64,000 bases of DNA from a virus. A program made the position numbers and the translations under genes. How positions within the stretch are numbered: the stretch's first letter is position 1; every line of letters starts with the position of its first letter. The stretch is taken from the IMG/VR virus record IMGVR_UViG_3300002835_000026. The stretch is one strand, 5' to 3'. Positions 1 to 64,000 of this stretch are shown here, piece after piece. The notes below the pieces were generated by a model that searched no databases, was not told the origin of the DNA, and saw nothing but the letters and a program-made list of their open reading frames with translations.

Positions 1-918
1 TGTTGAGTTATAATTTTGATCTTGATCTCCAAGTACTTTAGCTACATAGTTAACAGCAAACGGATCTAATGATAATCCAGTCCAAGTTTCTAATACAATT
101 GGATTATTTGTATTATCATTACCTTGACGAATTAATAAACTAAATGTTCCCGATGCTGTATCTGCGTTTGAGATTTGATATCTAATGTTATCTGCTGAAC
201 CTGAAGCTAATGAACCACTTACATCTATTGATGAAGAACTGTTCATAATAATACCTTCAGATAATGTTTTTAAAACAAATGCTGGAGTAGTTGAATTTAC
301 AATATCAGTAGCAGCTAATGTAGCAACTACGTTACCAACTGTTCCGATTGAACCTGATAAGAATGTAAATGTATCACCAATATTATATCCTGTACCTGCT
401 GTTGTAGCTGTAATACTAGTTACTAATGAACCACTAGTTTTAACAATACTAAATACTGCTCCTGCTCCTGTTGTACCTGAGTAAATGTAACTACCTGTAG
501 CTAAACTACCTGTTGTACCTGAAACTGATGCTGTTGAGTTAGTAGAAATGTTACTTAAAGCAGAACCTGTTTCTAATACTCCACTTTCTACATTATTTAA
601 AATTGCTGTACTAGTTGCTGGTGTCCAAGTGTTACTTGCACTTACTACTCTAGCTACTAATAATGATGTACCACCATTGTTAAAGTAGTTATAAGCAGCA
701 ATTGAAGTAAAGAATGATACATTATCACTACCACTTTGGAATCCTGCACCAAATTTATTTACGTAATCGCTGTATGAGGTAACAACAGTTGGAATTTCAA
801 CGGGACCTAAAACTGTAGGACCGATAATTGCTGCACCTACGTTAACTGGTTGTTGTCTGATAAACGATGAATCGTTTTCTCTTGCTAATACACCAGGGGA
901 AATTAATGTTTCTGCCAT
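1..918 (-). CDS. Contractile tail sheath protein (T4 gp18-like), N-terminal part; runs off the window's left edge
   Basis: Manual translation from ATG at 918 gives MAETLISPGVLARENDSSFIRQQPVNVGAAIIGPTVLGPVEIPTVVTSYSDYVNKFG...AYNYFNNGGTSLLVARV, the typical sheath N-terminus (SPGV..E, GP...P, FG, YF.NGG). Absent from the ORF track because it is truncated. Confidence 0.9.
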   Translation of the reverse strand, partial: MAETLISPGVLARENDSSFIRQQPVNVGAAIIGPTVLGPVEIPTVVTSYSDYVNKFGAGFQSGSDNVSFFTSIAAYNYFNNGGTSLLVARVVSASNTWTPATSTAILNNVESGVLETGSALSNISTNSTASVSGTTGSLATGSYIYSGTTGAGAVFSIVKTSGSLVTSITATTAGTGYNIGDTFTFLSGSIGTVGNVVATLAATDIVNSTTPAFVLKTLSEGIIMNSSSSIDVSGSLASGSADNIRYQISNADTASGTFSLLIRQGNDNTNNPIVLETWTGLSLDPFAVNYVAKVLGDQDQNYNST

Positions 919-946
919 GTTATTTGTTAATAAGTTTAATGTTTAT

Positions 947-955
947 TATAAATAT
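947..955 (-). promoter_or_regulatory. Putative late promoter motif ATATTTATA upstream of the sheath gene
   Basis: The same motif recurs upstream of about 10 minus-strand genes (see findings). Confidence 0.6.
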
Positions 956-972
956 ATTAAGGAATCTTAAAA

Positions 973-1224
973 TCATTCGTTTCCGATGAATTCTCCACTA
1001 TCTATATTAATAGTTCCTACACCGTATTTTGATTGAAGTTCTTGACTTAATTTTAATTCTGTTATTTTAATTTCTTTAAGTTCTTCAGTTACTTCTTGCT
1101 TTTGTAATTTTAAATCTTGGATTGACATTTCAATTAATCCGTATTTATCAATTAATTCAGCTCTTAATTTTTGAATTTCTTTTACTGATAAAACTTCAGA
1201 TTCTGTTAATTTTTCTATTTTCAT
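973..1224 (-). CDS. Small coiled-coil hypothetical protein (83 aa)
   Basis: Heptad-rich K/E/L sequence ending KYGVGTINIDSGEF; in operon orientation. Confidence 0.7.
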   Translation of the reverse strand: MKIEKLTESEVLSVKEIQKLRAELIDKYGLIEMSIQDLKLQKQEVTEELKEIKITELKLSQELQSKYGVGTINIDSGEFIGNE

Positions 1225-1243
1225 GACTTTTATATTATTTTAA

Positions 1244-2170
1244 TTATGATGGGTTAGCGTTACTTAATGTTGTACTTATTGAGTATATTATACCTTGTAC
1301 TTCTGTATTAAACCAAATAGTGGCGGTGCCCGGGGTGTTTGGATTAGTTAATCGTATAGCAAATTTACCACTTGAATCTGTTACAGCATGATTAATTGAA
1401 CCTGAGTTTGCTATAGGTACAATATTACTACCTGAAACTACTAAATAAGTAACAGTTCCTGATGCTTGTTGGGCGGATCCAGTTTCTACAGTACTAGTCC
1501 ACCAATGTATTAATTGTTGTGGTTGTGTTAATGGTGAACTATCTGGGTTTGAAAATGTAGCTGTAATTGCTCTTTGAGCTGTTGTTGAACCACTTACTGC
1601 TAAACTACAACTTACAAGTGCTGATAAACCTGATATACCTGAAAGACCTGAAAGACCTGATAAACCTGAGCGACCTGAGGTACCGGATAAACCTGATATT
1701 CCTGATAAGCCTGAAATACCTGAACGACCGGAGATGCCTGATCCCGCTACTAATGCCCATGAACTTGGTGATTCAGATGGAGAAGCATCTGAATTATTGT
1801 TTAATGCTATATAAGAATTACCGCCTGATGAAACTATATCATTAATTTGATAATTTGTAACACTACTCCAAGCACCTTCCCAAATTAATCCTATACCTGA
1901 TAAGCCTGAGCGACCTGAAATACCACTTATACCAGATACAGTTGGAGTAGCAGCAAATGATGCTGTTAAAGCATATGAAGCTGAAACTGCGTTAGAAGAA
2001 GTAGCATTCAATGTACCATTCATATTTAATGAACCTGTGACAGTTAATGAACCACTTATTGTTATATCATAAGCTACTGTACCTGTTAAGGCATCAATAG
2101 ATTGAGTTATTTGAGCTGCTTGTACAGTTGCGCCAGTTGCTATACTCGCACTAGATAAAGTTAATGCCAT
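1244..2170 (-). CDS. Short fibre/structural protein with Gly-X-Ser repeats and one Trp/Tyr-rich module
   Basis: SGISGLSG repeats flank GLIWEGAWSSVTNYQINDIVSSGGNSYIAL...W, the same module found in the giant fibre. Confidence 0.75.
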   Translation of the reverse strand: MALTLSSASIATGATVQAAQITQSIDALTGTVAYDITISGSLTVTGSLNMNGTLNATSSNAVSASYALTASFAATPTVSGISGISGRSGLSGIGLIWEGAWSSVTNYQINDIVSSGGNSYIALNNNSDASPSESPSSWALVAGSGISGRSGISGLSGISGLSGTSGRSGLSGLSGLSGISGLSALVSCSLAVSGSTTAQRAITATFSNPDSSPLTQPQQLIHWWTSTVETGSAQQASGTVTYLVVSGSNIVPIANSGSINHAVTDSSGKFAIRLTNPNTPGTATIWFNTEVQGIIYSISTTLSNANPS

Positions 2171-2183
2171 TTAATAGTTTTAT

Positions 2184-2192
2184 TATAAATAT
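2184..2192 (-). promoter_or_regulatory. Putative late promoter motif ATATTTATA
   Basis: 13 nt upstream of the ATG at 2170. Confidence 0.55.
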
Positions 2193-2199
2193 GGAAAGA

Positions 2200-2229
2200 T
2201 AAGAGAAAAACCGCTACTGCTAGCGGTTT
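2200..2229 (-). terminator. Intrinsic terminator
   Basis: Inverted repeat AAACCGCTA-gcag-TAGCGGTTT followed by TTCTCTT on the minus strand. Confidence 0.75.
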
Positions 2230-2259
2230 ATAAATATCATATTATAAGTAAATAATATA

Positions 2260-2694
2260 TTAATCTATTTGAATTAATTTGTAAAATATAATATAATTAT
2301 CTGATGTTTTAACATCATTAAATTCTTTTAATTTAAATTCATGATATTCAATTTCTTTTACTTCTTGTAATAAACCATTAAATTCTTCTTGAAATTGTAT
2401 ATATAATGGATTAAAATTTGTTTTAGTCTCATCAGTCCATACAGGAATTTCAAAATTATCATTTTTATCTTTAGTACCATACTTTACAATTAAATCTTCT
2501 TTTAATTGATTAATAATAGATTTTTCAGATGATGTTTTTTTAGCTAAATTAGTTAACCAATATTTAGTAGGTAAACTTAAATTTTCACTTAATAATCCTA
2601 ATGATAAAATTTCACCTGTTTCTTGATTTACAAAACCGTTAAGTTCTGAATCAAGTTTATAGATTTCTTGTAATGATAACTGAATATGAGCCAT
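2260..2694 (-). CDS. Hypothetical helical protein (144 aa), DUF1617-like
   Basis: Pattern 'YWLTNLAK...LIVKYG...F.EEFNGLL' resembles small phage proteins found near fibre genes; weak recognition. Confidence 0.55.
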   Translation of the reverse strand: MAHIQLSLQEIYKLDSELNGFVNQETGEILSLGLLSENLSLPTKYWLTNLAKKTSSEKSIINQLKEDLIVKYGTKDKNDNFEIPVWTDETKTNFNPLYIQFQEEFNGLLQEVKEIEYHEFKLKEFNDVKTSDNYIIFYKLIQID

Positions 2695-2960
2695 TATTGA
2701 TTAGCTTTAACTTGTTTTGGTTTTTTAGTTGATTTTGTTTTATTACTATAGTAATATTTTTTCTTTTTAGCTGGTTTTTCAGCTTCATTAAATGGTTTTT
2801 CTACTGCTACTGGAGCATCTTCAAAGTGAGGATAGTCTTCAACAGGAAATAAAGAATTTGGTTTTTCGTTTGTAGGTGTATTTTCTTTTCCTACAAATGC
2901 AGATACAATAATAATTGCTACTAATAATATAGTTACAATAAAAATTAAAAGTGATGACAT
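2694..2960 (-). CDS. Small membrane-anchored protein with basic C-terminal tail
   Basis: N-terminal hydrophobic helix LLIFIVTILLVAIIIVSAFV; Lys-rich C-terminus. Confidence 0.7.
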   Translation of the reverse strand: MSSLLIFIVTILLVAIIIVSAFVGKENTPTNEKPNSLFPVEDYPHFEDAPVAVEKPFNEAEKPAKKKKYYYSNKTKSTKKPKQVKANQ

Positions 2961-2998
2961 AATTTTTTAATGGATTTTATGGGTTAAGTTTATATATA

Positions 2999-3029
2999 TA
3001 AATATACAAAGATATTTTAAAGATCCAAA
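2999..3029 (-). promoter_or_regulatory. Bipartite promoter TTTGG-N18-TATATTTA
   Basis: One of five copies with conserved spacing; resembles the Bacteroidota -33/-7 consensus. Confidence 0.55.
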
Positions 3030-6000
3030 TTAAAATTTATTTTTTCTTAATTCTATCAACTCTTCTAATTTATATTCATTTTCTTCTACTGGCCAATCAT
3101 ATAGTGTACTATCTATACCTTTATGTAACACACCACCAGGTACACATAATATAAAATTTTGTTTTCCTTGAGCACCTGGTGATTTAGGATTCCAATATGT
3201 TAATTCCCAATCTAAACCTGCGTTCCAAGATGAATTAACTTGTGGATTATTATGTTGACTATCTAAATGAATAGGCATCATATCTTTAATATCTTTAGCT
3301 CGCATAACCATATGTCCTGCTCTACATGATCCTTTTACACATAAATTTCCAAATTGAGTTTCAAGCCATCCTAATTCACCATGTTCTTTACTCATATAAC
3401 CTGTAGCTACATATCTATCAGGATAAGTATTTAATATATCACAATATGTACTTATTGGTTCATTAAATAAATTGTCTTGATCTGTAAACTGAATAAAATC
3501 ATAATCATCAATATTCATGTTATCAAACATTTGAAGCATAGCTCCTCGTTGACCCATATTAAATTCTGAACTATACACTGTAAAATTATTATTTATATTT
3601 TCATTAATAACTTTTAATATTTCTTCTTTATTCTCTGGATTTGAGTTATCAACAATATAAATGTCATTTATAATACCTGGTTCTTGGATATCTTTTAATG
3701 AATTAATAATATTTTTAATATGGTGAGATCTATTAAATGATGTTAATAAAGTAAGTACTTTAGTTGGTTTAAGTAATTTAGGTAAAATATTAATTTCAAA
3801 ATCATTAGCTATTTTTTCCCAAGAATAATTTTCTCTAACATAGTCTGAATTTTCTTTTAGTACTCCACTTTTAACAATTGAATCATAATTATCATAAATA
3901 TGTTTCATATGTTTTATTAAATCTTTAACATTTGGCTCACCCCATTCTCCTTTAAACCATGGATGATTTTTAACTGATACTGATTTAGTAGAAACATTAT
4001 AGTATCTATCTTTAATTAATTCAGTTGAACCTGGTTCTGATGTAGCTATAGTTGGTAAACCACAAGCTATAGCTTCTAATATAGTCATTCCAAATGAATC
4101 ACCCCTAGATGGATAAACATAAGCATGACAACTTCTATATAAGTCCATTACTTTATCATGTCCATCATTACTAATATGCCAAAATATATTTTTATGATCT
4201 TTTATAATATTTTTTACTTCTTGACTATTGTAAAATAACATAGAGTCATTTGACTTAATGTGTAATTCTACATTATTATTATTTTTAAATAAATCAATAA
4301 AAGCTTCTAAAGTATGAAATATACCTTTTCTGTCTGAACATTCTCCTACATATAAGAACTTAAATTTGTCTTCTTTAATTTTAGGAGTATAAGTGAATAC
4401 TTTAGGATCAATACCATGAGGTACTACAAATATAGGTTTAGTAACACCCATATTTTGTATTCTTGTTTTTGATATATTAGATGGTGTTAATAAAAAATCA
4501 GCTTTATTCCCATTAACTACAAAATTACCAGCTTCATCTGTTGTGTCAACACCAGTATAAACTACTTTAGTTTTAAATTCATCTAAATGACCTATTGAAT
4601 CCGGATAAGCAAACATAATACCTAAATCAGTATTTAATGGCTTTTTTAATAAATTATGAACTAATTGATTTTTTGTTTCTGTTACTCCAATAATAGGTTT
4701 ACAAGCTAAATTTATGTTATTATCTAATTGTTCTAATAAACGTTGAGATAAAATTCCCATTGATGCATAATCATCATATTTAGCTAACCAAGTTAATTTA
4801 GGTTTATTATTAGCAATAATATTAGCTGTTTTATTATTAGTTAATGATTTAATTAAAGTATCAATATTCATACTTGGTGTACATTCATATACATGAGCTA
4901 CTTTAATTATTTCTTCATCAAATCTAATTTTTTCAAATTCATCTCCTGAATGGTTAACTATAATAATTACTTCATCTAAGTTTAAGTGCTTTTGAATATC
5001 TTTATAAGGTAAATCTTTTAATACTTTTACTTGAGTAGAATCCATTAACTTTTTACATTTACTTAAATTATATTTTACTATACCTGATGTTTTGTCTGGT
5101 TCTAATAATTTAAATGACTCTCCTTGTTTATGGATTAAAGGAAATGTAACTCCTGGATTCCATTGGTTATTATCCATATAACAAATATATCCTAAATTAT
5201 AGCCATTATTTTGTACTCTGTAAGATATTTCAACATCATCTGAGTAGCCTAATCCAAATCCTTCATCTAATAAGCCTATTTTATTTATCACTGATTTTCT
5301 AATTACTGAGCAGCAACCTAAAATATAATCACCTACTTTAACAGGACCTATAAGACCATTACTTTTATCTTTAAGTAAAGGTAATAATAATTCTTCCCAA
5401 TTTGAATGTAAATTAGCATCACTATTTAAACACATTATGTTTTCATTTTTAGCTAATTTAAAAGCTTCATTTACTGCTTTTACAAAACCTAATGCTTCTT
5501 TTTTAATATATAATTCAATTATAGGATTAGTAGCAGCAAATGCTTCTAATTTTTTATTTCCTTCTTCTTCAGTTCCGTTAGAATAAAGAATTACTTGGTT
5601 AATTATAGTTGATGTACCTAAAGTAATATTAACATTATTAATAGTATCATCTACATTATTATAAATAGGTACTACTAAAGTTAAATCAGGTTTATCTTCT
5701 TTTTTTTTTGAATAATCAATATAACCTATACCAGCAAATCCTCCTTTATTATATGTAAATTCATAAAAGAAAGGTAATGATTTTTGATCTAAAAATTGAG
5801 TATAAATAAATTCTACAAATCCGTATTTTTCTTTTAATTCTTCCCAGAATGTAGAAACAAAACAATTTGCTTCTCTATGGAAGTAACTATTGATAATATC
5901 ATGAAATCCTACTAATGCCGTAGGTGCTAAGAATTTTTCATATAATTCAAAATCACCTTTAACTCCTTCATAAGTATGATCACCATCAATAAATAAGAAA

Positions 6001-7178
6001 TCTATTTTTTGACCATTTAGTAATTCTTCTACTCTATCAATTAAATAAGAATCTTTTGAATTACCATTAACTGCGTAGAATTTTTTATTATATAAATTAG
6101 CTTGTTCTAAAGCGTCTGATATTACATATGTTCTTTCTTCAAAACCTTGACCACCATGAATTCCAATTGGATAATCAACACTAATAACAGTTTCAACTGA
6201 TGGTAATTCTAACCATCTAGATAATGTACCTCCATTAGCTGTACCAATTTCTACTACTACTTTAGGTTCATGTCTTGCGACAGTTAATTGTAAATTTTCA
6301 ATTTCTAAAGCAATTTGCATTGAACCTTCTTTTCTTAATTTAGATTGAAGCTTTAATGGTAATCTATTAAATGTATTTCTAAAGAAAATTTCATGTCTAT
6401 AAAATTCTATAGGAAACTCATCTGATATTTCTTTATAGTGTTTAGTAGGACACTCTGGTCTTTCAAAAATATCAGTACCATTGTATATACGTTGTTTAAT
6501 TTTTTCTAAATTAGAATATTCAGGTGTGTTATATTCTCTATGAGAAAAATTTAAAATTTTAGTTTGTATTTTTTCTGGTGTCATAAAAAATGATAAATGA
6601 TATCCTCCATTTTCTATATTAGGGCAATTAAAAGCATATTGTCTTAAATCATTAAACATGTTAACTTCTTTTAAAGTACTATTATTTATCCCTACAGAAG
6701 CAAAACAATCTATTAATAATTCAGTTAATGGAGAATAATAAAAAGTTTTCATTTTAAATGAGACCGCTTCTAATGTTTTATCTTTTACAATATTCCAAGC
6801 GTTATCAAATAATTCTTTTTTAGGAAATTCGTCAACTCCTGAAAGAAGAATAAAGCAATCATCATCTGATATTTCTAATGCTTTTTTTCGTAGACATTCT
6901 ATTTGTTGTATTTCTAAATGCCATTTGTCTTCTATACTTTTATTTAAATCATCTTCTGTTGGTTCATACACAACATAATGAATTTTATCTTTATACTCAT
7001 CAAATAGATAACTATTTGAAGAATATGTTAATTCTTTAAGATTACCTGTTGTTGTTCTTGTACTTTCAGCTATAACAAAATATTCAACTGAGTCATTTAG
7101 ATAATCTAATCTCATTTTTAACATTTCTAATTCATCATTGAAAAGAAAAGTATCAATTACTTTATAATTTTTATTCAT
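3030..7178 (-). CDS. Multidomain glycosylation enzyme: GT17-like + class I SAM methyltransferase + GT2-like + GT4-like + GT-A-like
   Basis: DTFLFNDELEMLKMRL..FVIAES (GT17-like); VVEIGTANGG and FLFIDGDHTYEGVKGDF (Methyltransf_24-like); LVVPIYN..CLNSD..GYSDDVE (GT2); HGIDP..FLYVG..RKG..YVYPSRGDSFGMTILEAIACGLP (GT4); LLTSFNR..IVDNS..FTDQD (GT-A). Confidence 0.85.
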   Translation of the reverse strand: MNKNYKVIDTFLFNDELEMLKMRLDYLNDSVEYFVIAESTRTTTGNLKELTYSSNSYLFDEYKDKIHYVVYEPTEDDLNKSIEDKWHLEIQQIECLRKKALEISDDDCFILLSGVDEFPKKELFDNAWNIVKDKTLEAVSFKMKTFYYSPLTELLIDCFASVGINNSTLKEVNMFNDLRQYAFNCPNIENGGYHLSFFMTPEKIQTKILNFSHREYNTPEYSNLEKIKQRIYNGTDIFERPECPTKHYKEISDEFPIEFYRHEIFFRNTFNRLPLKLQSKLRKEGSMQIALEIENLQLTVARHEPKVVVEIGTANGGTLSRWLELPSVETVISVDYPIGIHGGQGFEERTYVISDALEQANLYNKKFYAVNGNSKDSYLIDRVEELLNGQKIDFLFIDGDHTYEGVKGDFELYEKFLAPTALVGFHDIINSYFHREANCFVSTFWEELKEKYGFVEFIYTQFLDQKSLPFFYEFTYNKGGFAGIGYIDYSKKKEDKPDLTLVVPIYNNVDDTINNVNITLGTSTIINQVILYSNGTEEEGNKKLEAFAATNPIIELYIKKEALGFVKAVNEAFKLAKNENIMCLNSDANLHSNWEELLLPLLKDKSNGLIGPVKVGDYILGCCSVIRKSVINKIGLLDEGFGLGYSDDVEISYRVQNNGYNLGYICYMDNNQWNPGVTFPLIHKQGESFKLLEPDKTSGIVKYNLSKCKKLMDSTQVKVLKDLPYKDIQKHLNLDEVIIIVNHSGDEFEKIRFDEEIIKVAHVYECTPSMNIDTLIKSLTNNKTANIIANNKPKLTWLAKYDDYASMGILSQRLLEQLDNNINLACKPIIGVTETKNQLVHNLLKKPLNTDLGIMFAYPDSIGHLDEFKTKVVYTGVDTTDEAGNFVVNGNKADFLLTPSNISKTRIQNMGVTKPIFVVPHGIDPKVFTYTPKIKEDKFKFLYVGECSDRKGIFHTLEAFIDLFKNNNNVELHIKSNDSMLFYNSQEVKNIIKDHKNIFWHISNDGHDKVMDLYRSCHAYVYPSRGDSFGMTILEAIACGLPTIATSEPGSTELIKDRYYNVSTKSVSVKNHPWFKGEWGEPNVKDLIKHMKHIYDNYDSIVKSGVLKENSDYVRENYSWEKIANDFEINILPKLLKPTKVLTLLTSFNRSHHIKNIINSLKDIQEPGIINDIYIVDNSNPENKEEILKVINENINNNFTVYSSEFNMGQRGAMLQMFDNMNIDDYDFIQFTDQDNLFNEPISTYCDILNTYPDRYVATGYMSKEHGELGWLETQFGNLCVKGSCRAGHMVMRAKDIKDMMPIHLDSQHNNPQVNSSWNAGLDWELTYWNPKSPGAQGKQNFILCVPGGVLHKGIDSTLYDWPVEENEYKLEELIELRKNKF

Positions 7179-7187
7179 TTTATATTT

Positions 7188-8036
7188 TTAATTATCATGG
7201 ATATTATTTAATTCTATTACACTATTATTTAAATGGTATTTTTTAATAGATTCACTTGTTGATAAAAATCTTTCAGAAAATCTATCTCCTCGTCTAGGTT
7301 CTATTATAATTTTTTCTCTATTTGGATATAAATCATTAGCTACATCTATCATACTTCTACTATGTCCTGAATTAACTATAAATCGTGATTTATTAGGATA
7401 ATTCATAGTATATATAATTAAACCTATAGCTTCTCCTAATGATATAAAATGTCTTTGGCATGTAGGAGCTACTTTAATTGGAGAATCTAGAGATAATGAA
7501 TTCCATATTTCAAATACATTTCCTGATGATTCAACAACATTAAAAAATCGAGCTATACTTCCTCCATTATTTAATACCATTCGTTCCGCTATTAATTTTG
7601 AAGCTCCGTATACAATTTCAGGATTACAAGATTTACAAGTAGAAGTTAATATAATTTTACAATTAAGAGGCATACAATCTATTAAATTTTTTGTTCCTAT
7701 AGTATTAATAGATAAAGTTTCCCAAGTTTCATGTTCACCTTTAGGAGCATGTTTCGCTCCAGCAATATTAATAATAATATTAGGTTGAAATTTATTTAAT
7801 ATTGTTTTGACTTGATTAAAATCAGTTATATCCATATACTCCATATCTCCTTCTATATCAGTAGCTAAATAAGATACTTTATCTTTATCAAATTTTTTAC
7901 AAAGTGCAGTTCCTATACTTCCATTAGCTCCTGTAATAAGAATTTTTTGTTTTTTATTTTTTAATTTAATATTAAGTAAATCAATATATTGATTTCGTCC
8001 TAATACTTTTTCTACATCATTATAACTTATTTTCAT
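7188..8036 (-). CDS. NAD-dependent nucleotide-sugar dehydratase/epimerase (CapD/Polysacc_synt_2-like)
   Basis: ILITGANGSIG Rossmann motif, AGAKH, YGASK, RFFNVVESSGNV, R.GD. Confidence 0.85.
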   Translation of the reverse strand: MKISYNDVEKVLGRNQYIDLLNIKLKNKKQKILITGANGSIGTALCKKFDKDKVSYLATDIEGDMEYMDITDFNQVKTILNKFQPNIIINIAGAKHAPKGEHETWETLSINTIGTKNLIDCMPLNCKIILTSTCKSCNPEIVYGASKLIAERMVLNNGGSIARFFNVVESSGNVFEIWNSLSLDSPIKVAPTCQRHFISLGEAIGLIIYTMNYPNKSRFIVNSGHSRSMIDVANDLYPNREKIIIEPRRGDRFSERFLSTSESIKKYHLNNSVIELNNIHDN

Positions 8037-8646
8037 CTGTTAAAAAATTAAATTTAATTATTAAATTATTTAAATATTCTTTATTTATATTATTTCTTTC
8101 TAAACCTATAGTATTTTCTTTTAAAAATCTAGATGGAGATCCTATGTAAATATTTCCAGGTTCAATTTTAGAATTTTTAGTTACAATTGTTCCCATTCCT
8201 ATCATAGAATAAGCTCCTATTATTTTAAATTGATGACATATACTTCCTAATCCCATATTTACTCCTTCCATTATGTAACTATGCCCTCCTATTAATACAT
8301 TACAAGATAAATTAACTTTATTTTCTATAATAGAATCATGACCAATATGACTATTTCTTAATATAATAGTATTATTTTTTAATATTGTATTTCTTATTGT
8401 GCCTGCGTTTATAGTTACAAATTCTCTAACTATATTATTATTACCTATAATAACATTAAACGCACTATTAGTAAAATAATCTCTATGTTCTGGTGGTGTA
8501 CCTATAGAACAATAGGCTTCAAATCTATTATTATCTCCTATTATAGTATCTCCTGTAATGTAACAATAAGGACCAATATAATTATTTTCTCCTAAAGTAA
8601 CATTTTCTCCTATAATAGCTGTAGGATGTATTAAATTATTTTTCAT
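8020..8646 (-). CDS. Left-handed beta-helix acyl/acetyltransferase, LpxA-like
   Basis: IHPTAII hexapeptide repeats; IGNNNIVREFVTINAGT, HIGHD, GGH and HQF match LpxA signature positions. Confidence 0.8.
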   Translation of the reverse strand: MKNNLIHPTAIIGENVTLGENNYIGPYCYITGDTIIGDNNRFEAYCSIGTPPEHRDYFTNSAFNVIIGNNNIVREFVTINAGTIRNTILKNNTIILRNSHIGHDSIIENKVNLSCNVLIGGHSYIMEGVNMGLGSICHQFKIIGAYSMIGMGTIVTKNSKIEPGNIYIGSPSRFLKENTIGLERNNINKEYLNNLIIKFNFLTDENKL

Positions 8647-9943
8647 TTATAATTTTTAAAACGTTTTCTAATTTAATTAAATTCATACATTCTTTTCTTT
8701 CTGGTTGTTGTAGGTCCATCCACCATCTTCTATTGTAATAATTTTTACCACAATTTTTTTCAATATATTTCACTCCAGGATGTTTAGCATGGTTATTATA
8801 GAATGGGGTTAAACAAATACCTACATTTGGTTTAACAGAAGAAGCAAAATGATGAAAAAATGTATCTACACTTAACCATAAACTTGATTCATCTATTAAT
8901 CCTGCTAACTCTGCTATTGATTTATCTAAAAATTTACTATCTACTCCACCAGGAGAAAATGACATTGGGAATTGATTATCATTACTTGAACCTACTTGTA
9001 TAACATGATATCCTAATTTTTTTAACTCAAATATTAAATTAAACCACCTAACTTCAACCCAGTCTTTATTTGAATCTTGATTTTGGATTCTAGCTGCTGA
9101 AGGGCAGATTAATACTAATGGTTTACCGGTTGTGTTTTCAAATTTAATTTTAGGACCTGTATAATTTAATATATCTTGAGATTCTCGATTTTCTCTATAC
9201 ATTTTAAAAAATGCTTCTATAATTGTAGGAGAATTATGAGCTGATCCATAAGAATAAACAAATTTTTTATATCCTCCAAATAATTCATCATTCCAAGATA
9301 TAAAACCTTTAATATTAATATGTTCTAAAGCAAATGGATAAATACAAGATACATAACAATCTTTACCTATTTTTTCTAATAATGGGTACGCCATAACATG
9401 ATCTCCTAATCCACCATCAACATGTATTATTCTTTCATAAAATAATGGATTAATTATTTTTTTATTATATCTTTCTGAGTCTGGTGTATTATCAGATGTA
9501 AAAGGGTATTTAGTTTTTTGAGTAATTAAATCTGCTATAAACCACCTTATAGATTGATATTTGGTATCATGATTAAGGTATAATAAATCACTAGTTTTTG
9601 CTAATAAATAAGTATTATTCAATGTATCCCACTCTTTAACGCCAAAATAACCATCATTTTCATCTATCAATAAACAATACTCTGTTTCAATGTTATATAT
9701 AAGTTCTATAGTAGATTGAAGTATATTACTTAAAGTAGGGTTAATAAAATAACTATGATAAGCTAAAGTTGTTAATTTATTTAGTAAATTTTGATTAGTC
9801 CAAGGAGTATATCCCTTACAATTAATTTGTAAAGTTTTAATTTGGGATTTAATTGGATCATTATGTAATTTATCTAATAAAGATATTAGTTTTTCTTCAT
9901 TTTCTGTATGAATTATAACTGTTATTTCTTTTTGTAACTCCAT
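8636..9943 (-). CDS. GT9 (heptosyltransferase-like) glycosyltransferase, paralog 1
   Basis: GGLGDHVMAYP, K.W...W, VIQVG, LAGLI...SVDTFFHHFASS. Confidence 0.8.
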   Translation of the reverse strand: MELQKEITVIIHTENEEKLISLLDKLHNDPIKSQIKTLQINCKGYTPWTNQNLLNKLTTLAYHSYFINPTLSNILQSTIELIYNIETEYCLLIDENDGYFGVKEWDTLNNTYLLAKTSDLLYLNHDTKYQSIRWFIADLITQKTKYPFTSDNTPDSERYNKKIINPLFYERIIHVDGGLGDHVMAYPLLEKIGKDCYVSCIYPFALEHINIKGFISWNDELFGGYKKFVYSYGSAHNSPTIIEAFFKMYRENRESQDILNYTGPKIKFENTTGKPLVLICPSAARIQNQDSNKDWVEVRWFNLIFELKKLGYHVIQVGSSNDNQFPMSFSPGGVDSKFLDKSIAELAGLIDESSLWLSVDTFFHHFASSVKPNVGICLTPFYNNHAKHPGVKYIEKNCGKNYYNRRWWMDLQQPERKECMNLIKLENVLKIINEK

Positions 9944-9944
9944 T

Positions 9945-11279
9945 TTAGCTATTAGTTTTTAGTTTTATAGCTTTTAATATATCATCTACTTGGATTAGTT
10001 CTAAACTTTCTTTTCTTTCTGGTTGTTTAAAGTCAAATAACCATCTTCTATTATGATAGTTTTTACCACAATCTTTTTCTATATAAGTTACTTTAGGATG
10101 TTTTACATAATCATTATAAAAAGGAATTAAACAAATTCCTGTCTCTGGTTTTATTGAAGCTGCAAATGGATGTAAAAAAGTATCTACTGTTATCCATAAA
10201 CTGGCTTCTTCAATTAATCCTGCTAATTCAGGAATAGATTTATCTAAAAATTTTTCATCTACACCAGCTTGACAATAAGGAGAATTAGAATCAAATGATA
10301 ATGGGATTTGGTCATCTTTATGTGAACCGGTTTGAATAACATGATAACCTAATTTTTTTAATTCAAATATTAAATTAAACCATCTAACATCAACCCAATT
10401 TTTATTAGATTCAAATCCTTGTACTCGTGCTGCTGTGTTGCCTACTAAAACTATAGGTTTGCCTGATATATTATTGTATTTAATTTTTGGGCCGTTATAT
10501 TTCATAACGTCTGTTTTTTCTTTTGGTATATTATACATTTCAAATAATGCATTTACTAAATTGGGTAAATCATTTACTAAACCATAATCATAAATAAATC
10601 TATGATATCCTCCAAATAAATCATCATTCCAATCAATTAAACCCTTAGTGTCAATATGATCTAAAACAAATGGGTATATACTACTAACAAAACACTTTTT
10701 TCCTATTTTTTCTAATAGTGGATATGCCATAACATGGTCACCTAATCCACCATGTACATGAATTATTCGTTCATAAAATAAAGGATGATCTATTTTTTTA
10801 AAATATCGTTCTGAATCTGAGGTGTTATCTAGATTAAATTTATGCCTTGTTTTTTGACTAATTAAATCTGCTATAAACCATGTTATATGTTGGTAATTAG
10901 TGTCTTGATTACAGTGTAATAAATCCGTAGTTTTCGCTAATAAATAGGTATTATTAAGTATATCCCATTCTTTAACGTTAAAACATGTATTAGATTCATC
11001 TATTATTAAAACATAATTAGTTTTAATTTTATAAATAAGATCTATAAGAGATAATACAGGTGATGATGAGGTTGGTTGTATACTATAAAAAGAACTAGTA
11101 AGTGTTGATATTTTATCTAGTATAGTTGGATTAGTCCAAGGAGTAATACCTTTACAATTAACTTGTAAAGTATTAAATTGAGACTTTAAGGGATGTTGAT
11201 GTAATTGATTTAATAAAGTTAATAACTTAGTTTCATTCTCTGTATGAATGATAACTGTTATTTTATCATTTTTGGTCAT
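9945..11279 (-). CDS. GT9 (heptosyltransferase-like) glycosyltransferase, paralog 2
   Basis: GGLGDHVMAYP, KNWVDVRW, TVDTFLHPFAAS; collinear with the adjacent paralog. Confidence 0.8.
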   Translation of the reverse strand: MTKNDKITVIIHTENETKLLTLLNQLHQHPLKSQFNTLQVNCKGITPWTNPTILDKISTLTSSFYSIQPTSSSPVLSLIDLIYKIKTNYVLIIDESNTCFNVKEWDILNNTYLLAKTTDLLHCNQDTNYQHITWFIADLISQKTRHKFNLDNTSDSERYFKKIDHPLFYERIIHVHGGLGDHVMAYPLLEKIGKKCFVSSIYPFVLDHIDTKGLIDWNDDLFGGYHRFIYDYGLVNDLPNLVNALFEMYNIPKEKTDVMKYNGPKIKYNNISGKPIVLVGNTAARVQGFESNKNWVDVRWFNLIFELKKLGYHVIQTGSHKDDQIPLSFDSNSPYCQAGVDEKFLDKSIPELAGLIEEASLWITVDTFLHPFAASIKPETGICLIPFYNDYVKHPKVTYIEKDCGKNYHNRRWLFDFKQPERKESLELIQVDDILKAIKLKTNS

Positions 11280-11299
11280 AACTTAATTGTATTTACTAA

Positions 11300-11331
11300 T
11301 AAATATAATAACTTGGTTTTAGATATCCAAA
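11300..11331 (-). promoter_or_regulatory. Bipartite promoter TTTGG-N19-TATATTTA heading the glycosylation operon
   Basis: Conserved motif and spacing, 20 nt upstream of the ATG at 11279. Confidence 0.6.
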
Positions 11332-11337
11332 TTTAAA

Positions 11338-12057
11338 TTAATTAAATTCAAATCTCCATTTAAATCCACCACCAGTTGATCCTGTAAATGAAGCAGTTGG
11401 TTCAGGACCTTGGGCCGCGTAATTAAGATTATAAGTAGTACCGTCGAGGATTGGGTTTATATTAAATATAGTTTGTTCTCCATTACCATCATTTGCATCA
11501 CAGAGTCCACGCATACTTCCAGTTAATACACTTCTATAATCACAATAAAAATCTAAAGTCCAATAACAATTTTGAACATTAGGTGTTTGATCTGTAGATA
11601 ATAATAGTGGACCAATAATATTAAGTCCTGGACCATTAAGATCTGCTTGGTAATCTGAAACTAAAGTAGTTGTTGTAAGTGAATCTGTAATTTTAAAAGT
11701 TACATCAGTTATAGTATCTGATCCTCCAAATAATACATCAATATCATATTGTACACTGTAATTAGGGAAAACACCTGGATCATTACCTTCACAGGTTCCT
11801 AGTAAATCATAAAATTTTCCAAGAGATTGAGTAGTATTTTGTTGTCTAGTACCACATAATCTATTAGCATAATTATAAGATCCACTAGAACCCCAACCTG
11901 TATAAGGATATGTATTATTACCATATGGTCCTTTAGGCCATGATTCTTTCATAAAAACACTAGCTGACACGTTAGTACCAGGAGTTAATCCTAAATTTGC
12001 TGAGTCAAGTACATCATTATATGAAATTGTACTTCCTGAAGATGGCGTTACTCCCAT
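11338..12057 (-). CDS. Fibre-associated protein (possible tip/adhesin)
   Basis: Directly downstream of the fibre gene; N-terminus MGVTPSSGSTISYNDV resembles small proteins that follow S74-containing fibres; rich in G/S/T/Y. Confidence 0.55.
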   Translation of the reverse strand: MGVTPSSGSTISYNDVLDSANLGLTPGTNVSASVFMKESWPKGPYGNNTYPYTGWGSSGSYNYANRLCGTRQQNTTQSLGKFYDLLGTCEGNDPGVFPNYSVQYDIDVLFGGSDTITDVTFKITDSLTTTTLVSDYQADLNGPGLNIIGPLLLSTDQTPNVQNCYWTLDFYCDYRSVLTGSMRGLCDANDGNGEQTIFNINPILDGTTYNLNYAAQGPEPTASFTGSTGGGFKWRFEFN

Positions 12058-12059
12058 AA

Positions 12060-15000
12060 CTATTTATTTTTAAGTTGTTCTTCTAAATTATTTACTTTAT
12101 CATTTAATTCTTGAATAGCTGCTACTAATAATGGTACTATTTTTTCGTATTGTACTGTTAAGTAATTTTCACCTGATTTACTAGTTGTATTTCCGTCATT
12201 ATCTAAAATATTAATATCAAAAGGAGCTGGTTTTACTACTTCAGGTAATACTTTTTGTAAATCCTGAGCTATAACACCAACTTGTCTTTCTGGGTGTTTA
12301 ATTTGCATTAAATTATCAGCTAATTCATTTTGGTAATAAGTTACTGCTCTTAATGAATTAACTTTACTTAAAGCATTATTAATTGGTTCTAGTCCTTTTT
12401 TAAGTCTTTCATCTGAATAGTAAGCTACTACATCACCTGCCGCGTAAAGAGCTCCAGATGAATATATATAATATCCACCTGACGTTTCAATATATCCTGA
12501 TACACTTAATGTTGTACCATTAAATGTCATGTTTTGTTCAGCATTTATTGTAGAAGAATTTACTGATGTTATAACACGGTTATCAGCAGCACCAGTATAA
12601 GATGTTATACCAGCACTTGCTCCTGATGTACCTGAAGCACCTGATGCACCACTTGTTCCTGAAGCACCTGAAGTTCCTGATGTACCTGATGCACCACTTG
12701 TTCCTGAAGCACCTGAAGTTCCTGATAAACCTGAAGTACCGCTTGCACCTGAAGCACCTGATGTACCTGATGCACCACTTGTTCCTGAAGCACCTGAAGT
12801 TCCTGATGTACCTGATGCACCACTTGTTCCTGAAGCACCTGAAGTTCCTGATAAACCTGAAGTACCGCTTGCACCTGAAGCACCTGATGTACCTGATGCA
12901 CCACTTGTTCCTGAAGCACCTGAAGTTCCTGATGTACCTGATGCACCACTTGTTCCTGAAGCACCTGAAGTTCCTGATAAACCTGAAGTACCGCTTGCAC
13001 CTGAAGCACCTGATGTACCTGATGTACCGCTTGCTCCTGATGTTCCTGAAGCACCTGATAAACCTGAAGTACCGCTTGCACCTGAAGCACCTGATGTACC
13101 TGATGTACCGCTTGCTCCTGATGTTCCTGAAGCACCTGATAAACCTGAAGTACCACTAGCTCCTGAAGCTCCACTTGTACCTGACGCACCTGATGTACCT
13201 GACGCACCTGATGTACCTGATGTTCCTGAAGCACCTGATGTTCCGCTTGCTCCTGATATACCTGATCCGGCTACTAAACTCCAATATGTTCCGTTTGTAG
13301 GGACTATGTTTTCACTTCCTAATATGTTTATATAAGAACTTCCATTGTATGAAACAACATTGTTTGGAATGTATGAAGTTCCAGCATTGTAAGCACCTAA
13401 CCAAATTAAACCTATACCTGAACGACCTGATGTACCTGAGGCACCTGATGCACCACTTGTACCTGAAGCACCTGATGTACCTGATGTACCTGAAGCACCA
13501 CTTGTTCCTGAAGCACCTGATGTACCACTTAAACCTGATGTTCCGCTTGCGCCTGAAGCTCCTGATGTACCTGATGCTCCTGATGTTCCTGATGCTCCTG
13601 AAGTTCCACTTAAACCTGAAATTCCTGATGTACCTGATGTTCCACTAGCACCTGAAGTTCCTGAAGCACCACTTGCCCCTGATGTTCCTGAAGCACCACT
13701 TGTACCTGAAGCACCTGAAGTTCCTGATAAACCTGAAATACCTGATGTACCTGAAGTTCCACTAGCACCTGAAGTACCACTTGTTCCTGATGCGCCACTT
13801 GTACCTGAAGCTCCTGAAGTACCGCTTGCACCTGATATACCAGACCCAGCTACTAATTGCCAATATGTTCCATTTGTAGGGACAACTCCTTCGCTTTGTA
13901 ATATGTTTATATAAGAACTTCCATTGTATGAAACAACATTGTTTGGAATATAAGTTGTAGCGCCATTATAAGCACCTAACCAAATTAAACCTATACCTGA
14001 GCGACCTGATGTTCCTGAGGCGCCTGAAGCACCTGATGTACCTGAAGCACCACTTGTACCTGAAGCACCGCTTGTACCTGAAGCACCTGATAAACCTGAG
14101 ATACCTGAGCGACCTGATGTTCCTGAAGCACCACTTGCACCTGAAGTTCCTGAAGCACCTGATGTACCTGATAAACCTGAAGTGCCACTTGCACCTGAAG
14201 CCCCTGATGTACCGCTTGCACCTGATGTTCCTGAAGCACCTGATAAACCTGATGTTCCTGAGGCGCCACTAGCTCCACTTGTTCCTGAAGCACCTGATGT
14301 ACCTGAAGCACCTGATAAACCTGATGTTCCTGAGGCGCCACTAGCTCCACTTGTTCCTGAAGCACCTGATGTACCTGAAGCACCTGATAAACCTGATGTT
14401 CCTGAGGCGCCTGATGCACCACTAGTTCCTGAAGCTCCACTTGTTCCTGAAGCACCTGATAAACCTGATGTTCCTGAGGCGCCACTAGCTCCACTTGTTC
14501 CTGATGCACCACTTGTTCCTGATGCGCCTGATGTACCTGAAGCACCTGATGTTCCGCTTGCTCCTGATATACCGGACCCAGCTACTAACTGCCAATATGT
14601 TGGGTTTGTAGGGACTATGTTTTCACTTCCTAATATGTTTATATAAGAACTTCCATTGTATGAAACAACATTGTTTGGAATGTATGAAGTTCCAGCATTG
14701 TAAGCACCTAACCAAATTAAGCCAATGCCTGAACGACCTGATGTTCCTGAAGCACCTGAAGCTCCACTTGTACCTGAAGCACCTGATGTACCTGATGCTC
14801 CTGATGTACCACTTAAACCTGATGTTCCGCTTGCGCCTGAAGCTCCTGATGTACCTGATGCTCCTGATGTTCCTGATGCTCCTGAAGTTCCTGATGCTCC
14901 TGAAGTTCCACTTAAACCTGAAATTCCTGATGTACCTGATGTTCCACTAGCACCTGAAGTTCCTGAAGCACCTGATGTACCACTTGCACCTGATAAACCT

Positions 15001-18000
15001 GAAATACCTGAACGACCTGATGTTCCTGAAGCTCCTGAAGCACCACTTAAACCTGAAGTTCCTGAAGCACCACTTGCACCTGATGTTCCTGATGCTCCAC
15101 TTGTACCTGAAGCTCCTGATGTACCTGATAAACCTGAAATACCTGATGTACCTGAAGTTCCACTTGCTCCAGAAGCACCACTTGTTCCTGATGCGCCACT
15201 TGTACCTGAAGCTCCTGAAGTACCGCTTGCACCTGATATACCGGACCCAGCTACTAAACTCCAATATGTTGGGTTTGTAGGAACAGTTGCTTCACTTTGT
15301 AATATGTTTATATAAGTACTTCCATTATATGAAACAACATTATTAGGAATATAAGTTGTAGCACCACTATAAGCACCTAACCAAATTAAACCTATACCTG
15401 AGCGACCTGATGTACCTGAAGCACCTGAAGCACCACTTGTTCCTGAAGCACCTGAAGTTCCTGATGCACCTGATGTACCACTTGCACCTGAAGTTCCACT
15501 TAAACCTGAAATTCCTGATGTACCTGATGTTCCACTAGCACCTGAAGCACCACTTGTACCTGAAGCACCTGATGTACCTGATGCGCCACTTAGTCCTGAG
15601 ATACCTGAGTTTCCTGATGTACCGCTTGCGCCTGAAGCACCTGAAGTACCGCTTGCGCCTGAAGTACCTGAAGCACCACTTAGGCCTGAAATGCCTGAGT
15701 TTCCTGATGTACCGCTTGCGCCTGAAGCTCCACTTGTACCTGAAGCACCTGAAATACCTGATAAACCACTTATACCTGAACGTCCTGAAATACCTGATCC
15801 TGCCACTAATGACCATGAACTTGGTGTATCTGATGGAGCTGCATCATTATTATTATTTAAAGCTATATAAGAACTTCCAAGGTATGATACTAAGTCATTT
15901 GTTTGATAATTTGTAGCACTACTCCAAGAACCTTCCCAAATTAGACCTATACCTGAAAGACCAGATATACCACTTAGACCTGAGATACCTGAGTTGCCGC
16001 TTAAGCCTGAAATACCTGAGTTACCTGATGTACCTGAAGCACCACTTAAACCTGATATACCTGAGTTACCTGATGTACCTGAGGCGCCACTTAGACCTGA
16101 GATACCTGAGTTGCCGCTTAAGCCTGAAATACCTGAGTTACCTGAAGCGCCTGATGTACCACTTAGACCTGAAATGCCACTTAAACCTGAGATGCCTGAG
16201 TTACCTGATGTACCTGAAATGCCTGATAAACCTGAAATACCGCTTAAACCTGATATACCTGAGCGACCTGAGATGCCTGATCCTGCTACTAAACTCCAAT
16301 ATGTTGGTGATTCGTTAGGTGATTGGTCTAAACTATTTTGTATCGCTATATATGTGTTTCCAAGGTATGATACTAAATCATTAGTTTGATAGTTTGTAGC
16401 ACTACTCCAAGAACCTTTCCAAATTAGACCTATACCTGAAAGACCTGAAATTCCGCTTAAACCTGATATACCACTTAGACCTGAAATGCCTGAGCGACCT
16501 GAAATACCGCTTAGACCTGAAATTCCTGAAATACCAGAAATACCACTTAAACCAGATATACCTAAAATTCCTGATAAACCTGAAATACCTGAGCGACCTG
16601 AGATGCCTGAAGCCGCTACTAGTTCCCAATATGTTGCATTTGTAGGTAAATTATTTAAGTTGCTATTTGTAATTGATATATAAGAACTTCCATTATATGA
16701 AACTAAATCATTAATGTTATAAGTTACTTCAAAATCCCATCCTCCTGCTTTCCAATATAAACCTATACCTGATAAACCTGAGCGACCTGAAGTACCAGAT
16801 AAACCTGATATTCCTGATAAGCCTGATATACCACTTAGGCCTGAGGTACCTGATAAACCTGAAATACCTGAGTTACCTGATAAACCTGAGATGCCACTTA
16901 GGCCTGAGATGCCTGAATTACCACTTAAGCCTGATATACCTGAAAAACCTGAAAGACCACTAACTGCTATAATAGACCAATATGTTGGTTGAGCTGATGG
17001 AGTAGCGCTAATATTACTATCTTGTAAAGAAATATAAGAACTTCCTTGATAATAAACTATATCATTTATATTATATAAAGTAAATGCATCCCAAGTACCT
17101 TCCCAAATTAAACCTATACCTGATAAACCTGAAATACCTGAGCGACCTGATGTTCCTGAAGCACCTGAAATGCCTGAAATGCCACTTAAACCTGATAAAC
17201 CTGATATACCACTTAGACCAGAAATACCTGATATGCCACTTAATCCTGAAATACCTGAGCGACCTGAATCTCCACTTATACCTGAAAGTCCTGAATTACC
17301 ACTTAGTCCTGATATACCTGAGATGCCTGAAAGACCAGATATACCTGAACGACCTGAGTTTCCATCAGTACCACTTAATCCTGAAATACCTGAGTTACCA
17401 CTTAAACCTGAAATACCTGATAAGCCTGATATGCCACTTATACCTGATAAACCAGATAAACCTGAAATTCCACTTATACCTGATAAACCTGAAATACCTG
17501 ATAAGCCACTTATACCTGAAATTCCTGATAATCCACTTATACCTGAAATACCGGATATACCACTTAATCCTGAAATGCCGCTTAAACCTGATATTCCTGA
17601 AATACCACTTAAACCTGAAATTCCTGATATACCACTTAAACCACTTACACCTGAAATACCTGATAAACCTGATTCACCGCTTAAACCTGATATTCCTGAA
17701 ATACCACTTAAACCTGAAATACCGCTTATACCTGATAAACCTGATAGACCAGATGTACCGCTTAAACCAGATGTGCCTGAGAGTCCTGAAATACCAGAAA
17801 GACCTGATATACCTGATATACCTGATATACCACTTAGACCTGAGGTACCTGAAATACCTGATAAACCACTTTCACCACTTAATCCTGAAATGCCACTTAT
17901 ACCTGATAAACCAGATAGACCTGAATCGCCACTTAAACCTGAAATGCCACTTAATCCGCTTATACCTGAAAGTCCTGATAAACCTGATTCACCACTTAAT

Positions 18001-21000
18001 CCACTTATACCTGATAAACCAGATGTACCTGAAAGACCTGATGTACCTGATAAACCACTGATACCTGATGTACCACTTAAGCCTGAGGTACCACTTAAAC
18101 CTGAAAGACCAGATTCACCACTTAAGCCTGAGGTACCACTTAAACCACTTATACCTAAATTACCTGATAAGCCTGAAATACCACTTAAACCTGAAATTCC
18201 TGATAAACCTGATAAACCTGATTCACCACTTAAGCCTGATATTCCTGAAAGTCCTGAGATGCCACTTAGTCCTGAAATACCGCTTATACCTAATAATCCT
18301 GAAATGCCTGATGTACCTAAAAGTCCTGATATTCCTGACTCACCGCTTAATCCTGAGATGCCACTTAATCCACTTATGCCTGAAGTACCTGATAAACCTG
18401 AAATACCTGATGTACCGCTTAAACCACTTATACCTGATAAACCTGATAAACCACTTTCCCCTGATAATCCTGAGATGCCACTTGTACCTGACAAGCCTGA
18501 AATTCCGCTTAATCCTGATAAGCCACTTTCGCCTGATAAACCTGAAATACCTGAAGTGCCACTTAAACCTGATGTACCTGATAAGCCTGAAAGTCCTGAG
18601 ATGCCTGAAGTACCACTTAAACCTAAAATACCACTTATGCCTGATATGCCACTTAATCCACTTATACCTGATGTACCGCTAAGGCCTGATAAGCCACTTT
18701 CGCCTGAAAGACCTGATAAGCCTGAAAGTCCTGATATACCTGATGTACCTGATAAACCTGAAATTCCGCTTGTACCTAAAAGTCCTGATAAGCCACTTTC
18801 GCCTGATAATCCTGAAATACCTGATGTACCACTTAATCCACTTATGCCGCTTAAACCTGAAATACCTGATGTACCACTTAATCCACTTATGCCGCTTAAA
18901 CCTGAAATACCTGAGTCACCGTTTAGACCTGAAGTACCTGATAAACCACTAATTCCACTTAAACCTGATGTACCACTTAATCCTGAAATGCCACTTATAC
19001 CTGATAAACCTGAAATACCTGAAAGTCCTAAGGTACCACTTAATCCACTTATACCTGAAGTTCCTAATAAACCTGAAATTCCTAATATACCGCTAAGACC
19101 TGATAATCCACTTTCGCCTGATAATCCTAAAATACCACTTATACCTGAAATACCTGATACACCACTTAAACCTGAAATACCGGAATCACCATTTAAACCT
19201 GATATACCGCTTAAACCACTTATACCTGAGATGCCACTTAGGCCTGAAATTCCTGAAAGACCTAATATTCCTGATTCACCACTTAATCCTGAGATGCCTG
19301 ATAAACCAGAAACACCTGATAGACCTGATAAACCGCTTATACCTGATAGACCTGAAGTACCACTTAAACCTGAAAGTCCTGAGTCACCGTTTAAACCTGA
19401 TATGCCTGAAAGACCAGATACACCATTTAATCCGCTTACACCTGATATTCCTGATAAGCCTGATATACCGCTTGTACCTGATAAGCCAGAAATGCCTGAA
19501 GTACCTTCTAAACCTGATATGCCTGAAAAACCTGAAATACCGCTTAATCCTAAAATACCTGAGATGCCTGAGATGCCTGATAAACCACTTAATCCAGATA
19601 AGCCACTTTCACCATTTAAACCTGAAATACCACTTAAACCTAAAAGTCCTGAAATACCTGATGTACCGCTTAAACCTGATAAACCTGATTCACCACTTAA
19701 GCCTGAAATACCACTTAAACCTGAAAATCCTGATGTACCGCTAAGACCTGATATACCTAAAAGTCCTGAAATACCTGATGTACCGCTTAAACCTGATAAA
19801 CCTGATTCACCACTTAAGCCTGAAATACCGCTTGTGCCTGATAAACCTAAAATACCTGATAAACCACTTTCACCACTTAAACCTGATAAACCTAAGATAC
19901 CTGAAATACCATTTAAACCAGAAATACCGCTTGTTCCTAACAATCCTGAAACCCCACTTAAACCTGAAAGACCTGATGTTCCTGAAAGACCTGATATACC
20001 ATCTATACCAGAAAATCCTGATAAACCGCTTAAACCTGAGGTACCTGACATACCTGAAAGTCCTGATATACCTGATGTACTTATACCACTTAAACCAGAT
20101 AAACCGGAAAGTCCTGAAGTTCCATCTATGCCTGAAAGACCTGATATACCGCTTAAACCTGATGTACCTAATAAACCTGAAAGTCCTGATGAGCCGCTTA
20201 ATCCTGAAAGACCTGAGTCTCCATTTAATCCTAAAATACCACTTATACCACTTAAACCTGAAATTCCTGAGTCACCGTTTAGACCTAAAATTCCTGATAA
20301 ACCTGAAATACCAGACAATCCTAAAATACCAGATAGGCCTGAAGTACCACTTAGACCAGAAATACCTGAATCTCCAATATTACCATTTGTACCACTTAAT
20401 CCTGAAATACCTGATGTGCCATTTAAACCTGAAATACCTGAATTTCCAATTAAACCAGATATACCTGAAACTCCTTCTAAACCTGAAATACCTGAAGTAC
20501 CATTTGTACCTGATAAGCCACTTATACCTGACTGACCTAATAAACCTGAAGTGCCTTCTAAACCTGAAATTCCTGAAGTACCGTTTGTACCATTAGTACC
20601 ACTTAAACCAGAAATTCCTGAATTACCTAAAAGTCCTGAAATACCTGAAGCTCCTTCTAAACCTGAGATGCCTGAAATACCATTTATACCTGAAATACCT
20701 TCTAAACCTGATATTCCTGAAGTTCCATTTGTACCATTTGTACCTGAAAGTCCTGAAATACCACTTAATCCTGAAGTACCTAAGATACCACTTAATCCTG
20801 AGATGCCTGAGTCACCATTTAGACCTAACAAACCTGATAAACCACTTATACCTGAAGTTCCTAATGTACCTGATAAACCTGAAAGTCCTGATGTACCTTC
20901 AAGACCTGAAAGACCGGATGTACCATTTGTTCCATTTGTTCCTGATAAACCAGATAAACCTGAAGTTCCTAATGTACCTGATAAACCTGATAAACCTGAT

Positions 21001-22628
21001 GTACCATTTAATCCACTTAAACCTGATGTACCTTCAAGACCTGAAAGACCTGAAGTTCCGTTTGTACCGGATAAACCACTTAGACCTGAAGTTCCAGTGC
21101 CACTTAAGCCTGATAAACCACTTGTGCCTTCTAAACCACTTAGACCTGAAGTACCATTTGTACCACTTGTTCCTGATAAACCTGAGAGACCTGATGTACC
21201 AGTACCACTTAATCCACTTAGACCAGATATACCTTCTAAACCTGAAAGTCCTGAGGTACCATTTGTTCCTGATAAACCTGAAAGTCCTGAGGTACCATTT
21301 GTACCATTAGTTCCTGAGAAACCACTTATACCAGATAAACCACTTATACCTTCTAAGCCACTTATACCTGATGTACCAATTGTACCACTTAATCCACTTA
21401 TACCTGAAGTTCCAGTTCCACTAAGACCTGAAAGACCAGATGTACCTTCTAAACCAGATAAACCTGATAAGCCTGATAAGCCTGATAAGCCTGATAAACC
21501 AGTTCCTGAAAGACCAGATAAACCTGAGGTTCCAGTACCACTAAGACCTGAAAGTCCTGAAAGTCCTGTTCCACTAAGACCAGAAATTCCTGATGTACCT
21601 TCTAAACCTGATAAACCTGAAATTCCGTTTATACCTGATAAACCGCTTAAACCAGAAGTGCCAGTACCACTTAAACCTGAAAGTCCTGATGTACCTAATA
21701 TGCCACTTAGACCTGATGTACCTTCAAGACCTGAAAGACCGGATGTACCATTTGTTCCTGATAAACCTGAAAGTCCTGAAGTACTAGTACCACTAAGACC
21801 TGAAAGACCAGATGTACCTTCTAAGCCTGAAAGACCAGATGTACCATTAGTACCATTAGTACCTGAAAGACCTGAAAGTCCTGATATACCTGTACCACTT
21901 AGGCCTGATAAACCACTTAAGCCTTCTAAACCTGAGAGTCCTGAGGTACCATTTGTACCATTAGTTCCTGATAAACCACTTAGACCTGATGTACCAGCTC
22001 CTGACAAACCAGATAAACCTGAAGTTCCAGTACCACTAAGACCTGAAAGTCCTGATAAACCTTCTAAACCAGAAAGACCTGAAGTTCCATTAGTTCCTGA
22101 AAGACCGCTCAAACCAGAAGTTCCTGTTCCACTTAAACCACTTAGACCTGAAGTTCCTGTACCACTTAAACCAGATAAACCACTTATACCTTCTAAACCT
22201 GATAAACCTGAGGTACCATTAGTTCCTGATAAACCGCTTAATCCTGAGGTGCCAGTTCCACTTAATCCTGATAAACCTGAAGTGCCAGTACCACTTAAAC
22301 CTGATAAACCTTCTAAACCTGAAAGTCCTGATGTACCATTTATTCCTGATAAACCACTTATACCAGATGTTCCAGCGCCACTTAGTCCTGAAATACCTGA
22401 TGTACCTGTTCCTGATAAACCTGAAATACCTGAGGTGCCAGTACCACTTAAGCCTGAAATACCTGAGGTGCCAGTACCACTTAAACCTGAAAGACCTGAT
22501 AAACCTGAAAGTCCAGATGTACCAATTCCACTACTACCTCCTGAAGTAGGTACTTCAAAAGAAGCTATAGATACTTGATCTAAAAATCGTACATTGTTTC
22601 TTGGTATGGAGTTATTGATTCTGGCCAT
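12060..22628 (-). CDS. Giant fibre protein (3522 aa): Gly-X-Ser repeats, 8 Trp/Tyr-rich CBM-like modules, C-terminal Peptidase S74 intramolecular chaperone
   Basis: Nearly continuous (G-[LITA]-S)n; modules GLIW.G.W/Y...Y..ND/N.V.Y.GSSYI...P...YW; C-terminal [20 protein letters not shown]...[31 protein letters not shown]. Confidence 0.9.
12620..22530 (-). repeat. 9-nt-periodic coding repeat (Gly-X-Ser), including near-perfect 126-bp and 72-bp tandem units
   Basis: cctga/ccact recurs every 9 nt on the + strand; a 126-bp unit starts at 12721, 12847 and 12973; a 72-bp unit repeats around 14240-14480. Confidence 0.95.
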
Positions 22629-23484
22629 ATTGTATTTCGTTTGTTGGGTTTGTTATTGTTGATTCTAAATTTATAATTATTTTACTCTTACTTGAAAATT
22701 TCTTGATAGAGTTTAAATCTTTTTGTAATACTTCTGGAACTATATAACCATATACTTTAATATTAAAAGTACTTCTAACTAATCGTTCAGCGTCATTTTG
22801 TAATTCTGTTACTGTATTAAATGTATCAATACGAGTTTGGAATTGAAATTGTTCTGGGTTACCCCAATACGCATCTGAAGCATATTCAATTGCTTCTACT
22901 ATTTTATTTAATTGTTCTACATAGTAAGTAAATACTACACAACTATAAGTTAATGTTAAGTAATCAGGTACTACTGAAGCATAATATGTAGTAGTTGGTA
23001 TTCTGTTAGTTAAAACATTAAAATTACTATATATATTACTTGGAGAGTATTGTTTTTCTGTTACTGTATAGTTGTTAGGTCTATTAGCATCTAATTTATT
23101 AGCTACAGTCCTATTTTTTTCTATACTATCTCTTTTAAACATAATAAGTGGAGCCATAATAGCACCGTTTACATCTCTATAATAACCATCCTTTTGATAT
23201 GATTTCCATTTTTCAGGTGAACCATATATAACAGGAACTTCTATTCTTTCTTCATTTTGCACTACAAAAGGTTTAATAACATTTTGAAAATAATACATAA
23301 TAGCTCCATCAATATCTTGAAGACTAATACTAAATGGTTTAGTATTATCATTTCTAAAAGAAGTTTGTGTAGCTCTATTAGGATTATTAGACTTATTAGG
23401 GTTACCTCTTTCAACATCAAAAGGTACTTGTTGATCTACAAGTATCTCTTTTTGTGTTTTAGGTATAGGTATTCTTCCAGCCAT
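22612..23484 (-). CDS. Tail completion / sheath stabiliser (T4 gp15-like)
   Basis: [26 protein letters not shown]; position after the neck genes. Confidence 0.7.
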
Positions 23485-24032
23485 TATAATCTTGCTTTAG
23501 TTATGTTTACTCTATCTTGTGGTACATAATGACAATCACAAACAATTGATTGATCCCAACCAAAGTTTTGTAATCCTGGATTTAAAGGATTTACATCATA
23601 TGGGTAATCAGGATCTTTGCCTACAAATTGTTGGTTTGAAATTACATTATCTACTTCAAAATATCCATTTTGATATAAAATAATATCTCCTACTTGTGGT
23701 ACTAAATTAGCTCCATAAAACTCAGTATCAATATTGTAGTCATAATTTTTATTTAATAAATCATCTTTTAAAAATGCTACTTTTATACCCCAAACTAAAT
23801 CAACACCTAAATCACTTGTAGGGAATGCTTGATCATTTCTTTCAAGTAAACAATCTAATAGAACTGGGCCAATATAAAATTTACCCTCTACATTTTCACC
23901 ATACATATTAACTCTAGTTTGACCTAGATTATATTTGTAATAAGCAACTTGTTGGGTAATAACATTACCCATTAATTCTCTATTAATAAATCTTAAAGCT
24001 GAAACATCTCTTATACTTCCAAATAATGCCAT
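23484..24032 (-). CDS. Neck/head-closure protein (T4 gp14-like)
   Basis: NMYGE, PQVGDIILY..YFEVDNV; synteny. Confidence 0.65.
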   Translation of the reverse strand: MALFGSIRDVSALRFINRELMGNVITQQVAYYKYNLGQTRVNMYGENVEGKFYIGPVLLDCLLERNDQAFPTSDLGVDLVWGIKVAFLKDDLLNKNYDYNIDTEFYGANLVPQVGDIILYQNGYFEVDNVISNQQFVGKDPDYPYDVNPLNPGLQNFGWDQSIVCDCHYVPQDRVNITKARL

Positions 24033-24033
24033 T

Positions 24034-25254
24034 TTATGCTATATAAATTACCATTGGTACTTGATTTATTTCTGTTACACGTGCTGCTGATTCAGCTGCT
24101 CTTCTTTCAAGCAATGCTTGACGTGAAGTTTGATCAAAATATTCTCTTAATCTTAAAATTAAAGCATCTTTAGTAGCTGTAGCTGAAGATAATAAATCTT
24201 GTTGATTTAAAGTTACTTCAGCATTAGGAATAGGAACAGTACTATATTTTCCTCTAACATATCCTAATATTTCTTTAGTTAATGCTAAAGTGTATTCATA
24301 TATCCAACTTCTACCTACTGAATTTAAAGCATTATAATTTGGATTAGTATAAGGTACATTTGATGTGTTAGTAATTTTATTTGTACCATCTCCAAACGCT
24401 GAATCTAATCTTTCTTGTAATGAAACATATTCAAAATTTAAATACATTCCGTAATCTAAATTATTATCCATTTCTTCATTAAAAAATCCAGTTCCAGGAA
24501 CTGGAAACACTGAGATTACATTATTTGTAATTTCAAAAGTATAATTAGATAAGGTTATAGTGTTTTGCATCTCAATAGCTTGAATAGTTTGAGCTGTAAA
24601 ACTTGTAGGCATCATTAAATAATTTGTATAACCCATACCTAAACCATAAGCACCAGCCGCTGGGACTCCGCCTAAACCTCCTGCCATTGTTCCTAAGAAA
24701 GGAGCAAACATTTGAGATACAGCTGGAGGTGGTTGGTAAAATACTCTTTTAATTTCAATTCCACCTACAATACCTTGAGACTCAGCCCAAGCTTTTAAAT
24801 CATATCTTTGTACTCCTGGAATTAAAGTTAATCTACCTTTTCTCCAAGTAACGTTACCTCCTGAACCTGCTTCTTCTCCATATTGTTCAGATAATCTAAC
24901 AATATTAGCCATTGAAGGAGTAATTAATGCATTATCAGCATCAATAGAAGTTGAAGCTCCTTCAAATGTAAGATAATTATCTCTAGTTAAAAAAGCATAT
25001 AATTCATTTCCATATGTAGTAACTGCTTCTTCAAAAGCAGCATATATGTTAATATCTTGAAGTTCAATATCCATAATAGGATATCCTAATCTACGAGTAA
25101 CAAACATAGCTACACTATCAGCGTCTGTTTTAAATTGAGTCTCATTATCATAAAATCCAAACGGAGTAGGAGGAATTCCTGATGAAGGAGTATTATAATA
25201 AGATGCTGATACTTGAGCAAATGAACTAGAACCAGGCCAAATAGGTATATTCAT
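24034..25254 (-). CDS. Neck/head-tail adaptor protein (T4 gp13-like)
   Basis: RRLGYPIMDIEL, WIYEYTLALTKEILGYVRGKY..PIPNAEVTLN. Confidence 0.75.
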   Translation of the reverse strand: MNIPIWPGSSSFAQVSASYYNTPSSGIPPTPFGFYDNETQFKTDADSVAMFVTRRLGYPIMDIELQDINIYAAFEEAVTTYGNELYAFLTRDNYLTFEGASTSIDADNALITPSMANIVRLSEQYGEEAGSGGNVTWRKGRLTLIPGVQRYDLKAWAESQGIVGGIEIKRVFYQPPPAVSQMFAPFLGTMAGGLGGVPAAGAYGLGMGYTNYLMMPTSFTAQTIQAIEMQNTITLSNYTFEITNNVISVFPVPGTGFFNEEMDNNLDYGMYLNFEYVSLQERLDSAFGDGTNKITNTSNVPYTNPNYNALNSVGRSWIYEYTLALTKEILGYVRGKYSTVPIPNAEVTLNQQDLLSSATATKDALILRLREYFDQTSRQALLERRAAESAARVTEINQVPMVIYIA

Positions 25255-25263
25255 ATTATTTTA

Positions 25264-25698
25264 TTAAATAGTTACAATGTAATATTCTATTGAAGCTGCG
25301 CTTGATGAAGGTTGTGCTTTAACTGACTGAATATCACTAAAATTAAAACTACCAGTACCAACACTTACACTTCCTGTCATTTTACTTGTAGATATCATAT
25401 ATGAACTACCTGTAGCAATTAAATAACTCATAGCTTCTGTTGAAGAAGATACAATTAATTTAATTGGTGTAACAGTTGAATTGTTAGTTACTCTAACATA
25501 CTGAACACTACTTGTTACAAATGTTCCAGCACCTGGTACTGAATCCATTGAAAATAATGTAGTAACTGAGCTAGTAGGGATACTAAGGATTCTGTTATCT
25601 ACAAAATTAACATTGTTAATGGTGTTAGTAACAGAAGATCCTACGTTATCTCCATTTAATGTTAAAATTTCAAATATTTGGGAAGTGAAAGTTGCCAT
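25264..25698 (-). CDS. Ser/Thr-rich beta-type structural protein (144 aa)
   Basis: Composition, VQYVRVTN motif and location in the head-neck region. Confidence 0.6.
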   Translation of the reverse strand: MATFTSQIFEILTLNGDNVGSSVTNTINNVNFVDNRILSIPTSSVTTLFSMDSVPGAGTFVTSSVQYVRVTNNSTVTPIKLIVSSSTEAMSYLIATGSSYMISTSKMTGSVSVGTGSFNFSDIQSVKAQPSSSAASIEYYIVTI

Positions 25699-25708
25699 GC
25701 CTTTTAAT

Positions 25709-25717
25709 TATAAATAT
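25709..25717 (-). promoter_or_regulatory. Putative late promoter motif ATATTTATA
   Basis: 10 nt upstream of the ATG at 25698. Confidence 0.55.
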
Positions 25718-25734
25718 CAAAAAAATATGGTTCC

Positions 25735-26448
25735 TTACTTAACTTTAACATTGGTCATGCCTCTTTCGTAAGCATCATTATATAATTCAATTAAGTCTTC
25801 AACTATTGGATTTCTATGGTTAGTAGTTAATTTAATTCCAATCAAGTTTTTAATTTTTGACGCAGCTGTGTATAAAAATTTAAATCCAGAGTCACGTTTA
25901 TTTTTTAAATCTACTTGATTATCATCACCACATACTATCATTTTAGAATCAATACCAATACGAGTAACAATCATTTCCATTTGTTCATGGGTTACGTTTT
26001 GAGCTTCATCTACAATAACAATTGAGTTAACAAATGTTCTACCACGCATAAATGATACAGGTACAATTTCTATATTACCTTCGGCTATATGTTTTTCTAT
26101 AGCAACTTTATCATATAGTAAAAACATATTTTGATAAATTGGTTGAACCCAAGGATCCATTTTTTCTCTTAAATCACCAGGTAAAAAACCAATTTCTTCT
26201 TTTGACACTGTAGGTCTAGTAATAATTACTTTTTCTACTTCTTTCATAAATAGCTTTTCTAATGCTATCTGACATGCTAATAAGGTTTTACCTGAACCTG
26301 CTGAACCAGCTAATAATGTAACTGTATTATTTAAAATTTTTTCTTTTGCTTGCTTCTGTTCTTCGTTTAATTGAATTTTAAATTTAATAGGAGTTTTAGG
26401 TTTACGTTTTTCTTTGAAGATCTCGTCCTCATGATGATTTGAACTCAT
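25735..26448 (-). CDS. phoH: PhoH-family ATPase
   Basis: GSAGSGKT, ITRP, GFLPGDLREKMDPW, FMRGRTF, IVDEAQN, GDDNQVDL, HRNPIV. Confidence 0.95.
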   Translation of the reverse strand: MSSNHHEDEIFKEKRKPKTPIKFKIQLNEEQKQAKEKILNNTVTLLAGSAGSGKTLLACQIALEKLFMKEVEKVIITRPTVSKEEIGFLPGDLREKMDPWVQPIYQNMFLLYDKVAIEKHIAEGNIEIVPVSFMRGRTFVNSIVIVDEAQNVTHEQMEMIVTRIGIDSKMIVCGDDNQVDLKNKRDSGFKFLYTAASKIKNLIGIKLTTNHRNPIVEDLIELYNDAYERGMTNVKVK

Positions 26449-26615
26449 AATACAGTCGTTTAGTGAATAAAATTGTTGATTTGTTGATTAGCCCGTCTAA
26501 TACAGCGGGTAAATATGAGATAATATAGTTGTGTATATTAATATTCAAATTGATAATAAGCGGTATTTTAGCAATATTTCCACTCATAAAACTTATTAGT
26601 TTTCAATACATATAG

Positions 26616-26646
26616 ACAAAAAAAGGACTCGCAATGCGAGTCCCTT
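26616..26646 (-). terminator. Intrinsic terminator after the major capsid gene
   Basis: GGACTCGC/GCGAGTCC stem followed by a T run on the minus strand. Confidence 0.85.
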
Positions 26647-26669
26647 CTTTTTATTCTATTAATTTAGAA

Positions 26670-28346
26670 TTAAATAGTATTTAATCCTTGGATATAGATC
26701 TTACCATAAAATTCTGGTCTTAACATTTTCTTAGCGTAACGAGTTAATAAACCTTTACGTGGAGTAAATGTATCTGGATCGTACACAAGTGGAGTCATAA
26801 TTAATGGAACATATGGAGCAAATACAGCACCAGCTTCTAAGAATTGTGAACCTCTGTAACCTAATAACATGATATTTTCAGTCATGTAAGGGTTTTTGTA
26901 AACTGTGTAACGGCCATTTAATTGACCTGCTTTTTGTACACCGAAAGCGTATTCCATTTGAGCAGCATCACCATTGTTGTTAGAAGCAAATCCTGGGATT
27001 GATTCTAATACTGTAGCTACAGTTGGAGATGTAACGATGAAGTTAGCACCACCTCTTAAAGTTAATTGGTGAATTTTGTTGCTTAATTTTTGGATTTTAG
27101 TTCCTAAAGTTTGGAACCATTGGCCTTGTGTGTTGTAGAACGCTGAACCAGCTGTTGAGAAAGTAGCTGTAGCTGGGTTGTAAACGTTGTTGTTAACTGT
27201 TGACCAGTACTCAGTACCCGCAGCAGCATCTTCGATCAACATATCTAAGATTTCAAGATCAATTTCCATTGAAATGTACTCAGACATGATGTTTGTTACT
27301 TCAGCTTCAGCATCAATGTTTTGGTAAGCAGCTAAATCTTGTGAGAATTCAGGTGTCCATACTGCTTTCAATTTTTTAGTTTTAGCAGTGATGGCTTGTG
27401 ATTGCATTTTAACATTAATCTCAGGAATAACGATAGATGAGTTATCTTGAGCATTTGGAACTGCGAATGATGACGAATCTTCAAAATCACCTACGTTATA
27501 CGGGCTCATTTGAGTAGCTTTGTTATACAAAATTGTATAAGCACCTGAGTTAGCAATTGTAGCTGAAGAAGCACTCACAAAGAATGTAATAGTGTTGTTT
27601 GTGTAATCAAATGTAGTAAACTGTTGTAAGTTATTAGCAGCAGTAATAGCTGAACCTGATAAAATTAAGAAACCTCTAACAGCATCCATATCAAATGAAG
27701 GGATGTTTGTAGAAGCAGTTACTAATGTGATTGCTTTGATTTGACCTGCAGCAACTGAAGCTGAGTAATCTGAATCAAAGTTAGTTGTAGCTAACGTACC
27801 TGAAACGATAAGTGAACCAGTTGCAATTGTGATTGCCGATGATGAGAATTGGTTGGTAGAGTAAGTGAAACGACCTGTTCCGTATAAACCACCTGATGGT
27901 GCTGGAGTTGCAAACGGGAATTCACCTGTTGCATTTCTGTTACCATACAATGAACTACCTACTGCAAATGGATCTTTAGCTGTTCCGTATTGGAAGTCTA
28001 AGAAGAACACAAGACCTGAAGGCATTGACATTGGTTGAACTGAAACAAATTCTTTTGCTGCAATTTGAGCAAATACTTTACGTACTAAAGGTAAAGCAAT
28101 ACCAGCCCAGTTTTCTGATTGACCAACAGAGAATGAACCTGCTGATGAACCTCCACCTGTATCTGATTGTTCCATAACTAATTGCTTAGCTTGGTTTTCT
28201 AATAATAAAGACATGTTGTTTGCCTCTACATTTGTTAAGCCTTCTAATAGACCCGTTTTGTTCCATTTAGAAGACAATTTAGCTGCATCGCTTTGGAGTG
28301 ATTTCCAAGGACTAGCTGATTCTAATAATGATTGAATTGTGCTCAT
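26670..28346 (-). CDS. Major capsid protein (T4 gp23-like)
   Basis: KW..TGLLEG, LLENQ, LPLVRKVF, VSVQPM..PSGLVFFL, AKTKKLKAVWTPEFSQDL, EIDLEIL, GAVFAPYVPL, FTPRKGLLTRY. Confidence 0.97.
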   Translation of the reverse strand: MSTIQSLLESASPWKSLQSDAAKLSSKWNKTGLLEGLTNVEANNMSLLLENQAKQLVMEQSDTGGGSSAGSFSVGQSENWAGIALPLVRKVFAQIAAKEFVSVQPMSMPSGLVFFLDFQYGTAKDPFAVGSSLYGNRNATGEFPFATPAPSGGLYGTGRFTYSTNQFSSSAITIATGSLIVSGTLATTNFDSDYSASVAAGQIKAITLVTASTNIPSFDMDAVRGFLILSGSAITAANNLQQFTTFDYTNNTITFFVSASSATIANSGAYTILYNKATQMSPYNVGDFEDSSSFAVPNAQDNSSIVIPEINVKMQSQAITAKTKKLKAVWTPEFSQDLAAYQNIDAEAEVTNIMSEYISMEIDLEILDMLIEDAAAGTEYWSTVNNNVYNPATATFSTAGSAFYNTQGQWFQTLGTKIQKLSNKIHQLTLRGGANFIVTSPTVATVLESIPGFASNNNGDAAQMEYAFGVQKAGQLNGRYTVYKNPYMTENIMLLGYRGSQFLEAGAVFAPYVPLIMTPLVYDPDTFTPRKGLLTRYAKKMLRPEFYGKIYIQGLNTI

Positions 28347-28374
28347 TTTTTTTAAAATTTTTTTTTAAATTGTT

Positions 28375-29433
28375 TTATTTAATAATTCCTGCTATTTTTT
28401 GCATTCTTTTGAATGTGTCATTAACTTCTACAATAGGTTTTCTTGCCGATGGCATGATACCTGTTGTTTTAGATGCTAAACTAGTTTTCAATGATTCATT
28501 AACATGTGATTTAGAAGTTTCTTTTAAACCTTCTGATAATGTTTCGAATACTAATTTAGTTTCTTTTACTGTTGATGCTTTATCAAATGCATTTAAAACC
28601 TTTACTTTTTGTGACTCGGTTAAGTTTTTAGCTTTGAAAATTTTGTTAGTGTAAAGTAATTTCGCATTTAACAAATTAACTTCATTGATGTCAGTTCTCA
28701 TAGTAGCAATAGTTGACATAGCTTCTTCTAACTCTTTTTTAAGTTTAGTCATTTCTTCTTTGTCTTTCTTGTCTTCTTTGTCACCTTTTTTCTTAGCTTC
28801 GTCTAATGCGATTTCAGCTAAAATTTCATCAATTGAAACTTCTTCTTCTTCACTTTCCATTTCTTCGCCTTCTTCACCTTCCATGCCTTCACCAGCTTCT
28901 AATTCGCCAGATTCAACCATGTCTTTAATTACGTCTTCAATGAATGATTTTAACTCTTCTTCAGTCATGTCTTCAATGTTGATTTCTTCTTCAGTTTCAA
29001 CTTCTTCTTCACCTTCTGCTTCGTTTAATTCTTCTTTTTTCATTTCGTCGTCTTCAGCATGCATGTTTTCGTCTTTCATGTCTGCTTCTAATTCAGCTAA
29101 TAATTCGTCAAGATTAAGTTCATCTAATTCTTCTTCAGCTACATTACCATGTGCTGTTGGACCTTTTGGGTTGTTGATTAGATCTTCTTCTTCTTTAACT
29201 TCTTTGTAGCCCATTAAGTTTTCTTCTTTTTTAGAATACATTTCTTCCATATCATCCATCTCTGCTTCTTCAACATCCATTTCTTCCATTTCTGCAAGTT
29301 TAGCTGATAGCATAGATTTTAATTGTGGAGTAAAGTGTTCTTCAAGTGCTGCTTTTGCGCTTGCTATTGCTGTTTCTTTAACAACTTTAGCGTCTTCGAT
29401 TGCTTCTTTAAGCAAATCTCTGTTTTTACTCAT
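28375..29433 (-). CDS. Prohead core scaffold protein (acidic); start more likely 29433 (MSKNRDLLKEAI) than 29463
   Basis: Very Glu-rich coiled coil immediately upstream of the MCP; EVNLLNAKLLYTNK; C-terminus FKRMQKIAGIIK. Confidence 0.85.
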   Translation of the reverse strand: MSKNRDLLKEAIEDAKVVKETAIASAKAALEEHFTPQLKSMLSAKLAEMEEMDVEEAEMDDMEEMYSKKEENLMGYKEVKEEEDLINNPKGPTAHGNVAEEELDELNLDELLAELEADMKDENMHAEDDEMKKEELNEAEGEEEVETEEEINIEDMTEEELKSFIEDVIKDMVESGELEAGEGMEGEEGEEMESEEEEVSIDEILAEIALDEAKKKGDKEDKKDKEEMTKLKKELEEAMSTIATMRTDINEVNLLNAKLLYTNKIFKAKNLTESQKVKVLNAFDKASTVKETKLVFETLSEGLKETSKSHVNESLKTSLASKTTGIMPSARKPIVEVNDTFKRMQKIAGIIK

Positions 29434-29457
29434 TTGTCCTAAAATTTTGTTTGGGAA

Positions 29458-29524
29458 ATACACTTATTTAAAGTGTAATAGAATTGTTATTTATAGATAC
29501 TGCAAATGCGATTGCGGGCAGTAT
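29458..29524 (-). promoter_or_regulatory. Structured 5' leader of the scaffold/MCP transcript (two hairpins)
   Basis: ATACTGC...GCAGTAT (~29497-29524) and TACACTT-aaat-AAGTGTA-like (~29459-29477) stems downstream of an ATATGTATA motif variant at ~29532-29540. Confidence 0.4.
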
Positions 29525-29567
29525 ATTCTAATATACATATGTCCAGATTATCTAAAACACACAGAAG

Positions 29568-29598
29568 TGTAAAGAGAAAGCTCTTCTTTTGGAAGAGC
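29568..29598 (-). terminator. Probable intrinsic terminator after the nuclease gene
   Basis: GCTCTTC/GAAGAGC stem followed by TTTCTCTTT on the minus strand. Confidence 0.65.
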
Positions 29599-29604
29599 CA
29601 TGTT

Positions 29605-30198
29605 TTATTTACAATTACACTTAAACGTGTTTAAGTCTTTTGATGTAGGGGCAATGTTAAGAAAATAATAACAATACTTAGTGTTACCTACTTTTAATTC
29701 TTTATAGAATCCTTTAGGTATTGCCGCGTTTGTAGGTACACGTTTAGGTACTTTATCGTAATCTAATCTAACATATACTGATACAGTAGTTGTTTTTGCT
29801 TGTTCACGTTCCCATATTTCTAATGCTTTCCAAGGACCACGATTAAGTGATTGTTGTTGCATTGCTGAATTAATATAGGTAAATGTTGAGTATAACATTT
29901 CTTTAGTACAGTTAAATGAAGCAGCAGGAGCAATATGTCCTTTGTCCCACTCATTATTAACATAATCTTCGTTATCAGATGTTTTAATGTTTTTGTCTGT
30001 GTAGAATTCCATACCTGCTCTAGAAGCGGTACCTGTAGGACATTTAACAGTATAAGTAACCCATTTAGGTTGTTCTAAAATTTCAGAATATACAATACGA
30101 AAGTTAGGAGTTTGATAGTTAACACTATCTCTTAATTTAGTTTGTCCAAAAACTACTGTTGATAGGCAAACTAATATTACTAGAAATAAATTTTTCAT
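29605..30198 (-). CDS. DNA/RNA non-specific endonuclease (NucA/Serratia-type) with N-terminal signal peptide; start likely 30198
   Basis: MKNLFLVILVCLSTVVFG signal; PKWVTY, DY...WDKGHIAPAA, TF...N..MQ..SLNRGPWKALE, IPKGFYK. Confidence 0.9.
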   Translation of the reverse strand: MKNLFLVILVCLSTVVFGQTKLRDSVNYQTPNFRIVYSEILEQPKWVTYTVKCPTGTASRAGMEFYTDKNIKTSDNEDYVNNEWDKGHIAPAASFNCTKEMLYSTFTYINSAMQQQSLNRGPWKALEIWEREQAKTTTVSVYVRLDYDKVPKRVPTNAAIPKGFYKELKVGNTKYCYYFLNIAPTSKDLNTFKCNCK

Positions 30199-30199
30199 G

Positions 30200-30805
30200 T
30201 TAGAATAACGGACATGATCCATTAGCACATAGAATATCAGTAATAATTGAATTAATTTTACCGTATTGATTTGTACCTGGAGTATATGATTCGTTTAAGT
30301 TGGTTGGTTGCATCCATGAACCAGGATTAGAAGGTGTTGAAACAAAATCCCAACATAGTAATTCAAAGTCATCTTGTACTTCCATTACATTACCTTTTTG
30401 TTCTAACGAACCCATTCCTCTTGATGATACACCTACTGTAATACCACTTTCAATTAATGCTTTTAAGATGTTACCAGATGGAGTAGGTAAAATTTCAATT
30501 AAACCCATTACATTATCTCCATTCCACCAGCATTTTTTAATATTATGTGAAACATTTTTTAAGTTAATAATTGAAGAATCTGGGTGGTCTAATTCACCTA
30601 ATGCTCTGTTTTCTCGAACTGATTCCATGTAGCGATCCATTTCACGTTCCCATAATTCTTTAGCGTAATATCTACCATTACCGTTTTTTACTTCGACAGT
30701 AGCTAACACACCTTCTACTAATATGTTACCTCCAGGATTAGTTCCTTCAGTTAACCTAACAGCTTTAGGAGAAAATAATTGTGTTTCAATTAATACTTGT
30801 CTCAT
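30200..30805 (-). CDS. Prohead core protease (T4 gp21-like)
   Basis: KNGNGRYY, ALGELDHP, NVSH, TPSGNIL, GVSSRGMGSL, WDFVSTPS. Confidence 0.95.
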   Translation of the reverse strand: MRQVLIETQLFSPKAVRLTEGTNPGGNILVEGVLATVEVKNGNGRYYAKELWEREMDRYMESVRENRALGELDHPDSSIINLKNVSHNIKKCWWNGDNVMGLIEILPTPSGNILKALIESGITVGVSSRGMGSLEQKGNVMEVQDDFELLCWDFVSTPSNPGSWMQPTNLNESYTPGTNQYGKINSIITDILCANGSCPLF

Positions 30806-30811
30806 ATTACG

Positions 30812-32149
30812 TTAATTTGTATTTCTATTACTTATAATTTTTTCAATTGCATTTTTTCTTCCTCCAAATCCCTTAACACCTTGACCACTTAATATATCTC
30901 TTAATTCATCATCTGTTATATTACGATCATTAATTTGCTTTTGGTATTTCATTAACAACATGTTTTCAGATCTATTATCTGCCTCTTTACCTAACTCTTC
31001 AGGTGATCGCTTTAATGGTGTTACATCTGGGTTTGAAGAAGGTCTTGATAATATATCTCGGTCATGAATACCTTCTTTAATAGTTTTAGCTTTAGGTAAA
31101 TCACCATATCCGCTTGACTTATATTTACCTTTAGGTGCAATTGTTAATTTTTCAGTTTTAAATCCTACTCCTTTAGTTCCAAACATAGCATTTTTAGCAT
31201 AATAGTTTATGTCTTTAACCATGTTTTTAAGTACAATTTGTTTTAACTCATCAACTGTTTTAGTTTTGTTTTTAGGATCTTTCATTTCAGCATAGTAGCC
31301 ATTTAAGAAAGATGTACCATAAACATTATCAATATTTTTCTTATCTTCAGTATTATATTGATCAGCTAAATCTTTTTTAACTTGTTTAGATGGTTTTTTA
31401 AACTCATCATAATCACCATATAGTTTTCTATTTGGAACACCAATGACTTCTGATAATGTTTCTTCTTTAACTGGTCTTAACAACATTGGTTTAGTTACAA
31501 ATAACTCTCTACCATCTTCTGTCTTGCCTTTAATTTGTTTAATTTTGCCATCTACTTTATCTACTAAAGTAATTTCTACTTTATCATCACCAATCATAGC
31601 TTTATCACCAACTTTAACTTTAGAGCCAAATGATAAATCACTATGTGAAGTACCTAATACATCACCTTCATTTGTATTTAAAAGAGGTTTTATATCTTGT
31701 GTAAATATTTCAGTTTCAGTGAATTTCTTTCCATCAGCCATTATAATCATATCAAGATCTTCTTTTTTAAGTTCTCCTGATTTAAGAGCATTAAATAAAT
31801 CAATAGCTCTAGTGATGTTTTTATCATTTAATAATTTAGCACCTCCATTACGCTTTATCATACCTACAGCCTGCCCAAAGGGACCATCAGAAGCTGAAGT
31901 CATATCTACTGCCTCATTACTTGTATTTTCTCTAAAAATTTCTAACCAAGATGATGATGGTTTGTGACTAATTACACCACCAATACCTTCACTTAAAATA
32001 CTTTTTGATTTAAGTACACTTATAGTTGTATTATAATCAGAATATTGATTAATATAATTTGGAAATAAAATTCTTGCTTGTTTTAAGAAATGATCTTTGT
32101 TTCCTTTTCCTTCTTTAATAAGGATGTATTGTTCTTGTAATGTTTTCAT
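30812..32149 (-). CDS. Hypothetical head-module protein (445 aa), candidate internal protein
   Basis: Lies between portal and protease; begins MKTLQEQY; contains multiple L/I-x-E sites. Confidence 0.65.
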   Translation of the reverse strand: MKTLQEQYILIKEGKGNKDHFLKQARILFPNYINQYSDYNTTISVLKSKSILSEGIGGVISHKPSSSWLEIFRENTSNEAVDMTSASDGPFGQAVGMIKRNGGAKLLNDKNITRAIDLFNALKSGELKKEDLDMIIMADGKKFTETEIFTQDIKPLLNTNEGDVLGTSHSDLSFGSKVKVGDKAMIGDDKVEITLVDKVDGKIKQIKGKTEDGRELFVTKPMLLRPVKEETLSEVIGVPNRKLYGDYDEFKKPSKQVKKDLADQYNTEDKKNIDNVYGTSFLNGYYAEMKDPKNKTKTVDELKQIVLKNMVKDINYYAKNAMFGTKGVGFKTEKLTIAPKGKYKSSGYGDLPKAKTIKEGIHDRDILSRPSSNPDVTPLKRSPEELGKEADNRSENMLLMKYQKQINDRNITDDELRDILSGQGVKGFGGRKNAIEKIISNRNTN

Positions 32150-32162
32150 TTATAATGAGTTA

Positions 32163-32387
32163 TTAATTGTAAAATAATACTGCTCCTGATGATAAAGAAG
32201 CACTAGTTACATAAATAGGAACAGTGAATCCAGCGGGTACAACCCAAGGAGTTGTTAATGGAGATCCATTAAAATCTTTTATACCAGTGAATGTAGCTGA
32301 TCCTGATACTACTGTAAAGCCAGCGTATGAACCAGTGATTGATGTTGTAGTTACTATTCCGGTTGTATTAACAGGTATATTTGCCAT
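32163..32387 (-). CDS. Small Ser/Thr/Gly-rich structural protein (74 aa), possible decoration protein
   Basis: Beta-rich composition with TGS/SGS/SAS motifs, located in the head module. Confidence 0.55.
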   Translation of the reverse strand: MANIPVNTTGIVTTTSITGSYAGFTVVSGSATFTGIKDFNGSPLTTPWVVPAGFTVPIYVTSASLSSGAVLFYN

Positions 32388-32388
32388 A

Positions 32389-33225
32389 TTAGTCTTTAAA
32401 TAAGTTTATTAAATCGTTTAAATAATCGTTTGCTAAATCAGTACCATATAACACATTAAAACTAGGTTTATCTTTATAATAATTTAATGTTTTTTCTTTT
32501 GCGTTTTGTAATAATGGTAATAATTCGTTTAATTTTTGTTCTAATGTATCAAATCCTTCTAATCTAGATTTGATAAATATTTTTAATTCTGGTGTATCTA
32601 TGTTTAAAGAATCAATATAAGCATCTACATCTAATTGTGCTTCGTTTACATTCTCTTTCCACATTTGTTTAACTTCGATTCCTTTCGCCTGTTGATTCAG
32701 TTTTTTTTGATTAACAGGTTTGTAACCTAGTTTATAGTAATAGTTATTTGTTGTGCCTTTAGAATTAGTATTTTTTTTATAAGCTGCATCTGTACCTGCT
32801 TTTGTAGCTGTTTGTGGTCCTTCACCTGGACTAAATGCCCCTGCTGATGCTCCACCTCCTGTACCTGACTCTTCTTCTAAATCAATATTTAAATTGTTAA
32901 ATTTTTCTTGGTTATAATTATCTAAATATGGTTTTAAATCTTGTTTCCAAACTGCGGTTTGTGAAAAAGCTATATTATCTGCTTGTCCATGCTCTCCTTG
33001 TGTAGCTTTATCTAAGTCTTGGATAGTAATTTTACCAGTCTCCATAGCTTTTTTAAATGTTCTAAATTCATTAGATGGGCTATAGATTTCTAGTTTATTT
33101 TTTAATAATTCTTTACCACCAAAAAGCCAAATCCACTGAAGAGCTGTATCAAATTGTCCGTCAATACCTTTATGAATACTAACTTCTTTTAATGTTTGTT
33201 TAATGATACTTTTTAACTTATCCAT
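32389..33225 (-). CDS. Hypothetical head-module protein (278 aa)
   Basis: Leader MDKLKSIIKQTLKE; internal LEEESGTGGG. Confidence 0.65.
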   Translation of the reverse strand: MDKLKSIIKQTLKEVSIHKGIDGQFDTALQWIWLFGGKELLKNKLEIYSPSNEFRTFKKAMETGKITIQDLDKATQGEHGQADNIAFSQTAVWKQDLKPYLDNYNQEKFNNLNIDLEEESGTGGGASAGAFSPGEGPQTATKAGTDAAYKKNTNSKGTTNNYYYKLGYKPVNQKKLNQQAKGIEVKQMWKENVNEAQLDVDAYIDSLNIDTPELKIFIKSRLEGFDTLEQKLNELLPLLQNAKEKTLNYYKDKPSFNVLYGTDLANDYLNDLINLFKD

Positions 33226-34072
33226 TTACCTTATGTAATTCTTCTAGTAATTCATAATAATGAAGTAAATTAGTCATATCATCATTACTAATTTTATCAT
33301 TTTTATCTAATGTAACTAAAATATTAGACACCTCATTAATTTTAATTTGAGTTGTCTTATCTTTAACTTTTTTATTTAATTTAGTTAAATTAGATTTAAT
33401 TTCTGTTACTTTAGTATTGTAAAAATCTTTTAATTTAGATGGATTATCAACACTGTTGATAAATTCTTTTAATACTGATTTTTGTCCTTCATTTAAATTA
33501 GCATACTTAGAATTAAATTTTTCTAATAACGCTCTATAAGTTAACATACGAATATCTTTATCGTATGACTTAAATTCTTCCATTAGTGTATCTTTAGCAA
33601 CTGTTGTAAGTGGTGCTGAAGTTAAATGTTCTAATAGAATTAATTTATTTGAGATTACTTGGTTAGCTTCTGGTTGATTAATACCATCATACATTTCTAA
33701 TAATGTATAAAACGCTGCTTGTGTTTTGTAGTTAGGAAGTTTGGTTTTAAAAAATTCATCAACGTCATAATTTGCTTTAATTTCTTTAATTAAATTATAT
33801 TTTTGACGACGTAATGCTGATTTGTTTAAATATTTAGCACTTTCTAATAAAGTACTGATAATAATATCGGCTTTGCCTTCACTTAATTTAATGTTGTTTA
33901 ACAACGTTTCATATAACTTATACTCTTTTCCTAACTCTGTTTTTACAAAGTGTTTTTTTAGAATAGTTGCTGCTTTTGAGTCTACGCCTGACAATGTATC
34001 AGACGTAATTTGTCTAACTAAAAGTTCAAATAAAATGCCAGTATTCTTGTATTTTGAATGTTTAACAATCAT
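33218..34072 (-). CDS. Helical protein following the portal (284 aa), probable prohead core component
   Basis: KHSKYKNTGILFELLVRQITSD N-terminus; position immediately after the portal. Confidence 0.65.
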   Translation of the reverse strand: MIVKHSKYKNTGILFELLVRQITSDTLSGVDSKAATILKKHFVKTELGKEYKLYETLLNNIKLSEGKADIIISTLLESAKYLNKSALRRQKYNLIKEIKANYDVDEFFKTKLPNYKTQAAFYTLLEMYDGINQPEANQVISNKLILLEHLTSAPLTTVAKDTLMEEFKSYDKDIRMLTYRALLEKFNSKYANLNEGQKSVLKEFINSVDNPSKLKDFYNTKVTEIKSNLTKLNKKVKDKTTQIKINEVSNILVTLDKNDKISNDDMTNLLHYYELLEELHKVNG

Positions 34073-34088
34073 TCCTAAAGTGTTTTAT

Positions 34089-34097
34089 TATAAATAT
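34089..34097 (-). promoter_or_regulatory. Putative late promoter motif ATATTTATA
   Basis: Upstream of the gene starting at 34072. Confidence 0.55.
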
Positions 34098-34107
34098 ATA
34101 AGGATTA

Positions 34108-35985
34108 TTATTCTCTAATTTGGGATTCATCTAATAGCGAATCTCCTGGTTTTTCTTGACTAAGACATAATTTTTTGTCAACTTGTTCAAACAAACGTTT
34201 ATTTCTTGCGAAAGCTGACTTAGCATTTTCTAAAGCAAACGGTTTGGTTGTTGATTTACCATATCCTGGTTGGTCATCTGATTTCATATCTTTAACACCT
34301 AATCTATCACGACCTAACGCGCTATCTTGTGTGTTAATATTAGATACTTTTTCTTTTGGACGACCTAATTGTGTATCATTATTATATCCTGGTGGTAATT
34401 CACCTTCTGGTCTGCCGTTTTTACTATATAAACTGGCTAAATCATGTGGTGTACCATAAGATTTACCTGTTTCTACTGGATCATTACCTTCTTCTTTAAT
34501 TTGTGCGATTCTAAATTCACGTTTTGCATCTTCAATCATCATATCTCTATATTCATCATATGAATCTTCAGAGAATCTGAATACATTGTCATAAACCCAA
34601 TCAGTAGGCATTAATTTAGTTTCAATGATGTTTTTAGCTAAATCAACTTTTTCCTTCATTAACATAATACGTTCTTGATCATATATAATAGACGGTGTGG
34701 TTAACGATAACTCGAAGTTAGTTAATTCATCATTAGTATAACCTTGAACATATAAATGTACTAATGCGATTTTATATAATTCAGACAATGTAATACGTTG
34801 AATACGATCAATTGTACGAGCAAAACGAATATCTTCCGCTGCTAATGTTGCTTTACCTTGTAAATCTTTATCATAACCTAAAAATGCTTTAGGTACCTTT
34901 AATGCTGCAAATAATTTATCTCTTAAATATGCAACGTCTTGAATACCATCGTAATCTAAACCTTTAGTATTTTCAATACGTGTTGCTTGGTCATTACCTC
35001 TTACTGGAATATAAAAATCTTCTAGTAAGTTTTGCATGTTATATTTTACGTTATATTCACCTGTCTTTTGATCCATTAATGGAGTACGTTTCATTGAACT
35101 AATAGTTTTCTGCATAAATGCTTCAACTTCATTAGGCGGGATAGAACCAACATTAATAAAGAAAGTACGTTTTTCTGGTGAACGAACTACACGATGGATT
35201 AACATTGCATCTTCCATTAACGCGTATTGTTTATATAAACGACGAGCTGGTTCTAGATAAGATCTACCATATGGTAAATAATTAACATCTGTAATTAATC
35301 TAAAGTGAGCAACCTCATAGTTTTCAAAGAAAATACCTGGTTCGTTTTGACGGCCTAAATTAGGTGTATTGTAATAACCATCACCTGATAAAAATCCTTC
35401 AGGTTTAAATTGGAAACGAACAGACGCTGGTTTGTCTTTATCATAATTTTCTTGTCTTTCAATATGATACGCTGTGTATGGAATAACATTATATACACCA
35501 AATTTTTCAGCAATTTCTAATCTTAAGAAAAAATCACCATATTTACACATTTGACGAATCCAAGACCATAAATTAAATTCGATATTTAATACATCATAAA
35601 ATAAGTTATATAAAATTCTTTGAATGTTTTCATCTGATGAACGAATAGATAATACTTCACCCATATCATCTTTTAATGTAGACTCATCAGCTACAATATC
35701 AAGTGCAGAACCAACAATTGCATCCTGATCCATGATATCATAGTCTGAATATAATTGGGTACGTAAGTATTGATAATTTAAATTTAATTGAGCTCCATAA
35801 AGTGAAGATGCATTAGTTGAATAGATTCTATTATATCTATCCATTAATGAGTTAGTAGCGATATCACCTGTTTGTTGTATGGTGTTAACGTCCATTACTT
35901 TTAATTGATCACCACCCTGATTTCTCATCACTACATCAGTAGAGAACAGTCGTTGTAATCGTGAAAATAAGCCTTTGTCTGCCAT
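34108..35985 (-). CDS. Portal protein (T4 gp20-like)
   Basis: YGRSYLEPARR, LMEDAMLIHRVVRSPEKRTFFINVG, EDFYIPVRG, YLRDKLFAALKVPK, EDIRFARTIDRIQ. Confidence 0.95.
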   Translation of the reverse strand: MADKGLFSRLQRLFSTDVVMRNQGGDQLKVMDVNTIQQTGDIATNSLMDRYNRIYSTNASSLYGAQLNLNYQYLRTQLYSDYDIMDQDAIVGSALDIVADESTLKDDMGEVLSIRSSDENIQRILYNLFYDVLNIEFNLWSWIRQMCKYGDFFLRLEIAEKFGVYNVIPYTAYHIERQENYDKDKPASVRFQFKPEGFLSGDGYYNTPNLGRQNEPGIFFENYEVAHFRLITDVNYLPYGRSYLEPARRLYKQYALMEDAMLIHRVVRSPEKRTFFINVGSIPPNEVEAFMQKTISSMKRTPLMDQKTGEYNVKYNMQNLLEDFYIPVRGNDQATRIENTKGLDYDGIQDVAYLRDKLFAALKVPKAFLGYDKDLQGKATLAAEDIRFARTIDRIQRITLSELYKIALVHLYVQGYTNDELTNFELSLTTPSIIYDQERIMLMKEKVDLAKNIIETKLMPTDWVYDNVFRFSEDSYDEYRDMMIEDAKREFRIAQIKEEGNDPVETGKSYGTPHDLASLYSKNGRPEGELPPGYNNDTQLGRPKEKVSNINTQDSALGRDRLGVKDMKSDDQPGYGKSTTKPFALENAKSAFARNKRLFEQVDKKLCLSQEKPGDSLLDESQIRE

Positions 35986-36004
35986 TTTATTATATGTTAT
36001 TAAT

Positions 36005-36013
36005 TATAAATAT
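36005..36013 (-). promoter_or_regulatory. Putative late promoter motif ATATTTATA
   Basis: Upstream of the portal ATG at 35985. Confidence 0.55.
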
Positions 36014-37590
36014 TATCGTATTAACCAACTAATGTCTTCATTTCCGCCCATACCATTTTCTATACTATATGGGTTAGGAACACTAGAACCATACGCTCCT
36101 GTAAATCCTGTTCTGTTAACAGACATATTACTTAATGTTGCTCTAGACATTTCTAGGTTTTGTGATTTAAATCTTAATGATGTATCTCTTAAATACATTC
36201 CAATTGCAAAACTCATAATTAAGTCATCATTGTATCCTGATTGTGCTTCAGGACGACCATTTTTCCAAATGAATACTTTCATTTCTTCTAGTAAACGTTT
36301 AGATTGAATAACAACACTTTTATCACCTATATACTCTCTAAATTTATTAACTATTAAAGGACGAGTTTTCAGTGATGTTGTAAAACCAGGTACTAATTTT
36401 GAATTATCCATATATTGGTCAAAATAAGCATCAGCATTATTACTAGCATCACTTTTAGGTGAATAATATAAATTCTTATATCCACGTTCTTGAATTGCAT
36501 CTAATGCTGACCAACCAATATTAGCATTTTCTACTACTAATAAAGCTTGGTTATATTCTGTAGCTAAACCAACTAAGAAAAATCCAAATTCTTTAGGTGG
36601 TAATTGACCTTTATATTCTGCTACCTGTGTATTAGATTCAACATGTATAACATGGGCTGCGGAAAAATCCTTGCCATCACCCCGTGCTACATCGGCTATA
36701 ACCATATATGATTGAGTATAGTCCGCCGGTTCCCATATCCATAAGTTACGGTCAACTCCGCGGCGTTCTAGCGGTTCTTTTATTGTGGTTTGAGATATAA
36801 ATTCAATCCATTCTGAATAGAATACTGTATCACCTGAAGTACTAAAATCACAATCACACTCTTGAGATGCTAATCTAGGATCACCTAATAATTCGTCTTG
36901 TTTTTTTCTCCATGCTTCATTTCTTTCAGGATGGACAAACCAAGGTAATTTAATAGGTAAGAAATCGTTTTGTTGGGCTTCAGCTTTAACCCATGTTTGA
37001 TGAAACCAATTACCTGTACCATAAGGAGTAGATAATACAATAGCACCACCACCCGTAGCTAAGGTTTGTTGAGCAGAAGCCCAAATTGTATCAATACCTT
37101 CAATAAATGCTGCCTCGTCAATTAATAGTAAAGATACAGCTTCAGATCTACCAGCATCACCAGCAGCTGATACTGCTTTAATTTGAGATCCGTTATTTAA
37201 TCGTAATGTAAGTTTATTATTTTCGTCTGCTGTTACTTTTAACCATGATGGTAAATTTTCATACATGAATTTTACCTTAGTTACCATGTTTTTAGCAGTT
37301 TCTTGCTTTGTAGCAATACAAAGTACGTTTTTATCTTTATGGAATAACATTAACCATAAAGAATAACCAGCTGATAGTGTTGAAATACCTAATTGTCTTG
37401 ATTTAAGTACTATACTGTATGGATTGTCTTTCCATAAATTTAATACTTTATCTTGAAATGGATATAAATTAAACATGATTCTTCCTCTTTGAGGATGTTG
37501 AATATAACAGTATTTTTTCATAAAGTGGCTTGGGTCACTCGCACACTTTACATATTCCTGTCTTATAACTTCACGTAAGTCTTGACTCAT
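36013..37590 (-). CDS. terL: Terminase large subunit (T4 gp17-like)
   Basis: LYPFQ, KSRQLGIST, LLIDEAAFI, STPYG.GNWF, QECDCDF, ADVARGDGKD, GYNDDLIMS. Confidence 0.97.
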   Translation of the reverse strand: MSQDLREVIRQEYVKCASDPSHFMKKYCYIQHPQRGRIMFNLYPFQDKVLNLWKDNPYSIVLKSRQLGISTLSAGYSLWLMLFHKDKNVLCIATKQETAKNMVTKVKFMYENLPSWLKVTADENNKLTLRLNNGSQIKAVSAAGDAGRSEAVSLLLIDEAAFIEGIDTIWASAQQTLATGGGAIVLSTPYGTGNWFHQTWVKAEAQQNDFLPIKLPWFVHPERNEAWRKKQDELLGDPRLASQECDCDFSTSGDTVFYSEWIEFISQTTIKEPLERRGVDRNLWIWEPADYTQSYMVIADVARGDGKDFSAAHVIHVESNTQVAEYKGQLPPKEFGFFLVGLATEYNQALLVVENANIGWSALDAIQERGYKNLYYSPKSDASNNADAYFDQYMDNSKLVPGFTTSLKTRPLIVNKFREYIGDKSVVIQSKRLLEEMKVFIWKNGRPEAQSGYNDDLIMSFAIGMYLRDTSLRFKSQNLEMSRATLSNMSVNRTGFTGAYGSSVPNPYSIENGMGGNEDISWLIR

Positions 37591-37976
37591 ATAACTAGTA
37601 AAATACCAACAAAAGCAATAGAACTAACTATGAACTTTAATTTGAATTTTTTTATTTGTTTTTGGTAATCAGTAATAATATTATCTTTATATTCTAATTG
37701 TTTTTGACGATCTATATCAATTTTTTTATATAATGAAATAGATGTATCTTGATTTTTTATAATAGAATCTTGATTGTTTGTTATTGTAACTAAAATATTA
37801 ACTGAATCTCTAACTACTGTGATTTGATTTTTAAGAAAATCACGTTCATTTTTTACAATTAAAGCATTTTTTAATGTTTTAGTGGGAACTGTAACTAAAT
37901 CCTCAGTTAAAAGCGTTTGTGAACTCACTAACAAGGGCATCATTAGACAAGTTATTAATACGATTATGTTCTTCAT
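37587..37976 (-). CDS. Signal-peptide coiled-coil protein with C-terminal TM helix; spanin-like candidate
   Basis: Hydrophobic N- and C-termini; overlaps the upstream TM/coiled-coil gene. Confidence 0.5.
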   Translation of the reverse strand: MKNIIVLITCLMMPLLVSSQTLLTEDLVTVPTKTLKNALIVKNERDFLKNQITVVRDSVNILVTITNNQDSIIKNQDTSISLYKKIDIDRQKQLEYKDNIITDYQKQIKKFKLKFIVSSIAFVGILLVI

Positions 37977-38259
37977 TGTATTTAGTTTTATATAAATCGG
38001 CTTTATATTTTAAACCCGATAATTTTGTTTTATCTTCTGTTACTTGTTTTTTATAAACAGCAGTAACTGAATCTAATTGGGCAATTTTAATTTTAGTAGA
38101 GTCAATATTTGCCTGTAATGAATCTATTTTATTATTTAATGTTTCGTTTTCTTTAGCCAAACGGAAATTAGGATTAATGTTAAGAATATTTACAATTAAT
38201 AACACTAATCCTATGTATCCTAAAAATTTAAGAATTTCTTTATACAACATCAAATTCAA
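37903..38259 (-). CDS. N-terminal TM plus coiled-coil protein; inner-membrane spanin-like candidate
   Basis: FLGYIGLVLLIVNIL followed by a long heptad repeat. Confidence 0.5.
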   Translation of the reverse strand: MNLMLYKEILKFLGYIGLVLLIVNILNINPNFRLAKENETLNNKIDSLQANIDSTKIKIAQLDSVTAVYKKQVTEDKTKLSGLKYKADLYKTKYNEEHNRINNLSNDALVSEFTNAFN

Positions 38260-39286
38260 ATTTATCCTTTAATGCTTCTAATTCTTTCTTTTGTGCTGTT
38301 TTTTCTTTTAATTTAGCAACAATATTTGCTTTTTCTTCGCCTTCAGCTTTTTTATAGTCGTTAGCTAATGTCTTCATTTCTTTTTCTACTTGAATTAAAC
38401 CTTTTAATACTTTATCTAATTTAGAAGTACGTTTAGTTAATTTATCAGCAGCTTTAGATGCTTGTTTGTCAATATCTGTTTCGTCTGGCGCTGAGTCTTC
38501 GTCTCCTGCTTTATAGTAGTCATCAGCTTCTTCTTCGCCTGTGTTAATATCTTTTTCCACTGCTTTAACTGCTTTTTCTATTTTTTCTTTAGATGGTTTA
38601 ACAACCGCTGCTTTTGGAGCGGCTCCACCCATTGATACTACACCTTTATCTTTTAACATACCCATTAATTCTCTGAATTTAGGATTGTTAATACTAGCTG
38701 TATCATTTAAACCAAATTCTTTAGCTACATCAGCAACTGACATTTCACCTTTTTCTAAAAGATATTCTAATGCTTTTTTAACATTACCTTTAGCTTTTTC
38801 AATTAATGAAGCTAATTCATCTTTCATTTCTTTATTTAAAATGTAAGATACTTTAGCACGAGCCATTTCATTTAAATCATTTTCATTATTAGATAATGAC
38901 ATCATTAAATCTTTTAAAAGATATTTAAAATCTTTATCTTGTAACCATCCTCTTGTATGAGCATAATAATCATAAACATCTTTAACTGAGCTTAATTTTT
39001 TAATATCCTTAATAAATTCATCTGGATTTGGAGATACTTCTGATTCAAACTCATATACTGTTTGTTGTAATGGAGTTAAATCATTAACTTCTTCAGCTAC
39101 GGCTATGGATTGTCCTGATTTTTTAGCTTGATCAATTGCTGCTTTAACAGTAGCAGTTGATGTTTTTTCTGATTTAGCTATTGTGTTAATATCATCAGTT
39201 GTTGTTTGTGGACCTACCATAGTAGTTTCACTTAATGCACCTATGATTTCTTCACGTATAAAAGATTTAAATTCTTTGATTTTCAT
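38240..39286 (-). CDS. Hypothetical protein (348 aa) with leader helix and possible HTH segment
   Basis: MKIKEFKSFIREEIIGALSE leader; 'ALEYLLEKGEMSVADVAKEFGL' resembles a winged HTH. Confidence 0.65.
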   Translation of the reverse strand: MKIKEFKSFIREEIIGALSETTMVGPQTTTDDINTIAKSEKTSTATVKAAIDQAKKSGQSIAVAEEVNDLTPLQQTVYEFESEVSPNPDEFIKDIKKLSSVKDVYDYYAHTRGWLQDKDFKYLLKDLMMSLSNNENDLNEMARAKVSYILNKEMKDELASLIEKAKGNVKKALEYLLEKGEMSVADVAKEFGLNDTASINNPKFRELMGMLKDKGVVSMGGAAPKAAVVKPSKEKIEKAVKAVEKDINTGEEEADDYYKAGDEDSAPDETDIDKQASKAADKLTKRTSKLDKVLKGLIQVEKEMKTLANDYKKAEGEEKANIVAKLKEKTAQKKELEALKDKFEFDVV

Positions 39287-39307
39287 GTTATATTTTTCTG
39301 ATAAATA

Positions 39308-39838
39308 TTATGAAAATATTGTCTCTTTAACTTTTTTAACACGTTCTTCATTAGTTCCGCTAATTTCTACAAAATTTTTCATACGATGTGAATATCTATC
39401 AGCAATTCTTTGAATAAAGAAATCAATTGTTTTTCTAAACTCATTATCAGTTTCACGTACTCCGTTATTTTCCATAACTGTTCCAATAGGATTTACATAA
39501 AATATATAATCATATTGACTAACAAATAATTTAGCGTAATCTTCAAATGCTTCTTTATCTAAAACATTAATAGATTTAGCGCATTTTGCAAATGCTATAA
39601 CATCAATAACTGTTCTATCAGTAATTAATTTAGGACGCATTAATTCACTAACACGTTCGGCTAAGAATATAGTTTGACCATTTAAAGTACTATCAGTATT
39701 TAATGGAATACCTAAATCTTTTAAATATTTACTACGTTCAGTTGTAACATAGTAGTCTTTAAATTCAGGCAATTCACCTAATGATTTTACTAATGTTGTT
39801 TTACCAACACTCATTGTTCCACAAAAACCTATTTTCAT
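39308..39838 (-). CDS. P-loop kinase/ATPase (AAA_28/NadR-Ttd14-like)
   Basis: GFCGTMSVGKTTL, ITDRTVID, YDYIFYV, NGVRETD. Confidence 0.8.
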   Translation of the reverse strand: MKIGFCGTMSVGKTTLVKSLGELPEFKDYYVTTERSKYLKDLGIPLNTDSTLNGQTIFLAERVSELMRPKLITDRTVIDVIAFAKCAKSINVLDKEAFEDYAKLFVSQYDYIFYVNPIGTVMENNGVRETDNEFRKTIDFFIQRIADRYSHRMKNFVEISGTNEERVKKVKETIFS

Positions 39839-39890
39839 ATATTATAATGTATGTAAAGTCTCTAATGAGACCAAGTTGTAATTAATTTGT

Positions 39891-40142
39891 TTAAACTCTA
39901 GAACCAGCTGCATTGCCAGTTGATGATTTGAACCATGGTAAACCTTCACGTTGTTTACAATGTTCTTTAAATAATTTTTCAGTGTATTTAATACCATATA
40001 AATAATACTCACGTTTTTTTCTTTCACCTTGAGGTATTAATGCTGGTCCATCCCAGTTATGATACTTGCCTTCCCAAACATACGCAATTGTTCCGTCTGC
40101 TTTTGTTAATTTTTTAGTTGGTTCAAATTTTTTATTTTCCAT
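39891..40142 (-). CDS. Small hypothetical protein (83 aa)
   Basis: HNWDGPALI..EYYLYG motif; has its own upstream promoter-like motif. Confidence 0.7.
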   Translation of the reverse strand: MENKKFEPTKKLTKADGTIAYVWEGKYHNWDGPALIPQGERKKREYYLYGIKYTEKLFKEHCKQREGLPWFKSSTGNAAGSRV

Positions 40143-40147
40143 ATAAT

Positions 40148-40179
40148 TAAATATAACATCAAATTAGTAGGAGGCCAAA
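40148..40179 (-). promoter_or_regulatory. Bipartite promoter TTTGG-N19-TATATTTA
   Basis: Conserved motif and spacing. Confidence 0.6.
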
Positions 40180-40180
40180 C

Positions 40181-40504
40181 TTATACTGCGAAACTTTCAC
40201 CACATCCACATGTTCGTGTTGCGTTTGGATTATTGAATTGAAATCCTTTACCATTTAACCCATCTGAAAAATCAAGTTCAGTACCTGCTAGATATAGGAA
40301 TGATTTCATATCTAACACTAATTTTTCTCCGTTATCTTCAAATTCCTGGTCACCTGATTTAATAGTATTGTCAAAATCTAATTTATAAGATAAACCAGAG
40401 CAACCTCCTCCTTGTACTGATACACGGAGGAAGTATGTTTCATCAAAATTAGATTCTAATTTGATTACTTTTATTCTATCTCTAGCTTTATCTGTAATTA
40501 TCAC
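40181..40504 (-). CDS. iscA: A-type Fe-S cluster assembly protein (IscA/HesB)
   Basis: GGGCSGLSY, LAGTELDF, FNNPNATRTCGCGESF. Confidence 0.95.
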   Translation of the reverse strand: MIITDKARDRIKVIKLESNFDETYFLRVSVQGGGCSGLSYKLDFDNTIKSGDQEFEDNGEKLVLDMKSFLYLAGTELDFSDGLNGKGFQFNNPNATRTCGCGESFAV

Positions 40505-41196
40505 TTGTATAATTTTAATGTTCCACTACCTATTTCATAATTAGATAATTCATATATTACATATGATTGATTTTCAATCCAGTCTCCTGTATTGATATAT
40601 CTAATATTGTCTATAGTTTTGTCTACTGGTGTGTGAATATGTCCACAAATAACAGTATGGCAATTACGTTTTTTAGCTTGTCTAACCATTTCTTGCTCAT
40701 AATCAACCATAAATGAAACAGCTGCTTTAACATTATCTTTTAAATATTTAGATAAACTTGTTTTCTTATTAATTTTCTTTAATAGTCTATCAATAACAAT
40801 AGCAGCATCATAACCAATTGAGCCTAACATACCTAACCAATGCATTTTAATAATGCCATCATATTTGTCTCCATGACAAAACCAAATACCACCTTCGATA
40901 AATTCGTCTACTATTTTAATATTACCTAATTGCATAGGTGTATATTTTCTTAAGAATTCATCATGATTACCTGATATCCAAATAATTTCTTTTTCTTTAG
41001 ATATTTTAAACAACTTACGTATTACTTTGTTATGATCCGTGCTAAACTTCTTATAACGCTGGAATAACCACCCATCAATAATATCGCCTACTAATATTAA
41101 GCGGTCGTATTCTACGGTTTTAAGTAAATTTATAATAGCTTTAGTATTACAACCTTTAGAACCTATATGTAGGTCAGACATTACTAATGTTTTCAT
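40501..41196 (-). CDS. Calcineurin-like metallophosphoesterase, LpxH/UDP-2,3-diacylglucosamine hydrolase-like
   Basis: SDLHIG, LVGDIIDGW, GNHD, HGDKYD, CGHIH, NTGDWIE. Confidence 0.85.
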   Translation of the reverse strand: MKTLVMSDLHIGSKGCNTKAIINLLKTVEYDRLILVGDIIDGWLFQRYKKFSTDHNKVIRKLFKISKEKEIIWISGNHDEFLRKYTPMQLGNIKIVDEFIEGGIWFCHGDKYDGIIKMHWLGMLGSIGYDAAIVIDRLLKKINKKTSLSKYLKDNVKAAVSFMVDYEQEMVRQAKKRNCHTVICGHIHTPVDKTIDNIRYINTGDWIENQSYVIYELSNYEIGSGTLKLYK

Positions 41197-41197
41197 A

Positions 41198-42514
41198 TTA
41201 TTTTAATAATGATTCGGCAACATAAATACCATGTGCACCACTAACTGTAATACCTCTCGCACTCAACGCATCACCAACAAAGTGTACATTTGGATATTTA
41301 GTTAATGCTAAATTAGTATAGTCTACTAATGGTTCTGGTGATAAATATTTTACTTCAGGTATATAAACTCCCCAATCATCGCCTAATGTTGGAAATATTT
41401 TTTTCATATCATCAATAAAATCTTCAATATATTGAAAATATCCTTGAAATTCTTGTTTTATATCTTTTAATCCAATCTCATCAACTTGAGCTGTATTAAT
41501 AAGAGTTCCTTCAGATGTGGTTGATGGATTACGAGTACCATTAGGTGAATAATATAAACCTGTATTGTTAGGTTTAATTTGTAATTTATTTACTAATTCT
41601 CTAGACCAAGTAAATGGATCTTCAATATCCTTAATTTCCATAATAATACCAAAATTAGTCATTCCATTTAGATATTTAGGATCTTTTTTAGCGTGACCAT
41701 TGTAAGTAACATCACCATATGTTTCTTCTACAGCAACATAAGCCGCGTTATTGTTTGTACAAAATGAACGTAATGAAACACCTTTATCATCAAATTTTCT
41801 ATATAATTTAAAGTCATATGAAATATCAATTAGTTTTTGAAAGTGTTCTTGTGGTGCTTCAAAACGTACTCCAATTTGAACTGATTTAGGTTCATCTGGT
41901 AGTTTATATTCATTTGCTAATTGTTGAGCAAAATCAATTCCTGATTTACCTACTGCAAATATAAGTTCATCATAAGTACCAATCCAAGGACTACCTGTAG
42001 TGGTTTCACCAAATATTTCACTAAAATTAAAATCAATAGTTTTAACTTTAGTTTCCCAAAAAAATCTAACACCTTTAGATACTAAATAATCATACCAATT
42101 TTTAGCAATTTCAGATAAATAATCTGTACCTACATGCCATACAGGAAATAAACGTAAACCGAAATATGGTTTAATAAAATCTGGTTCAGCAATTGGGTTT
42201 GAGCATTGTACTTCTTCAGGTTTAGGATGGAAACGTTTAAAGTTAGTAATAACTTGATCCATTAATTCCATTGCTTTTTCCTCGCCTGTGTACTTAGCTA
42301 ATTGACCACCAATAGCTGTATGGTATGTTAATTTACCATCACTCCATCCACCTGCTCCTAACATTCCTGTCATCACCTCTTCAGGTAAGCGGTTATATGG
42401 ATCTTTACCCATATCAATGATAGTAATTAAATTACCATCATATCCATTATCTACTAATTTAGTTGCAGCATTAATGCCTGCTACTCCGGCTCCAACGATT
42501 ACAATTTTTTTCAT
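41198..42514 (-). CDS. FAD/NAD(P)-dependent oxidoreductase
   Basis: IVGAGVAG, GAGGWSDGKL, AVGKSG, IGVRFE, RSFCTN, PEVKY, FVGD...RGI. Confidence 0.9.
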   Translation of the reverse strand: MKKIVIVGAGVAGINAATKLVDNGYDGNLITIIDMGKDPYNRLPEEVMTGMLGAGGWSDGKLTYHTAIGGQLAKYTGEEKAMELMDQVITNFKRFHPKPEEVQCSNPIAEPDFIKPYFGLRLFPVWHVGTDYLSEIAKNWYDYLVSKGVRFFWETKVKTIDFNFSEIFGETTTGSPWIGTYDELIFAVGKSGIDFAQQLANEYKLPDEPKSVQIGVRFEAPQEHFQKLIDISYDFKLYRKFDDKGVSLRSFCTNNNAAYVAVEETYGDVTYNGHAKKDPKYLNGMTNFGIIMEIKDIEDPFTWSRELVNKLQIKPNNTGLYYSPNGTRNPSTTSEGTLINTAQVDEIGLKDIKQEFQGYFQYIEDFIDDMKKIFPTLGDDWGVYIPEVKYLSPEPLVDYTNLALTKYPNVHFVGDALSARGITVSGAHGIYVAESLLK

Positions 42515-42519
42515 ATATT

Positions 42520-42551
42520 TTAATATAATTAATTTTTAACTAAAGGCCAAA
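42520..42551 (-). promoter_or_regulatory. Bipartite promoter TTTGG-N19-TATATTAA
   Basis: Conserved motif and spacing upstream of the oxidoreductase. Confidence 0.55.
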
Positions 42552-42556
42552 CTAAG

Positions 42557-42628
42557 GTGGCCCACCTTTTTTAGGGTGGGCCACAGCTCCATAATGTTTT
42601 ATAAAATCGACAGGCTATGAATCTGTCT
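42557..42628. other. GC-rich structured intergenic element (two hairpins)
   Basis: GTGGCCCACC/GGTGGGCCAC 10-bp stem (42557-42584) and GACAG/CTGTC stem (~42609-42627). Confidence 0.55.
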
Positions 42629-42640
42629 GTATGTTATTTA

Positions 42641-43246
42641 TTATTTAAAGAATGACATATTATTATTAACAGCATATAAAAAATCTTGAGAAAATTTATA
42701 AGCTTGTTTAATTCTTTTCCCCATATATTCTTTATCACCCATAGGTTTTCCTTGGTGTACTGAATTGATAAAAGTAATTAACATATTTTTGTCTACTTCT
42801 TCTTCTTTACTTGTTGTATTGATTTTATTTAAATAAGATATAGCTATATCAGGTGTTGTACTTTTTATTGCTTTTACCATAGCATCATATGCTTGTGTAT
42901 TTGACATTTTATTTATATCAGCTGTGTTTCGTTTTGCATATGAAACCGGCATTTCAGTTTTTACAACTTGCTGGATTGATTGTTTTTGGTCTTGAGAAAA
43001 ACCTGGAGATGCTAACAATGATGATAATATAGCAGCAGTCATTAAGCCTTTTTTAGCATATGATTTAATTTTTTCTAATACATCATCAAATACTCCTTCA
43101 TTTAATGTATTAATTATATCATCAGCTATTTTTTGCTCTTCTGGTGATAAAGTAGTTTCTTGAATATCTTCTCTATATTTACTTTCAGTAATAATCCCAG
43201 CAAGTTTTTGCATACGGATAAATTGCTCGTTTAATGGTTGCTTCAT
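42641..43246 (-). CDS. Hypothetical protein with N-terminal RMQKLAGI motif
   Basis: MKQPLNEQFIRMQKLAGIITES. Confidence 0.75.
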   Translation of the reverse strand: MKQPLNEQFIRMQKLAGIITESKYREDIQETTLSPEEQKIADDIINTLNEGVFDDVLEKIKSYAKKGLMTAAILSSLLASPGFSQDQKQSIQQVVKTEMPVSYAKRNTADINKMSNTQAYDAMVKAIKSTTPDIAISYLNKINTTSKEEEVDKNMLITFINSVHQGKPMGDKEYMGKRIKQAYKFSQDFLYAVNNNMSFFK

Positions 43247-43248
43247 TA

Positions 43249-43488
43249 TTATTTAATTTTATTAAGTAATTCTTTATGATACATGTTAACAGCAGTTTCT
43301 AAATTTTTAAGATCAGCATCATCAGCTGTGTTATCTCTTTCAAATTCACGCAATTTGTTTAAATACTGCTTAATAACATTTTTTTGTCCTATGTTTATAG
43401 GACTATCATTTCCGGACATTTCCTCATTTATTTTAATTCCCGCAATTTTTTGCATTTTTATAAATTGCTCATTTAATGGCTCTTTCAT
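43249..43488 (-). CDS. Small hypothetical protein with N-terminal KMQKIAGI motif
   Basis: MKEPLNEQFIKMQKIAGIKINEE. Confidence 0.75.
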   Translation of the reverse strand: MKEPLNEQFIKMQKIAGIKINEEMSGNDSPINIGQKNVIKQYLNKLREFERDNTADDADLKNLETAVNMYHKELLNKIK

Positions 43489-43512
43489 TTTTTATATATT
43501 TTTAATTTTAAA

Positions 43513-44625
43513 TTATATTCCTGCTAGTTTTTGCATTCTAATGAATTCTAAAGATAAAGATTCATTTATTGCTGATGGTGATTTTATATTTTTTACAATA
43601 GAACTTATAGACTCCCAACTTTCTTTAATTAATTCAATTATAGCATATGCTAATAATATATAATGACCAAATTCCCATATCTTTATAAGATCATCTGCGT
43701 AAGGAATATAAGCAGAATATTCTTTTATTTTTTCTTCTACCCAACTCCAAGAAGAGTTAAAAACTCCTGAAATTTCCATAACAGCTGATATAAGTTCTGG
43801 AATAACATGAAATTCCATAGCTTTAGGGCCTCCTATTTTTTCAATAAATTTAGATATTAGTGTTAATATTTTAGAACTTGCCCAAGAACCAGTTATACTT
43901 ACAATACCCATTACTGGATTTAATGCTACTTTTATTATGTTTCCTAACCATGTTTTCCATTTACTATTTTCTTCTGCTTCTAATAAAACATTAGGATTAT
44001 TTAAATGTTCAGTAGTTTGTTTATTAAATATATTTTCTTGAATATTTTTTCCTGCTTCTTCTGCTTTTGTAATAACTGGTTCAACTACTTTGTCGCCAAT
44101 AGCATCAATCATAGTACTTGGGTCTTCTATTTTACCCTTAAAAAAACTATCTATTTTAAGTATGTGATTTATTTCAGCTATTAAATCATCTCTATCTGGG
44201 CCATTTAGTGCTTTTTTAAAGGCTTCTGTTATTTTATTTTTATTTTTTTCTATTAATCCTTTAATTGCTGTTTTTCCTTTTGAAATAAGATCAGTAAAAG
44301 CTTTTTTAATTTGAGCCCAAACTTTTACAACATAATTTTTAATTCCACCAAAAGTAGATTTAACTTTTTCCCATCCTGATCTAAACCAATCTGCTATACC
44401 TTCGTTTACTTGAGATTCAAATAATACTATATTTTTTCTATGAAAACTAGAATGTGATTCAAGATATAAAGATAATGCTTGTTTTTCACCACTAGTAAAA
44501 TAATCATTATTTGGTATAGATTTAATAAATTCTTCTTGAACTATTTTTATAGTCTTAGGTATTAAAGAAAATGAAATTTCCTTTTTTACTTCTTTAATTA
44601 ATTGTTTTAATTCTGATTGTTTCAC
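43513..44625 (-). CDS. Helical, partly hydrophobic hypothetical protein with leader helix and C-terminal RMQKLAGI motif
   Basis: MKQSELKQLIKE...INESLSLEFIRMQKLAGI*. Confidence 0.75.
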   Translation of the reverse strand: MKQSELKQLIKEVKKEISFSLIPKTIKIVQEEFIKSIPNNDYFTSGEKQALSLYLESHSSFHRKNIVLFESQVNEGIADWFRSGWEKVKSTFGGIKNYVVKVWAQIKKAFTDLISKGKTAIKGLIEKNKNKITEAFKKALNGPDRDDLIAEINHILKIDSFFKGKIEDPSTMIDAIGDKVVEPVITKAEEAGKNIQENIFNKQTTEHLNNPNVLLEAEENSKWKTWLGNIIKVALNPVMGIVSITGSWASSKILTLISKFIEKIGGPKAMEFHVIPELISAVMEISGVFNSSWSWVEEKIKEYSAYIPYADDLIKIWEFGHYILLAYAIIELIKESWESISSIVKNIKSPSAINESLSLEFIRMQKLAGI

Positions 44626-44882
44626 GACTTATATATTTTTAATCTTAATGTACCTGTACCTTTTATAGCGCGGTGCCATTCATGTCTTGGTATAAATATT
44701 GGTTGGTTTATAGAAGTCGGCAATTGATTTTCAAGTTGTAATTGCCAATCTGTTTTACCCATTACTTCAACTGTTCTGTCTTCATCATCACGATGCCACA
44801 TTAGTTCAATTGGATCTATATTTTCGTTAAATTCACGAATAATATATTCATCTGTAACTTCTATATCAGTGTATGGTCTCAT
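44622..44882 (-). CDS. Small cupin-like protein
   Basis: WHRDDEDR...IFIPRHEWHRAIKG. Confidence 0.65.
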   Translation of the reverse strand: MRPYTDIEVTDEYIIREFNENIDPIELMWHRDDEDRTVEVMGKTDWQLQLENQLPTSINQPIFIPRHEWHRAIKGTGTLRLKIYKS

Positions 44883-44886
44883 TTAA

Positions 44887-45417
44887 TTATATATTTTTAT
44901 TTATTAGTATATATAATTTATATTCATCATCTCCCCAACTGCCACCTAAAGATTCAACTTTAGTCACATATGGTAATTGTTTCATCATTTTTTCAGCTAA
45001 ACTTTGATATATTCTATCTCGTTTACTATTTCTACTTGTTTCTTCATCTGCCTCATTAGCAGGATGGCATTCTAATGTAAATTCACCATAGCCTTTAAAG
45101 TCAATTTCAATAAATTTTTTTAGAATATCAACAACAGTATTTAATACTGCTATACCGTCTCCTGATTCAGTTTGAGCCCATGGATTTCCTTTATTTAAAC
45201 CAAAACTAACATCTAATATTAAATCATCATTAGTTATATCTTCAGGTTTAGCTTTAGAATTCACTAAAGATATCCAGTAATCTTCATATGAATTATTTAT
45301 AGAAACAAAAATATTGTTTCCTTTTTTATTTATAAAATTATAACGTACACCATCACTTGTTTTTTTAGGACCTGTGAATGAGTAACTTTCTGTTAATAAA
45401 TCAATGAGTTTGATCAT
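44887..45417 (-). CDS. Hypothetical protein (176 aa)
   Basis: Leader MIKLIDLLTES; in operon. Confidence 0.7.
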   Translation of the reverse strand: MIKLIDLLTESYSFTGPKKTSDGVRYNFINKKGNNIFVSINNSYEDYWISLVNSKAKPEDITNDDLILDVSFGLNKGNPWAQTESGDGIAVLNTVVDILKKFIEIDFKGYGEFTLECHPANEADEETSRNSKRDRIYQSLAEKMMKQLPYVTKVESLGGSWGDDEYKLYILINKNI

Positions 45418-46037
45418 TTTCTTTTAGTATCAATCATATCGTAATAAAATGAATCTCCATCTTCAGTTACCCATCTATCAGATTGGTTTTCTACTGATGG
45501 TAATTCAGTGTCTACTTTAAATTGTTTTAAATCTTCAGGTAATTTTTTAGTTACCCAATTTGAATCTTTCCAAAATAATCTATTATTTGGTTGACACATT
45601 AAATATCCATCATCTGCTTTAAATATATGTCCACATTTATAATCTGATGGTTCATCACTATATGGATTATCATACCAATCTACAGTAAACATATAAGTTC
45701 CCCAAACTTTACTTCCGTCTCTTAAAACAATTTGAGCTCTATGATATGATAAAAAATCATATTCTACAACTGATACATTAACTGAAAAACAATCCCATAA
45801 TTGTTTAAAATTAAATGGAATGTCGTTTTCTGGAATTTTAGTATAGATTTCAGATATTGGAACCCTATTTCTAACCATACCATCATCAGTCATAACATGA
45901 AATGTTAATATTTTTCCGGAACATGATTGTAGTCCAAAAACATAAACATTTAAAAATACTTCTGAATCTTTTTTATTTTTAGTGAAATATGATTTACGAA
46001 CTAAAGCTTTAAAACTTGGAATATCCGCGTTTAACAT
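45414..46037 (-). CDS. Phage hypothetical protein (207 aa)
   Basis: QLWDCFS, G.YMFTVDW, KCGH, QPNNR motifs. Confidence 0.75.
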   Translation of the reverse strand: MLNADIPSFKALVRKSYFTKNKKDSEVFLNVYVFGLQSCSGKILTFHVMTDDGMVRNRVPISEIYTKIPENDIPFNFKQLWDCFSVNVSVVEYDFLSYHRAQIVLRDGSKVWGTYMFTVDWYDNPYSDEPSDYKCGHIFKADDGYLMCQPNNRLFWKDSNWVTKKLPEDLKQFKVDTELPSVENQSDRWVTEDGDSFYYDMIDTKRK

Positions 46038-46038
46038 A

Positions 46039-46356
46039 TTATTTTTCTCTAATTAACAATTCGCCTAATACTTCTAAACGACCAACTTCACGTTGGAATT
46101 CATTTTGAGTCATATCTAATGATATTTTTTTATAGGTTTCATCGAATTCTTTTTTAGCTGCTTCTTTATCAAATTTACCTTTTATAGCTTTTTTATAATA
46201 AGATGGTTTCACATTAAAGTGAGTATATGTTAATAAAGCATCGCCGCCTTTTTCTTTAGCATTAGCTATAATTTTTTCAGCACCTGCTAAACGATTTTTA
46301 GCAAATGTTTCAAAACTTTCTTTAGCTTCAGTTAATAATTGAATAAGATTAATCAT
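46039..46356 (-). CDS. Hypothetical protein (105 aa)
   Basis: Leader MINLIQLLTEA. Confidence 0.7.
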   Translation of the reverse strand: MINLIQLLTEAKESFETFAKNRLAGAEKIIANAKEKGGDALLTYTHFNVKPSYYKKAIKGKFDKEAAKKEFDETYKKISLDMTQNEFQREVGRLEVLGELLIREK

Positions 46357-46796
46357 TTTTTTATTTTTTTAAATGGAGCATATCCTGAACCATATGGAGC
46401 TGATTTGCCAGATTGAGGATCTGGAGTTTCTGATATAGTCCAAGTTTTAGCATCATGTGCTTTTTCTTTCAATTTAAATGTAACAACACCACGAATTGAT
46501 TTAATATCTTTTTCTACTTTAGTTACAATATTAGTATTGTCATTTAATCCTTTAGGGAATGGTGATGGATCAATTTTAATATCTAAATAAGCATATTCAT
46601 ATTGTGATGATGGATTACCTGACTGATATTCTCTGTTATTAACAATAGTTACACCTAATACAGCTCTAACATCAGATAAAATGTATTTCATTTTAGCAAC
46701 TTTAGGGTTGATAACAATAACACCACCAATGGCTAATACCTTTTTTGATGAAGCATATTCTTCTTTAATTGCTTTTTTAATTTCTGATAGTTTCAT
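46353..46796 (-). CDS. Hypothetical protein; start likely at MKLSEIKKAIKEE (46796)
   Basis: Leader helix; ferredoxin-like 'ILSDVRAVLGVTIV...IKSIRGV' pattern. Confidence 0.65.
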   Translation of the reverse strand: MKLSEIKKAIKEEYASSKKVLAIGGVIVINPKVAKMKYILSDVRAVLGVTIVNNREYQSGNPSSQYEYAYLDIKIDPSPFPKGLNDNTNIVTKVEKDIKSIRGVVTFKLKEKAHDAKTWTISETPDPQSGKSAPYGSGYAPFKKIKK

Positions 46797-46807
46797 AATT
46801 GTAAGTA

Positions 46808-47455
46808 TTACCAAAAACCGGTAAAAGTAGTTTTAAATCCTAATAAGTTTGCGTAACGAGGTAATCTACATGACCAGTAACGTGCTGTTGTTTTATCTTT
46901 AGCTTGTGGACAATTCATTCTATCTGAAAATGCTTTACGTGCTTTAGGATTGTTTAGTTTTGCTCTTAAAGCTCCACCAGCCATACCAAATGATATTTTT
47001 TTAACTTTATCACCGTCTTTAACATAAACATAGAATTTTTTAGATCCACCACGTTTTGGTTTACCTAATGCTACTTCTTTACCTTGGTATTTAGCTTCAG
47101 TTATTATTTCCATTAATGGTAAATCTAAAGGAACAAATTCGCCTTCATATTTTGCCCACCTGCCAATATCAGTACGTTCAAATATTTTTTTATCTGTACC
47201 TTGTAATTCAATAATACCTTTAGACCATAACATTCTCGCTTCAGTCAATAATTTTTGATGAGCGAAACTGCCTGGGCGATATATATTCTCGGTAAGCTGT
47301 ATTTTACTGTCTATATGGTAACGCATCGCCTCAGATATCGCCATATTGTACTGCTTAGACTCTACGAGTAAAGGCGGTGTATCGCAGTGTTTGCATGAAT
47401 CGGTTACTTTGTAATTTTGCAAAGTTTCTGAGATAAGTTGTTTTAATTTATTCAT
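46808..47455 (-). CDS. Two-domain hypothetical protein with basic Cys-containing C-terminal domain
   Basis: ITE|AKYQGKEV..GKPKRGGSKKFYVYV..KISFG..ARKAFSDRMNC..RYWSC. Confidence 0.75.
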   Translation of the reverse strand: MNKLKQLISETLQNYKVTDSCKHCDTPPLLVESKQYNMAISEAMRYHIDSKIQLTENIYRPGSFAHQKLLTEARMLWSKGIIELQGTDKKIFERTDIGRWAKYEGEFVPLDLPLMEIITEAKYQGKEVALGKPKRGGSKKFYVYVKDGDKVKKISFGMAGGALRAKLNNPKARKAFSDRMNCPQAKDKTTARYWSCRLPRYANLLGFKTTFTGFW

Positions 47456-47458
47456 GAT

Positions 47459-47467
47459 TATAAATAT
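47459..47467 (-). promoter_or_regulatory. Putative late promoter motif ATATTTATA
   Basis: Immediately upstream of the ATG at 47455. Confidence 0.45.
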
Positions 47468-48492
47468 TAAATTGCTTTAGCAGTTGAAAATTGCTTTTTA
47501 GGATAAAATCCAAATCTTGCGTTTTTAATGTCTTGTTGACTCATATTATTTCTAAAAGTGACAGCCATATGTGGTATATATTCTCCAGTTAATTGTTGTG
47601 GATATATAAAATAAGCAGGACTAGTTATTTCAAAATACTCACCTTTATCAATTAATGTTATATTTCCAAAGCATATTAATTCTACTTTATCAATTCCAAA
47701 ATCTTCACCTAAACCGTAAGATGCTTTTAATTTTAAATCATCAGATTTAATATCTCTTTTATAACTGTCTTTATTTTTTAGTTCTCCACCTGATGTTTGC
47801 TTAACAGCATCTATAAAGCTTTTAACCTCATCATTATTACTTAATTTACTCATTCCTGATAATTGTTGAGATTGAATATCTTTATGTTGGATATATAGAT
47901 TTTCATCACCCTTAAATATAAAATCAGCTTGTTTATTACCTGGTATTTTTTCTACTGTAGTAATATTTTTGTATACTTTTTCTCCTACTTTTATATTAAT
48001 ACTTCCACCTTTTTCTTCAATAGCTTTATTTAAATTACTTAATTGATAATCTTCAATATCAGCACCAATAGCTTCCATACCTAATACTAAAATTATATCT
48101 TTTCCTTCAATAGGAAATTGGAATGCAAAATTTCTGCTACTAGGATTTTGGTTATTAGGATTACCTAATTTTGTTGGAGGAAGAATTTTAATATCTTTAG
48201 GATCTATATCAAATATATTAGATATAATATCTATAAATTCATTATTAGTAATATTCCCTATATTTTTTATACGTTTAGGTCTACTATGAGGACCTAATTT
48301 TCCTTTAGCTTCATCTGATGATAAAATAGTTCTTATAACTTGGGGTGTTGTTATTTTATCTTCTTTTAAACTAATACCTAAATTATTTAGTAATGATTCC
48401 ATTAATAAAATATCCTGTTCATTTTTCATGTCAGGATATCCTTTAGGAAATTTATAAGAATATTGTTTTAAAAACTTATCTAATGGATCCAT
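47467..48492 (-). CDS. Hypothetical protein with possible PD-(D/E)xK-like nuclease domain
   Basis: E....L...I...KQADFIF......IQHK..QQLSG resembles a restriction-endonuclease-fold catalytic motif. Confidence 0.55.
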   Translation of the reverse strand: MDPLDKFLKQYSYKFPKGYPDMKNEQDILLMESLLNNLGISLKEDKITTPQVIRTILSSDEAKGKLGPHSRPKRIKNIGNITNNEFIDIISNIFDIDPKDIKILPPTKLGNPNNQNPSSRNFAFQFPIEGKDIILVLGMEAIGADIEDYQLSNLNKAIEEKGGSINIKVGEKVYKNITTVEKIPGNKQADFIFKGDENLYIQHKDIQSQQLSGMSKLSNNDEVKSFIDAVKQTSGGELKNKDSYKRDIKSDDLKLKASYGLGEDFGIDKVELICFGNITLIDKGEYFEITSPAYFIYPQQLTGEYIPHMAVTFRNNMSQQDIKNARFGFYPKKQFSTAKAI

Positions 48493-48782
48493 TATTTTAC
48501 TTCAATTTGCTTCAAATTTGAAAATATTTGAGTTAATAAATTGTCGTCATTTGTTTTAATCATAGCAATCATAGTATCAGCCAATATTTTATTAGCCGCT
48601 ACATTCAAAGGTTTATTACTTTTTACTAAATTAATAGTAGTAGTAAATTTAGAAGGATCAAAACCTTCAACACCTAATTTTTTAAATAAATCTGTTTTGA
48701 TTTGACCTTGAAGTTTTGGTTCTTCAGTAGTGACTTCTAAAATTTGTTCTCTTATTAATTTTTTAAGTTCTGATTTTTTCAT
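48492..48782 (-). CDS. Hypothetical protein (96 aa)
   Basis: Leader MKKSELKKLIREQILE. Confidence 0.7.
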   Translation of the reverse strand: MKKSELKKLIREQILEVTTEEPKLQGQIKTDLFKKLGVEGFDPSKFTTTINLVKSNKPLNVAANKILADTMIAMIKTNDDNLLTQIFSNLKQIEVK

Positions 48783-48793
48783 AATATTAGTAA

Positions 48794-49282
48794 TTAAATT
48801 GTTAAATCAGCAGCTGGAGTTGATTCTTCAGCTGGACCTGGTTCTGTAGCTGCTTCATCACCTGAATCTTTAAATGATGAATTCGCATCTTTTGAAGCTC
48901 CATATGATAATAATCTAGCTATAGATTCTGTTGCCCGCCCTTCGTCTTTTATATCATTTAGCCAATATTTTTTACCTTCTGATTTACAAATCCATGTAAC
49001 ATCATCATATAGTAAGTAAAAGAATTGATTGTTAGCTAATAATATTTTAAATGTTGTTGGTTTAGGTGCTATCCATTGTATTTCACTAACAAAATCTTTA
49101 TATTGAGTTGTTAGTAATTGAATGATAGAATCACGTAATGTAGGGAATTTAGCTAAAATAGGAAACTTATCCAAATCTAAAGAAATATCTGTTTTAGGAA
49201 CATCTAAATCTATTTTAGATTGGGCTTTGTAAACTTGTTTTACAATAGCACGTATTCTATTTTTAAAGTCTTCTTTTACCAT
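48794..49282 (-). CDS. Hypothetical protein (162 aa)
   Basis: In operon; WIAPKPTTFKI.L.N motif. Confidence 0.7.
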   Translation of the reverse strand: MVKEDFKNRIRAIVKQVYKAQSKIDLDVPKTDISLDLDKFPILAKFPTLRDSIIQLLTTQYKDFVSEIQWIAPKPTTFKILLANNQFFYLLYDDVTWICKSEGKKYWLNDIKDEGRATESIARLLSYGASKDANSSFKDSGDEAATEPGPAEESTPAADLTI

Positions 49283-50682
49283 TAGTTTTTATTTTCTTTA
49301 TTCCAGTCTGATAAACTCATCATGCCTACTTCAGTATCATAATCATCATAATAATTATTTTTTACTCGTTGACCTATTTTTTGAGCTTCAGCTTTTGAAT
49401 TTAAAGTATGTCTTAATTTTTTACCGGTTTTATCTACATTAATCCATACTACCCACTTTTCACCTTCTGCTGCTTCTTCTTTAACCATTGGTTTTTTAAG
49501 TTTAGCCATTATTTTTTCAGATAATGTTGAGTTTGTTAAAGATTTAACTTCATCCATGTTCTGTGCATTTACAGCGTTAAAAACTTCTTGACCATATTTT
49601 GACACTACTTCTTTCTCAGACTTTCCAGCATCAATCATTTTTTTAGCCGCAGCAATATCCTGTTTAAATTGTGTTGGTTTAGATGATTTAACTCTATATT
49701 TTTCTTGTGCAGGAGTAACTTCATTCATTGGTTCATCCATTGCTGGAATAATATCTTCGTAATCCTGCATTGACAATGTTTCTTTACTTTTATTGATTTC
49801 AATAGCTTTTTCAGCCACATCATGTAAATCCATATCCGCTTTAGCGTCTTCACGAGCAAATTCTAACATACGAATAAATAAAGGTACATCCATAGTAACT
49901 GTATCTACTGCATCTTTAGCTTCTGCTTCTTCTTCGTTAACTTCTTCTTTAACTAAACCACCTTTAAGGATAGTCATAATAGATGAGTAAGCATCATCAA
50001 TACTATAATCATAGTATTTAGCTACACCTTTAACAAATTGTTCTACTTTTTTTCTTAATTCAGGATTAATACTACCTCCAGTAACAAACATTTGAGCTTT
50101 TTCTTCTTGAATCATAGCATCTAAAGCTGGTTGTTTATCTTCAAATTCTAAATAATGTTTAGCTTTATCCATATAATCAGCAGCTAGATGGATTTTTTCT
50201 TGCCACCAATCAGGGAAATCAACTTCTTGATCCATTTGATCATATTTATCTAGCATTTTATATAAACTAGCGGCATATTTAGCTATACGATAAACAGATG
50301 CTTTTAACATATCTGGTTCATCATCTTGATGGCCTAAATCAATATCTTCTTTTGTAGCTTTTTTAATGATTGATTTTTGCAATTCATCAGGTAATGATTT
50401 TTGACCACCTTTTAAAGCAGGATCAGTATCAAACTCTTTTGAAAATTTTTCATCTACAGGACTCATAAGAGTCTTTTTAATCATTTCACGTACTTTATCT
50501 TTATTCATGTTTTCTGCTGTTTTTTTAGCTATATTAGTAGCACGTCCATACATCACTTTTTCAGCATCTTTACCATAGCGTTTAACTAATGATGATTTTG
50601 CGGTTTTAAGTTGCTTAATAACTTCCTCACGTTTTTTTAATTCATTAGGAGTTAATGTTTTTTCAGTGATACTTTGTTTCAT
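49282..50682 (-). CDS. Mosaic hypothetical protein (466 aa)
   Basis: Short segments (VMYGRAT; GHQDDEPDM..FPDWWQEKI; TMDVPLFIRMLEFARED) separated by x-x-E sites. Confidence 0.75.
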   Translation of the reverse strand: MKQSITEKTLTPNELKKREEVIKQLKTAKSSLVKRYGKDAEKVMYGRATNIAKKTAENMNKDKVREMIKKTLMSPVDEKFSKEFDTDPALKGGQKSLPDELQKSIIKKATKEDIDLGHQDDEPDMLKASVYRIAKYAASLYKMLDKYDQMDQEVDFPDWWQEKIHLAADYMDKAKHYLEFEDKQPALDAMIQEEKAQMFVTGGSINPELRKKVEQFVKGVAKYYDYSIDDAYSSIMTILKGGLVKEEVNEEEAEAKDAVDTVTMDVPLFIRMLEFAREDAKADMDLHDVAEKAIEINKSKETLSMQDYEDIIPAMDEPMNEVTPAQEKYRVKSSKPTQFKQDIAAAKKMIDAGKSEKEVVSKYGQEVFNAVNAQNMDEVKSLTNSTLSEKIMAKLKKPMVKEEAAEGEKWVVWINVDKTGKKLRHTLNSKAEAQKIGQRVKNNYYDDYDTEVGMMSLSDWNKENKN

Positions 50683-52805
50683 TATCTTAAAATTCTTTTT
50701 AACATTGGAAACATATTTTCATTAATTTGATTTAATTTACCTTTAGCTTTTTTAGCTTCAGCCATATCAGGATAACTATCATCATAAACATCCATGCTGT
50801 CATCATAATTATCATCATTATCATCACCTGGATTATCTCCAGCATCATATTGATTTAAGAAGTCTTCCAATTTCATTCCTGGATTTTTCTGTATTGCTGT
50901 AAACATATCATTTATTATGTCTTCATTGTCCATATTTGATAAAATATCATATATAGCATCAGCACTATCATCATTTATAGCTTCATTAATTGGAGCTGTA
51001 TCTAAGATATGAGCTTTAGTAAAATAAGTAATTGTATTAGCAATTTGAGTAATTAATTTTTCATCACCTAATGCTTTTGCTTCAGCATATGCTGCTTGTA
51101 AGTTAGATTGAATACCTGATACTTCAGTTGTTTTACCAGCCATCATATCTGATTCAGGAGCATCAACTACTTCAGTATCGTCTACTGTTATGTCTTCAAC
51201 TTCTTTATCTTTTTTAGCTTCACTAAGACTGTCATTAGCTAACTTACCCATGTCCACTAAATTTTCTAATTCTTCACGTTCATCATTATTAAGATCTGTG
51301 CCATCTTTAAATTTAGCAACAGAAATATAAACGTCAGAATAATCATTATAAGATCCACCTTCTACTTCAATTGAATTAACATCAACTTCTTTTCCGTTTA
51401 ACATTACTTTGTTTGATTCTGCTTCTTTTAAGGTAGTACCATCAGAAATTCCTTTAATACTTGAATGTAACATTGCTAAGAAATATTTCATTTCTATTAT
51501 TCTATCTTCCATCTCTCTATCTGTGAATTGACCAAACATGACAAGATTTTTAACTATATCTAAATTCCTAAAAGCAGTTTCTATAGCAGTAACAGTTTTT
51601 CTTTCAACATCTTTAGGCTTAGTAAAGTCCCAATTATCTCCAATAGTAGATATAGCTTCATCTAAAGGATTTTGCAACATATCTTCTAATTTTTCTGCTT
51701 CTTCTTCTGATAAACCAGGATAAGAGTTCATTAATTCTTCAGCATCATATTCACGCATCTCATCTATAAAAAGATCACCTTTATTTTTAAAATATTTAAA
51801 TAAAAACTCAGCATCATAGTTGTTGTCTTCTAATTCTACTTCTTCTGCTTCAGCTAATGGATCATACATGTTATTTAAAGCACCTGGTTCATCAATATCT
51901 TCTGTAGAATCTTCATTTAATTCAGCTAAAATCATTTCTTTGATTTTTGATTTTAGTTTAGATTTAGTCATCTTTTCTTTTTCGATTTCTTCACCTTTTT
52001 TAACTCCAGCACCATATATATTTTCTTCACCTTTTTTACCTAAACGTTTAGCTGATTTAGCTCTATCATAATCAGTATCACCTTCGCTCATTTGTGTATT
52101 ATTTAATTTAGATAAATCGTTTGGATCAATAACAACTATTAAATTATCAATTTCTTGACCATATCCTATTGGACTATCACCTACTTCATTTTTTACTCCA
52201 ATAGAAGTTAAATAATTACTCATTTCATCTGCTAATTTATCTACTGTATTATTTAAAAATGATTTTTCTTTATCTTTTAAATAATCTCTATCACCAAAAT
52301 CCATAGAATTTTCTATTTCTTTAAAATTATCACTGTTAGTAACAACTAAATAAAGTTCATTATCTACTTTATAGTATTCAACATTTTTAAATTTACCAAA
52401 ACTTACTTTTGAATCTTTGTAAGCACCTTCACCTTCATTCATATCATCTAAGAAAAAGTCTTGACCTGGGAATAAAGTAGCTAAATCAGTTAATTTTAAA
52501 TTAACTTGATAAATAGATGGAGCCATTTCTTGGTATACTTCTGAATTATATTTGTCTGCTATAGTTTGGATCATAATGTCATCATTTGATGCAATCATGA
52601 CTTTGTTTTTTGCTGGGTATACCCAGATGTCTAGTGTTTCATCAGCATTTTTATTTGGAGGTACCATGTGGTAGATATTATCATCTCCCATGATTCTTTT
52701 CCATGATGAAAAATTTAACATGTTAGTATTAGATCCTTGATTTTCTTTAATAATACCCGCAAGTTTTTGCATGCGAGCTAATTGTTCATTTAATGTTGGT
52801 TTCAT
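50682..52805 (-). CDS. Acidic mosaic protein (707 aa) with N-terminal RMQKLAGI motif
   Basis: MKPTLNEQLARMQKLAGIIKEN; many [LIM]-x-E sites. Confidence 0.8.
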   Translation of the reverse strand: MKPTLNEQLARMQKLAGIIKENQGSNTNMLNFSSWKRIMGDDNIYHMVPPNKNADETLDIWVYPAKNKVMIASNDDIMIQTIADKYNSEVYQEMAPSIYQVNLKLTDLATLFPGQDFFLDDMNEGEGAYKDSKVSFGKFKNVEYYKVDNELYLVVTNSDNFKEIENSMDFGDRDYLKDKEKSFLNNTVDKLADEMSNYLTSIGVKNEVGDSPIGYGQEIDNLIVVIDPNDLSKLNNTQMSEGDTDYDRAKSAKRLGKKGEENIYGAGVKKGEEIEKEKMTKSKLKSKIKEMILAELNEDSTEDIDEPGALNNMYDPLAEAEEVELEDNNYDAEFLFKYFKNKGDLFIDEMREYDAEELMNSYPGLSEEEAEKLEDMLQNPLDEAISTIGDNWDFTKPKDVERKTVTAIETAFRNLDIVKNLVMFGQFTDREMEDRIIEMKYFLAMLHSSIKGISDGTTLKEAESNKVMLNGKEVDVNSIEVEGGSYNDYSDVYISVAKFKDGTDLNNDEREELENLVDMGKLANDSLSEAKKDKEVEDITVDDTEVVDAPESDMMAGKTTEVSGIQSNLQAAYAEAKALGDEKLITQIANTITYFTKAHILDTAPINEAINDDSADAIYDILSNMDNEDIINDMFTAIQKNPGMKLEDFLNQYDAGDNPGDDNDDNYDDSMDVYDDSYPDMAEAKKAKGKLNQINENMFPMLKRILR

Positions 52806-52824
52806 GTTTTATATAGTTATATAT

Positions 52825-52833
52825 TATAAATAT
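52825..52833 (-). promoter_or_regulatory. Putative late promoter motif ATATTTATA
   Basis: Upstream of the ATG at 52805. Confidence 0.55.
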
Positions 52834-52836
52834 GTG

Positions 52837-53109
52837 TTATTTGTTAAACTTAACTTTTGCTTTTTCTGTATTGGATACAAATTGTTTACCTTTTTTACTA
52901 CCCTCAACTTTTTTGCGTGTTGTTGCGGCACGTTCTGCTTTAGTTAAGCGTTTTGCTTTAGCTAATGGTAAGCAACGTTGTGTTGCTTTACCTTTAGGCA
53001 TTGTACCACAGTCACCTGCGATGTTACCTTGAGTATCTATACGGACCCATTTTTCTTTTTTAAACCAGTCACGTAGTGATTCTTGTACTAGACGTTTTAA
53101 ATTGTCCAT
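52837..53109 (-). CDS. Small basic protein (DUF5872-like)
   Basis: SLRDWFKKEKWV...CG......RCLP.AKA..L...ER..T.RKK....GKQFV.N. Confidence 0.65.
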   Translation of the reverse strand: MDNLKRLVQESLRDWFKKEKWVRIDTQGNIAGDCGTMPKGKATQRCLPLAKAKRLTKAERAATTRKKVEGSKKGKQFVSNTEKAKVKFNK

Positions 53110-53459
53110 TATTTTTTCTTGCCTGACATTAATCCTTTACATACCTTAACAGCTCGACCTGATAAATAAGCTGAAGATTTTTCGCCAGATGCAAGTCTAC
53201 GTTGACGATATGCTTCGCCTTTAGGGCAAAGTTTTTCAGTTAATAATTCATTTAATATATTATCAATGCGTTCTTTTAATCTAGGTGTATTAAATATTTT
53301 ATTAATAATAACAAAATCAGTTATTGGATCTAATTCATCCACTGTTTTACCATTAGCATAAAGTTTTAAAAAATATTTTACTGTAGGTGTATTGTAAGTA
53401 TCAATTTTGTCTTTGATAATTTCTAATTTTTCCTTAGCTACTTGTTGAATTGCATCCAT
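53109..53459 (-). CDS. Hypothetical protein with basic C-terminal peptide
   Basis: LLTE|KLCPKG...SSAYLSGRAVKVCKG. Confidence 0.7.
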   Translation of the reverse strand: MDAIQQVAKEKLEIIKDKIDTYNTPTVKYFLKLYANGKTVDELDPITDFVIINKIFNTPRLKERIDNILNELLTEKLCPKGEAYRQRRLASGEKSSAYLSGRAVKVCKGLMSGKKK

Positions 53460-53460
53460 A

Positions 53461-53664
53461 TTATTTACTTAATAGATCATTAATTTTGTAGTGAAATTGT
53501 GACATACTAGTGTCTAGTAAATCAGGATTATCCTTTAATATTTTATATAGTTTTTCACTAACATCAAATTTAATTACAGGATTTAATATATCTTCTTCCA
53601 TCATCTCATTATTTTCAACTAAACGACGATTGTTAAAATATTTATATGTGTTAAATGTACCCAT
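53461..53664 (-). CDS. Small hypothetical protein (67 aa)
   Basis: Fills the operon gap with a TAATG overlap. Confidence 0.6.
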   Translation of the reverse strand: MGTFNTYKYFNNRRLVENNEMMEEDILNPVIKFDVSEKLYKILKDNPDLLDTSMSQFHYKINDLLSK

Positions 53665-54269
53665 TATTTTTTAGTTTTTAAGTAATTACTTAGTAGTGTA
53701 CCTATAGCACCTATCTTCTGTCTTATAAATATCCATTCTTCTAGCGTTAATGTATGATTTTCATTAACATAATCAATAACTAACACACCTATAAACTGAT
53801 CATGCAAATCATGTATAGCAAGAGCATAAAATGATTTAGTTCCACATGTTTTGTCTACAGGGAATAAATTTTGAGCTTTATCAGCATCATAATGAGGTAA
53901 TGTAATTTCACCTTCTCTATATAATGTAGAAAATGCTTTACTAAATAATGATGTAGGAATATTTTGGTATACTTCTTTAACAGATGCTACATCAATGCTT
54001 ACTTTTTCATATAATATTGAAAATTTTTGTAATGATTTACCTGTAGGATATAAATGCCCACCATTATGGAATTGTGATATCCATACACGGTCACAATTTA
54101 ATTGGTCAAATAAATTATCAACTTGATGGTCGATTAATGCATTATGTTCAATAGCTTCAGCTAATGGATCTTGCTTTTTTCTTTCTAATTTAGTTTTAAC
54201 CCAAGTCATTGCTATTGGTCCTATTACTGCTGTTATAAATGCAACTATCACTGCCGTTATTATATCCAT
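53664..54269 (-). CDS. N-terminal TM plus GAF-like domain protein (holin T-like architecture)
   Basis: IITAVIVAFITAVIGP TM; CDRVWISQFHNG...FSILYE...KSFYALAI..L..QFIGVLVIDY. Confidence 0.6.
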   Translation of the reverse strand: MDIITAVIVAFITAVIGPIAMTWVKTKLERKKQDPLAEAIEHNALIDHQVDNLFDQLNCDRVWISQFHNGGHLYPTGKSLQKFSILYEKVSIDVASVKEVYQNIPTSLFSKAFSTLYREGEITLPHYDADKAQNLFPVDKTCGTKSFYALAIHDLHDQFIGVLVIDYVNENHTLTLEEWIFIRQKIGAIGTLLSNYLKTKK

Positions 54270-54838
54270 TACTTTTTTAAACTTTGTAGGTATTCTATTG
54301 TTTGTTCTTTATTCTTTAATAATTGTGCTTTGTCTGAACCGTTCCATGATTCTACATCTCCTGCCTCTGTAATATAAGATTCCATTTTGGTATCTATTTT
54401 TTCATCAATCCAAATATTAAAATCTTTAATTATACTATCAATATCAGAATTTAATATATTTTTTTCATATTCAACCCATAATCCTTTTGCTTTTATTGTA
54501 CCTTCAAATTCTATTTGGCAATTAAAACATCTGTTATATTGAATATAAAACTGTTTATCATAACGGTGTTTCATTACTTTAGAGCATTCAGGGCAAAACA
54601 AGGGTAAATGGATTTGAGCTTTTGCTTTATCCAATTTTGTAACATTTTGTTTTATACCATTTTTAATAGTCCATTTACGACTATCTTCTTCCCATACATC
54701 TCCTTCATTATGAAACTCTTGTTGTTTGGTAAAACCAATACTAGTACTAGTTTTTTCACCATATTTACCTTGAACTAAATTACGAAGACGTTGTACATCT
54801 TTTTCTTTAAATTCTTTTTTTAAAACTGATTCTGACAT
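54269..54838 (-). CDS. Zinc-ribbon hypothetical protein
   Basis: CPEC...CFNC. Confidence 0.75.
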   Translation of the reverse strand: MSESVLKKEFKEKDVQRLRNLVQGKYGEKTSTSIGFTKQQEFHNEGDVWEEDSRKWTIKNGIKQNVTKLDKAKAQIHLPLFCPECSKVMKHRYDKQFYIQYNRCFNCQIEFEGTIKAKGLWVEYEKNILNSDIDSIIKDFNIWIDEKIDTKMESYITEAGDVESWNGSDKAQLLKNKEQTIEYLQSLKK

Positions 54839-54841
54839 TTA

Positions 54842-55483
54842 TTACTTTATTAGATTTTTTATTTGTTCTCTAATGACTTCTTGTAATTCTTTTTTAGTCA
54901 TTTTAACTTTCATATACTCAGCTTTAGGATCTTTAGGTAATTCTTTAATTTTACCTGCTTTAAACTGTTGCATAAAATATAATTTTGCTTCTTGATCTAA
55001 TTTATCTGCTGATTCATCAACTGCTTCTTTATCTACTATTGAATAATTAATTTTAGCATTTTTCATTACTACATCAATAATTTTTTTAGTTAAGTCTTTA
55101 GCTGGATTTCCTGATTTAGGGAAAACAATAGTATCATCTTTAACTTTATATTTTAATAATGTAGGTTTAGAAGTATGTGATTTAACAAAATCATCAATTG
55201 ATGTTTTAGTTTTAACAGGAAAAGGAAAACCTTGATCTCTTTCCATTTTCTTGCGTTTAGCAGGAATAACAGGACCAAAGTGATCTTCTATAGCTTTTTG
55301 TATAGATGATTTATTACGCATGTTAGAAACATACATTCCATAGTTATCTAATGTTTCTAAAGCCTTAACTGTATCTTCTACAGAAACACTATTAGGAGTA
55401 ACTACAATATCGTAATTTACTTGTTCACGATTTGAAGGTGTAGTTTCTGCTTCTTCTTCTCTTAATTTATATTTGTAAGCCAT
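54842..55483 (-). CDS. Hypothetical protein (213 aa)
   Basis: MAYKYKLREE leader; C-terminal MTKKELQEVIREQIKNLIK. Confidence 0.7.
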   Translation of the reverse strand: MAYKYKLREEEAETTPSNREQVNYDIVVTPNSVSVEDTVKALETLDNYGMYVSNMRNKSSIQKAIEDHFGPVIPAKRKKMERDQGFPFPVKTKTSIDDFVKSHTSKPTLLKYKVKDDTIVFPKSGNPAKDLTKKIIDVVMKNAKINYSIVDKEAVDESADKLDQEAKLYFMQQFKAGKIKELPKDPKAEYMKVKMTKKELQEVIREQIKNLIK

Positions 55484-55484
55484 A

Positions 55485-55880
55485 TTATTGCTTTAATTTT
55501 TGAATTAATTCTTTAGCTTTAGCTTTTTTCTCATCAATATCTTTTTTAGATGTTCTAAATTCATCCATTGATGATTTTAACTCATCAATTTGCATATCAC
55601 GTTCTTTTAAAACCATAGTAGCTGTTCTGCCAGCATCTGATTTGTTTTTATACATACCCATGATATTTTCATATGTTAAGCCATTTTTAATTTTTTCAGC
55701 TAATGAAAAAAGATCAGCTTCAAACATTATTTCTTCTTTTGTAGATTTAGTACCTGGTTTAGATACAACAAAGAATTTACCTACTTCATCAACTACATCA
55801 TAGTTTTTAGTGATAATTTCTTTTGTTTCCATTGTTTCTTCTTCTAAATTTTCTCTTAAAAGGTCAATTAATTTTTTCAT
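55485..55880 (-). CDS. Hypothetical protein (131 aa)
   Basis: Leader MKKLIDLLRENLEE. Confidence 0.7.
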   Translation of the reverse strand: MKKLIDLLRENLEEETMETKEIITKNYDVVDEVGKFFVVSKPGTKSTKEEIMFEADLFSLAEKIKNGLTYENIMGMYKNKSDAGRTATMVLKERDMQIDELKSSMDEFRTSKKDIDEKKAKAKELIQKLKQ

Positions 55881-55899
55881 ATTATCTTTTTATTTTGTT

Positions 55900-58800
55900 T
55901 TATTTATTTTTAATACTGTCTTCCCAATTTCTAAACATCATATTACCTTTTTTGTAAGCTTCTCTTTCAATTTCAGGTAAATCTCCGTCTTCATTTGTAT
56001 TTGTTGTACCTATATTATTTAATCTATTATCTAAATTTTGTTCATGATGTATCATTTCATGTGAAAATGAACGTAAAACATCTTTAGGATGTCTATTCAT
56101 AGTAAATAAAGTAATTGATTTTTCTTCTGGGCTGTAAAATGCTGTTTTGCCAAATACATTTTCAGCATTTGCTTTATCATTGTTAATAAATTTAACAACA
56201 GGTAATGGCTTAATATTCATTCCTTGATTAACCATATATTTAGTTAATTCAGGAATATATTTTTTATAGTCATTATTTTCTTTACCTTCTTTTAATTTTC
56301 CTTGTCCACCTGCTTTTAATAACGGACTATCTTTAGGTAATTTTGTATTAATATAATCAATAGTATTTTGAATTGTTTTATATAAATCTTTTTGAAATTC
56401 TTTATATCCTTCTGGATTATATTTTCTTATTTGTTCTATATTTGAGTGAAAATTAGTTAATGTACTTCTTGAATCCCACCCTGGATTTGTATTTATTCCT
56501 AAAAACCATCCTCCCCAATCTGCTATTTTTCTTATAAATTTTTGAATATCATTACCTTTTTCTCCTTTAGATAACCAATCCATTGTACTTTTATTAAACA
56601 TTTTATTTTTACCAGAATAAAAATCTAAAATATCTTGATAATAAGAGTTTAACTCAAGTACAGCTTGTTTTAAATTATCTTTATTATTATTTATATATTC
56701 ATAACTATTAAATTTTATAGCTTCTAAAAATTCACCTGTTTGTGATGGAAATTCTTCCCAAGTACCATAATATAATTCTGGTTTTGAAGGGTCATATTTA
56801 GTTTTTAATGGCTTGTGATTTACAGCTGGATCTTTTGCATGAATTAATTCATGACGTAAAGAAGATAAAAGAGCTTCTTTAGGATTATCTCCAGTTAATG
56901 TTTTCCAAATAGATTCTAATGTTCCTTCAAAAGCAGGAAACCAATAATTTCCATTAATTCCTATAAAATTATCTTTAAAATTAGTATTATCTTGTGTTAA
57001 AAACTTAGCTGCTGATCGGGTGTCACCATCATCATAAATGTATGGTACAAATTCTGCTTCTTCTCCTGAAGCCATTTTGTATTTGATAGGATTAGTTAAT
57101 CCTACTTTAAAGTCTTTTTCTTTTAAAGCTTGTATAAAAATAGGAATTAAATTTCTTAATTTTGTTTCTTCTTCATCACTTAATGATATAATACCTTCTT
57201 TTAAATCTTCTACTTTATTAACAGCTAAGATATAATTTTTTATGTTATCAATTCCACCTTCAGGACCTTTAAAAGATATTCTTTCTTCTTGTTCATCATA
57301 ATCACCAGTATTATTAAAGAAATCTCTCACTACACTTTCAGGTTCATCTTCTAACCAATTATATTCCCAATTGTCTTCATAGTTCCATCCCGGTCTGTAG
57401 GCAAAAGGTGTTATTTTATATTTGTCAGATAATTTGTCTCCATCTAATGTAATTCTATAATCTGTTTTTACTCCAAAATTAGATCCTTTTTTATAGAAAT
57501 TTTTATTACGAGTAAATGAAATATAATATAATTCATTACCTAAATAATTTTCTTCAGAGGTATTTATTTTATTAGACTGAAGGATGCCTTTTAATCCATC
57601 GGCTGATGTGTAGTGATATAAAGGACCAACTTGCTTACCTTCTTCTAATCCACCAGGTGTATCTAATTTTTTACCTGTTTTAACATCTGTATCATAATCA
57701 CAAGTTCCTTCATTTAAATCAGGATTATTATCATGTCCACATATACTACCATCTGGTAATTTGTTATGGCAAATATATAAATCCTTACCACCATCAGCTA
57801 ATTTCCAGGTCCAGCCACAGTTATCACAAATAACTTCTGTAGCTGTTACTAGTTCTTGAATGACAGTAGATAAAGTATTAAATATTTCTGTTTTTTCTTT
57901 TACTTTTTCAGGAATAAAAGATAAAAATGCTTCTTGTCCTTTTTTTAATGCTTGACGAGCATCAGTTCCACTTGTATCTGATTGAGTAATTATAGGAGCT
58001 AATTCAACATTTTCATATTTACCTATACCTTTAGTTTTTGATGCTAAGTCTACAAAATCATCATCTTTACCATCTCTAGCTCCAATAACCCATATTACAT
58101 CTTCATCTTGATGATTTTCAATATACTCATATATAGCTGTAATTGGTGATTTAGCTGGTTCTACTTTTACTTTTAAAGGTAAGTATTTTTTATATATATC
58201 CCAAGTTAAAAGTGATTCAGCTTGAGTAATTCCATCTCTTGTTCCAGAACCAACATAAATAATAAATTCATCTATTTGAGGAAATTGCTCTAATGCTTTT
58301 TCAACAACTTCAAAATGACCTTTGTGAGGTGGTTTAAAACCACCACCATAAAGTGCTACTGTTTTCTTTGAATCTGCTTCAATTAAAGGTAAGATTAATT
58401 CTCTAACTAATCCTTTAAATAATTTATTTTCTAATAAACTACTAACTGCGTCTAATGCTGCTTGTTTATTATCACCTTTAGGTGTATCAACTTCTCCACT
58501 TTTAATAGACACCATTGATTTAAATATACCTTTTATTCTATTTTTAGAACGTTCGTTTTTTAATTTAGATTTTAAATCTTGTAATAATGTTTTAAAATCA
58601 CCATCTATATTGTAGTTGTCAAATAATTTTTTAACAATACTCCAATTTGAAGATTTCCAAACCTCAGTTCTATTAAGTTCTTTAAAATTATCTAATGTTA
58701 CTATACGTAATGTTAATCCAGCACTTGATAAATTAAATTCATATTCTTGATTCGCTTCAAGTTCAGGTACATTAGTAATACCTAATCTAGTGAATATTTT

Positions 58801-59283
58801 TTTAGGATCTTCTTCTAAACAAATTACTTTAGCTAAACCTAAAAGTAAACCTTGTACTTCAGCTGGATAATCTAAGAATGTATTTTTAAATGTTGATTCT
58901 TCTTCACTAGTAGAAATAATATTATCTATTTGAACAAATTCATCAGACATACCAACTATAGGGTATAATACAGTTACTAATTCACCACTACTAAGTGATT
59001 TTTTTCCTTTATATTTATTACTTTTAAAAGGTACAATAACTGAATCAGGGAGAGAAGCAAAATATTTAGCTAAATCTTGTTTAGCTAATTTTTTATCATT
59101 ACTATCTAAATGAACAATTAAATCAATGTCACCAAAGTCTTGTTTAGTTCCTGTATTATAAGAACCAGTTGCTTTAGCGTCCTTAAATCCAGGGAATTTA
59201 GATAATACTTTATTTATATAATCTTGAACAGTTTTTTCTACTGCTGCCCTAGATATTCTATTTCCACCTGCTGAACCTGACAT
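55900..59283 (-). CDS. Multidomain protein: Pol-beta nucleotidyltransferase + HIGH cytidylyltransferase-like + Cys/His knuckle + ART-like + two HExxH domains
   Basis: TGSY...DFGDIDL; LYGGGFKPPHKGH...SGTDAR; CDNC..C.H..C; LYHYTS...ISFTR...EQEER; LRHELIH; SHEMIHHEQ...EREAY. Confidence 0.8.
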   Translation of the reverse strand: MSGSAGGNRISRAAVEKTVQDYINKVLSKFPGFKDAKATGSYNTGTKQDFGDIDLIVHLDSNDKKLAKQDLAKYFASLPDSVIVPFKSNKYKGKKSLSSGELVTVLYPIVGMSDEFVQIDNIISTSEEESTFKNTFLDYPAEVQGLLLGLAKVICLEEDPKKIFTRLGITNVPELEANQEYEFNLSSAGLTLRIVTLDNFKELNRTEVWKSSNWSIVKKLFDNYNIDGDFKTLLQDLKSKLKNERSKNRIKGIFKSMVSIKSGEVDTPKGDNKQAALDAVSSLLENKLFKGLVRELILPLIEADSKKTVALYGGGFKPPHKGHFEVVEKALEQFPQIDEFIIYVGSGTRDGITQAESLLTWDIYKKYLPLKVKVEPAKSPITAIYEYIENHQDEDVIWVIGARDGKDDDFVDLASKTKGIGKYENVELAPIITQSDTSGTDARQALKKGQEAFLSFIPEKVKEKTEIFNTLSTVIQELVTATEVICDNCGWTWKLADGGKDLYICHNKLPDGSICGHDNNPDLNEGTCDYDTDVKTGKKLDTPGGLEEGKQVGPLYHYTSADGLKGILQSNKINTSEENYLGNELYYISFTRNKNFYKKGSNFGVKTDYRITLDGDKLSDKYKITPFAYRPGWNYEDNWEYNWLEDEPESVVRDFFNNTGDYDEQEERISFKGPEGGIDNIKNYILAVNKVEDLKEGIISLSDEEETKLRNLIPIFIQALKEKDFKVGLTNPIKYKMASGEEAEFVPYIYDDGDTRSAAKFLTQDNTNFKDNFIGINGNYWFPAFEGTLESIWKTLTGDNPKEALLSSLRHELIHAKDPAVNHKPLKTKYDPSKPELYYGTWEEFPSQTGEFLEAIKFNSYEYINNNKDNLKQAVLELNSYYQDILDFYSGKNKMFNKSTMDWLSKGEKGNDIQKFIRKIADWGGWFLGINTNPGWDSRSTLTNFHSNIEQIRKYNPEGYKEFQKDLYKTIQNTIDYINTKLPKDSPLLKAGGQGKLKEGKENNDYKKYIPELTKYMVNQGMNIKPLPVVKFINNDKANAENVFGKTAFYSPEEKSITLFTMNRHPKDVLRSFSHEMIHHEQNLDNRLNNIGTTNTNEDGDLPEIEREAYKKGNMMFRNWEDSIKNK

Positions 59284-60245
59284 TATGCTGCTTTATATTT
59301 ATTTAAATTAGAATCATCAGGTAAAAATTTACCTTTAAGACCTAAGCGACTTTGATTAGTAATCCAATATTCTTGAAGATCTAATGGAATATCAGCTCTA
59401 GTTGAGTCTAATATTCTTAAATATATATCTAATACTTGATTTAATTTATCTTTAGGTAGTTTTTTCTTTAAAACATCCATTAACTCAAAATAATCATTTA
59501 ATACATCTTGAGATAAATTAAGTTTAAATCCTTGGTTTAATACATCTAATGCTTCTTGAGGATTAGTCGCTACTATATCTCCTGTTTCTTTATCCTTAAC
59601 ACCAGTACCATGACTAAAAGTTTTATTTAATGCTTGGAACATAGCTACCATTAATTGGGTTCTATGTAAACCTTTTACATTATCTTTATAGGTATTTGAA
59701 TAGTAACTAAAATTTAGCCAATCTAAATTACCTACATTAATATCTATTTGTACTGATTTATCATTAAGTATTTCTCCTTTTTCATTGTATTGAGGAAAAT
59801 TACAAAATATTGAGCCATTACCTGCTGCTTTTAAATCAGTGTCTATATATTCTGATTTCTTTTCAAGATTAGTAGCTATTAATTCTAACATAGCTCTTAA
59901 TTTGCTTTGAGTTTCTGATGCTGAACGTGAACGTTTTCTAATTTTTTCATATAGAGTGTCAAATTCAGCTTTATCAATATTCCAATTAGATAATAATGGA
60001 TTACCATCTTTATCCATAAATTGGTCAACACTCATACCTAAATCAATATCACCAGATTCATCTTTTTTACCAACTGAACCTAAAGTATTAAAGTTAAATT
60101 TTACTTTTGGGTATACTTTATTTAATTCAGCAGTGAAATTTTTAAGAGTGGGTTGGATGTATTCTTTTTTGATACTAGAGGTGGTGCCAAATACGTTGCC
60201 ACCTTCTAAAGTTATTGATTTTAAAAGCTCAATTAAAGAAATCAT
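59283..60245 (-). CDS. Pol-beta-superfamily nucleotidyltransferase
   Basis: LEGGNVF...LGSVGKKDESGDIDL...VQIDI...VKGLHR. Confidence 0.75.
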   Translation of the reverse strand: MISLIELLKSITLEGGNVFGTTSSIKKEYIQPTLKNFTAELNKVYPKVKFNFNTLGSVGKKDESGDIDLGMSVDQFMDKDGNPLLSNWNIDKAEFDTLYEKIRKRSRSASETQSKLRAMLELIATNLEKKSEYIDTDLKAAGNGSIFCNFPQYNEKGEILNDKSVQIDINVGNLDWLNFSYYSNTYKDNVKGLHRTQLMVAMFQALNKTFSHGTGVKDKETGDIVATNPQEALDVLNQGFKLNLSQDVLNDYFELMDVLKKKLPKDKLNQVLDIYLRILDSTRADIPLDLQEYWITNQSRLGLKGKFLPDDSNLNKYKAA

Positions 60246-60258
60246 CTTAATGTTTATA

Positions 60259-60267
60259 TATAAATAT
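60259..60267 (-). promoter_or_regulatory. Putative late promoter motif ATATTTATA heading the 42.6-60.2 kb block
   Basis: 13 nt upstream of the start at 60245. Confidence 0.55.
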
Positions 60268-60273
60268 TAATAC

Positions 60274-61062
60274 TTATACTCCTATTTGAATTTCTGTAGG
60301 ATACTGTTCAGATGATGGGCGTGGGTTTGGGTTTTCTAATTTAAATAGATTATGAATTGAATGAAATAATGTTAAATTATCTTCAATGCTACGCTCAGAT
60401 TCTGCTAATTCCCAACCTTTACCTTGAATTTTTTTATTATTTTTATCAGGACCGTGTTTAGCTGATTTTAACCACAATATACCTGCACGTTCTATTTTCT
60501 CTTCAAAGTTTTCATTCCATGCTTGTGAGTAAGCAGCTAATTGTAATTCTTGACTTGTATGTAATGATTTTGATGTTTTAATATCTACCATCCATTTTTC
60601 ACCATTAATTTCAAGTACTAAATCACAAGTACCAGCATATATAAATTGGTCTGAGAATAAATGGATTTCACTCTCTATTAGAGTTGGTTTATAAGTACTC
60701 CAAAAATCATGGAATTTTAAAATCATTTTCCATACATCTAATGAATAAATAGATGTTCCTTTCTCATCAAACCATTGTAGTTTTTCGCCTTTAAGATATC
60801 TTTCAGCGGCGTCATGTACTTGAGTACCTTCTTCAGCTGCTCTACGAGCAATAATATCTGCGTTATGTCCTACATCTTTAAGCCAATTTTCAAAATATTT
60901 ATTTTTTGGCATAAATTGTAAAATATTAGTAACAGATGGATAATAATTTCCATGTCTACTATAGAATCTACTGTCTAATATATTAACTCGTTTAGAATCT
61001 ACATCCGCTTCTAAAATACGTTTAACATGTTTTTTGTTAATGTTTACATTTTTTTCTATCAT
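60274..61062 (-). CDS. PD-(D/E)xK exonuclease
   Basis: YPSVT.IL, GTQVH, E..L, AGTCDL, DIKTS, QLAAY. Confidence 0.85.
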   Translation of the reverse strand: MIEKNVNINKKHVKRILEADVDSKRVNILDSRFYSRHGNYYPSVTNILQFMPKNKYFENWLKDVGHNADIIARRAAEEGTQVHDAAERYLKGEKLQWFDEKGTSIYSLDVWKMILKFHDFWSTYKPTLIESEIHLFSDQFIYAGTCDLVLEINGEKWMVDIKTSKSLHTSQELQLAAYSQAWNENFEEKIERAGILWLKSAKHGPDKNNKKIQGKGWELAESERSIEDNLTLFHSIHNLFKLENPNPRPSSEQYPTEIQIGV

Positions 61063-61988
61063 AATGATAATTTTTTTTCAAGCAAGCCTGAAAAGGTTAG
61101 GGGATAGGTGTTCTGTATTAATTCAGTAAAATGTCTAAATCCTAATTCGCTTGGATCTTTACCATCTAAATCTACTAAATATACTTCTTTGCCTTCATTT
61201 ATTAATTGTTCACAAAATTGTAATGCTTCTCTTAATGCGTCTCTATCTAAAGCTACGTAAATTTTCTTAACAGATGATGCTACTAGCTTTAACATCAACG
61301 TAGACTGTATATTCTTGCCTAATAACGGTATAACATTTCGTTTAATAGCAATGGCGTCAAACATTCCTTCGCACAGTATAATCGGTGTATTCCAGTTTAT
61401 AAACAGTTCGAATGGTATAACGTTACGTGACACATCTGGATTCTTATATTTAAGACTTGATGTTTTATCAAAGTTACGAGCAGTAAAGTAATTTAATTTG
61501 CCCGTAGCATCATATGATGGTAAAATAATCATTTTATTAAATTTACCACCCTCACAATAACCTATATTATATTTTAATATATCATCTTCTGTTATACCTC
61601 GTTTTTTAATATAATTTAAAGCATGTTTACCTATAATATTACTATCAGATATATTAGTTAATGGTTTAAATTCTTGAGGTAATTTTAAAATAGTTGCAGT
61701 TTGTACTATTTTTTCGCCTGATGTGTATTTAACTAATGGTCTTAGTTCTGCTAACTTATCAGGATCAGCATGTATTGCTTTAAATAAATTAATTAATGAT
61801 TTACCTTTTTTATTACAACTCCAACAATGCCATGGATTTTCACTTTTATCTGATTCAGTAAAATTGATTTCTAACTTAGGTTTATGGTGATTACAGAAAG
61901 GACAATGATACGCGTAGTTGCCTTTTGATGTAGATTTACTAATGCCTAAAACCGAGTTTACTAAATTTACAAGTAGTTGATTTACCAT
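61059..61988 (-). CDS. DNA primase (zinc-binding + TOPRIM)
   Basis: CPFC.H...WHCWSC, KYKNP, LCEGMFDA, ALDRDA, KDPSE. Confidence 0.9.
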   Translation of the reverse strand: MVNQLLVNLVNSVLGISKSTSKGNYAYHCPFCNHHKPKLEINFTESDKSENPWHCWSCNKKGKSLINLFKAIHADPDKLAELRPLVKYTSGEKIVQTATILKLPQEFKPLTNISDSNIIGKHALNYIKKRGITEDDILKYNIGYCEGGKFNKMIILPSYDATGKLNYFTARNFDKTSSLKYKNPDVSRNVIPFELFINWNTPIILCEGMFDAIAIKRNVIPLLGKNIQSTLMLKLVASSVKKIYVALDRDALREALQFCEQLINEGKEVYLVDLDGKDPSELGFRHFTELIQNTYPLTFSGLLEKKLSL

Positions 61989-61993
61989 ACCTC

Positions 61994-62025
61994 ATATTAT
62001 ACGAAAGAATGGTTAAAAAGCCAAA
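61994..62025 (-). promoter_or_regulatory. Bipartite promoter TTTGG-N19-TATAATAT upstream of primase
   Basis: Conserved motif and spacing. Confidence 0.6.
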
Positions 62026-62484
62026 CTATAGTGTAAAGTCCTTAGTAAAGAACTTACCTAATATATTATCATTATAGAATGATTCTGGGTGTTCTAATAC
62101 TTTATATGTAAATAAGGCTTGTGTTTCGTAGTAAGTTAGTAATTTTTTATTAGGTGCTAATTTAATTATAGTGCGAGTGAACAAATCTTGTTTACCGTCT
62201 TTAATTAATTGCATTACTTCTTTATTAGAGCCGTAATATGTTTCCCAATCTGATTCTTTGGTTATTATTTTAGTAGTTGGTTTACGGCCAACACCAGTTA
62301 ATTCGGCTACTTCTTTTTTACCTAATTTTACTTTTTTATTATGGTATAATACTTTTTTACCTATATAAGATTTATTAGTATCAGTATTTTTAACTATATA
62401 AATAAATCCAAATGTATCTTTAGGAAAATCGTTGAGGTTAGTGATGGGTTTACTATTGTAAACCCAAGTTGGTAATGTTAACAT
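62026..62484 (-). CDS. GIY-YIG-family nuclease
   Basis: GFIYIVKN......YIGKK, YYGS, F.R.II, E, YNDNI. Confidence 0.75.
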   Translation of the reverse strand: MLTLPTWVYNSKPITNLNDFPKDTFGFIYIVKNTDTNKSYIGKKVLYHNKKVKLGKKEVAELTGVGRKPTTKIITKESDWETYYGSNKEVMQLIKDGKQDLFTRTIIKLAPNKKLLTYYETQALFTYKVLEHPESFYNDNILGKFFTKDFTL

Positions 62485-63488
62485 TATCTGTCTAAATTAA
62501 TTAATATTGTTGTATCTGTAGTAGGTGATACAGGTAAGGGTTGGGATAGTTTTCCTACTGCTAATAAGTTTTGATTTTCATCATATAAACCTACTGTTGT
62601 TACATAAGGTGAAAAATAAGAACCTGTTACGTTATCTGTTAAATATTGTCCTGGAGTAAAGAAAGTACCCATTGAACTTGATATTAATGTACTACCTGAG
62701 GATAAACTTGGATTTTGAGAAAAATTAAATTCATTTTCTCTCATTGTACATTTATATTGTGTTTCATATATTTTATATGAACTAGAGAATGAACAAGTTA
62801 TATTGCTACCAGTAACATATTCTAAAATTGAAGTATTATCTCCTGCTTGACCACCATAAAGTGTATTACCATAAGTTACAAATCCATATCCTATAGGATT
62901 AGAAGTTGTAATAGTTATAAGTCCTTGATAATAAAATATATTACCTATAATTTCTAAGTTTTCATCTATTATATTACCTTCTCCATCATCTGTTATGCTA
63001 CCACTAGGTGTAGTATAAACAAATGACTTAGGTTGAATATAATCTCCAAATAAACGTGAAGGAATAGATATAACACCTATAATATCATTTGAACCTGTAG
63101 GAAAATATCTTTGGTAAGTTAATGTAGTTTGTAAGTAGTTAAAATAGTTAGGTGTTTGTGTGGTACCAACATATCTATCTCCTGCTGTATCAGCTCCAGG
63201 TATTAAACTAGCTGTATTTACATTATCACCATAACTTGAACTTAAGTAGTTTGTATAATATAATTCTTTAATTGAATTATATACTAAACTTTGATATTGA
63301 GTTGATACTTGTCCTGTTGTAGGAGCAGAAGCAAGATTAAAAGCTCCTGTTATATTAGTTCCTAAAAATCTATCAATTCCAACACCAGAAGCAGTTAATG
63401 CGGCTGCTCCCTCGAAGTTGAATGCTTTATTCACTTCGAAGGGAGTTACTACGATATCAGATGCTAAAAATTGTTTGTAAGCGCCCAT
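62484..63488 (-). CDS. Tail/baseplate-type structural protein
   Basis: DDGEGN, GNIFY..G, ENEFNFSQNPS, PYVTTVGLYDENQNLLAVGKLSQP; [ST]GS-rich. Confidence 0.6.
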   Translation of the reverse strand: MGAYKQFLASDIVVTPFEVNKAFNFEGAAALTASGVGIDRFLGTNITGAFNLASAPTTGQVSTQYQSLVYNSIKELYYTNYLSSSYGDNVNTASLIPGADTAGDRYVGTTQTPNYFNYLQTTLTYQRYFPTGSNDIIGVISIPSRLFGDYIQPKSFVYTTPSGSITDDGEGNIIDENLEIIGNIFYYQGLITITTSNPIGYGFVTYGNTLYGGQAGDNTSILEYVTGSNITCSFSSSYKIYETQYKCTMRENEFNFSQNPSLSSGSTLISSSMGTFFTPGQYLTDNVTGSYFSPYVTTVGLYDENQNLLAVGKLSQPLPVSPTTDTTILINLDR

Positions 63489-63491
63489 TCA

Positions 63492-63998
63492 TTAGAAATC
63501 TAATTTTACTCTAATAAGAGCTTCTTTTGTAAAGTCTTTTAATAATGGTCTAGATAATTTTGCTACCGCTAATAATTCGTTAGTATCGTTATATAAACCT
63601 ACTGTTGTAATGTAAGTTTGTGGGTTATTAATAAATGAAGGATATAATACCTCACCTGTTGAACCTGAAATGAATGATGGATTTTCTGAGTAATTAAATT
63701 CTGCACTTCTAGGTCTTACAAATATAAAATCTGAAGTAATTGTTTCTTGAGAATTAATTGTAAATGTAGCGGCTGTTGAACCACTTATGGCTCTATATAA
63801 TTTTTGATTATTACTACCTGTTGAATTTGATACTATACTATAATTTAATCCAATACCACCTGAAGCTACTGAGCCACTTAATGCTGCTGGGTTTAATAAA
63901 ATAGTTCCAATATCTGGTAATAACCAACCATATGAACCTGAGTTTAAACTAAATCCATCAGTTGTTGTAGATGCTGTAGTTACTTTAACACCTGCTGA
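63492..63998 (-). CDS. C-terminal part of a paralogous structural protein (start outside the window)
   Basis: Manual translation ends ...EFNYSENPSF...YITTVGLYNDTNELLAVAKLSRPLLKDFTKEALIRVKLDF*, paralogous to the C-terminus of 62484..63488. Confidence 0.75.
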   Translation of the reverse strand, partial: SAGVKVTTASTTTDGFSLNSGSYGWLLPDIGTILLNPAALSGSVASGGIGLNYSIVSNSTGSNNQKLYRAISGSTAATFTINSQETITSDFIFVRPRSAEFNYSENPSFISGSTGEVLYPSFINNPQTYITTVGLYNDTNELLAVAKLSRPLLKDFTKEALIRVKLDF

Positions 63999-64000
63999 AC

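What the first reader, a model, noticed from the sequence alone, without database searches (positions are those of the whole stretch)
1..63998. [S/T]-G-S and [S/T]-A-S tripeptides enriched in predicted exterior virion proteins: a possible virion-wide modification sequon
Seen: I count 8 [ST]GS in the first 306 aa of the sheath. They are also frequent in the 308-aa mini-fibre, the MCP insertion (TGS, SGS, SAS, TAS), the 74-aa and 144-aa structural proteins and both proteins at 62.5-64 kb. They are scarce in portal, terminase, scaffold and the 42-60 kb block. The giant fibre is made almost entirely of S-G-x-S. Inference: a surface-restricted short motif beside a phage-encoded multi-glycosyltransferase operon could be the acceptor signal for O-glycosylating the whole particle. 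Glycosylation of capsid and tail by phage-encoded GTs has precedent in some mycobacteriophages.
Basis: partly seen in the sequence, partly recalled or inferred. Interest (0 to 1): 0.8.

Follow-up and report, generated by a model that had tools for sequence, protein, structure and literature searches.

The report
Ser/Thr-Gly-Ser tag on outer virion proteins
The outward-facing head, sheath, neck and fibre proteins of this uncultured aquatic T4-like phage and its whole lineage carry the ordered tripeptide Ser/Thr-Gly/Ala-Ser about four times more often than chance, usually where a beta-strand runs out into a loop; this may mark where a phage-made sugar coat attaches, but no chemistry shows it and the sugar-transferase operon next door is not the enzyme that goes with it.

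Summary
Outside the giant fibre, [ST]-[GA]-S occurs 61 times against 24-27 expected. The excess survives 12-residue local shuffles and a dipeptide-preserving null (p≈9e-9). It is order-specific and needs Ser at position 3. Eight proteins hold 51 of the 61 sites. Their orthologues are enriched across the clade, while tail tube, portal, protease and terminase almost never carry the motif. T4 shows none (6 vs 18.8). The enriched segments are not homologous to each other (hhalign ≤2%). In a good capsid model, 47% of sites begin on the last residue of a beta-strand (background 7-10%).

The adjacent GT block occurs only in the window's sub-clade, next to collagen-like fibres, and relatives without it keep the motif. 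A separate soluble GT4/GT2 sugar island is found in every relative whose contig is at least 83% complete and reaches it. Among cultured phages it is confined to this MCP lineage. The giant fibre is a collagen-like G-X-Ser protein with only one motif.

Best reading: an acceptor or recognition tag for cytoplasmic O-glycosylation of the particle surface (about 0.42). The main rival is a lineage-specific strand-exit structural idiom (about 0.33). The scan has noted the same motif before on other aquatic T4-like phage DNA.

The parts
1..918 (-). Tail sheath, N-terminal 306 aa (gene runs off the window start); 11 [ST][GA]S sites at residues 62-254
   Evidence: Across 82 orthologues there are 921 sites vs 217 expected. 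All sites lie in residues 21-385 of the 665-aa orthologue and none in the conserved C-terminal 280 aa. S239-G-S241 is invariant in 38 sequences.
1244..2170 (-). 308-aa mini-fibre with an N-terminal ISGSLTVTGS...SASYALTAS module, a collagen-like stretch and a CBM5/12-like module; 9 sites
   Evidence: The same N-terminal repeat module occurs in G002 and immuto fibres.
3030..7178 (-). 1382-aa soluble fusion protein: GT17-like, Methyltransf_24, GT2 and GT4 domains; accessory, sub-clade-specific
   Evidence: Pfam, NCBIfam, no TM segments. Homologues found only in close relatives next to collagen-like fibres.
7188..8036 (-). PseB/Polysacc_synt_2-like nucleotide-sugar 4,6-dehydratase (282 aa)
8020..8646 (-). 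Left-handed beta-helix acyl/acetyltransferase (LpxA-like and NeuD/PglB/VioB-like, 208 aa)
8636..11279 (-). Two tandem GT9-like (heptosyltransferase C-lobe) paralogues, 435 and 444 aa, 63% identical
   Evidence: No TibC-type four-Cys iron finger. Absent from five near-complete relatives.
11338..12057 (-). 239-aa protein of unknown function between the fibre and the GT block; 6 sites vs 0.65 expected
   Evidence: No Pfam or PHROG family.
12060..22628 (-). 3522-aa giant fibre: collagen-type G-X-S/T repeats, interspersed CBM5/12-like modules and a C-terminal S74 chaperone. It does NOT carry the motif (1 vs 112 expected).
24034..25254 (-). gp13-like neck / head-tail adaptor; 1 site in this copy, but 83 vs 27.8 over 39 orthologues
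25264..25698 (-). 144-aa Ser/Thr-rich protein next to the neck gene; 3 sites. Its family is the most strongly enriched ([ST]GS 91 vs 12.7 in 25 orthologues).
   Evidence: The immuto orthologue has 4 vs 0.7.
26670..28346 (-). T4-type major capsid protein (558 aa); 5 sites in the insertion domain (residues ~139-302, DNA 27441-27932) and 1 in the N-terminal region
   Evidence: AF2 model pLDDT 80.7, best fold match T4 gp23, strand-exit placement.
32163..32387 (-). 74-aa all-beta Ser/Thr-rich protein in the head module; 3 sites; family 80 vs 14.7
62484..63488 (-). 334-aa protein of unknown function; 7 sites vs 1.1. Paralogue of the next gene; in G002 its orthologue lies in a block of motif-rich large proteins.
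63492..63998 (-). C-terminal 168 aa of a paralogous protein (gene runs off the window end); 6 sites vs 0.9
   Evidence: The G002 orthologue (72% identical) has 10 vs 2.1.

Best explanation
The ordered tripeptide [S/T]-[G/A]-S, usually preceded and followed by hydrophobic residues and placed where a beta-strand exits into a loop, is a tag that has been selected independently in many unrelated outward-facing virion domains: capsid insertion domain, outer sheath domains, neck, small Ser/Thr-rich proteins, and fibre and baseplate-region proteins. The lineage is a large group of aquatic T4-like phages. The most likely reader of the tag is a phage-encoded, soluble, cytoplasmic O-glycosylation system. 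I propose that the lineage-core island (a ~480-aa and a ~435-aa GT4, a ~210-aa GT2, and nucleotide-sugar dehydratase, aminotransferase, methyltransferase and kinase genes) builds a short modified glycan on the Ser or Thr hydroxyls of subunits or assembled particles, giving the virion a sugar coat. The GT block inside the window is an accessory cassette of one sub-clade. It more probably serves the neighbouring collagen-like G-X-Ser fibres or elaborates the glycan. Shown here: the enrichment, its order- and Ser-specificity, its exterior restriction, its lineage distribution, the lack of homology between carriers, the strand-exit placement in the capsid protein, and the presence and soluble nature of the GT genes. 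Inferred: that any sugar is attached, which residue is modified, and which enzyme does it.
For: (1) The motif is specific: 61 vs 24-27 expected under three nulls, permutations and [ST]G-T at expectation, G-S dipeptide only 1.2x. Known sequons (D-[ST]-[AILVMT], N-x-[ST], S-[GA]-[GA]) are not enriched. (2) Exterior versus interior contrast across the clade: MCP 567/140, sheath 921/217, 144-aa 100/21.7, 74-aa 80/14.7, neck 83/27.8; against tail tube 0/8.3, portal 1/24.7, protease 1/16.3, terminase [ST]GS 0/13.3. In the complete relative G002 the same orthologues plus the fibres carry the excess (215 vs 72 genome-wide). (3) The folds do not require it: T4 virion proteins have 6 vs 18.8, with gp18 at 1/1.3 and gp23 at 0/0.7. 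A jumbo sister clade shows ratios near 1. (4) The carriers are not homologous to each other (hhalign probability <=2% for all pairs), so the enrichment is convergent. (5) Sites turn over while the count is kept: 51 sheath alignment columns carry the motif, and only 2 of them in >=80% of sequences. MCPs stay near 3x down to 32% identity. (6) Position 2 interchanges G/A/S within a column and position 1 interchanges S/T, while position 3 stays Ser. This is not what a glycine-dependent turn would show. (7) A core glycan island is present in all relatives >=83% complete whose contig reaches it. Its GT4 occurs among 50,697 phage records only in the same MCP lineage. Its best solved relative is the chlorovirus GT B736L. 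Neither the island nor the window block has membrane proteins, a flippase or an initiating transferase. (8) Precedent for the geometry: TibC modifies Ser, not Thr, at strand-exit sites flanked by small residues on a beta-helix (PMC4358343).
Against: There is no chemical evidence of any modification. The co-occurrence of motif and core GT4 is vertical inheritance in one lineage, effectively one evolutionary event. LR756508 has a GT4 homologue (27% identical) but no enrichment around its capsid genes (15 vs 14). The regular strand-exit placement (47% vs 7-10% background), several near-invariant sites (sheath S239-G-S241; MCP S-A-S at 195, which lies in a predicted helix) and the motif's place inside periodic fibre repeats are what a structural motif would also show. 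GT-B homology does not separate protein from DNA acceptors; B736L also matches T4 DNA glucosyltransferases in HHpred (PMC6024577). The enrichment does not depend on the adjacent operon. Several 'exterior' carriers (74-aa, 144-aa, 239-aa, 334-aa, 168-aa) have no established location in the virion.
Confidence: 0.42

Rival explanations
1. This is a purely structural idiom. [S/T]-[G/A]-S is a lineage-specific way of ending a beta-strand and starting a turn, or of forming a rung in trimeric fibre repeats, in the fast-evolving outer domains. Nothing reads or modifies it. The GT islands act on something else: phage DNA, host envelope precursors or only the collagen-like fibres.
For: 47% of 545 MCP motif instances start on the last residue of a predicted strand, against 7-10% background. 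Some sites are invariant over more than 50% sequence divergence. In fibres the motif belongs to periodic repeats, ITGSLxVTGS...GFTGSLxGTAS and tandem [ST]ASY[AV] about every 9 residues. LR756508 has the GT4 homologue without capsid-region enrichment. No acceptor is known for any of the GTs.
Against: The homologous T4 sheath and capsid folds lack the motif entirely. The carriers are unrelated in sequence, so many domains would have had to converge on one tripeptide with no common reader. Beta-rich interior proteins of the same phages (tail tube 0/8.3, portal 1/24.7) do not use it. Position 2 tolerates Ala and Ser, so a glycine-specific backbone conformation is not required. Thr, the better strand former, is not accepted at position 3.
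Confidence: 0.33
2. The tripeptide is a tag read by something other than a glycosyltransferase. It could be another post-translational modification (for example phosphorylation, acylation or ADP-ribosylation by a packaged or late enzyme), or a docking site for a decoration or assembly factor or for an environmental ligand.
For: Everything that points to an external reader also fits here: convergent enrichment in unrelated outer domains, exterior restriction, absence from T4. The imperfect match between GT4 presence and enrichment in LR756508 also fits.
Against: No candidate enzyme or binding partner was found whose distribution tracks the motif. The only lineage-restricted candidate found is the glycan island. 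Hydroxyl residues flanked by small residues are typical O-glycosylation contexts (PMC4358343).
Confidence: 0.12
3. The window's adjacent GT operon glycosylates the whole particle through this motif.
For: The operon lies co-directionally inside the late structural block between the fibre and sheath genes. It encodes soluble GTs, a methyltransferase and sugar-modifying enzymes.
Against: Homologues of the block occur only in close relatives and are always flanked by collagen-like fibre genes. Relatives that run from the baseplate-side gene to the sheath without it remain enriched, e.g. 13 vs 3.0 and 11 vs 2.5. The GT9-like genes are absent from five near-complete relatives.
Confidence: 0.06
4. 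It is a composition or chance artefact: Ser/Thr/Gly-rich outer domains produce the tripeptide by composition alone.
For: The carriers are rich in S, T, G and A.
Against: The excess persists under per-protein, 40-, 20- and 12-residue block shuffles and a dipeptide-preserving null. Permuted tripeptides of the same composition are at expectation. It is reproduced in 80 MCPs, 82 sheaths and 54 diverse MCP representatives.
Confidence: 0.02

Closest known systems
Virion glycosylation of mycobacteriophages by phage-encoded glycosyltransferases (Freeman et al. 2023, Cell Host Microbe; known to me only through citing papers, e.g. PMC12619734, because the paper itself is not held)
   Same: A tailed phage encodes its own glycosyltransferases, and capsid and tail proteins are the proposed acceptors of O-linked glycans that coat the particle.
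   Different: There the glycans are reported at the C-termini of the capsid and tail-tube subunits (PMC12619734). Here the candidate sites are internal, spread over many outer proteins, and the tail tube has none. No glycan has been demonstrated here. The hosts, phage morphotype and GT families differ.
Bacterial autotransporter heptosyltransferases TibC/AAH acting on TibA/AIDA-I (PMC4358343)
   Same: A cytoplasmic GT-B/GT9-fold enzyme hyper-glycosylates many Ser (not Thr) residues that lie at strand exits flanked by small residues on a beta-rich passenger domain. The window encodes two GT9-like proteins.
   Different: The window's GT9-like proteins lack the four-Cys iron finger, score only marginally for GT9, have no PDB sequence match and are absent from most of the lineage. 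The TibA-type context S-[GA]-[GA] is not enriched.
Autonomous capsid glycosylation of chloroviruses (PBCV-1 Vp54; A064R multi-domain GT/methyltransferase; B736L/A546L) (PMC9614988)
   Same: The virus encodes soluble, cytoplasmic GTs, including a multi-domain GT-GT-methyltransferase fusion, together with sugar-nucleotide enzymes. The best solved relative of the lineage-core GT4 is chlorovirus B736L.
   Different: Chlorovirus glycans are N-linked at unusual Asn sequons. N-x-[ST] is not enriched here. The acceptor of B736L is itself unknown. The host domain and virion architecture differ.
GtfA/GtfB O-GlcNAcylation of serine-rich repeat adhesins
   Same: A tandem pair of GT4-type proteins of about 500 and 440 aa; acceptors rich in S-A-S-type dipeptide repeats; cytoplasmic modification of Ser.
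   Different: There is no specific homology. GtfA (4PQG) matches the core GT4 only at E=0.036, and the GtfA equivalog model does not hit it. The acceptors here are folded outer domains and fibre repeats, not long disordered SRR regions.
Collagen-like glycoproteins such as Bacillus BclA and giant-virus fibrils (own knowledge)
   Same: The giant fibre has G-X-Ser/Thr collagen-type repeats next to a glycosylation cassette. This makes it an alternative acceptor for the window's GT block.
   Different: This concerns the G-X-S repeat, which lacks the [ST]-[GA]-S tripeptide (1 vs 112 expected). It is a separate hypothesis from the virion-wide tag.

Membership tests
Mycobacteriophage-type virion glycosylation | Phage-encoded glycosyltransferase genes | tested here: met
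   Window block 3030-11279. Core GT4/GT2 island in relatives.
Mycobacteriophage-type virion glycosylation | Glycans demonstrated on capsid and tail subunits | not testable with these tools
   Needs glycan staining and mass spectrometry of virions.
Mycobacteriophage-type virion glycosylation | Acceptor region at the C-termini of the capsid and tail-tube subunits (as described in PMC12619734) | tested here: not met
   MCP sites lie at residues 139-302 of 558. The tail tube has 0 sites in 68 orthologues.
Bacterial autotransporter heptosyltransferase (BAHT: TibC/AAH) | GT9-type heptosyltransferase catalytic domain | tested here: inconclusive
   PF01075 scores 24.5 bits against a cut-off of 22, for the C-lobe only. 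NCBIfam heptosyltransferase models score far below cut-off. No PDB sequence hit.
Bacterial autotransporter heptosyltransferase (BAHT: TibC/AAH) | Four-cysteine iron finger (CxxC...C...C) needed for dodecamer assembly and substrate binding (PMC4358343) | tested here: not met
   The Cys residues conserved between the two paralogues are C42, C196, C377/383 and C398/404. There is no conserved CxxC.
Bacterial autotransporter heptosyltransferase (BAHT: TibC/AAH) | Ser-specific acceptors at strand exits flanked by small residues | tested here: inconclusive
   The geometry and Ser preference are similar. The TibA-type S-[GA]-[GA] context is not enriched (0.91x). No modification has been shown.
GtfA/GtfB serine-rich-repeat glycosylation | Specific homology to GtfA (TIGR02918 / PDB 4PQG) | tested here: not met
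   The core GT4 matches 4PQG at E=0.036 only and has no TIGR02918 hit.
GtfA/GtfB serine-rich-repeat glycosylation | Tandem pair of GT-B proteins of about 500 and 440 aa | tested here: met
   476-aa and 432-aa GT1-family genes lie adjacent in G002. The same pair occurs in immuto, G003, G004, G006 and G007.
Chlorovirus-type autonomous virion glycosylation | Soluble virus-encoded GTs with sugar-nucleotide enzymes and no lipid-carrier machinery | tested here: met
   No TM segments, flippase or initiating transferase in the block or the island. A GT-MT-GT-GT fusion is present. The best solved relative of the core GT4 is B736L, E=1e-9.
Chlorovirus-type autonomous virion glycosylation | N-linked glycans on Asn of the major capsid protein | tested here: inconclusive
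   N-x-[ST] is at expectation (0.91x). The linkage type cannot be tested here.
Collagen-like tail fibre with S74 intramolecular chaperone (giant fibre only) | Collagen triple-helix repeats plus a C-terminal Peptidase_S74 domain | tested here: met
   PF01391 E=4e-24, PF13884 E=7e-15, and a CBM_5_12 module at the cut-off.

The most novel reading that the evidence does not exclude
A large, globally distributed lineage of aquatic T4-like phages (470 MCP cluster representatives at E<=1e-30) uses a three-residue code, [S/T]-[G/A]-S at beta-strand exits, to direct a conserved phage-encoded cytoplasmic GT4/GT2 system to coat every outward-facing virion protein with a modified glycan. This would be the first defined O-glycosylation sequon for a virus of bacteria. 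It would also be a bacterial-virus counterpart of the autonomous capsid glycosylation of chloroviruses.
Probability: 0.3. Interest if true: 0.85.

Novelty: new variant of a known kind. Interest (0 to 1): 0.62.

Why it matters
Virion glycosylation by phage-encoded enzymes is so far documented for a few actinobacteriophages, and no acceptor rule is known. If this tripeptide is a sequon, it gives a sequence-readable predictor of which phage surfaces are sugar-coated. That would bear on adsorption, particle stability, grazing and immune recognition, and on engineering glycan display on T4-type capsids. It would also assign a function to the widespread, unexplained glycosyltransferase islands of aquatic phages. 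The hypothesis can be tested at once, because a cultured member exists: Flavobacterium phage immuto has both the GT4 pair and the motif. If the motif proves to be purely structural, it is still an unusual case of many unrelated outer domains converging on one strand-exit tripeptide in a single viral lineage.

Tried and rejected
1. AlphaFold2 model of the sheath (38-sequence alignment) failed: mean pLDDT 47, and below 30 in the motif-bearing region. No sheath mapping was possible.
2. Model coordinates are not exposed, so solvent accessibility could not be computed.
3. A weak GT-D hit of the 445-aa head-module protein (E=0.009) found no support in PDB, and too few orthologues were available. Rejected.
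4. GtfA/GtfB and BAHT membership were tested and not met.
5. G001 looked like a GT4-less relative, but its contig begins inside the island. It is not a valid test case.
6. The T4 late-promoter box TATAAATA is uninformative: 9 on the gene strand against 17 on the other strand.
The converse co-occurrence test could not be run.
8. The fibre repeat module has no matches in cultured phages outside the lineage, with the low-complexity filter on.
9. The 334-aa and 168-aa proteins could not be named.
10. Freeman et al. 2023 is not held, and two literature hits were irrelevant.
11. The shared-domain-ancestry explanation was rejected by hhalign.
12. The apparent depletion in interior proteins at clade level is pseudo-replicated. 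In this window the non-carrier proteins are simply at expectation.

Full report
WHAT THE WINDOW IS. All long ORFs lie on the minus strand. The major capsid protein (26670-28346) is a T4-type gp23 homologue. Its nearest cultured relatives are Flavobacterium phage immuto (55% identity), Microcystis phage Mel-JY01, the uncultured 484-kb phage LR756508 and Rhodothermus phage RM378. IMG/VR holds hundreds of relatives at 66-96% identity. The window is therefore a structural and late region of an uncultured aquatic T4-like myovirus with about 29% G+C.

I translated 64 minus-strand ORFs and compared counts of [ST]-[GA]-S with 2000 shuffles of each protein.
The sheath N-terminus has 8 [ST]GS plus 3 [ST]AS, 11 against 2.25 expected.
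- Other counts: mini-fibre 9/4.3; MCP 6/1.9; 74-aa 3/0.5; 144-aa (25264-25698) 3/0.9; 334-aa 7/1.1; 168-aa fragment 6/0.9.
- An unlisted 239-aa protein (11338-12057) has 6/0.65.
- Outside the giant fibre the total is 61 against 24.2. This stays at 61 against 26-27 when residues are shuffled only within 40-, 20- or 12-residue blocks, and 61 against 26.7 under a dipeptide-preserving null (p=9e-9).
- In an unbiased ranking of all tripeptides, TGS (20/5.9) and SGS (20/6.8) are the top high-count hits.
- The signal is ordered and residue-specific. Every permutation ([GA]S[ST], S[ST][GA] and others) is at expectation, and so are [ST]GT (15/11-12) and TGT (4/5.1).
- The dipeptide G-S is only 1.2x enriched, and x-G-S is enriched only for x = S or T.
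- Flanks are hydrophobic at -2, -1 and +1. Both Ser codon classes are used, so this is selection on protein, not a DNA repeat.
- Known prokaryotic sequons and the generic S-x-S pattern are not, or only barely, enriched.
- Eight proteins hold 51 of the 61 sites (4.1x). The other 55 proteins are at expectation (10/11.5), so 'scarce elsewhere' is true but not a depletion in this window.

THE GIANT FIBRE IS A DIFFERENT THING. The 3522-aa protein consists of collagen-type G-X-S/T triplets (Pfam Collagen, E=4e-24) interrupted by CBM5/12-like modules. It ends in a Peptidase_S74 intramolecular chaperone (E=7e-15). It contains one [ST][GA]S against 112 expected.

THE TRAIT IS LINEAGE-WIDE AND EXTERIOR-ONLY.
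- All 80 MCP orthologues have 4-12 sites against about 1.8 expected (570/142). Almost all sites lie in the insertion domain, at about a dozen recurrent alignment columns.
- All sheath orthologues from 43% to 98% identity are enriched; over 82 orthologues the count is 921/217, and 651/105 for [ST]GS.
- Sheath sites occupy 51 alignment columns. Only 2 of these are conserved in at least 80% of sequences, and none lies in the conserved C-terminal 280 residues.
- Orthogroup sums: the 144-aa family 100/21.7, the 74-aa family 80/14.7 and the gp13-like neck 83/27.8. Against these stand the tail tube 0/8.3 (68 orthologues), portal 1/24.7, prohead protease 1/16.3 and terminase [ST]GS 0/13.3. These sums are pseudo-replicated by shared ancestry and should be read as consistency, not as p-values.
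- In the complete 161-kb relative G002 the genome-wide count is 215/72. The excess sits in the orthologues of the same window proteins and in large fibre or baseplate-region proteins.
- Among 54 diverse full-length MCP representatives (32-68% identity) the ratio stays near 3 in every identity band, but it ranges from 0 to 6.6 individually.

THE FOLDS DO NOT REQUIRE IT. Twenty-seven T4 virion-module proteins have 6 sites against 18.8 expected, with gp18 at 1/1.3, gp23 at 0/0.7 and Hoc at 0/1.0. The signal is graded: immuto 59/27 (sheath 8/2.5, one fibre-like protein 13/1.7), Mel-JY01 23/15 and RM378 14/6. It is about 1 in a jumbo-phage sister clade and in the capsid region of LR756508.

THE CARRIERS ARE UNRELATED. 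Profile-profile comparison (hhalign) covered the MCP insertion domain, two parts of the sheath outer region, and the 144-aa, 74-aa and neck families. Every pair scored a probability of 2% or less, no better than control pairs with the MCP core or the sheath C-domain. The motif has therefore accumulated independently in unrelated sequences. The fibres do share an N-terminal repeat module among themselves.

STRUCTURAL CONTEXT.
- The sheath model failed (pLDDT 47).
- The MCP model, from an 80-sequence diverse alignment, is good (pLDDT 80.7, pTM 0.76), and its best fold matches are T4 gp23 capsids.
- In 47% of 545 motif instances in the clade MCPs (37% in the diverse set), the first residue is the last residue of a predicted beta-strand. 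The background in the same domain is 7% of all residues and 10% of Ser/Thr.
- The typical site is therefore hydrophobic strand - [S/T] - [G/A] - S - loop. One near-invariant S-A-S lies in a short helix.
- Within columns, position 1 interchanges S and T, position 2 interchanges G, A and S, and position 3 stays Ser.
- In fibres the motif sits in periodic repeats: ITGSLxVTGS...GFTGSLxGTAS, and tandem [ST]ASY[AV] about every nine residues.

THE GLYCOSYLTRANSFERASES.
- The window block is real. It holds a 1382-aa soluble fusion (GT17-like, methyltransferase, GT2 and GT4 domains), a PseB-like dehydratase, an LpxA/NeuD-like acyltransferase and two GT9-like paralogues that are 63% identical.
- The block occurs only in the window's close relatives, and there it always lies between collagen-like fibre genes.
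- Relatives that run from the baseplate-side gene straight to the sheath without it keep the enrichment.
- The GT9-like genes are absent from five near-complete relatives. They lack the TibC iron finger.
- A separate island is present in immuto, G002, G003, G004, G006 and G007: two GT4 genes of about 480 and 435 aa, a GT2, DegT aminotransferase, FkbM methyltransferase, GHMP kinase and GDP-mannose dehydratase.
- The one apparent exception, G001, starts inside the island.
- Among 50,697 phage records the larger GT4 is found only in immuto, Mel-JY01, LR756508 and RM378, plus a marginal hit. That is exactly the MCP lineage.
- Its best solved relative is chlorovirus B736L (E=1e-9). GtfA matches only at E=0.036. 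The acceptor of B736L is unknown (PMC9614988), and the fold also matches DNA glucosyltransferases (PMC6024577).
- Neither gene set contains membrane proteins, a flippase or an initiating transferase. This fits a soluble acceptor.
If correct, a different DNA-modification system is already present, although it does not exclude DNA glycosylation.

READING. Several facts argue that something outside the proteins selects for the tag. One ordered tripeptide has risen independently in unrelated domains. It has done so only in outward-facing virion proteins and only in one lineage. Site positions turn over while the count is kept. The only lineage-restricted candidate reader I found is the soluble glycan island, and the site geometry resembles TibC acceptor sites (Ser, not Thr, at strand exits between small residues; PMC4358343).

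I therefore rank phage-encoded O-glycosylation of the particle surface first, at about 0.42. The regular strand-exit placement, the invariant sites, the fibre-repeat context and the GT4-positive but motif-poor LR756508 keep a purely structural idiom close behind, at about 0.33. That operon more likely serves the collagen-like fibres or elaborates the glycan.

The same motif has been noted by this scan on several other aquatic T4-like phage genomes. Those are unverified notes that agree with what I tested here, not independent evidence.

LIMITS. No chemistry is available. The co-occurrence of motif and island is phylogenetically confounded.

Noticed in passing
window 8636-11279: Two tandem GT9-like paralogues (435 and 444 aa, 63% identical). 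Each has an N-terminal ~190-aa domain of unknown family. They have no PDB sequence match and lack the TibC-type iron finger.
   Followed up: partly
window 2694-2960: An 88-aa protein directly downstream of the GT block has a single strong N-terminal hydrophobic segment (KD 3.3). It is the only predicted membrane-type protein near the operon.
   Followed up: no
window 30812-32149: The 445-aa protein in the head-morphogenesis module grazes the GT-D glycosyltransferase fold (PF08759, E=0.009, below cut-off). It has no PDB support, and the gene is poorly conserved among relatives.
   Followed up: partly
window-wide (unbiased tripeptide ranking): The tripeptide RMQ is over-represented (4 vs 0.4), as are CGH (3 vs 0.13), PFA (7 vs 1.3) and DEF (12 vs 3.2).
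   Followed up: no
L179 (phage T4, 75-125 kb): T4 virion proteins are significantly poor in [ST][GA]S (6 vs 18.8 expected). The composition-based baseline for ordinary virion proteins may therefore lie below 1.
   Followed up: no
L180:3-4031 (G002, 1343-aa fibre): This fibre combines the TGS/TAS repeat module with about ten YadA-head-like 'YSHAEG' repeats (PF05658, sub-threshold). It has 57 motif sites against 11 expected.
   Followed up: partly
window 62026-62484: This 152-aa protein matches phrog_447 (annotated NAD synthetase) and, more weakly, homing-endonuclease PHROGs. It sits between the motif-rich 334-aa protein and the upstream block.
   Followed up: no
L207 / G009:172431-172610 and G010:301025-301210: The motif-poor jumbo sister clade has weak GT1-like ORFs of about 455 and 415 aa, one within about 7 kb of the MCP gene. 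These are not detectable orthologues of the core GT4.
   Followed up: no
L086, L088, L091, L097 (close relatives): In close relatives the large GT fusion is much shorter (about 600-880 aa against 1382 aa here), and a second collagen-like fibre replaces the mini-fibre. The GT and fibre cassette is therefore highly plastic.
   Followed up: no

Follow-up and report, generated by a model that had tools for sequence, protein, structure and literature searches.

Gly-X-Ser collagen-like fibres and phage-type glycosyltransferases as one gene cassette: a candidate for fibre glycosylation in aquatic phages

Gly-X-Ser fibre genes and glycosylation genes form one unit in a large T4-like phage, and the unit is best described as a T4-like myovirus fibre cassette whose glycosyltransferases (GTs) most likely serve the fibres themselves. 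The window is a stretch of 64,000 nucleotides from IMG/VR virus record IMGVR_UViG_3300002835_000026; the cassette genes are co-directional, almost contiguous, and located between neck and sheath genes, and all genes of the window described below lie on the minus strand (-). Such fibres are paired with cassette-type GTs in unrelated virion backgrounds, of which there are at least two and probably three.

The giant Gly-X-Ser fibre

The giant fibre gene (12060..22628, -) encodes a protein of 3522 aa. The preliminary description had reported Gly at every third residue, Ser at nearly every Y position, and essentially no Pro in the repeat, and the counts bear this out: a regular expression for runs of at least four G-x-x triplets finds 943 triplets in 23 runs, the longest of 329 triplets. 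Ser holds the Y position in 837 of the 943 (88.8%), with N (34), L (28), G (20), and E (18) behind it, and the X position is occupied by L (308), T (235), I (205), and A (124); Pro is found at neither position, all 25 Pro residues lying in inserts and termini. The Pfam Collagen model (PF01391) scores 1131 bits on this Gly-every-third-residue repeat; the imino acids (Pro/Hyp) that stabilise a collagen helix are missing, with 0 Pro across its triplets.

Starting from the N-terminus, the fibre has an anchor of ~35 aa (22524-22628, -), a zone A with ~14 one-residue (G1G-type) breaks (21087-22523, -), a zone B in which Gly-X-Ser is almost unbroken (17112-21086, -), a zone C with eight CBM5/12 inserts (12615-17111, -), and a C-terminal domain (12063-12614, -). 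The inserts, located by pattern, are ~48 aa each and extend from aa 1839 to 3120; CBM_5_12 scores 86.9 bits against a Pfam cut-off of 26.2. The C-terminal domain contains a Peptidase_S74 intramolecular chaperone (12231..12416, -; aa 3405-3466; 50.3 bits, Pfam cut-off 22), a trimerising type of chaperone, which lends indirect support to the view that the fibre may form a homotrimeric triple helix. Autocleavage is predicted at Ser3405 in the motif YY/SDERLKK, where the slash marks the cut; SDERLK fits the S74 cleavage consensus, Ser-Asp-x-Arg-x-Lys. In its last 186 aa the fibre is similar to the distal ends of long tail fibres from KVP40- and S-SRM01-type phages, and its N-terminal ~30 residues are conserved in the fibres that come after the p290 homologue in loci L008 and L009.

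The start of the giant fibre gene overlaps the end of p290, part of a conserved upstream flank (22612..25254, -) made up of p406 (head-completion/neck type), p182, and p290, with a match to phrog_211; both Flavobacterium phage immuto and L009 have homologues arranged in this order. The fibre gene comes after neck genes, as does wac in T4; the protein may be a whisker, judged by this position, or a tail fibre, judged by its C-terminus. At the DNA level the repeats have a 9-nt period and are degenerate, with 60-87% identity, which means that the ORF did not arise by collapse of perfect repeats; on this ground, and because homologous fibres occur on many contigs, an assembly artefact is rejected. 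Searching INPHARED by tblastn with a pure repeat segment returned 0 matches, as expected with the low-complexity filter.

Enzymes and accessory proteins downstream of the fibre

Downstream of the fibre the preliminary description had listed two GT9 enzymes, an acyltransferase, a sugar dehydratase, and a multi-GT enzyme; the last three are present, and four points are corrected here, concerning a 239-aa ORF, the GT9s, the acyltransferase, and the dehydratase. The 239-aa protein (11338..12057, -) is encoded between fibre and GTs and has no match in Pfam, PHROG, or NCBIfam and no relative in IMG/VR; Atlas yields weak viral leads only. A function as fibre-tip protein or assembly factor is possible.

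The two supposed GT9s are paralogue a (444 aa; 9945..11279, -) and paralogue b (435 aa; 8636..9943, -), which share 63% identity; they do have a GT9-fold domain, but each also has a GT-A domain, and the family is seen only in phage-type contigs. Paralogue b, the signature enzyme of the cassette, consists of a GT-A domain (aa 1-165; 9449-9943) and a GT9-fold GT-B domain (aa 169-435; 8639-9439). It matches PF01075 with 24.5 bits (cut-off 22); paralogue a has no Pfam match and a weak RfaQ match (3.7e-5). The AF2 model of paralogue b (pLDDT 90.9) aligns with 3tov (Z 18.0), WaaF (17.9), TibC (17.1), and WaaC (16.1), and its GT-A part gives Z 10-12.5. The GT9 fold is assigned from Z scores of 16-18 to 3tov, 1psw, 4rb4, and 6dfe, compared with at most 13 for the next class; these scores do not tell TibC apart from WaaF or WaaC. 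Three Cys (C377, C398, and C419) and His residues are conserved in the family, which also occurs fused to methyltransferase, GT2, or GT4 domains. None of the cassette enzymes has a transmembrane (TM) segment.

Homologues of the enzyme fall into 99 clusters, all metagenomic; none were found in INPHARED, and sequence and profile searches of the PDB gave no glycosyltransferase match. The bacterial autotransporter heptosyltransferase (BAHT) model TIGR04414 matches none of 29 family members at E up to 0.1, so membership in the TibC/Aah family is rejected by sequence; the structural hallmarks of BAHT, an N-terminal β-barrel and a four-Cys iron finger, are also absent, the N-terminal domain being GT-A. 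Only LPS heptosyltransferase models match the 29 members, and weakly (heptosyltransferases I and RfaQ; best 7.8e-6). The GT9-fold enzymes are not ordinary LPS heptosyltransferases.

The acyltransferase (208 aa; 8020..8646, -) is a left-handed β-helix protein (Hexapep, 72 bits) that stays below the NCBIfam cut-offs for LpxA itself (NF003657, 149 bits against 226; TIGR01852, 136 against 231) and is hence termed LpxA-like. The dehydratase (282 aa; 7188..8036, -) is a PseB/Polysacc_synt_2-type NDP-sugar 4,6-dehydratase-like SDR; it belongs to Polysacc_synt_2 (PF02719, 112 bits, cut-off 20) and falls short of the PseB equivalog (TIGR03589, 69 bits, cut-off 408). Both genes are found in this phage only among the compared loci, being absent from L001-L020, and are therefore regarded as accessories rather than as part of the core.

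These enzymes could instead act on the host envelope during infection, altering LPS core, O-antigen, or capsule so as to exclude superinfecting phages or mask receptors, with the fibre adjacent because both sit in a common hypervariable host-recognition island. The GT9 fold and its weak sequence matches lead to LPS heptosyltransferases, the acyltransferase is LpxA-like (E 1e-43), and an 88-aa membrane protein is kept with the cassette; GTs of pelagimyophage host-recognition clusters have been interpreted in this way, those in hypervariable host-recognition islands of marine myophages being taken as O-antigen modifiers (PMC7029224). An LPS-directed role would also be compatible with the LpxA-like gene and the GT9 fold, which counts against the fibre as acceptor. 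A role at the envelope is nevertheless considered unlikely: a search of 185,579 prokaryote genomes yielded no member of the enzyme family, hence the enzyme is not a recent host-derived LPS gene, the enzymes lack TM segments, and the LpxA-like gene is not kept in the lineage. As for ADP-heptose as a possible donor, none of the window's genes was recognised as belonging to a heptose pathway.

The 1382-aa multi-domain enzyme (3030..7178, -) combines a GT17-like domain (6459-7169), a SAM/rhamnosyl-O-methyltransferase-like domain (5895-6317), a GT2 domain (5049-5708), a GT4 domain (3786-4589), and probably a further GT2-like domain at the C-terminus (3033-3788), the last being an Atlas lead only. 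Searches with it return generic GT4 matches only, and the GtfA model (TIGR02918) scores 28.4 bits against a cut-off of 574.6; homologues of varied domain make-up come after the GT9-fold gene in L001-L020. Two small genes complete this part of the cassette: an 88-aa protein with an N-terminal TM segment (2694..2960, -), retained in closer relatives, and a 144-aa protein with no assigned function (2260..2694, -), likewise kept with the cassette and followed at its 3' side by a terminator-like hairpin (2208-2229). A second, short Gly-X-Ser fibre of 308 aa with one CBM5/12 module is encoded at 1244..2170 (-); its homologues in relatives are 1100-1600 aa long and directly precede p83 and the tail sheath gene.

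The motif ATATTTATA occurs in 13 copies, 12 of them on the coding strand, and precedes the genes checked (sheath, portal, and others); one copy lies at 2997-3005, just upstream of the 88-aa gene, and a near-copy of this promoter-like motif at 11299-11307, ahead of the first GT (paralogue a). Neither the T4 late-promoter consensus TATAAATA nor sigma-70 or Bacteroidetes TTTG/TAnnTTTG elements are enriched. Such a setting makes it very improbable that the enzymes produce a glycan that is free or lipid-linked, or that they act on phage DNA, while the Gly-X-Ser repeat folds and functions unmodified. In favour of this reading, the domains (GT2, GT4, methyltransferase) are generic ones, DNA is often glucosylated by phage GTs, and GTs of acI phages have been interpreted accordingly (PMC10202952); the genes lie, however, within the late structural block from neck to sheath, behind the structural-gene motif, no DNA-hypermodification genes are adjacent, and an association with a single, peculiar kind of fibre would be left without explanation. 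DNA glycosylation as the main role is rejected on the position of the genes among late structural genes.

Linkage of Gly-X-Ser fibres and glycosyltransferases across phages

Co-occurrence of (Gly-X-Ser)n fibres with GT clusters, a check proposed in the preliminary description, proved strongly positive. Among 19 related loci retrieved via the GT9-fold enzyme, 16 have a Gly-X-Ser fibre just upstream of it, often with another downstream, before the sheath gene; the loci in which the enzyme has no visible Gly-X-Ser fibre (L004, L005, and L017) are all cut near a contig end. An unbiased sample was obtained by scanning IMG/VR for a DNA pattern encoding four G-[LIVFM]-S triplets, which gave 47 loci with large Gly-X-Ser ORFs; where at least 1.5 kb of downstream sequence is available, cassette-type GTs are present in 26 of 34 loci and adjacent in 16. 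Control loci with G-P-X collagen-like ORFs have such a GT in 1 of 82. At the level of clusters, cassette-type GTs lie near 20 of 26 Gly-X-Ser fibres compared with 1 of 48 proline-type controls (Fisher p ~7e-12; related contigs are not independent samples); detection relied on cassette-derived queries, which favours the cassette's own families. As for the six GT-less clusters, one has a GT pair elsewhere on the contig, three are second fibres from the same lineage as the window, and two (L052 and L053/L112) lie on incomplete contigs in which no GT is seen.

An HMM of the window's enzyme finds C-lobe ORFs of 146-180 aa in 24 Gly-X-Ser loci and in 0 control loci; since the ~322-aa GT-A protein ahead of the C-lobe ORF carries the GGxGDH start of the N-lobe, the same enzyme occurs split in other phage groups. 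The GT link is specific to fibres with Ser at Y and no Pro. This specificity argues against an envelope-directed function, as the link is missing from proline-type fibres that are also in fibre loci.

The pairing is seen in T4-like myoviruses, in contigs with a capsid 75% identical to that of Caulobacter phage RW, and in a cultured siphovirus, Methylophilaceae phage P19250A. After the P19250A fibre (1201 aa, 281 triplets, Ser at Y in 80%) come a methyltransferase, the only GT2 match of the 38.7-kb genome, and a C-lobe gene; that this sole GT2 match comes directly after the fibre is a further point against a role at the host envelope. The papers found to mention P19250A contain no discussion of its fibre or GTs. 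In the regions examined of the cultured relatives immuto and RW, neither the fibres nor the GTs are found.

It is also conceivable, if distinctly unlikely, that the GTs have other substrates in the virion, such as capsid, tail-tube, or decoration proteins, and that the fibre is not the main acceptor. Phage GTs that glycosylate capsid and tail-tube C-termini are established in mycobacteriophages (Freeman et al. 2023, as summarised in PMC12619734), and in L004 and L005 the enzyme adjoins three Ser/Thr-rich paralogues of ~300 aa rather than a Gly-X-Ser fibre. Other virion acceptors leave unexplained, however, both the repeated, specific adjacency to Gly-X-Ser fibres across capsid types and the joint absence of fibres and GTs from immuto and RW; the fibres themselves are preferred as acceptors.

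Relationship to known glycosylation systems

BclA of the Bacillus anthracis exosporium and Riftia cuticle collagen are Gly-X-Y proteins with an O-glycosylated hydroxy amino acid at Y, and in Riftia the sugar stabilises a hydroxyproline-poor helix. The phage fibre shares the collagen-like repeat with a hydroxy amino acid at Y; the BclA and Riftia repeats contain Pro and Thr, whereas that of the phage is Pro-free, with Ser, hydrophobic X residues, and up to 329 unbroken triplets. Giant viruses encode collagen-like proteins together with the enzymes that glycosylate them, and Chlorovirus PBCV-1 (A064R) and Mimivirus have multi-domain enzymes, joining GT and sugar O-methyltransferase activities, that act on virion proteins. 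The 1382-aa enzyme likewise combines GT and methyltransferase domains; Chlorovirus and Mimivirus are eukaryotic viruses with a different acceptor chemistry (N-linked capsid; hydroxylysine-linked collagen). Serine-rich-repeat adhesins rely on soluble GTs (GtfA/GtfB and accessory enzymes) that prime an O-glycan in the cytoplasm and afterwards lengthen it. A long, repetitive, Ser-rich fibre encoded beside several soluble GTs is common to both systems, but here accessory Sec genes are lacking, the repeat is of another type, and the GtfA model remains far under its cut-off.

TibC is a soluble GT9-fold enzyme that adds many sugars to Ser, not Thr, of a long repetitive fibre-like adhesin (PMC4358343; PDB 4RAP, 4RB4). 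It ranks among the structures closest to the window's enzyme (271 residues aligned); the TibC/TibA and Aah/AIDA-I (BAHT) systems differ in that the window's enzyme matches neither TIGR04414 nor a PDB entry by sequence, has GT-A in place of the N-terminal β-barrel of TibC, and belongs to a family with three Cys plus His where TibC has a four-Cys iron finger, the candidate acceptor being a collagen-type repeat instead of a β-helix. In mycobacteriophages, GT genes neighbour structural genes, and their products act in the cytoplasm on virion proteins of the phage itself (Freeman et al. 2023, PMC10527164, as cited in PMC12619734), an arrangement resembling the cassette; the enzyme families differ from those of the window, and sugars are placed there on the short C-terminal tails of capsid and tail-tube subunits, compared with hundreds of fibre Ser as the candidate here. 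The view that such a glyco-collagen fibre system is undescribed in phages stands, no paper describing it having been found: literature pairing phage, collagen-like, and glycosyltransferase mentions both gene types together and never links them, and that on Gly-X-Ser concerns lipase motifs only.

Proposed role of the cassette

Sequence anatomy, enzyme folds, and genomic linkage across phages are established here; from the linkage we infer O-glycosylation of multiple repeat serines, and the acceptor, the sugar, the triple helix, and the part played by the glycan are proposals. Both the giant chain of 3522 aa and the short second fibre would be synthesised late in the cytoplasm; trimerisation would start from the C-terminal S74 chaperone, followed by self-cleavage at Ser3405, and the proline-free repeat would zip into a collagen-type rod of ~0.8 micrometre if fully helical. 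The soluble GT-A/GT9-fold enzymes would add a sugar to the hydroxyls of repeat Ser, the 1382-aa GT17-methyltransferase-GT2-GT4 enzyme may lengthen and O-methylate the glycan, and the dehydratase and acyltransferase may provide a modified sugar in this phage. The resulting glycan coat would mask the hydrophobic L, I, T, and A at X, and may stabilise the imino-acid-free helix or protect it. More tentatively, and with rather more doubt than belief, unrelated aquatic phages may share a (Gly-X-Ser)n glyco-collagen in which a phage-only GT-A/GT9-fold enzyme (fused or split), a methyltransferase, and extender GTs glycosylate hundreds of Ser, the sugars replacing hydroxyproline as stabiliser of a helix up to several hundred nanometres long; such fibres would form a widespread, hitherto unrecognised class of virion glycoprotein.

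If the fibre is glycosylated, virion glycosylation in phages is no longer confined to the capsid tails of a few mycobacteriophages but takes in an entire class of fibres from freshwater and marine phages that are abundant; the enzymes would make up a protein O-glycosyltransferase family known so far only from phages, and many phage GTs whose present annotation is LPS or DNA modification would have to be re-read. With its eight chitin-binding-type modules, the fibre also has a bearing on host recognition and particle adhesion. The cultured phage P19250A has a minimal cassette, which makes the idea directly testable, and the fibre offers a natural test case of whether sugars can hold together a proline-free collagen helix.

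Source phage and giant fibre

All genes of the window lie on the minus strand, its G+C content is ~28%, and PHROG matches include a T4-type major head protein, portal, large terminase, PhoH and primase. The head protein shares 55% identity with its counterpart in Flavobacterium phage vB_FspM_immuto; the source is an uncultured T4-like myovirus. Outside the cassette, the multi-domain protein encoded at 55900-59283 (1127 aa) gives a weak match of the cytidylyltransferase type; a similarly placed immuto gene, upstream of the terminase-head block, is annotated as a NadR-like NMN adenylyltransferase.

The giant Gly-X-Ser fibre is a 3522 aa protein encoded at 12060-22628 (minus strand). Counted in runs of at least four, it contains 943 Gly-X-Y triplets with Ser at Y in 837, mostly L, T, I or A at X, and Pro in none (0/943). 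An N-terminal anchor of ~35 aa is followed by a zone (aa 36-514, 21087-22523) containing ~14 one-residue breaks of the Gly-X-Gly type, spaced roughly 10-13 triplets apart; nearly none occur beyond aa 515, and the pattern hints that the first part of the fibre kinks at regular intervals or is flexible. Residues 515-1839 form a nearly continuous repeat (longest run 329 triplets), aa 1840-3338 comprise repeat blocks interspersed with eight CBM5/12 modules, and the C-terminus carries a Peptidase_S74 chaperone starting at SDERLK (Ser = aa 3405), similar to the distal long-tail-fibre ends of KVP40- and S-SRM01-type phages. Collagen geometry has a rise of 0.286 nm per residue, at which spacing the repeats would be ~810 nm long. 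With only 60-87% similarity among its DNA repeats, the ORF cannot be put down to a perfect-repeat artefact. The fibre is a single protein in the window and in locus L009, whereas the close relative L008 divides it between two genes, 442-4602 (the N-terminal anchor half) and 4657-9003 (the S74-bearing distal half).

Genes behind the fibre

The genes 3' of the fibre are separated by at most 69 nt. A 239-aa protein of no assigned family is followed by two GT-A/GT9-fold paralogues (444 and 435 aa, 63% identity; the latter at 8636-9943), an LpxA-like hexapeptide acyltransferase (208 aa), a PseB/Polysacc_synt_2-like SDR (282 aa) and a 1382-aa GT17-methyltransferase-GT2-GT4 protein (multi-GT; 3030-7178), the last 250 aa of which are probably a further GT2-like domain, as indicated by an Atlas lead only. 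Next come p88 (88 aa, 2694-2960), whose N-terminus contains a transmembrane helix, and p144 (144 aa, 2260-2694), both kept alongside the cassette in closer relatives; a terminator-like hairpin; a second Gly-X-Ser fibre of 308 aa with one CBM5/12 module; and p83 and the tail sheath gene. No transmembrane segments were found in the cassette enzymes. The preliminary description of a Pro-free Gly-X-Ser fibre trailed by an acyltransferase, a dehydratase and a multi-GT enzyme agrees with these features; its two plain GT9s need correction, as each protein combines GT-A and GT9-fold domains.

The element ATATTTATA occurs 13 times in the window against 6.9 expected, with 12 copies on the coding strand (minus strand 947-955, 2184-2192, 2229-2237, 2997-3005, 25709-25717, 34089-34097, 36005-36013, 44691-44699, 47459-47467, 52825-52833, 53724-53732 and 60259-60267). 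It precedes all genes checked (sheath, second fibre, p88 and portal), and a copy with one mismatch precedes the first GT; it may be a phage promoter element and differs from the T4 TATAAATA. This placement and the overlap of the fibre gene start with the end of p290 fit co-expression of the cassette with the structural genes.

The GT-A/GT9-fold enzyme

A structure model of the enzyme built from 29 homologues (pLDDT 90.9) has a GT-A domain at aa 1-165, with Z scores of 10-12.5 to GlfT2, PcManGT and WrtF, and a GT-B domain at aa 169-435, the best structural matches of which are all GT9 and effectively tied (3tov 18.0, WaaF 17.9, TibC 17.1, WaaC 16.1). By sequence the family matches LPS heptosyltransferase models only, and weakly (best 7.8e-6); it did not match the BAHT (TibC/Aah heptosyltransferase) model, nor any PDB entry in a sequence/profile search. 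The N-lobe begins with a GGxGDH motif, invariant in the family and presumably similar to the WaaC Gly-Asp motif in which the catalytic base lies. A Cys/His cluster in a loop-rich part of the C-lobe of the 435-aa paralogue (H364, H365, C377, H388, C398, C419), kept in the family alignment, may bind metal at a position comparable to that of the TibC iron finger.

The family comprises 99 clusters in metagenomes; none of its members is in INPHARED, and no relative was found in 185,579 prokaryote species (one genome each) within reach of the pattern search. Some members carry fused methyltransferase, GT2 or GT4 domains, and this connects the enzyme with the multi-GT next to it.

In other lineages the fibre precedes a fusion of GT2 and methyltransferase, a GT-A protein of ~322 aa and an ORF of ~146 aa. 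The window-family HMM matches the ~146-aa ORF across its C-lobe in 24 loci, the GGxGDH N-lobe start lies at the end of the ~322-aa protein (a short, low-probability alignment), and in L051 and L077 the 322-aa protein is also matched in its GT-A part; on these matches the pair appears to be the window's enzyme in split form. Fused or split, the enzyme is the sole component common to all cassettes, and is therefore the best candidate for a fibre-directed transferase.

These other backgrounds include L025-type contigs, with an HK97-type capsid 75% identical to that of Caulobacter phage RW; the 14 kb after the RW capsid gene contain no Gly-X-Y ORF and no cassette GT. Methylophilaceae phage P19250A (KX815270.1, 38.7 kb, complete, cultured) has a lambda-J-type tail protein and a 1201-aa Gly-X-Ser fibre, P19250A_0023 (21390-24995; 5363-8968 in locus L258), in which the 281 triplets have Ser at Y in 80% and Y, I, F or A at X. 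Behind it lie a SAM methyltransferase, a GT-A gene that is the genome's only GT2 match, and a GT9 C-lobe ORF. The annotation of P19250A_0023 as a tail length tape-measure protein is rejected in favour of a collagen-like fibre.

Co-occurrence of fibres and GTs

Loci L001-L020, fetched through homologues of the GT9-fold enzyme, share an order (proteins named by aa length): neck genes p406-p182-p290, one or two Gly-X-Ser fibres, small variable genes, the GT9-fold gene, a multi-GT of variable make-up, p88, p144, the second Gly-X-Ser fibre, p83 and sheath. Among the loci compared, only the window has the dehydratase and LpxA-like genes and a duplicated GT9. A Gly-X-Ser fibre is present in 16 of the 19 informative loci; none was seen in L004, L005 and L017, the contigs of which end within 2-4 kb upstream. 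Immuto has the same flanks, p406-p182-p290 and p83-sheath. The fibres between them are unrelated, and this interval contains neither a Gly-X-Y ORF nor any cassette GT; fibres and GTs thus behave as one exchangeable cassette.

L004 (133-2877) and L005 (253-1161) encode, upstream of the enzyme (here a 748-aa fusion), three Ser/Thr-rich paralogues of ~300 aa, which may be alternative acceptors. In L017, two paralogues with long poly-Gly and Gly-rich tracts (486-2480) precede a 1270-aa ORF containing the GT9-fold domain.

A second sample took no account of GTs: four G-[LIVFM]-S(TCN) triplets were sought as a DNA pattern in IMG/VR and found at 118 loci. Of these, 47 have an ORF of 40 or more triplets with Ser at Y in 75% or more, mostly on contigs of 42-52% G+C and with F, Y or I at X. 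A GT is detectable in 26 of the 34 loci with at least 1.5 kb downstream, adjacent to the fibre in 16 of those 26, and near it in 20 of 26 clusters, with cassette-derived queries that favour the cassette's own GT families. Among the six GT-negative clusters, three represent the second fibre found in the window's own lineage and L037 has the GT pair elsewhere on its contig; L052 and L053/L112 show no GT on contigs estimated to be 14-39% complete. Control loci, sampled by five G-P-X triplets and bearing collagen-like ORFs low in Ser, have a cassette-type GT in 1/82 and the signature enzyme in 0/82. By cluster the difference is 20/26 against 1/48 (Fisher p ~7e-12, the clusters not being phylogenetically independent), which bears out the proposed co-occurrence of (GxS)n fibres and GTs across phages. 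Giant-virus MAG contigs in IMG/VR (L060, L066, L078) contain short G-[FL]-S runs of 7-22 triplets.

Proposed function of the cassette

GTs beside collagen-like or fibre genes have been read as DNA modifiers in acI phages (PMC10202952), and virion glycosylation is established in mycobacteriophages, according to work cited in PMC12619734. The literature search found no report of glycosylated collagen-like phage fibres. Remodelling of the host envelope by the GTs, the main rival, draws on the GT9 likeness of the enzyme, the LpxA likeness of the acyltransferase and published interpretations, such as that of pelagimyophage islands in which GTs accompanying collagen-like or fibre genes are O-antigen modifiers (PMC7029224); it is considered unlikely and does not account for the specificity of the GT link to one fibre type, the failure to find the enzyme family in the cellular genomes searched, or the minimal P19250A cassette. 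The most economical reading, and a reasonably probable one, is that the phage encodes a cytoplasmic system which O-glycosylates Ser-rich, Pro-free collagen-like fibres. Riftia collagen carries glycosylated Thr; by analogy it is plausible, if tentative, that sugars may stabilise the helix of the phage fibre.

What the first reader, a model, noticed from the sequence alone, without database searches (positions are those of the whole stretch)
12060..22628. 3522-aa fibre with ~1800 residues of near-continuous Gly-X-Ser repeat
Seen: the region ~22530 to ~17120 is about 600 triplets with no globular insert (only GT-dipeptide register breaks in the N-terminal part). Eight modules spaced by more repeats follow, then an S74 chaperone with the canonical SD-x-R-L-K cleavage motif. 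Known: S74 chaperones assemble trimers, and collagen rises ~0.29 nm per residue. Inference: as a triple helix the first stretch alone would be ~0.5 um and the total ~0.8 um, longer than a typical myovirus particle. The alternative is a compact polyglycine-II bundle like snow-flea antifreeze protein, which could bind ice or surfaces.
Basis: partly seen in the sequence, partly recalled or inferred. Interest (0 to 1): 0.75.

Follow-up and report, generated by a model that had tools for sequence, protein, structure and literature searches.

The report
Giant serine-rich collagen-like phage fibre
An uncultured water phage related to Flavobacterium phage immuto encodes a real 3522-residue fibre made of about 960 proline-free glycine-X-serine triplets, eight small sugar-binding beads and a self-cleaving folding domain. 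It belongs to a large, undescribed family of phage fibres that would be up to about a micrometre long and are probably sugar-coated.

Summary
Window 12060-22628 (-) is one 3522-aa ORF.
- Residues 36-1836 are about 600 Gly-X-Ser triplets with no globular insert. The only interruptions are 20 one-residue register breaks, two G4G breaks and one GG.
- Eight CBM5/12 modules follow, then a Peptidase_S74 chaperone (YYS|DERLKK).

The gene lies between a T4 gp15-like tail terminator and the tail sheath of an immuto-like myophage.

It is not a one-off. In 62 of 80 related viral contigs the same slot holds a giant proline-free Gly-X-Ser ORF with a shared N-terminal VRFLDQV motif. Two relatives have single unbroken runs of 1406 and 1249 triplets.

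The repeats contain no Pro and no Lys, and no KGE/KGD clamps, so none of the known triple-helix stabilisers is present. Sugar-transfer genes follow the fibre in the window and in distant relatives. In those relatives they include Aah/TibC-type protein-serine O-heptosyltransferases.

Best reading: a trimeric, probably O-glycosylated collagen-type virion thread of about 0.8 µm contour length. The triple helix itself is unproven.

A compact polyglycine-II bundle is disfavoured: glycine is exactly one residue in three, X is bulky, there is no turn periodicity and no Cys.

The scan met this fibre type before on other DNA (e1-5373725, e1-5824323).

The parts
22524..22628 (-). N-terminal 35 residues with the family-wide M-A-x-(x)-VRFLDQV motif. 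Presumed virion-docking peptide. Most relatives carry a domain of about 125 aa here.
   Evidence: motif shared by relatives whose gp15 is 61-98% identical
17121..22523 (-). Zone 1: residues 36-1836, about 600 Gly-X-Ser triplets, X mostly Leu/Ile. 20 G-x-G breaks in the first 510 residues, then runs of 113 and 329 triplets.
   Evidence: Pfam Collagen E 8e-96 on the first 876 aa
12615..17120 (-). Zone 2: residues 1837-3338. Eight CBM5/12 beads separated by Gly-(Thr/Ala/Ile/Leu)-Ser spacers of 57-216 residues.
16959..17120 (-). CBM5/12 module 1 (residues 1837-1890)
16608..16769 (-). CBM5/12 module 2 (residues 1954-2007)
16278..16436 (-). CBM5/12 module 3 (residues 2065-2117)
15795..15953 (-). CBM5/12 module 4 (residues 2226-2278)
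15243..15398 (-). CBM5/12 module 5 (residues 2411-2462)
14574..14729 (-). CBM5/12 module 6 (residues 2634-2685)
13842..13997 (-). CBM5/12 module 7 (residues 2878-2929)
13263..13418 (-). CBM5/12 module 8 (residues 3071-3122)
12417..12614 (-). Small distal tip (residues 3339-3404). It would be the mature C-terminus after self-cleavage.
   Evidence: together with the chaperone it matches PHROG tail-fibre families (E 5e-31)
12063..12416 (-). Peptidase_S74 intramolecular chaperone (residues 3405-3522). Predicted cleavage before Ser3405 in YYS-D-E-R-L-K.
   Evidence: (PDB 6f45 phage S16 long tail fibre distal subunit, 7dc3 MYRF)
22612..23484 (-). Upstream gene: tail terminator with the T4 gp15 fold
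   Evidence: AF2 model pLDDT 61; Foldseek 4huh E 1.6e-7, 9mkb E 2.3e-7
24034..25254 (-). Neck protein, T4 gp13 homologue
   Evidence: 9mkb/9lu4 gp13, E 1.4e-5
11338..12057 (-). 239-aa Cys- and Gly-rich ORF starting 2 nt after the fibre stop. No family, and no homologue in the related loci.
8636..11279 (-). Two paralogous GT9-like glycosyltransferases (444 and 435 aa)
8020..8646 (-). Hexapeptide-repeat acyl/acetyltransferase (LpxA/NeuD-like)
7188..8036 (-). PseB-like sugar-nucleotide 4,6-dehydratase/epimerase
3030..7178 (-). 1382-aa four-domain enzyme: GT17 + methyltransferase + GT2 + GT4
1244..2170 (-). Second, small fibre protein (308 aa) that carries one CBM5/12 + Gly-X-Ser module like modules 3 and 4 of the giant fibre
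1..918 (-). C-terminal part of the tail sheath gene, marking the end of the variable island
   Evidence: 40% identity, E 5e-58, to the immuto tail sheath CDS listed

Best explanation
The ORF is a real structural gene for a virion fibre of an uncultured T4-type myophage. The closest cultured relative is Flavobacterium phage vB_FspM_immuto.

The proposed assembly and function are all inferred:
- Three chains are brought into register at the C-terminus by the S74 intramolecular chaperone.
- The Gly-X-Ser repeats then zip towards the N-terminus into a collagen-type triple helix. With no proline there is no isomerisation step.
- The chaperone cuts itself off before Ser3405.
- The result is a flexible thread of about 0.8 µm contour length, held on the virion by the conserved N-terminal VRFLDQV peptide.
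- The distal half carries 8 x 3 CBM5/12 beads and ends in a small tip.

The repeats lack proline, lysine and charge pairs, yet Ser at the Y position is kept across the family. The helix is therefore most likely stabilised and made soluble by O-glycosylation of those serines, carried out by the sugar-transfer genes that travel with the fibre.

Proposed function: long-range, multivalent capture of polysaccharide, either chitin-like particles or the host envelope. This would raise the chance of meeting a host. The swappable distal ends would set specificity.
For: Real gene: one frame carries 3522 codons and three Pfam families in order, on the same strand as all neighbours.

Selection on the repeat: Gly is kept at 329 of 329 positions although the DNA is degenerate. 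Ser is written with both codon families, TCN 206 and AGY 97 in that run.

Structural context: gp13 neck, gp15 terminator, fibre, glyco island, sheath. The tip plus chaperone matches phage tail-fibre PHROGs and PDB 6f45.

Family: 428 viral contigs hold the gp15 homologue. In 62 of the 80 fetched, the next gene is a giant proline-free Gly-X-Ser ORF. Full-length relatives are 4507, 4182 and 3616 aa, with runs of 1406 and 1249 triplets, and all three end in S74.

Modular exchange typical of receptor-binding fibres: the N-terminal motif is conserved while the C-termini are swapped.

Glycosylation:
- Sugar-transfer genes follow the fibre in the window, in close relatives and in distant relatives.
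- The distant relatives encode Aah/TibC-type protein-serine O-heptosyltransferases: TIGR04414 at 206.1 bits (cut-off 200), plus two more at 194 bits.
- Relatives without the fibre have gp15 and sheath only 1.3-2.8 kb apart, with no hit to any of the window's island enzymes in the gap.
- Galactosylation turns the random-coil peptide (Gly-Pro-Thr)10 into a triple helix (PMC11923368).

No higher-order periodicity: autocorrelation is at most 0.15, which fits a rod and not a folded bundle.
Against: - No experiment and no trimer model exist. The single-chain AF2 model had pLDDT 35.
- The repeats have no Pro and no Lys, and 0 KGE/KGD, so an unmodified helix may be unstable.
- Leu or Ile at every third residue of zone 1 would be solvent-exposed in a triple helix.
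- The window's own GT9-like genes do not match the Aah/TibC model (no hit at E 0.01; hhalign probability 1.8%).
- In pelagimyophages, similar glycosyltransferase islands are read as host-LPS modifiers (PMC7029224).
- The virion attachment point is unknown.
- This lineage keeps only about 30 N-terminal residues, against about 125 in most relatives.
- No cultured phage in the phage collection carries the N-terminal domain, so no micrograph can be consulted.
- Close relatives are only about 65% identical across the repeat DNA, so they cannot confirm this particular assembly.
Confidence: 0.6

Rival explanations
1. The three chains are joined only at the tip and beads. The Gly-X-Ser stretches stay as a flexible, heavily O-glycosylated, mucin-like tether or brush and do not form a stable triple helix.
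For: The repeats have no Pro, no Lys and no salt-bridge triplets. Unglycosylated (Gly-Pro-Thr)10 is a random coil (PMC11923368). AF2 gives no structure. Ser and Thr make up 35% of residues. Glycosylation genes lie next to the fibre.
Against: A disordered linker has no need for Gly at exactly every third residue. Yet Gly is kept over 329 triplets here, and over 1249 and 1406 triplets in two relatives, despite degenerate DNA. Length changes keep the triplet frame.
Confidence: 0.2
2. The repeats fold back into a compact polyglycine-II bundle like the snow-flea antifreeze protein or the phage S16 gp38 adhesin, and bind ice or surfaces.
For: Period-3 glycine fits PPII/PGII helices. A PGII domain is known in one phage adhesin (PMC12227593). 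Zone 2 has Thr/Ala at X.
Against: Known bundles have 6-14 short helices (three turns, about 9 residues, in the bundle that paper models) packed 4.7 Å apart and rich in Gly (PMC12227593). Here Gly is exactly one third, with 1 extra Gly in 987 residues. X is Leu/Ile in 77% of the long run. There is no turn periodicity and no Cys. Fibre length varies from 1800 to over 4500 aa among relatives. The C-terminal trimerising chaperone argues for a parallel three-chain rod.
Confidence: 0.03
3. The length is inflated, or otherwise wrong, because a short-read assembler mishandled the repeat.
For: Exact repeats of 101-260 nt occur in codons 2637-3330. Many related contigs end inside the repeat. Close relatives differ two-fold in fibre length.
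Against: The longest exact repeat in the first 1840 codons is 75 nt. Only 1-18% of 27-mers there recur. The frame stays open for 10.5 kb and ends in proper domains. Independent assemblies give complete ORFs of 3616-4507 aa of the same build.
Confidence: 0.07
4. The neighbouring sugar genes do not act on the fibre. Instead they remodel host LPS or capsule, or phage DNA, as proposed for host-recognition islands of pelagimyophages.
For: PMC7029224 describes tail-fibre islands with many glycosyltransferases and reads them as O-antigen modifiers. The window's GT9-like genes hit LPS heptosyltransferase models weakly and miss the TibC model. The acyltransferase is LpxA-like.
Against: Relatives carry enzymes that match or nearly match the curated Aah/TibC protein-serine O-heptosyltransferase model, and phages have no autotransporter substrate. 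No hit to any of the window's island enzymes lies in the short gp15-sheath gap of relatives that lack the fibre. Ser at Y is the one side chain conserved across the family.
Confidence: 0.35

Closest known systems
Phage and prophage collagen-like tail-fibre proteins (Smith et al. 1998 'Bacteriophage collagen', cited in PMC1079782; P-SSM2 orf028; E. coli prophage EPclA, PMC3368898)
   Same: Gly-X-Y repeats in a phage fibre gene, flanked by non-collagen trimerising domains. Ser and Thr are common in X/Y of cyanophage examples.
   Different: About 960 triplets against tens to a few hundred in those proteins. No proline or charged pairs at all, whereas EPclA relies on Pro and about 22% charged residues (PMC11923368). 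Y is 91% Ser.
S74 intramolecular-chaperone fibres and spikes (K1F endosialidase, T5 pb1, phage S16 gp37 PDB 6f45, MYRF 7dc3)
   Same: C-terminal PF13884 domain with the S-D-x-R-x-K motif after a trimeric stalk. At least 290 proteins of 1937-6164 aa share this end.
   Different: Of the 120 closest giant S74 proteins, 119 have essentially no Gly-X-Y repeat (at most 1% of residues) and one has 10%. The known stalks are triple beta-helices or beta-rich rods.
BclA of Bacillus anthracis and Riftia cuticle collagen (glycosylated Thr at Y)
   Same: A hydroxy amino acid at Y takes the place of hydroxyproline. In those systems O-glycans sit on the collagen-like region (PMC11923368, PMC6222408).
   Different: Those have Gly-Pro-Thr. 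Here there is no Pro and the residue is Ser, not Thr. Glycosylation is only inferred here.
Aah/TibC heptosylation of AIDA-I/TibA autotransporter repeats (NCBIfam TIGR04414)
   Same: A GT9-related enzyme that puts heptose on many serines of a repetitive adhesin. Relatives of this phage encode matching enzymes beside the fibre.
   Different: The substrate would be a collagen-like repeat, not a beta-helix passenger. The window's own GT9-like genes do not match the model.
T4 fibritin (wac) whiskers
   Same: A trimeric accessory fibre encoded next to the neck genes gp13-gp15.
   Different: Fibritin is a coiled coil with a foldon, 487 aa and about 50 nm (from memory). There is no sequence relation, and attachment at the neck is not shown here.
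Snow-flea antifreeze protein and other PGII bundles
   Same: Period-3 glycine and PPII-type backbone.
   Different: This fails the bundle's Gly richness, short-helix-plus-turn pattern and compact size (PMC12227593).

Membership tests
Collagen triple-helix repeat (PF01391) | Runs of at least 6 Gly-X-Y triplets and an HMM score above the gathering threshold | tested here: met
   457.6 bits against 27.2 on the C-terminal 1706 aa, and 314 bits on the first 876 aa. Longest run is 329 triplets.
Collagen triple-helix repeat (PF01391) | Known stabilisers: Pro/Hyp in X/Y, or Lys-Gly-Glu/Asp salt-bridge triplets | tested here: not met
   All 25 Pro and all 13 Lys lie outside the repeats. There are 0 KGE/KGD/RGE/RGD triplets. 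Stabiliser criteria come from PMC11923368.
Collagen triple-helix repeat (PF01391) | Three chains actually form a triple helix (CD 225 nm, cooperative melting, protease resistance) | not testable with these tools
   Only single-chain AF2 was available, and it gave pLDDT 35.
Peptidase_S74 intramolecular chaperone (PF13884) | HMM above cut-off at the extreme C-terminus of a fibre | tested here: met
   55.7 bits against 22. PDB relatives 6f45 and 7dc3.
Peptidase_S74 intramolecular chaperone (PF13884) | Ser-Lys dyad motif S-D-x-R-x-K | tested here: met
   YYS(3405)DERLK(3410)KG.
Peptidase_S74 intramolecular chaperone (PF13884) | Autocleavage after trimer formation | not testable with these tools
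   Needs expression and SDS-PAGE or mass spectrometry.
CBM5/12 (PF02839) | HMM match with the conserved aromatic pattern W...Y..(N/G)D.V.Y.G..Y...P...W | tested here: met
   8 stretches, 96.8 bits summed against 26.2. A single module scores 23.8, just below the cut-off. The aromatic pattern is visible in all eight.
CBM5/12 (PF02839) | Binds chitin or another insoluble polysaccharide | not testable with these tools
   Needs a pull-down with chitin or cellulose beads.
Polyglycine-II helical bundle (snow-flea AFP, S16 gp38) | Gly well above one third, so that helices can pack 4.7 Å apart | tested here: not met
   Gly appears once per triplet, with 1 extra Gly in 987 residues. X is Leu/Ile in 254 of 329 triplets. 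Criterion from PMC12227593.
Polyglycine-II helical bundle (snow-flea AFP, S16 gp38) | Short helices (three turns, about 9 residues in the modelled bundle) joined by regular turns, 6-14 per domain | tested here: not met
   No higher-order periodicity: autocorrelation at most 0.15, and no dominant Fourier period. Unbroken runs of 329, 1249 and 1406 triplets.
Aah/TibC protein-serine O-heptosyltransferase (TIGR04414), for the neighbouring GT9-like genes | Score at or above the curated cut-off of 200 bits | tested here: not met
   The window's 435- and 444-aa proteins give no hit at E 0.01, and hhalign against the relatives' enzymes gives probability 1.8%. In relatives the feature is met: L086 762-aa protein at 206.1 bits; two others at 194 bits, just under the cut-off.
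T4 fibritin-type neck whisker | Coiled-coil stalk with a C-terminal foldon, attached to the gp13/gp14 collar | tested here: not met
   The stalk is Gly-X-Y and the end is S74. Only the gene neighbourhood resembles fibritin. The attachment site cannot be tested.

The most novel reading that the evidence does not exclude
These phages make the longest uninterrupted collagen-type triple helices known: 329 triplets here, and up to 1406 triplets or about 1.2 µm in relatives. They do so with a stabilising strategy not yet described, with no proline, no hydroxyproline and no salt bridges. Instead, phage-encoded enzymes (TibC-like in relatives) glycosylate Ser at every Y position. This would be an exception to the proposed universal salt-bridge folding code of collagens, and a new form of virion glycosylation.
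Probability: 0.35. Interest if true: 0.8.

Novelty: new variant of a known kind. Interest (0 to 1): 0.62.

Why it matters
Collagen biophysics: a natural Gly-X-Ser sequence hundreds to more than a thousand triplets long, with no imino acids and no charge pairs, tests what a triple helix really needs. A 2025 survey (PMC11923368) proposed Lys-Glu/Asp clamps as a shared folding code across life and viruses, and this family has none. It could also offer a hydroxylase-free, proline-free template for recombinant collagen.

Phage biology: a thread several times longer than the virion, carrying 24 carbohydrate-binding beads, would change how far a phage can reach for a host or a particle in dilute water. 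Sugar-transfer genes beside the fibre point to virion protein glycosylation in aquatic phages.

I found no description of this fibre family in the papers I searched. No cultured phage in the collection carries its N-terminal domain.

Tried and rejected
- Single-chain AF2 of residues 1640-1895 (repeat plus first bead): pLDDT 35, no fold. It is uninformative for either the triple helix or the bundle.
- PDB sequence searches gave nothing for the 290-aa neighbour (single sequence and 24-row profile), the 182-aa ORF and both GT9-like proteins. Only the fold search placed the 290-aa protein as gp15.
- Pairwise BLASTP and hhalign between the window's GT9-like proteins and the relatives' TibC-like domains matched only a 41-column GT9 motif.
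- PHROG, Pfam and NCBIfam gave nothing for the 239-aa ORF. PHROG gave nothing for the relatives' 125-aa N-terminal domain.
- The phage collection gave no match to the window at high identity, to the relatives' N-terminal domain, or to the bead region.
- I tried to validate the assembly by colinearity with close relatives (gp15 95-98% identical). The repeat DNA aligns at only about 65% in any register, so it is hypervariable and gives no confirmation.
- No whole genome is held for the window.
- The Atlas look-up of the 239-aa ORF scored at most 0.81, which is chance level. One lower-ranked cluster had Gp38_N in 12% of its members; this is a lead only.
- I considered reading the fibre as a neck whisker because it sits next to gp13-gp15. 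I did not adopt this, because the same interval in immuto holds ordinary tail-fibre and structural genes.


Full report
**1. Observation**

Window 12060-22628 (-) is a single ATG-started ORF of 3522 codons. It overlaps the stop of the upstream gene by 17 nt.
- Glycine (1028) and serine (942) make up 56% of residues.
- Residues 36-1836 are about 600 Gly-X-Ser triplets without any globular insert.
- The only interruptions are 20 G-x-G one-residue deletions (all before residue 511), two G4G breaks and one GG.
- After residue 852 there are 329 triplets in a row, with Gly at every first position and one stray Gly elsewhere.
- In runs of at least five triplets, Y is Ser in 837 of 923 triplets. X is Leu, Thr, Ile or Ala.
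- All 25 prolines and all 13 lysines lie outside the repeats. No KGE, KGD, RGE or RGD triplet exists.

Eight modules of 52-54 residues follow, spaced by 57-192 repeat residues, with 216 more after the last. Pfam reads them as CBM_5_12: 8 stretches, E 7e-28.

The last 118 residues are a Peptidase_S74 domain (E 6e-15) with YYS-D-E-R-L-K. PDB relatives are the phage S16 long tail fibre distal subunit and the MYRF chaperone domain.

Zone 1 is 1801 x 0.286 nm = 515 nm, and all 2881 repeat residues give about 824 nm.

**2. Is the sequence trustworthy?**

The DNA repeat is degenerate, with TRF matches of 60-80%.
- In the first 1840 codons only 1-18% of 27-mers recur, and the longest exact repeat is 75 nt. 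Ordinary reads can place that part.
- The last third has exact repeats of 101-260 nt, including a 126-nt tandem unit. Its copy number could be off by a few units.
- Ser is written with both codon families, and Gly with three codons. The period-3 pattern is therefore kept by selection on the protein, not by recent DNA copying alone.
- The long ORFs on the opposite strand (for example 17170-20535 +) are by-products of the repeat.

**3. Context**

The window is a phage structural region on one strand:
- primase, exonuclease, terminase, portal and major capsid protein;
- PhoH;
- a T4 gp13 neck homologue;
- a 182-aa ORF;
- a 290-aa protein whose model (pLDDT 61) matches the T4 gp15 tail terminator (Foldseek E 1.6e-7);
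- the fibre, then a 239-aa orphan;
- two GT9-like paralogues, a hexapeptide acyltransferase and a PseB-like dehydratase;
- a 1382-aa GT17 + methyltransferase + GT2 + GT4 enzyme;
- two small ORFs and a 308-aa second fibre carrying one bead-plus-repeat module;
- the tail sheath.

The nearest cultured phage is Flavobacterium phage vB_FspM_immuto, at about 72% nucleotide identity over the capsid region and 51% amino-acid identity for gp15. In immuto the gp15-to-sheath interval holds ordinary tail-fibre and structural genes, with no collagen giant and no annotated glycosyltransferase.

The interval therefore behaves like the host-recognition cluster described for pelagimyophages and cyanomyophages (PMC7029224).

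**4. A family, not a singleton**

The gp15 homologue occurs on 428 viral contigs.
- Among the 80 fetched, 62 have a giant proline-free Gly-X-Ser/Thr ORF downstream, usually starting within 200 nt.
- Three relatives could be read in full. They are 4507 aa with one unbroken run of 1406 triplets, 4182 aa with 1249 triplets, and 3616 aa. All three end in S74.
- As triple helices, the first two would be about 1.2 and 1.07 µm long.
- Nearly all members begin M-A-x-VRFLDQV. Most then have a domain of about 125 aa, while the window's lineage goes into repeat after about 30 residues.
- C-termini are swapped: some members have S74 with different tips, and others have unrelated globular ends. This is the modular pattern of receptor-binding fibres.
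- Across the family X varies: Leu/Ile here, Ser/Thr in the micron-long relatives. Gly and Y = Ser stay.
- Close relatives (gp15 95-98% identical, sheath 95%) have fibre DNA only about 65% identical, island enzymes 57-80% identical, and fibre lengths from 1800 to 3616 aa. The island is hypervariable between conserved flanks.

Among other databases:
- Giant S74-ended proteins are common: at least 290 of 1937-6164 aa. Of the 120 closest, 119 have essentially no Gly-X-Y repeat (at most 1% of residues) and one has 10%.
- Proline-free Gly-X-Ser stretches of 40-85 triplets are common in metagenome proteins. So are collagen-plus-CBM5/12 "beads on a string" proteins.
- The parts are therefore known. 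The scale and purity of the repeat are what stand out.

**5. How it most likely works**

Shown here: the domain order, the motifs, the family and the gene neighbourhood. Everything in the proposed assembly and function below is inferred.
- The S74 domain trimerises the C-termini.
- The repeats zip into a collagen-type helix towards the N-terminus.
- The chaperone cleaves itself off before Ser3405.
- The N-terminal peptide docks on the virion.
- The beads and tip bind polysaccharide.

Strict period-3 glycine over hundreds to more than a thousand triplets, with no longer period (autocorrelation at most 0.15), fits a rod in which only the Gly face is buried.

The difficulty is stability. The 2025 survey of 58,470 collagen domains (58,002 non-human and 468 human) finds Lys-Glu/Asp clamps enriched in all domains of life and in viruses. 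It also notes that (Gly-Pro-Thr)10 is a random coil until its threonines are galactosylated (PMC11923368). This fibre has neither imino acids nor charges.

The conserved Y-position serine and the neighbouring enzymes suggest the answer.
- In two distant relatives the interval between fibre and sheath encodes a GT4 + GT9 fusion, FkbM methyltransferases, a hexapeptide transferase and a sugar-nucleotidyl transferase fused to a phosphatase.
- The GT9 halves match the curated Aah/TibC protein-serine O-heptosyltransferase model at 206 bits (cut-off 200) and 194 bits. A separate 297-aa ORF in one of the two relatives also scores 194.
- Phages have no autotransporter substrate, so the serine-rich fibre is the obvious acceptor.
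- The window has two GT9-like genes in the equivalent place, but they do not match that model. For this phage, glycosylation is inferred from position and analogy only.
- In relatives that lack the fibre, gp15 and sheath lie 1.3-2.8 kb apart, and no hit to any of the window's island enzymes lies between them.

**6. Rivals**

- A glycosylated but non-helical tether is the main rival (0.2). It explains the missing stabilisers but not the perfect glycine register.
- The polyglycine-II bundle (0.03) fails on glycine content, bulky X, absence of turns, absence of Cys, and the two-fold-plus length variation (PMC12227593).
- Assembly inflation (0.07) can affect only the last third.
- The sugar genes may serve host-envelope remodelling instead (0.35 for that sub-claim; PMC7029224).

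**7. Function**

CBM5/12 modules bind chitin and related polysaccharides in characterised enzymes (family knowledge). Twenty-four such beads on the distal 0.3 µm of a flexible thread would give multivalent, long-range adhesion to chitinous particles or to host surface glycans.

Relatives without beads carry other tips, so the thread is the conserved device and the binding parts are exchangeable. Where it attaches is open. The neck neighbourhood is suggestive only.

**8. Novelty and verdict**

Collagen-like phage fibres and S74 chaperones are established. New here is a conserved family of proline-free, charge-free Gly-X-Ser fibres of up to micron contour length, linked to protein-glycosylation genes.

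I found no paper describing this and no cultured member.

The scan has met the type before on other DNA. Notes e1-5373725 and e1-5824323 reached a similar reading, including TibC-like neighbours. I found that same link independently, before reading them.

Rating: new variant of a known kind, interest 0.62.

Noticed in passing
window 1244-2170 (-): A 308-aa second fibre protein carries one CBM5/12 module flanked by SGRSG/Gly-X-Ser repeat, closely resembling modules 3 and 4 of the giant fibre. It matches a PHROG tail-fibre family (phrog_5073, E 2e-18). This suggests module exchange between the two genes.
   Followed up: partly
window 3030-7178 (-): A 1382-aa single polypeptide joins GT17, a methyltransferase (Methyltransf_24/CmcI-like), GT2 and GT4 domains. 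That is an unusually large multi-enzyme for a phage.
   Followed up: partly
window 11338-12057 (-): A 239-aa Cys-, Gly- and aromatic-rich ORF starts 2 nt after the fibre stop. It has no family in Pfam, PHROG or NCBIfam and no homologue in the related loci. The Atlas gives only chance-level leads, one cluster of which has Gp38_N in 12% of members. It could be a tip adhesin or an assembly factor.
   Followed up: partly
L088 (G004:C1:19500-34200) and L089 (G001:C1:36000-49700): Relatives encode fibres of 4507 and 4182 aa, with single uninterrupted runs of 1406 and 1249 Gly-(Ser/Thr)-Ser triplets. That is far longer than the 330-triplet animal fibrillar collagen helix.
   Followed up: partly
L086 8634-10922 and 7744-8637; L087 13736-16018: Phage-encoded Aah/TibC-type protein-serine O-heptosyltransferase domains (206, 194 and 194 bits against a cut-off of 200). 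Two of them are fused to a GT4 domain.
   Followed up: partly
L087 10140-11978 (-): A 612-aa fusion of a sugar-1-phosphate nucleotidyltransferase and a capsule-type phosphatase sits in the same island. It may make the nucleotide-sugar donor.
   Followed up: no
L007-L010, L001 (immuto gene 214): In some relatives the gp15-like tail terminator carries an extra C-terminal extension of about 130-170 aa. In two of them (L008, L009/L010) the collagen-like fibre lies 2-3 kb further downstream, with a long N-terminal domain that lacks the VRFLDQV motif. L007 ends before that point, and immuto has no collagen-like fibre.
   Followed up: no
window 17170-20535 (+) and other + strand ORFs inside the gene: ORFs up to 1121 aa on the opposite strand are frame artefacts of the stop-free repeat, not genes.
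   Followed up: yes
window 25735-26448 (-): A PhoH-like gene sits between the capsid and neck genes, as in immuto and in cyanophages.
   Followed up: no

Follow-up and report, generated by a model that had tools for sequence, protein, structure and literature searches.

A conserved scaffold tail at the termini of unrelated proteins: a candidate prohead address in a T4-like phage

The gp22-like head scaffold of a clade of T4-like phages ends in a conserved C-terminal tail and, as judged from sequence comparison, a peptide tag carried by other proteins of these phages is this same tail, copied onto them. We propose that the tag is a prohead address resembling the T4 capsid targeting sequence (CTS), which copies the docking tail of the scaffold and would be clipped off at maturation, and we assign this reading a probability of about 0.7.

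The head module and the scaffold tail

The window, by which we mean the whole 64-kb stretch of DNA analysed, carries its genes on the minus strand throughout and holds, by family assignment, a T4-type head module with a gp23-like major capsid protein (MCP), a gp20-like portal and an S77 gp21-like protease.

26670..28346, minus strand: MCP, T4 gp23 family (Pfam Gp23, 7e-74)
28375..29433, minus strand: head scaffold protein, at the gp22 position immediately upstream of the MCP; N-terminus resembling T4 gp22
28378..28428, minus strand: C-terminal tag of the scaffold, E/VNDTFKRMQKIAGIIK then stop, cut-site Glu included (peptide itself 28378-28413)
30200..30805, minus strand: prohead protease, Peptidase_S77, T4 gp21 family (Pfam, 2.6e-31)
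34108..35985, minus strand: portal protein, T4 gp20 family (Pfam Portal_T4, 9e-65)

The scaffold is acidic and has 352 residues when counted from the ATG at 29433, in a reading frame that extends back to a GTG at 29463. Its identity, proposed in the original prediction, is backed both by its position and by the likeness of its N-terminus (...DLLKEAIEDA) to that of T4 gp22 (MLKEQLIAEA). The protease is 35% identical to T4 gp21 and by alignment keeps the catalytic His and Ser, H74 and S127 corresponding to T4 H85 and S140, both of which are replaced by Ala in PDB 5JBL. At the N-terminus of the MCP is a conserved propeptide, some 59 residues long and with many [LI]xE sites, in which L7/E9, L33-L34-E35, L49-E50 and E59 are invariant; in the first 60 residues of the MCPs, 132 such sites are observed against 39 expected. 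Scaffolds are also enriched in them (905 observed, 589 expected). The source phage is uncultured and T4-like, and its closest cultured relative has Flavobacterium as host.

The tail itself, with the consensus ...F-x-[RK]-M-Q-K-[LI]-A-G-I-I-(K), is strongly conserved. M-Q-K-x-A-G-I is invariant across 40 scaffolds whose MCPs are merely 39-73% identical, and variants of the tail are retained in four distant phages, namely immuto, Mel-JY01, LR756508 and RM378. In metagenomic loci the C-tagged reading frame lies directly upstream of a gp23-like MCP in 92 of 94 cases, and an [LIVM]xE site occurs at most 14 residues upstream of the tag in 89 of the 94 scaffolds. When the tail profile was compared with PDB sequences, chance matches alone were returned (APC16, E = 0.5).

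Five terminal copies in the window

A regular-expression scan for [RK]MQK[LI]AGI over the six-frame translation of the window gave exactly five matches, at the very coordinates of the original prediction: the scaffold C-terminus, three further N-termini and one further C-terminus. Among the reading frames of the window, a 12-residue hidden Markov model (HMM) scores the five sites at 19-24 bits and the runner-up below 0 bits. The four proteins other than the scaffold, here termed cargo, are the following.

42641..43246, minus strand: cargo 1, 201 residues, no known family; N-terminal tag MKQPLNE/QFIRMQKLAGIITE/ at 43184-43246
43249..43488, minus strand: cargo 2, 79 residues, no known family; N-terminal tag at 43423-43488
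43513..44625, minus strand: cargo 3, 370 residues, all-alpha; C-terminal tag AINE/SLSLE/FIRMQKLAGI, then stop, at 43516-43572
50682..52805, minus strand: cargo 4, 707 residues, acidic, no known family; N-terminal tag at 52743-52805

All five copies are terminal, as had been claimed, and a stop codon one to three codons upstream of each of the three N-terminal Met codons means that these tags cannot be internal. The reported adjacency to [LIV]xE also holds, since such sites bracket each copy: LNE precedes the N-terminal tags, with ITE, INE or IKE after them, and the C-terminal tags are preceded by IVE or by INE/SLE. Once the tag is removed, the four cargo bodies have no mutual BLAST similarity at E<1e-3, which agrees with their description as unrelated proteins. 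Furthermore, two tag copies that were compared use different codons at 7 of 10 shared residues. The copies are thus not recent DNA duplicates, and selection acts on the peptide rather than on the DNA.

Pfam and PHROGs gave nothing convincing on the function of the cargo proteins, and cargo 1 had no usable match in the ESM Atlas. A cargo 2 homologue in L060 retains the tag. Cargo 3, which has weak tape-measure-like PHROG matches, also bears a distinct N-terminal LIKE leader (44590-44625), and its AF2 model (pLDDT 62 overall) had no PDB match in Foldseek at E<=0.001. In its family the tag is C-terminal in most members and is kept down to 42% identity; one homologue, P0169, has an intact N-terminal tag and a decayed relic of the C-terminal one. 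Cargo 4 carries a second conserved peptide at its C-terminus, after an INE site (50685-50732). Most of the apparently untagged matches to the cargo 4 family are 5'-truncated gene calls and are therefore uninformative on tag loss.

The tag across metagenomes

Of 120 tags in IMG/VR loci, 94 are C-terminal, about 22 are N-terminal, three are internal and one, for which no Met is called, is unclassified. A profile of the N-terminal form, with the consensus M-x-K-Q-x-L-N-E-E-F-x-R-M-Q-K-L-A-G-I-x-x-E, matched 1,224 protein clusters, counted at 50% identity, at E<=1e-3 among 1.84 billion representatives. Taken from among the best-scoring tagged bodies, 127 fall into 81 unrelated BLAST groups; almost none has a Pfam family, and nuclease-like and ATPase-like bodies are among them. 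An [LIVM]xE site ends exactly three residues past AGI in 138 of 146 N-terminal tags, and three proteins (P0004, P0008 and P0091) are tagged on both ends. The motif HMM scan proposed with the original prediction finds mostly terminal positions on heterogeneous bodies when the window and metagenomes are taken together. Its claim that the tag is portable is upheld, as numerous unrelated bodies carry the tag, on one end or on both, and it changes end within one family.

As a class, the cargo bodies are not enriched in [LI]xE (204 observed, 219 expected) and are mostly acidic, with a median net charge of -0.07 per residue. Cargo use appears to be sporadic, since the motif is confined to the scaffold in four of five near-complete relatives. 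In Mel-JY01, RM378 and LR756508, a permissive nucleotide pattern meant to catch diverged tags gave a few ambiguous matches and no clear terminal cargo tag.

A proposed mechanism

In the mechanism that we favour, the tail would be the docking element of the scaffold, and the four other proteins, with a copy of it at their extreme terminus, would use this copy to co-assemble into a prohead filled with scaffold, in the way that the CTS serves the internal proteins of T4. The gp21-like S77 protease, once activated, would then cut at the [LIV]xE sites flanking each copy, freeing the cargo bodies and degrading the scaffold. Prohead targeting of the tagged proteins is in this respect what we infer, and tag cleavage by the S77 protease is well supported by inference. 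The original interpretation, of a portable and cleavable tag that binds the MCP and loads proteins for later ejection, is partly supported: portability stands, cleavability is well backed by the retained catalytic residues and the regular spacing of the [LIVM]xE site, and MCP binding and later ejection are putative. Analogy to the scaffolds of 80alpha and P22 suggests that the tail might bind the inner face or N-arm of the MCP, to which we give slightly less than an even chance. A complex prediction from the MCP alignment and the last 60 residues of the scaffold scored 0.00 and weighs neither way. The fuller proposal, in which a single site on the inner surface or propeptide of the MCP receives both the scaffold tail and its copies, and any protein with the 14-17-residue peptide at one or the other end would be encapsidated, trimmed and co-delivered with the DNA, is more doubtful still and is offered tentatively.

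That [LI]xE is enriched both in scaffolds and in the propeptide of the MCP, and not in cargo bodies, we count in favour of an address, together with an upstream element common to cargo 4, portal and tail-fibre-like genes (described below). The acidic nature of the cargo bodies, unlike the basic T4 internal proteins, makes for a poorer fit to cargo that is packed with DNA.

Comparison with known systems

Encapsulins use cargo-loading peptides, and a terminal peptide suffices to direct foreign proteins inside their HK97-fold shell. They have no scaffold, protease or DNA, whereas the shell here is built of a gp23-type MCP with portal, terminase, scaffold and protease; membership of the encapsulin cargo-loading systems was thus rejected, the shell protein being a phage gp23-type MCP, and the likeness is one of analogy. 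In P22 virus-like particles, cargo is loaded by engineered fusion to the C-terminal coat-binding fragment of the scaffold. That system is man-made and involves no release by a protease, and the tag would be its natural phage counterpart.

Among known systems, the T4 CTS comes closest. The CTS of IPII and IPIII, MKTYQEFIAE, is removed by gp21 (Mullaney & Black 1996; PMC9026906, PMC9958956, PMC3012670), and T4 reviews credit CTS propeptides with affinity for the core. Tag and CTS alike are short propeptides at the termini of proteins that have nothing else in common, and both end in an [LI]xE site for an S77 protease, belong to a gp20/gp21/gp22/gp23 head module and are associated with the presumed loading of non-essential proteins into the core. 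The tag, however, is unrelated in sequence, is about twice as long (21 residues against about 10) and is found at C-termini as well, whereas the CTS is N-terminal only. It is identical to the conserved tail of its own scaffold, while T4 gp22 has no comparable C-terminal tail; its cargo is mostly acidic, in contrast to the basic, DNA-associated T4 internal proteins; and it occurs on the 1,224 clusters rather than on a handful of internal proteins. T4 Alt, a packaged protein, has propeptides at both its N- and C-terminus that are cleaved by gp21 (PMC5694885), and is in this way similar to cargo 3 and the three doubly tagged proteins, for which removable peptides at two ends are predicted; the Alt propeptides, on the other hand, have no known resemblance to the scaffold.

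A precedent for copying a scaffold terminus comes from phage 80alpha, whose scaffold C-terminus forms a helix-and-hook (RIIK motif) that binds the coat and is mimicked by SaPI1 CpmB (PMC5644958). In 80alpha the last 16 or so residues of the scaffold form an amphipathic stretch with a short I-I-K-type hook, as they may do here, and in both systems a second, unrelated protein copies the scaffold terminus to use the same site, putatively so in our case. At the sequence level, the spacing of F, M, L/A and I in the tag, followed by G-I-I-K, is compatible with the helix-and-hook pattern. There is no sequence homology, however, and MCP binding is here putative; moreover, CpmB is the size-redirecting scaffold of a satellite and a single mimic, as opposed to many mimics that are candidate cargo. 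Our literature search found no paper containing the motif and no description of scaffold-tail mimicry in T4-like phages.

Alternative explanations

The prohead could also be loaded by binding of the tag to the scaffold core, either to another part of the gp22-like protein or tail to tail, rather than to the MCP. The core affinity that T4 reviews give to CTS propeptides would fit this, as would the predicted short amphipathic helix of the tag, which could self-associate; in the AF2 model of cargo 3, residues 359-367 are helical at low confidence (pLDDT about 40-50). Against it, the extreme C-terminus of the 80alpha scaffold contacts coat protein in a solved contact, and a tail that is invariant over such divergent MCPs suits either receptor. 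We consider core binding unlikely, though a serious contender. A different role is that of auxiliary core or scaffold parts, like T4 gp67 and gp68, that act in assembly and are later degraded or expelled. In favour of this role, the bodies share the acidity of the scaffold, 11 and 13 internal [LI]xE sites occur in cargo 3 and cargo 4, respectively, and cargo 3 is long and all-alpha with its tape-measure-like matches. Yet cargo bodies as a class lack the site enrichment of scaffolds, assembly factors would hardly comprise 81 unrelated groups with nuclease-like and ATPase-like bodies among them, and most relatives manage without tagged proteins, all of which makes this role improbable.

Cut sites that always bracket the tag might instead point to a protease-docking or inhibitory propeptide with no part in head addressing, and a "controlling activity" was raised by T4 authors for the Alt propeptides. 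The same peptide is, however, the invariant extreme C-terminus of a scaffold that needs no activation, and tagging of both ends and end-swapping suit an address better than an inhibitor; we give this explanation very little credence. Finally, for chance likeness or a functionless, hitch-hiking recombination module we found nothing in favour, and it is effectively refuted by five copies that are all terminal and stand well apart in score, by synonymous divergence between copies and by conservation over more than 1,200 clusters.

Implications

According to a 2023 review of the T4 head, protein localisation to the scaffolding core "remains mysterious". If the address in this clade is the invariant tail of the scaffold itself, cargo and scaffold may compete for one docking site, an idea that is testable in cultured systems, namely Flavobacterium phage immuto and Microcystis phage Mel-JY01. 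We found no virion proteomics for either phage, the immuto papers dealing, as judged from titles and abstracts, with other topics. The tag marks out the unannotated proteins of the 1,224 clusters as candidates for delivery by the virion and, if the prohead address is real, would give phage engineering a short, self-removing packaging tag that is usable at either end. Should docking on the MCP and delivery hold as well, an abundant clade of aquatic T4-like phages would possess in the tag a natural, position-independent loading system for hundreds of unrelated effectors, perhaps with anti-defence roles, and the tag would reveal the receptor logic still missing for the T4 CTS.

A shared upstream element

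Window genes show no upstream enrichment of the T4 late promoter TATAAATA. A different, promoter-like element lies 17 nt upstream of cargo 4.

52823..52833, minus strand: promoter-like element ATATTTATAAT

The portal gene is preceded by an exact copy (36003-36013), and further exact copies lie before the genes starting at 34072, 25698, 2170, 918 and 47455, with tail-fibre-like genes among those that share it. The element is over-represented, with seven exact copies against 0.96 expected and seven reached in 0 of 100 shuffles; all seven lie on the coding strand, 1-26 nt before start codons.

Copies of the tag in the window

Every gene of the region lies on the minus strand, and translation of that strand confirmed the five copies of the peptide [RK]MQK[LI]AGI at the positions given in the original prediction, at the scaffold C-terminus and at one end of four otherwise unrelated proteins.

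Tagged genes (all minus strand)
28375-29433, scaffold: protein end ...IVE followed by VNDTFKRMQKIAGIIK
42641-43246, cargo 1 (201 aa): N-terminal tag
43249-43488, cargo 2 (79 aa): N-terminal tag
43513-44625, cargo 3 (370 aa): C-terminal end ...INE, SLSLE, FIRMQKLAGI
50682-52805, cargo 4 (707 aa): N-terminal tag

The three N-terminal copies share the layout M-K-x-x-L-N-E, tag, then ITE, INE or IKE, and stop codons shortly 5' of each Met rule out longer reading frames. In a six-frame scan of the window, the pattern has exactly five matches, all five terminal, and an HMM of 12 residues, trained on metagenomic copies, scores these sites at 19-24 bits and the rest of the window below 0 bits. BLAST finds no similarity among the tag-less bodies of the four cargo proteins. 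The tag copies differ at many synonymous positions, which argues for selection on the peptide and against recent copying of a DNA cassette. Uncharged hydrophobic stretches occur in cargo 1 (L-M-T-A-A-I-L-S-S-L-L-A, for example) and cargo 3 (H-Y-I-L-L-A-Y-A-I-I-E-L-I, for example); those of cargo 3 are predicted by an AF2 model to be ordinary helices of an all-alpha protein. Separately, the cargo 4 family has a conserved C-terminal peptide past an INE site (50685-50732, minus strand), reading N-M-F-P-M-L-K-R-I-L-R and then stop, with variants ending in R-I-I-K; it may be a second, distinct propeptide, at the C-terminus, whose end is basic and of the I-I-K type.

The scaffold tail and its distribution

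The head module is T4-type, with a gp20-family portal and a large terminase in addition to the following.

Head module genes
26670-28346, minus: major capsid protein (MCP), gp23-family, Pfam 7e-74
30200-30805, minus: prohead protease, Peptidase_S77

The protease shares 35% identity with T4 gp21; its H74 and S127 correspond in the alignment to the two positions at which the inactive 5JBL crystal form carries Ala substitutions. No family matches the acidic ORF immediately upstream of the MCP gene, which is placed as the scaffold by its gp22 position and an N-terminus like that of T4 gp22. By MCP identity, the nearest cultured relatives are Flavobacterium phage immuto (55%) and Microcystis phage Mel-JY01 (48%), followed by Rhodothermus phage RM378 (36%).

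Scanning IMG/VR with a back-translated DNA pattern gave at least 119 loci. Among the matches listed, 94 of 120 occurrences are C-terminal, within 4 residues of the stop in ORFs of 307-473 aa, and 92 of these 94 ORFs lie directly upstream of a gp23-like MCP; [LIVM]xE occurs at most 14 residues upstream of the tag in 89 of the 94, ending exactly 6 residues before the motif in 67 of the 89. M-Q-K-x-A-G-I is invariant in 40 aligned scaffold tails, from loci whose MCPs are 39-73% identical to that of the window. More distant C-terminal variants are RWQKLAGIIK (immuto), RMKKLAGIVK (Mel-JY01), RMQKLADIS (the 484-kb phage LR756508) and RIKRLAGL (RM378). The tail is primarily a scaffold feature and, as far as scans of limited sensitivity show, looks ancestral and universal in the clade. 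The immuto scaffold, gp067 (NC_055915, 33946-35187), is labelled 'DNA polymerase phi-like protein' in GenBank, presumably owing to its acidic low-complexity region; by position and termini the protein is the gp22-like scaffold.

Cargo use, on the other hand, looks derived and sporadic. Whole-record scans found two tagged cargo genes in immuto and, at limited sensitivity, only the scaffold copy and no cargo copies in Mel-JY01 and LR756508; in RM378 the scaffold tail is present and cargo copies are not detectable. Among near-complete relatives of 159-187 kb, four of five showed the scaffold copy only, again in scans of limited sensitivity. The window, with four cargo genes, is at the high end of this small sample.

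Tagged proteins in metagenomes

About 22 of the IMG/VR matches listed are N-terminal, and 31 tagged non-scaffold bodies fall into 26 BLAST clusters. An exhaustive search of 1.84 billion cluster representatives with a profile of 32 N-terminal residues returned 1,224 matches at E<=1e-3 (94 at E<=1e-10), the best 150 of which were used for detailed statistics. In 146 of these 150 the tag starts inside the first 16 residues, and in 138 of the 146 [LIVM]xE ends exactly three residues past A-G-I. The bodies with a length of 40 aa or more, 127 in all, form 81 unrelated groups. Among 76 scanned, Pfam gave only six isolated matches; a RecA/KaiC-like ATPase and a PBECR4 nuclease were two of these. The tag stands at or beside both ends in three proteins (P0004, P0008, P0091), and P0002 has a second copy deep within the protein.

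Members of the cargo 3 family keep the C-terminal tag, along with the site upstream of it, down to 42% identity; the homologue P0166 lacks this tag. In P0169, another homologue (32% identical across 87% of the query), the C-terminal tag has decayed to a relic and an N-terminal one is intact, a natural relocation which argues that tag function is independent of the end occupied.

A candidate prohead address

The T4 internal proteins IPII and IPIII carry a 10-residue capsid targeting sequence (CTS), which brings foreign proteins into the core and is cut off by gp21 (PMC9026906, PMC9958956, PMC3012670); T4 Alt loses a propeptide from each end (PMC5694885). The IPII/IPIII CTS was confirmed in the T4 record. 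According to a 2023 review of the T4 head, the mechanism of localisation to the core 'remains mysterious'. In 80alpha, the last 16 scaffold residues form an 11-residue amphipathic helix and a 5-residue hook (RIIK) bound by the coat N-arm, and SaPI1 CpmB copies this helix-and-hook, competing for the same site (PMC5644958). By its sequence pattern the tag may be laid out in a comparable way, with a hydrophobic-faced stretch and then G-I-I-K, which is a resemblance and not homology; the C-terminus of T4 gp22 is unlike the scaffold tail of this clade. The best-supported reading, drawn from sequence, is that the tag is a CTS-like prohead address, which would imitate the scaffold's own putative docking tail and so direct cargo to the prohead. 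Since it differs from the T4 CTS in sequence and length and is not confined to N-termini, it would be a variant rather than a CTS proper.

Relative to shuffles, [LI]xE is strongly enriched in scaffolds (905 observed, 589 expected) and in the first 60 MCP residues (132 and 39), and is at expectation in cargo bodies (204 and 219); z-scores are inflated by the relatedness of the sequences, but this contrast fits a scaffold that is degraded and cargo bodies that survive. Most bodies of the best 150 matches are short, with a median of about 115 aa, and acidic, with a median net charge of -0.07 per residue, the reverse of the basic internal proteins of T4; this acidity could reflect mimicry of DNA, an anti-defence role or a role confined to assembly.

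Upstream element and gene order

The 11-mer ATATTTATAAT occurs in seven exact copies in the window against 0.96 expected, all on the coding strand and 1-26 nt upstream of start codons.

Copies of ATATTTATAAT (minus strand)
945-955
2182-2192
25707-25717
34087-34097
36003-36013
47457-47467
52823-52833

The genes downstream are virion or leader-bearing genes, the portal, a tail-fibre-like gene and cargo 4 among them; the genes of cargo 1-3 end a tightly packed co-directional run that begins at the 47457 copy, with intergenic gaps of -4 to 24 nt. The T4 late promoter TATAAATA is not enriched upstream of genes in the window and seems not to be used. We regard ATATTTATAAT as a candidate late-promoter motif for this clade, and, as an argument from the motif, this arrangement suggests that the tagged genes are co-expressed with virion genes. 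Just past the last tagged gene, in the 126-nt gap between 42641 and 42514, GTGGCCCACC ... GGTGGGCCAC (about 42555-42585) form a GC-rich, perfect inverted repeat, which looks like a terminator closing the leader-bearing run.

Other leaders and neighbouring genes

At least two more classes of N-terminal leader, 7-14 residues long and ending in [LI]xE, are present in the window.

Leader-bearing genes (minus strand)
Class A: 55485-55880, 44887-45417, 46039-46356, 59283-60245, 46808-47455, 52837-53109
Class B: 48492-48782, 43513-44625, 46353-46796, 38240-39286, 30812-32149, 49282-50682

Class A leaders (MKKLIDLLRE, MIKLIDLLTE) are similar to the first residues of the scaffold (MSKNRDLLKE) and of the MCP (MSTIQSLLE); class B is exemplified by MKKSELKKLIRE. 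None of the class A or B proteins has a known family. Given these further classes, the RMQKLAGI tag is one among several candidate addresses in this phage.

Inside the head module, with the prohead protease gene on one side and the scaffold gene on the other, lies a DNA/RNA non-specific endonuclease gene (29605-30228, minus strand; Pfam Endonuclease_NS, 3e-23), whose product has a hydrophobic N-terminus resembling a signal peptide. The head and neck genes are followed downstream by a single ORF of 3,522 aa at 12060-22628 on the minus strand; numerous long ORFs that overlap on the other strand suggest that the underlying sequence is repetitive or of low complexity.
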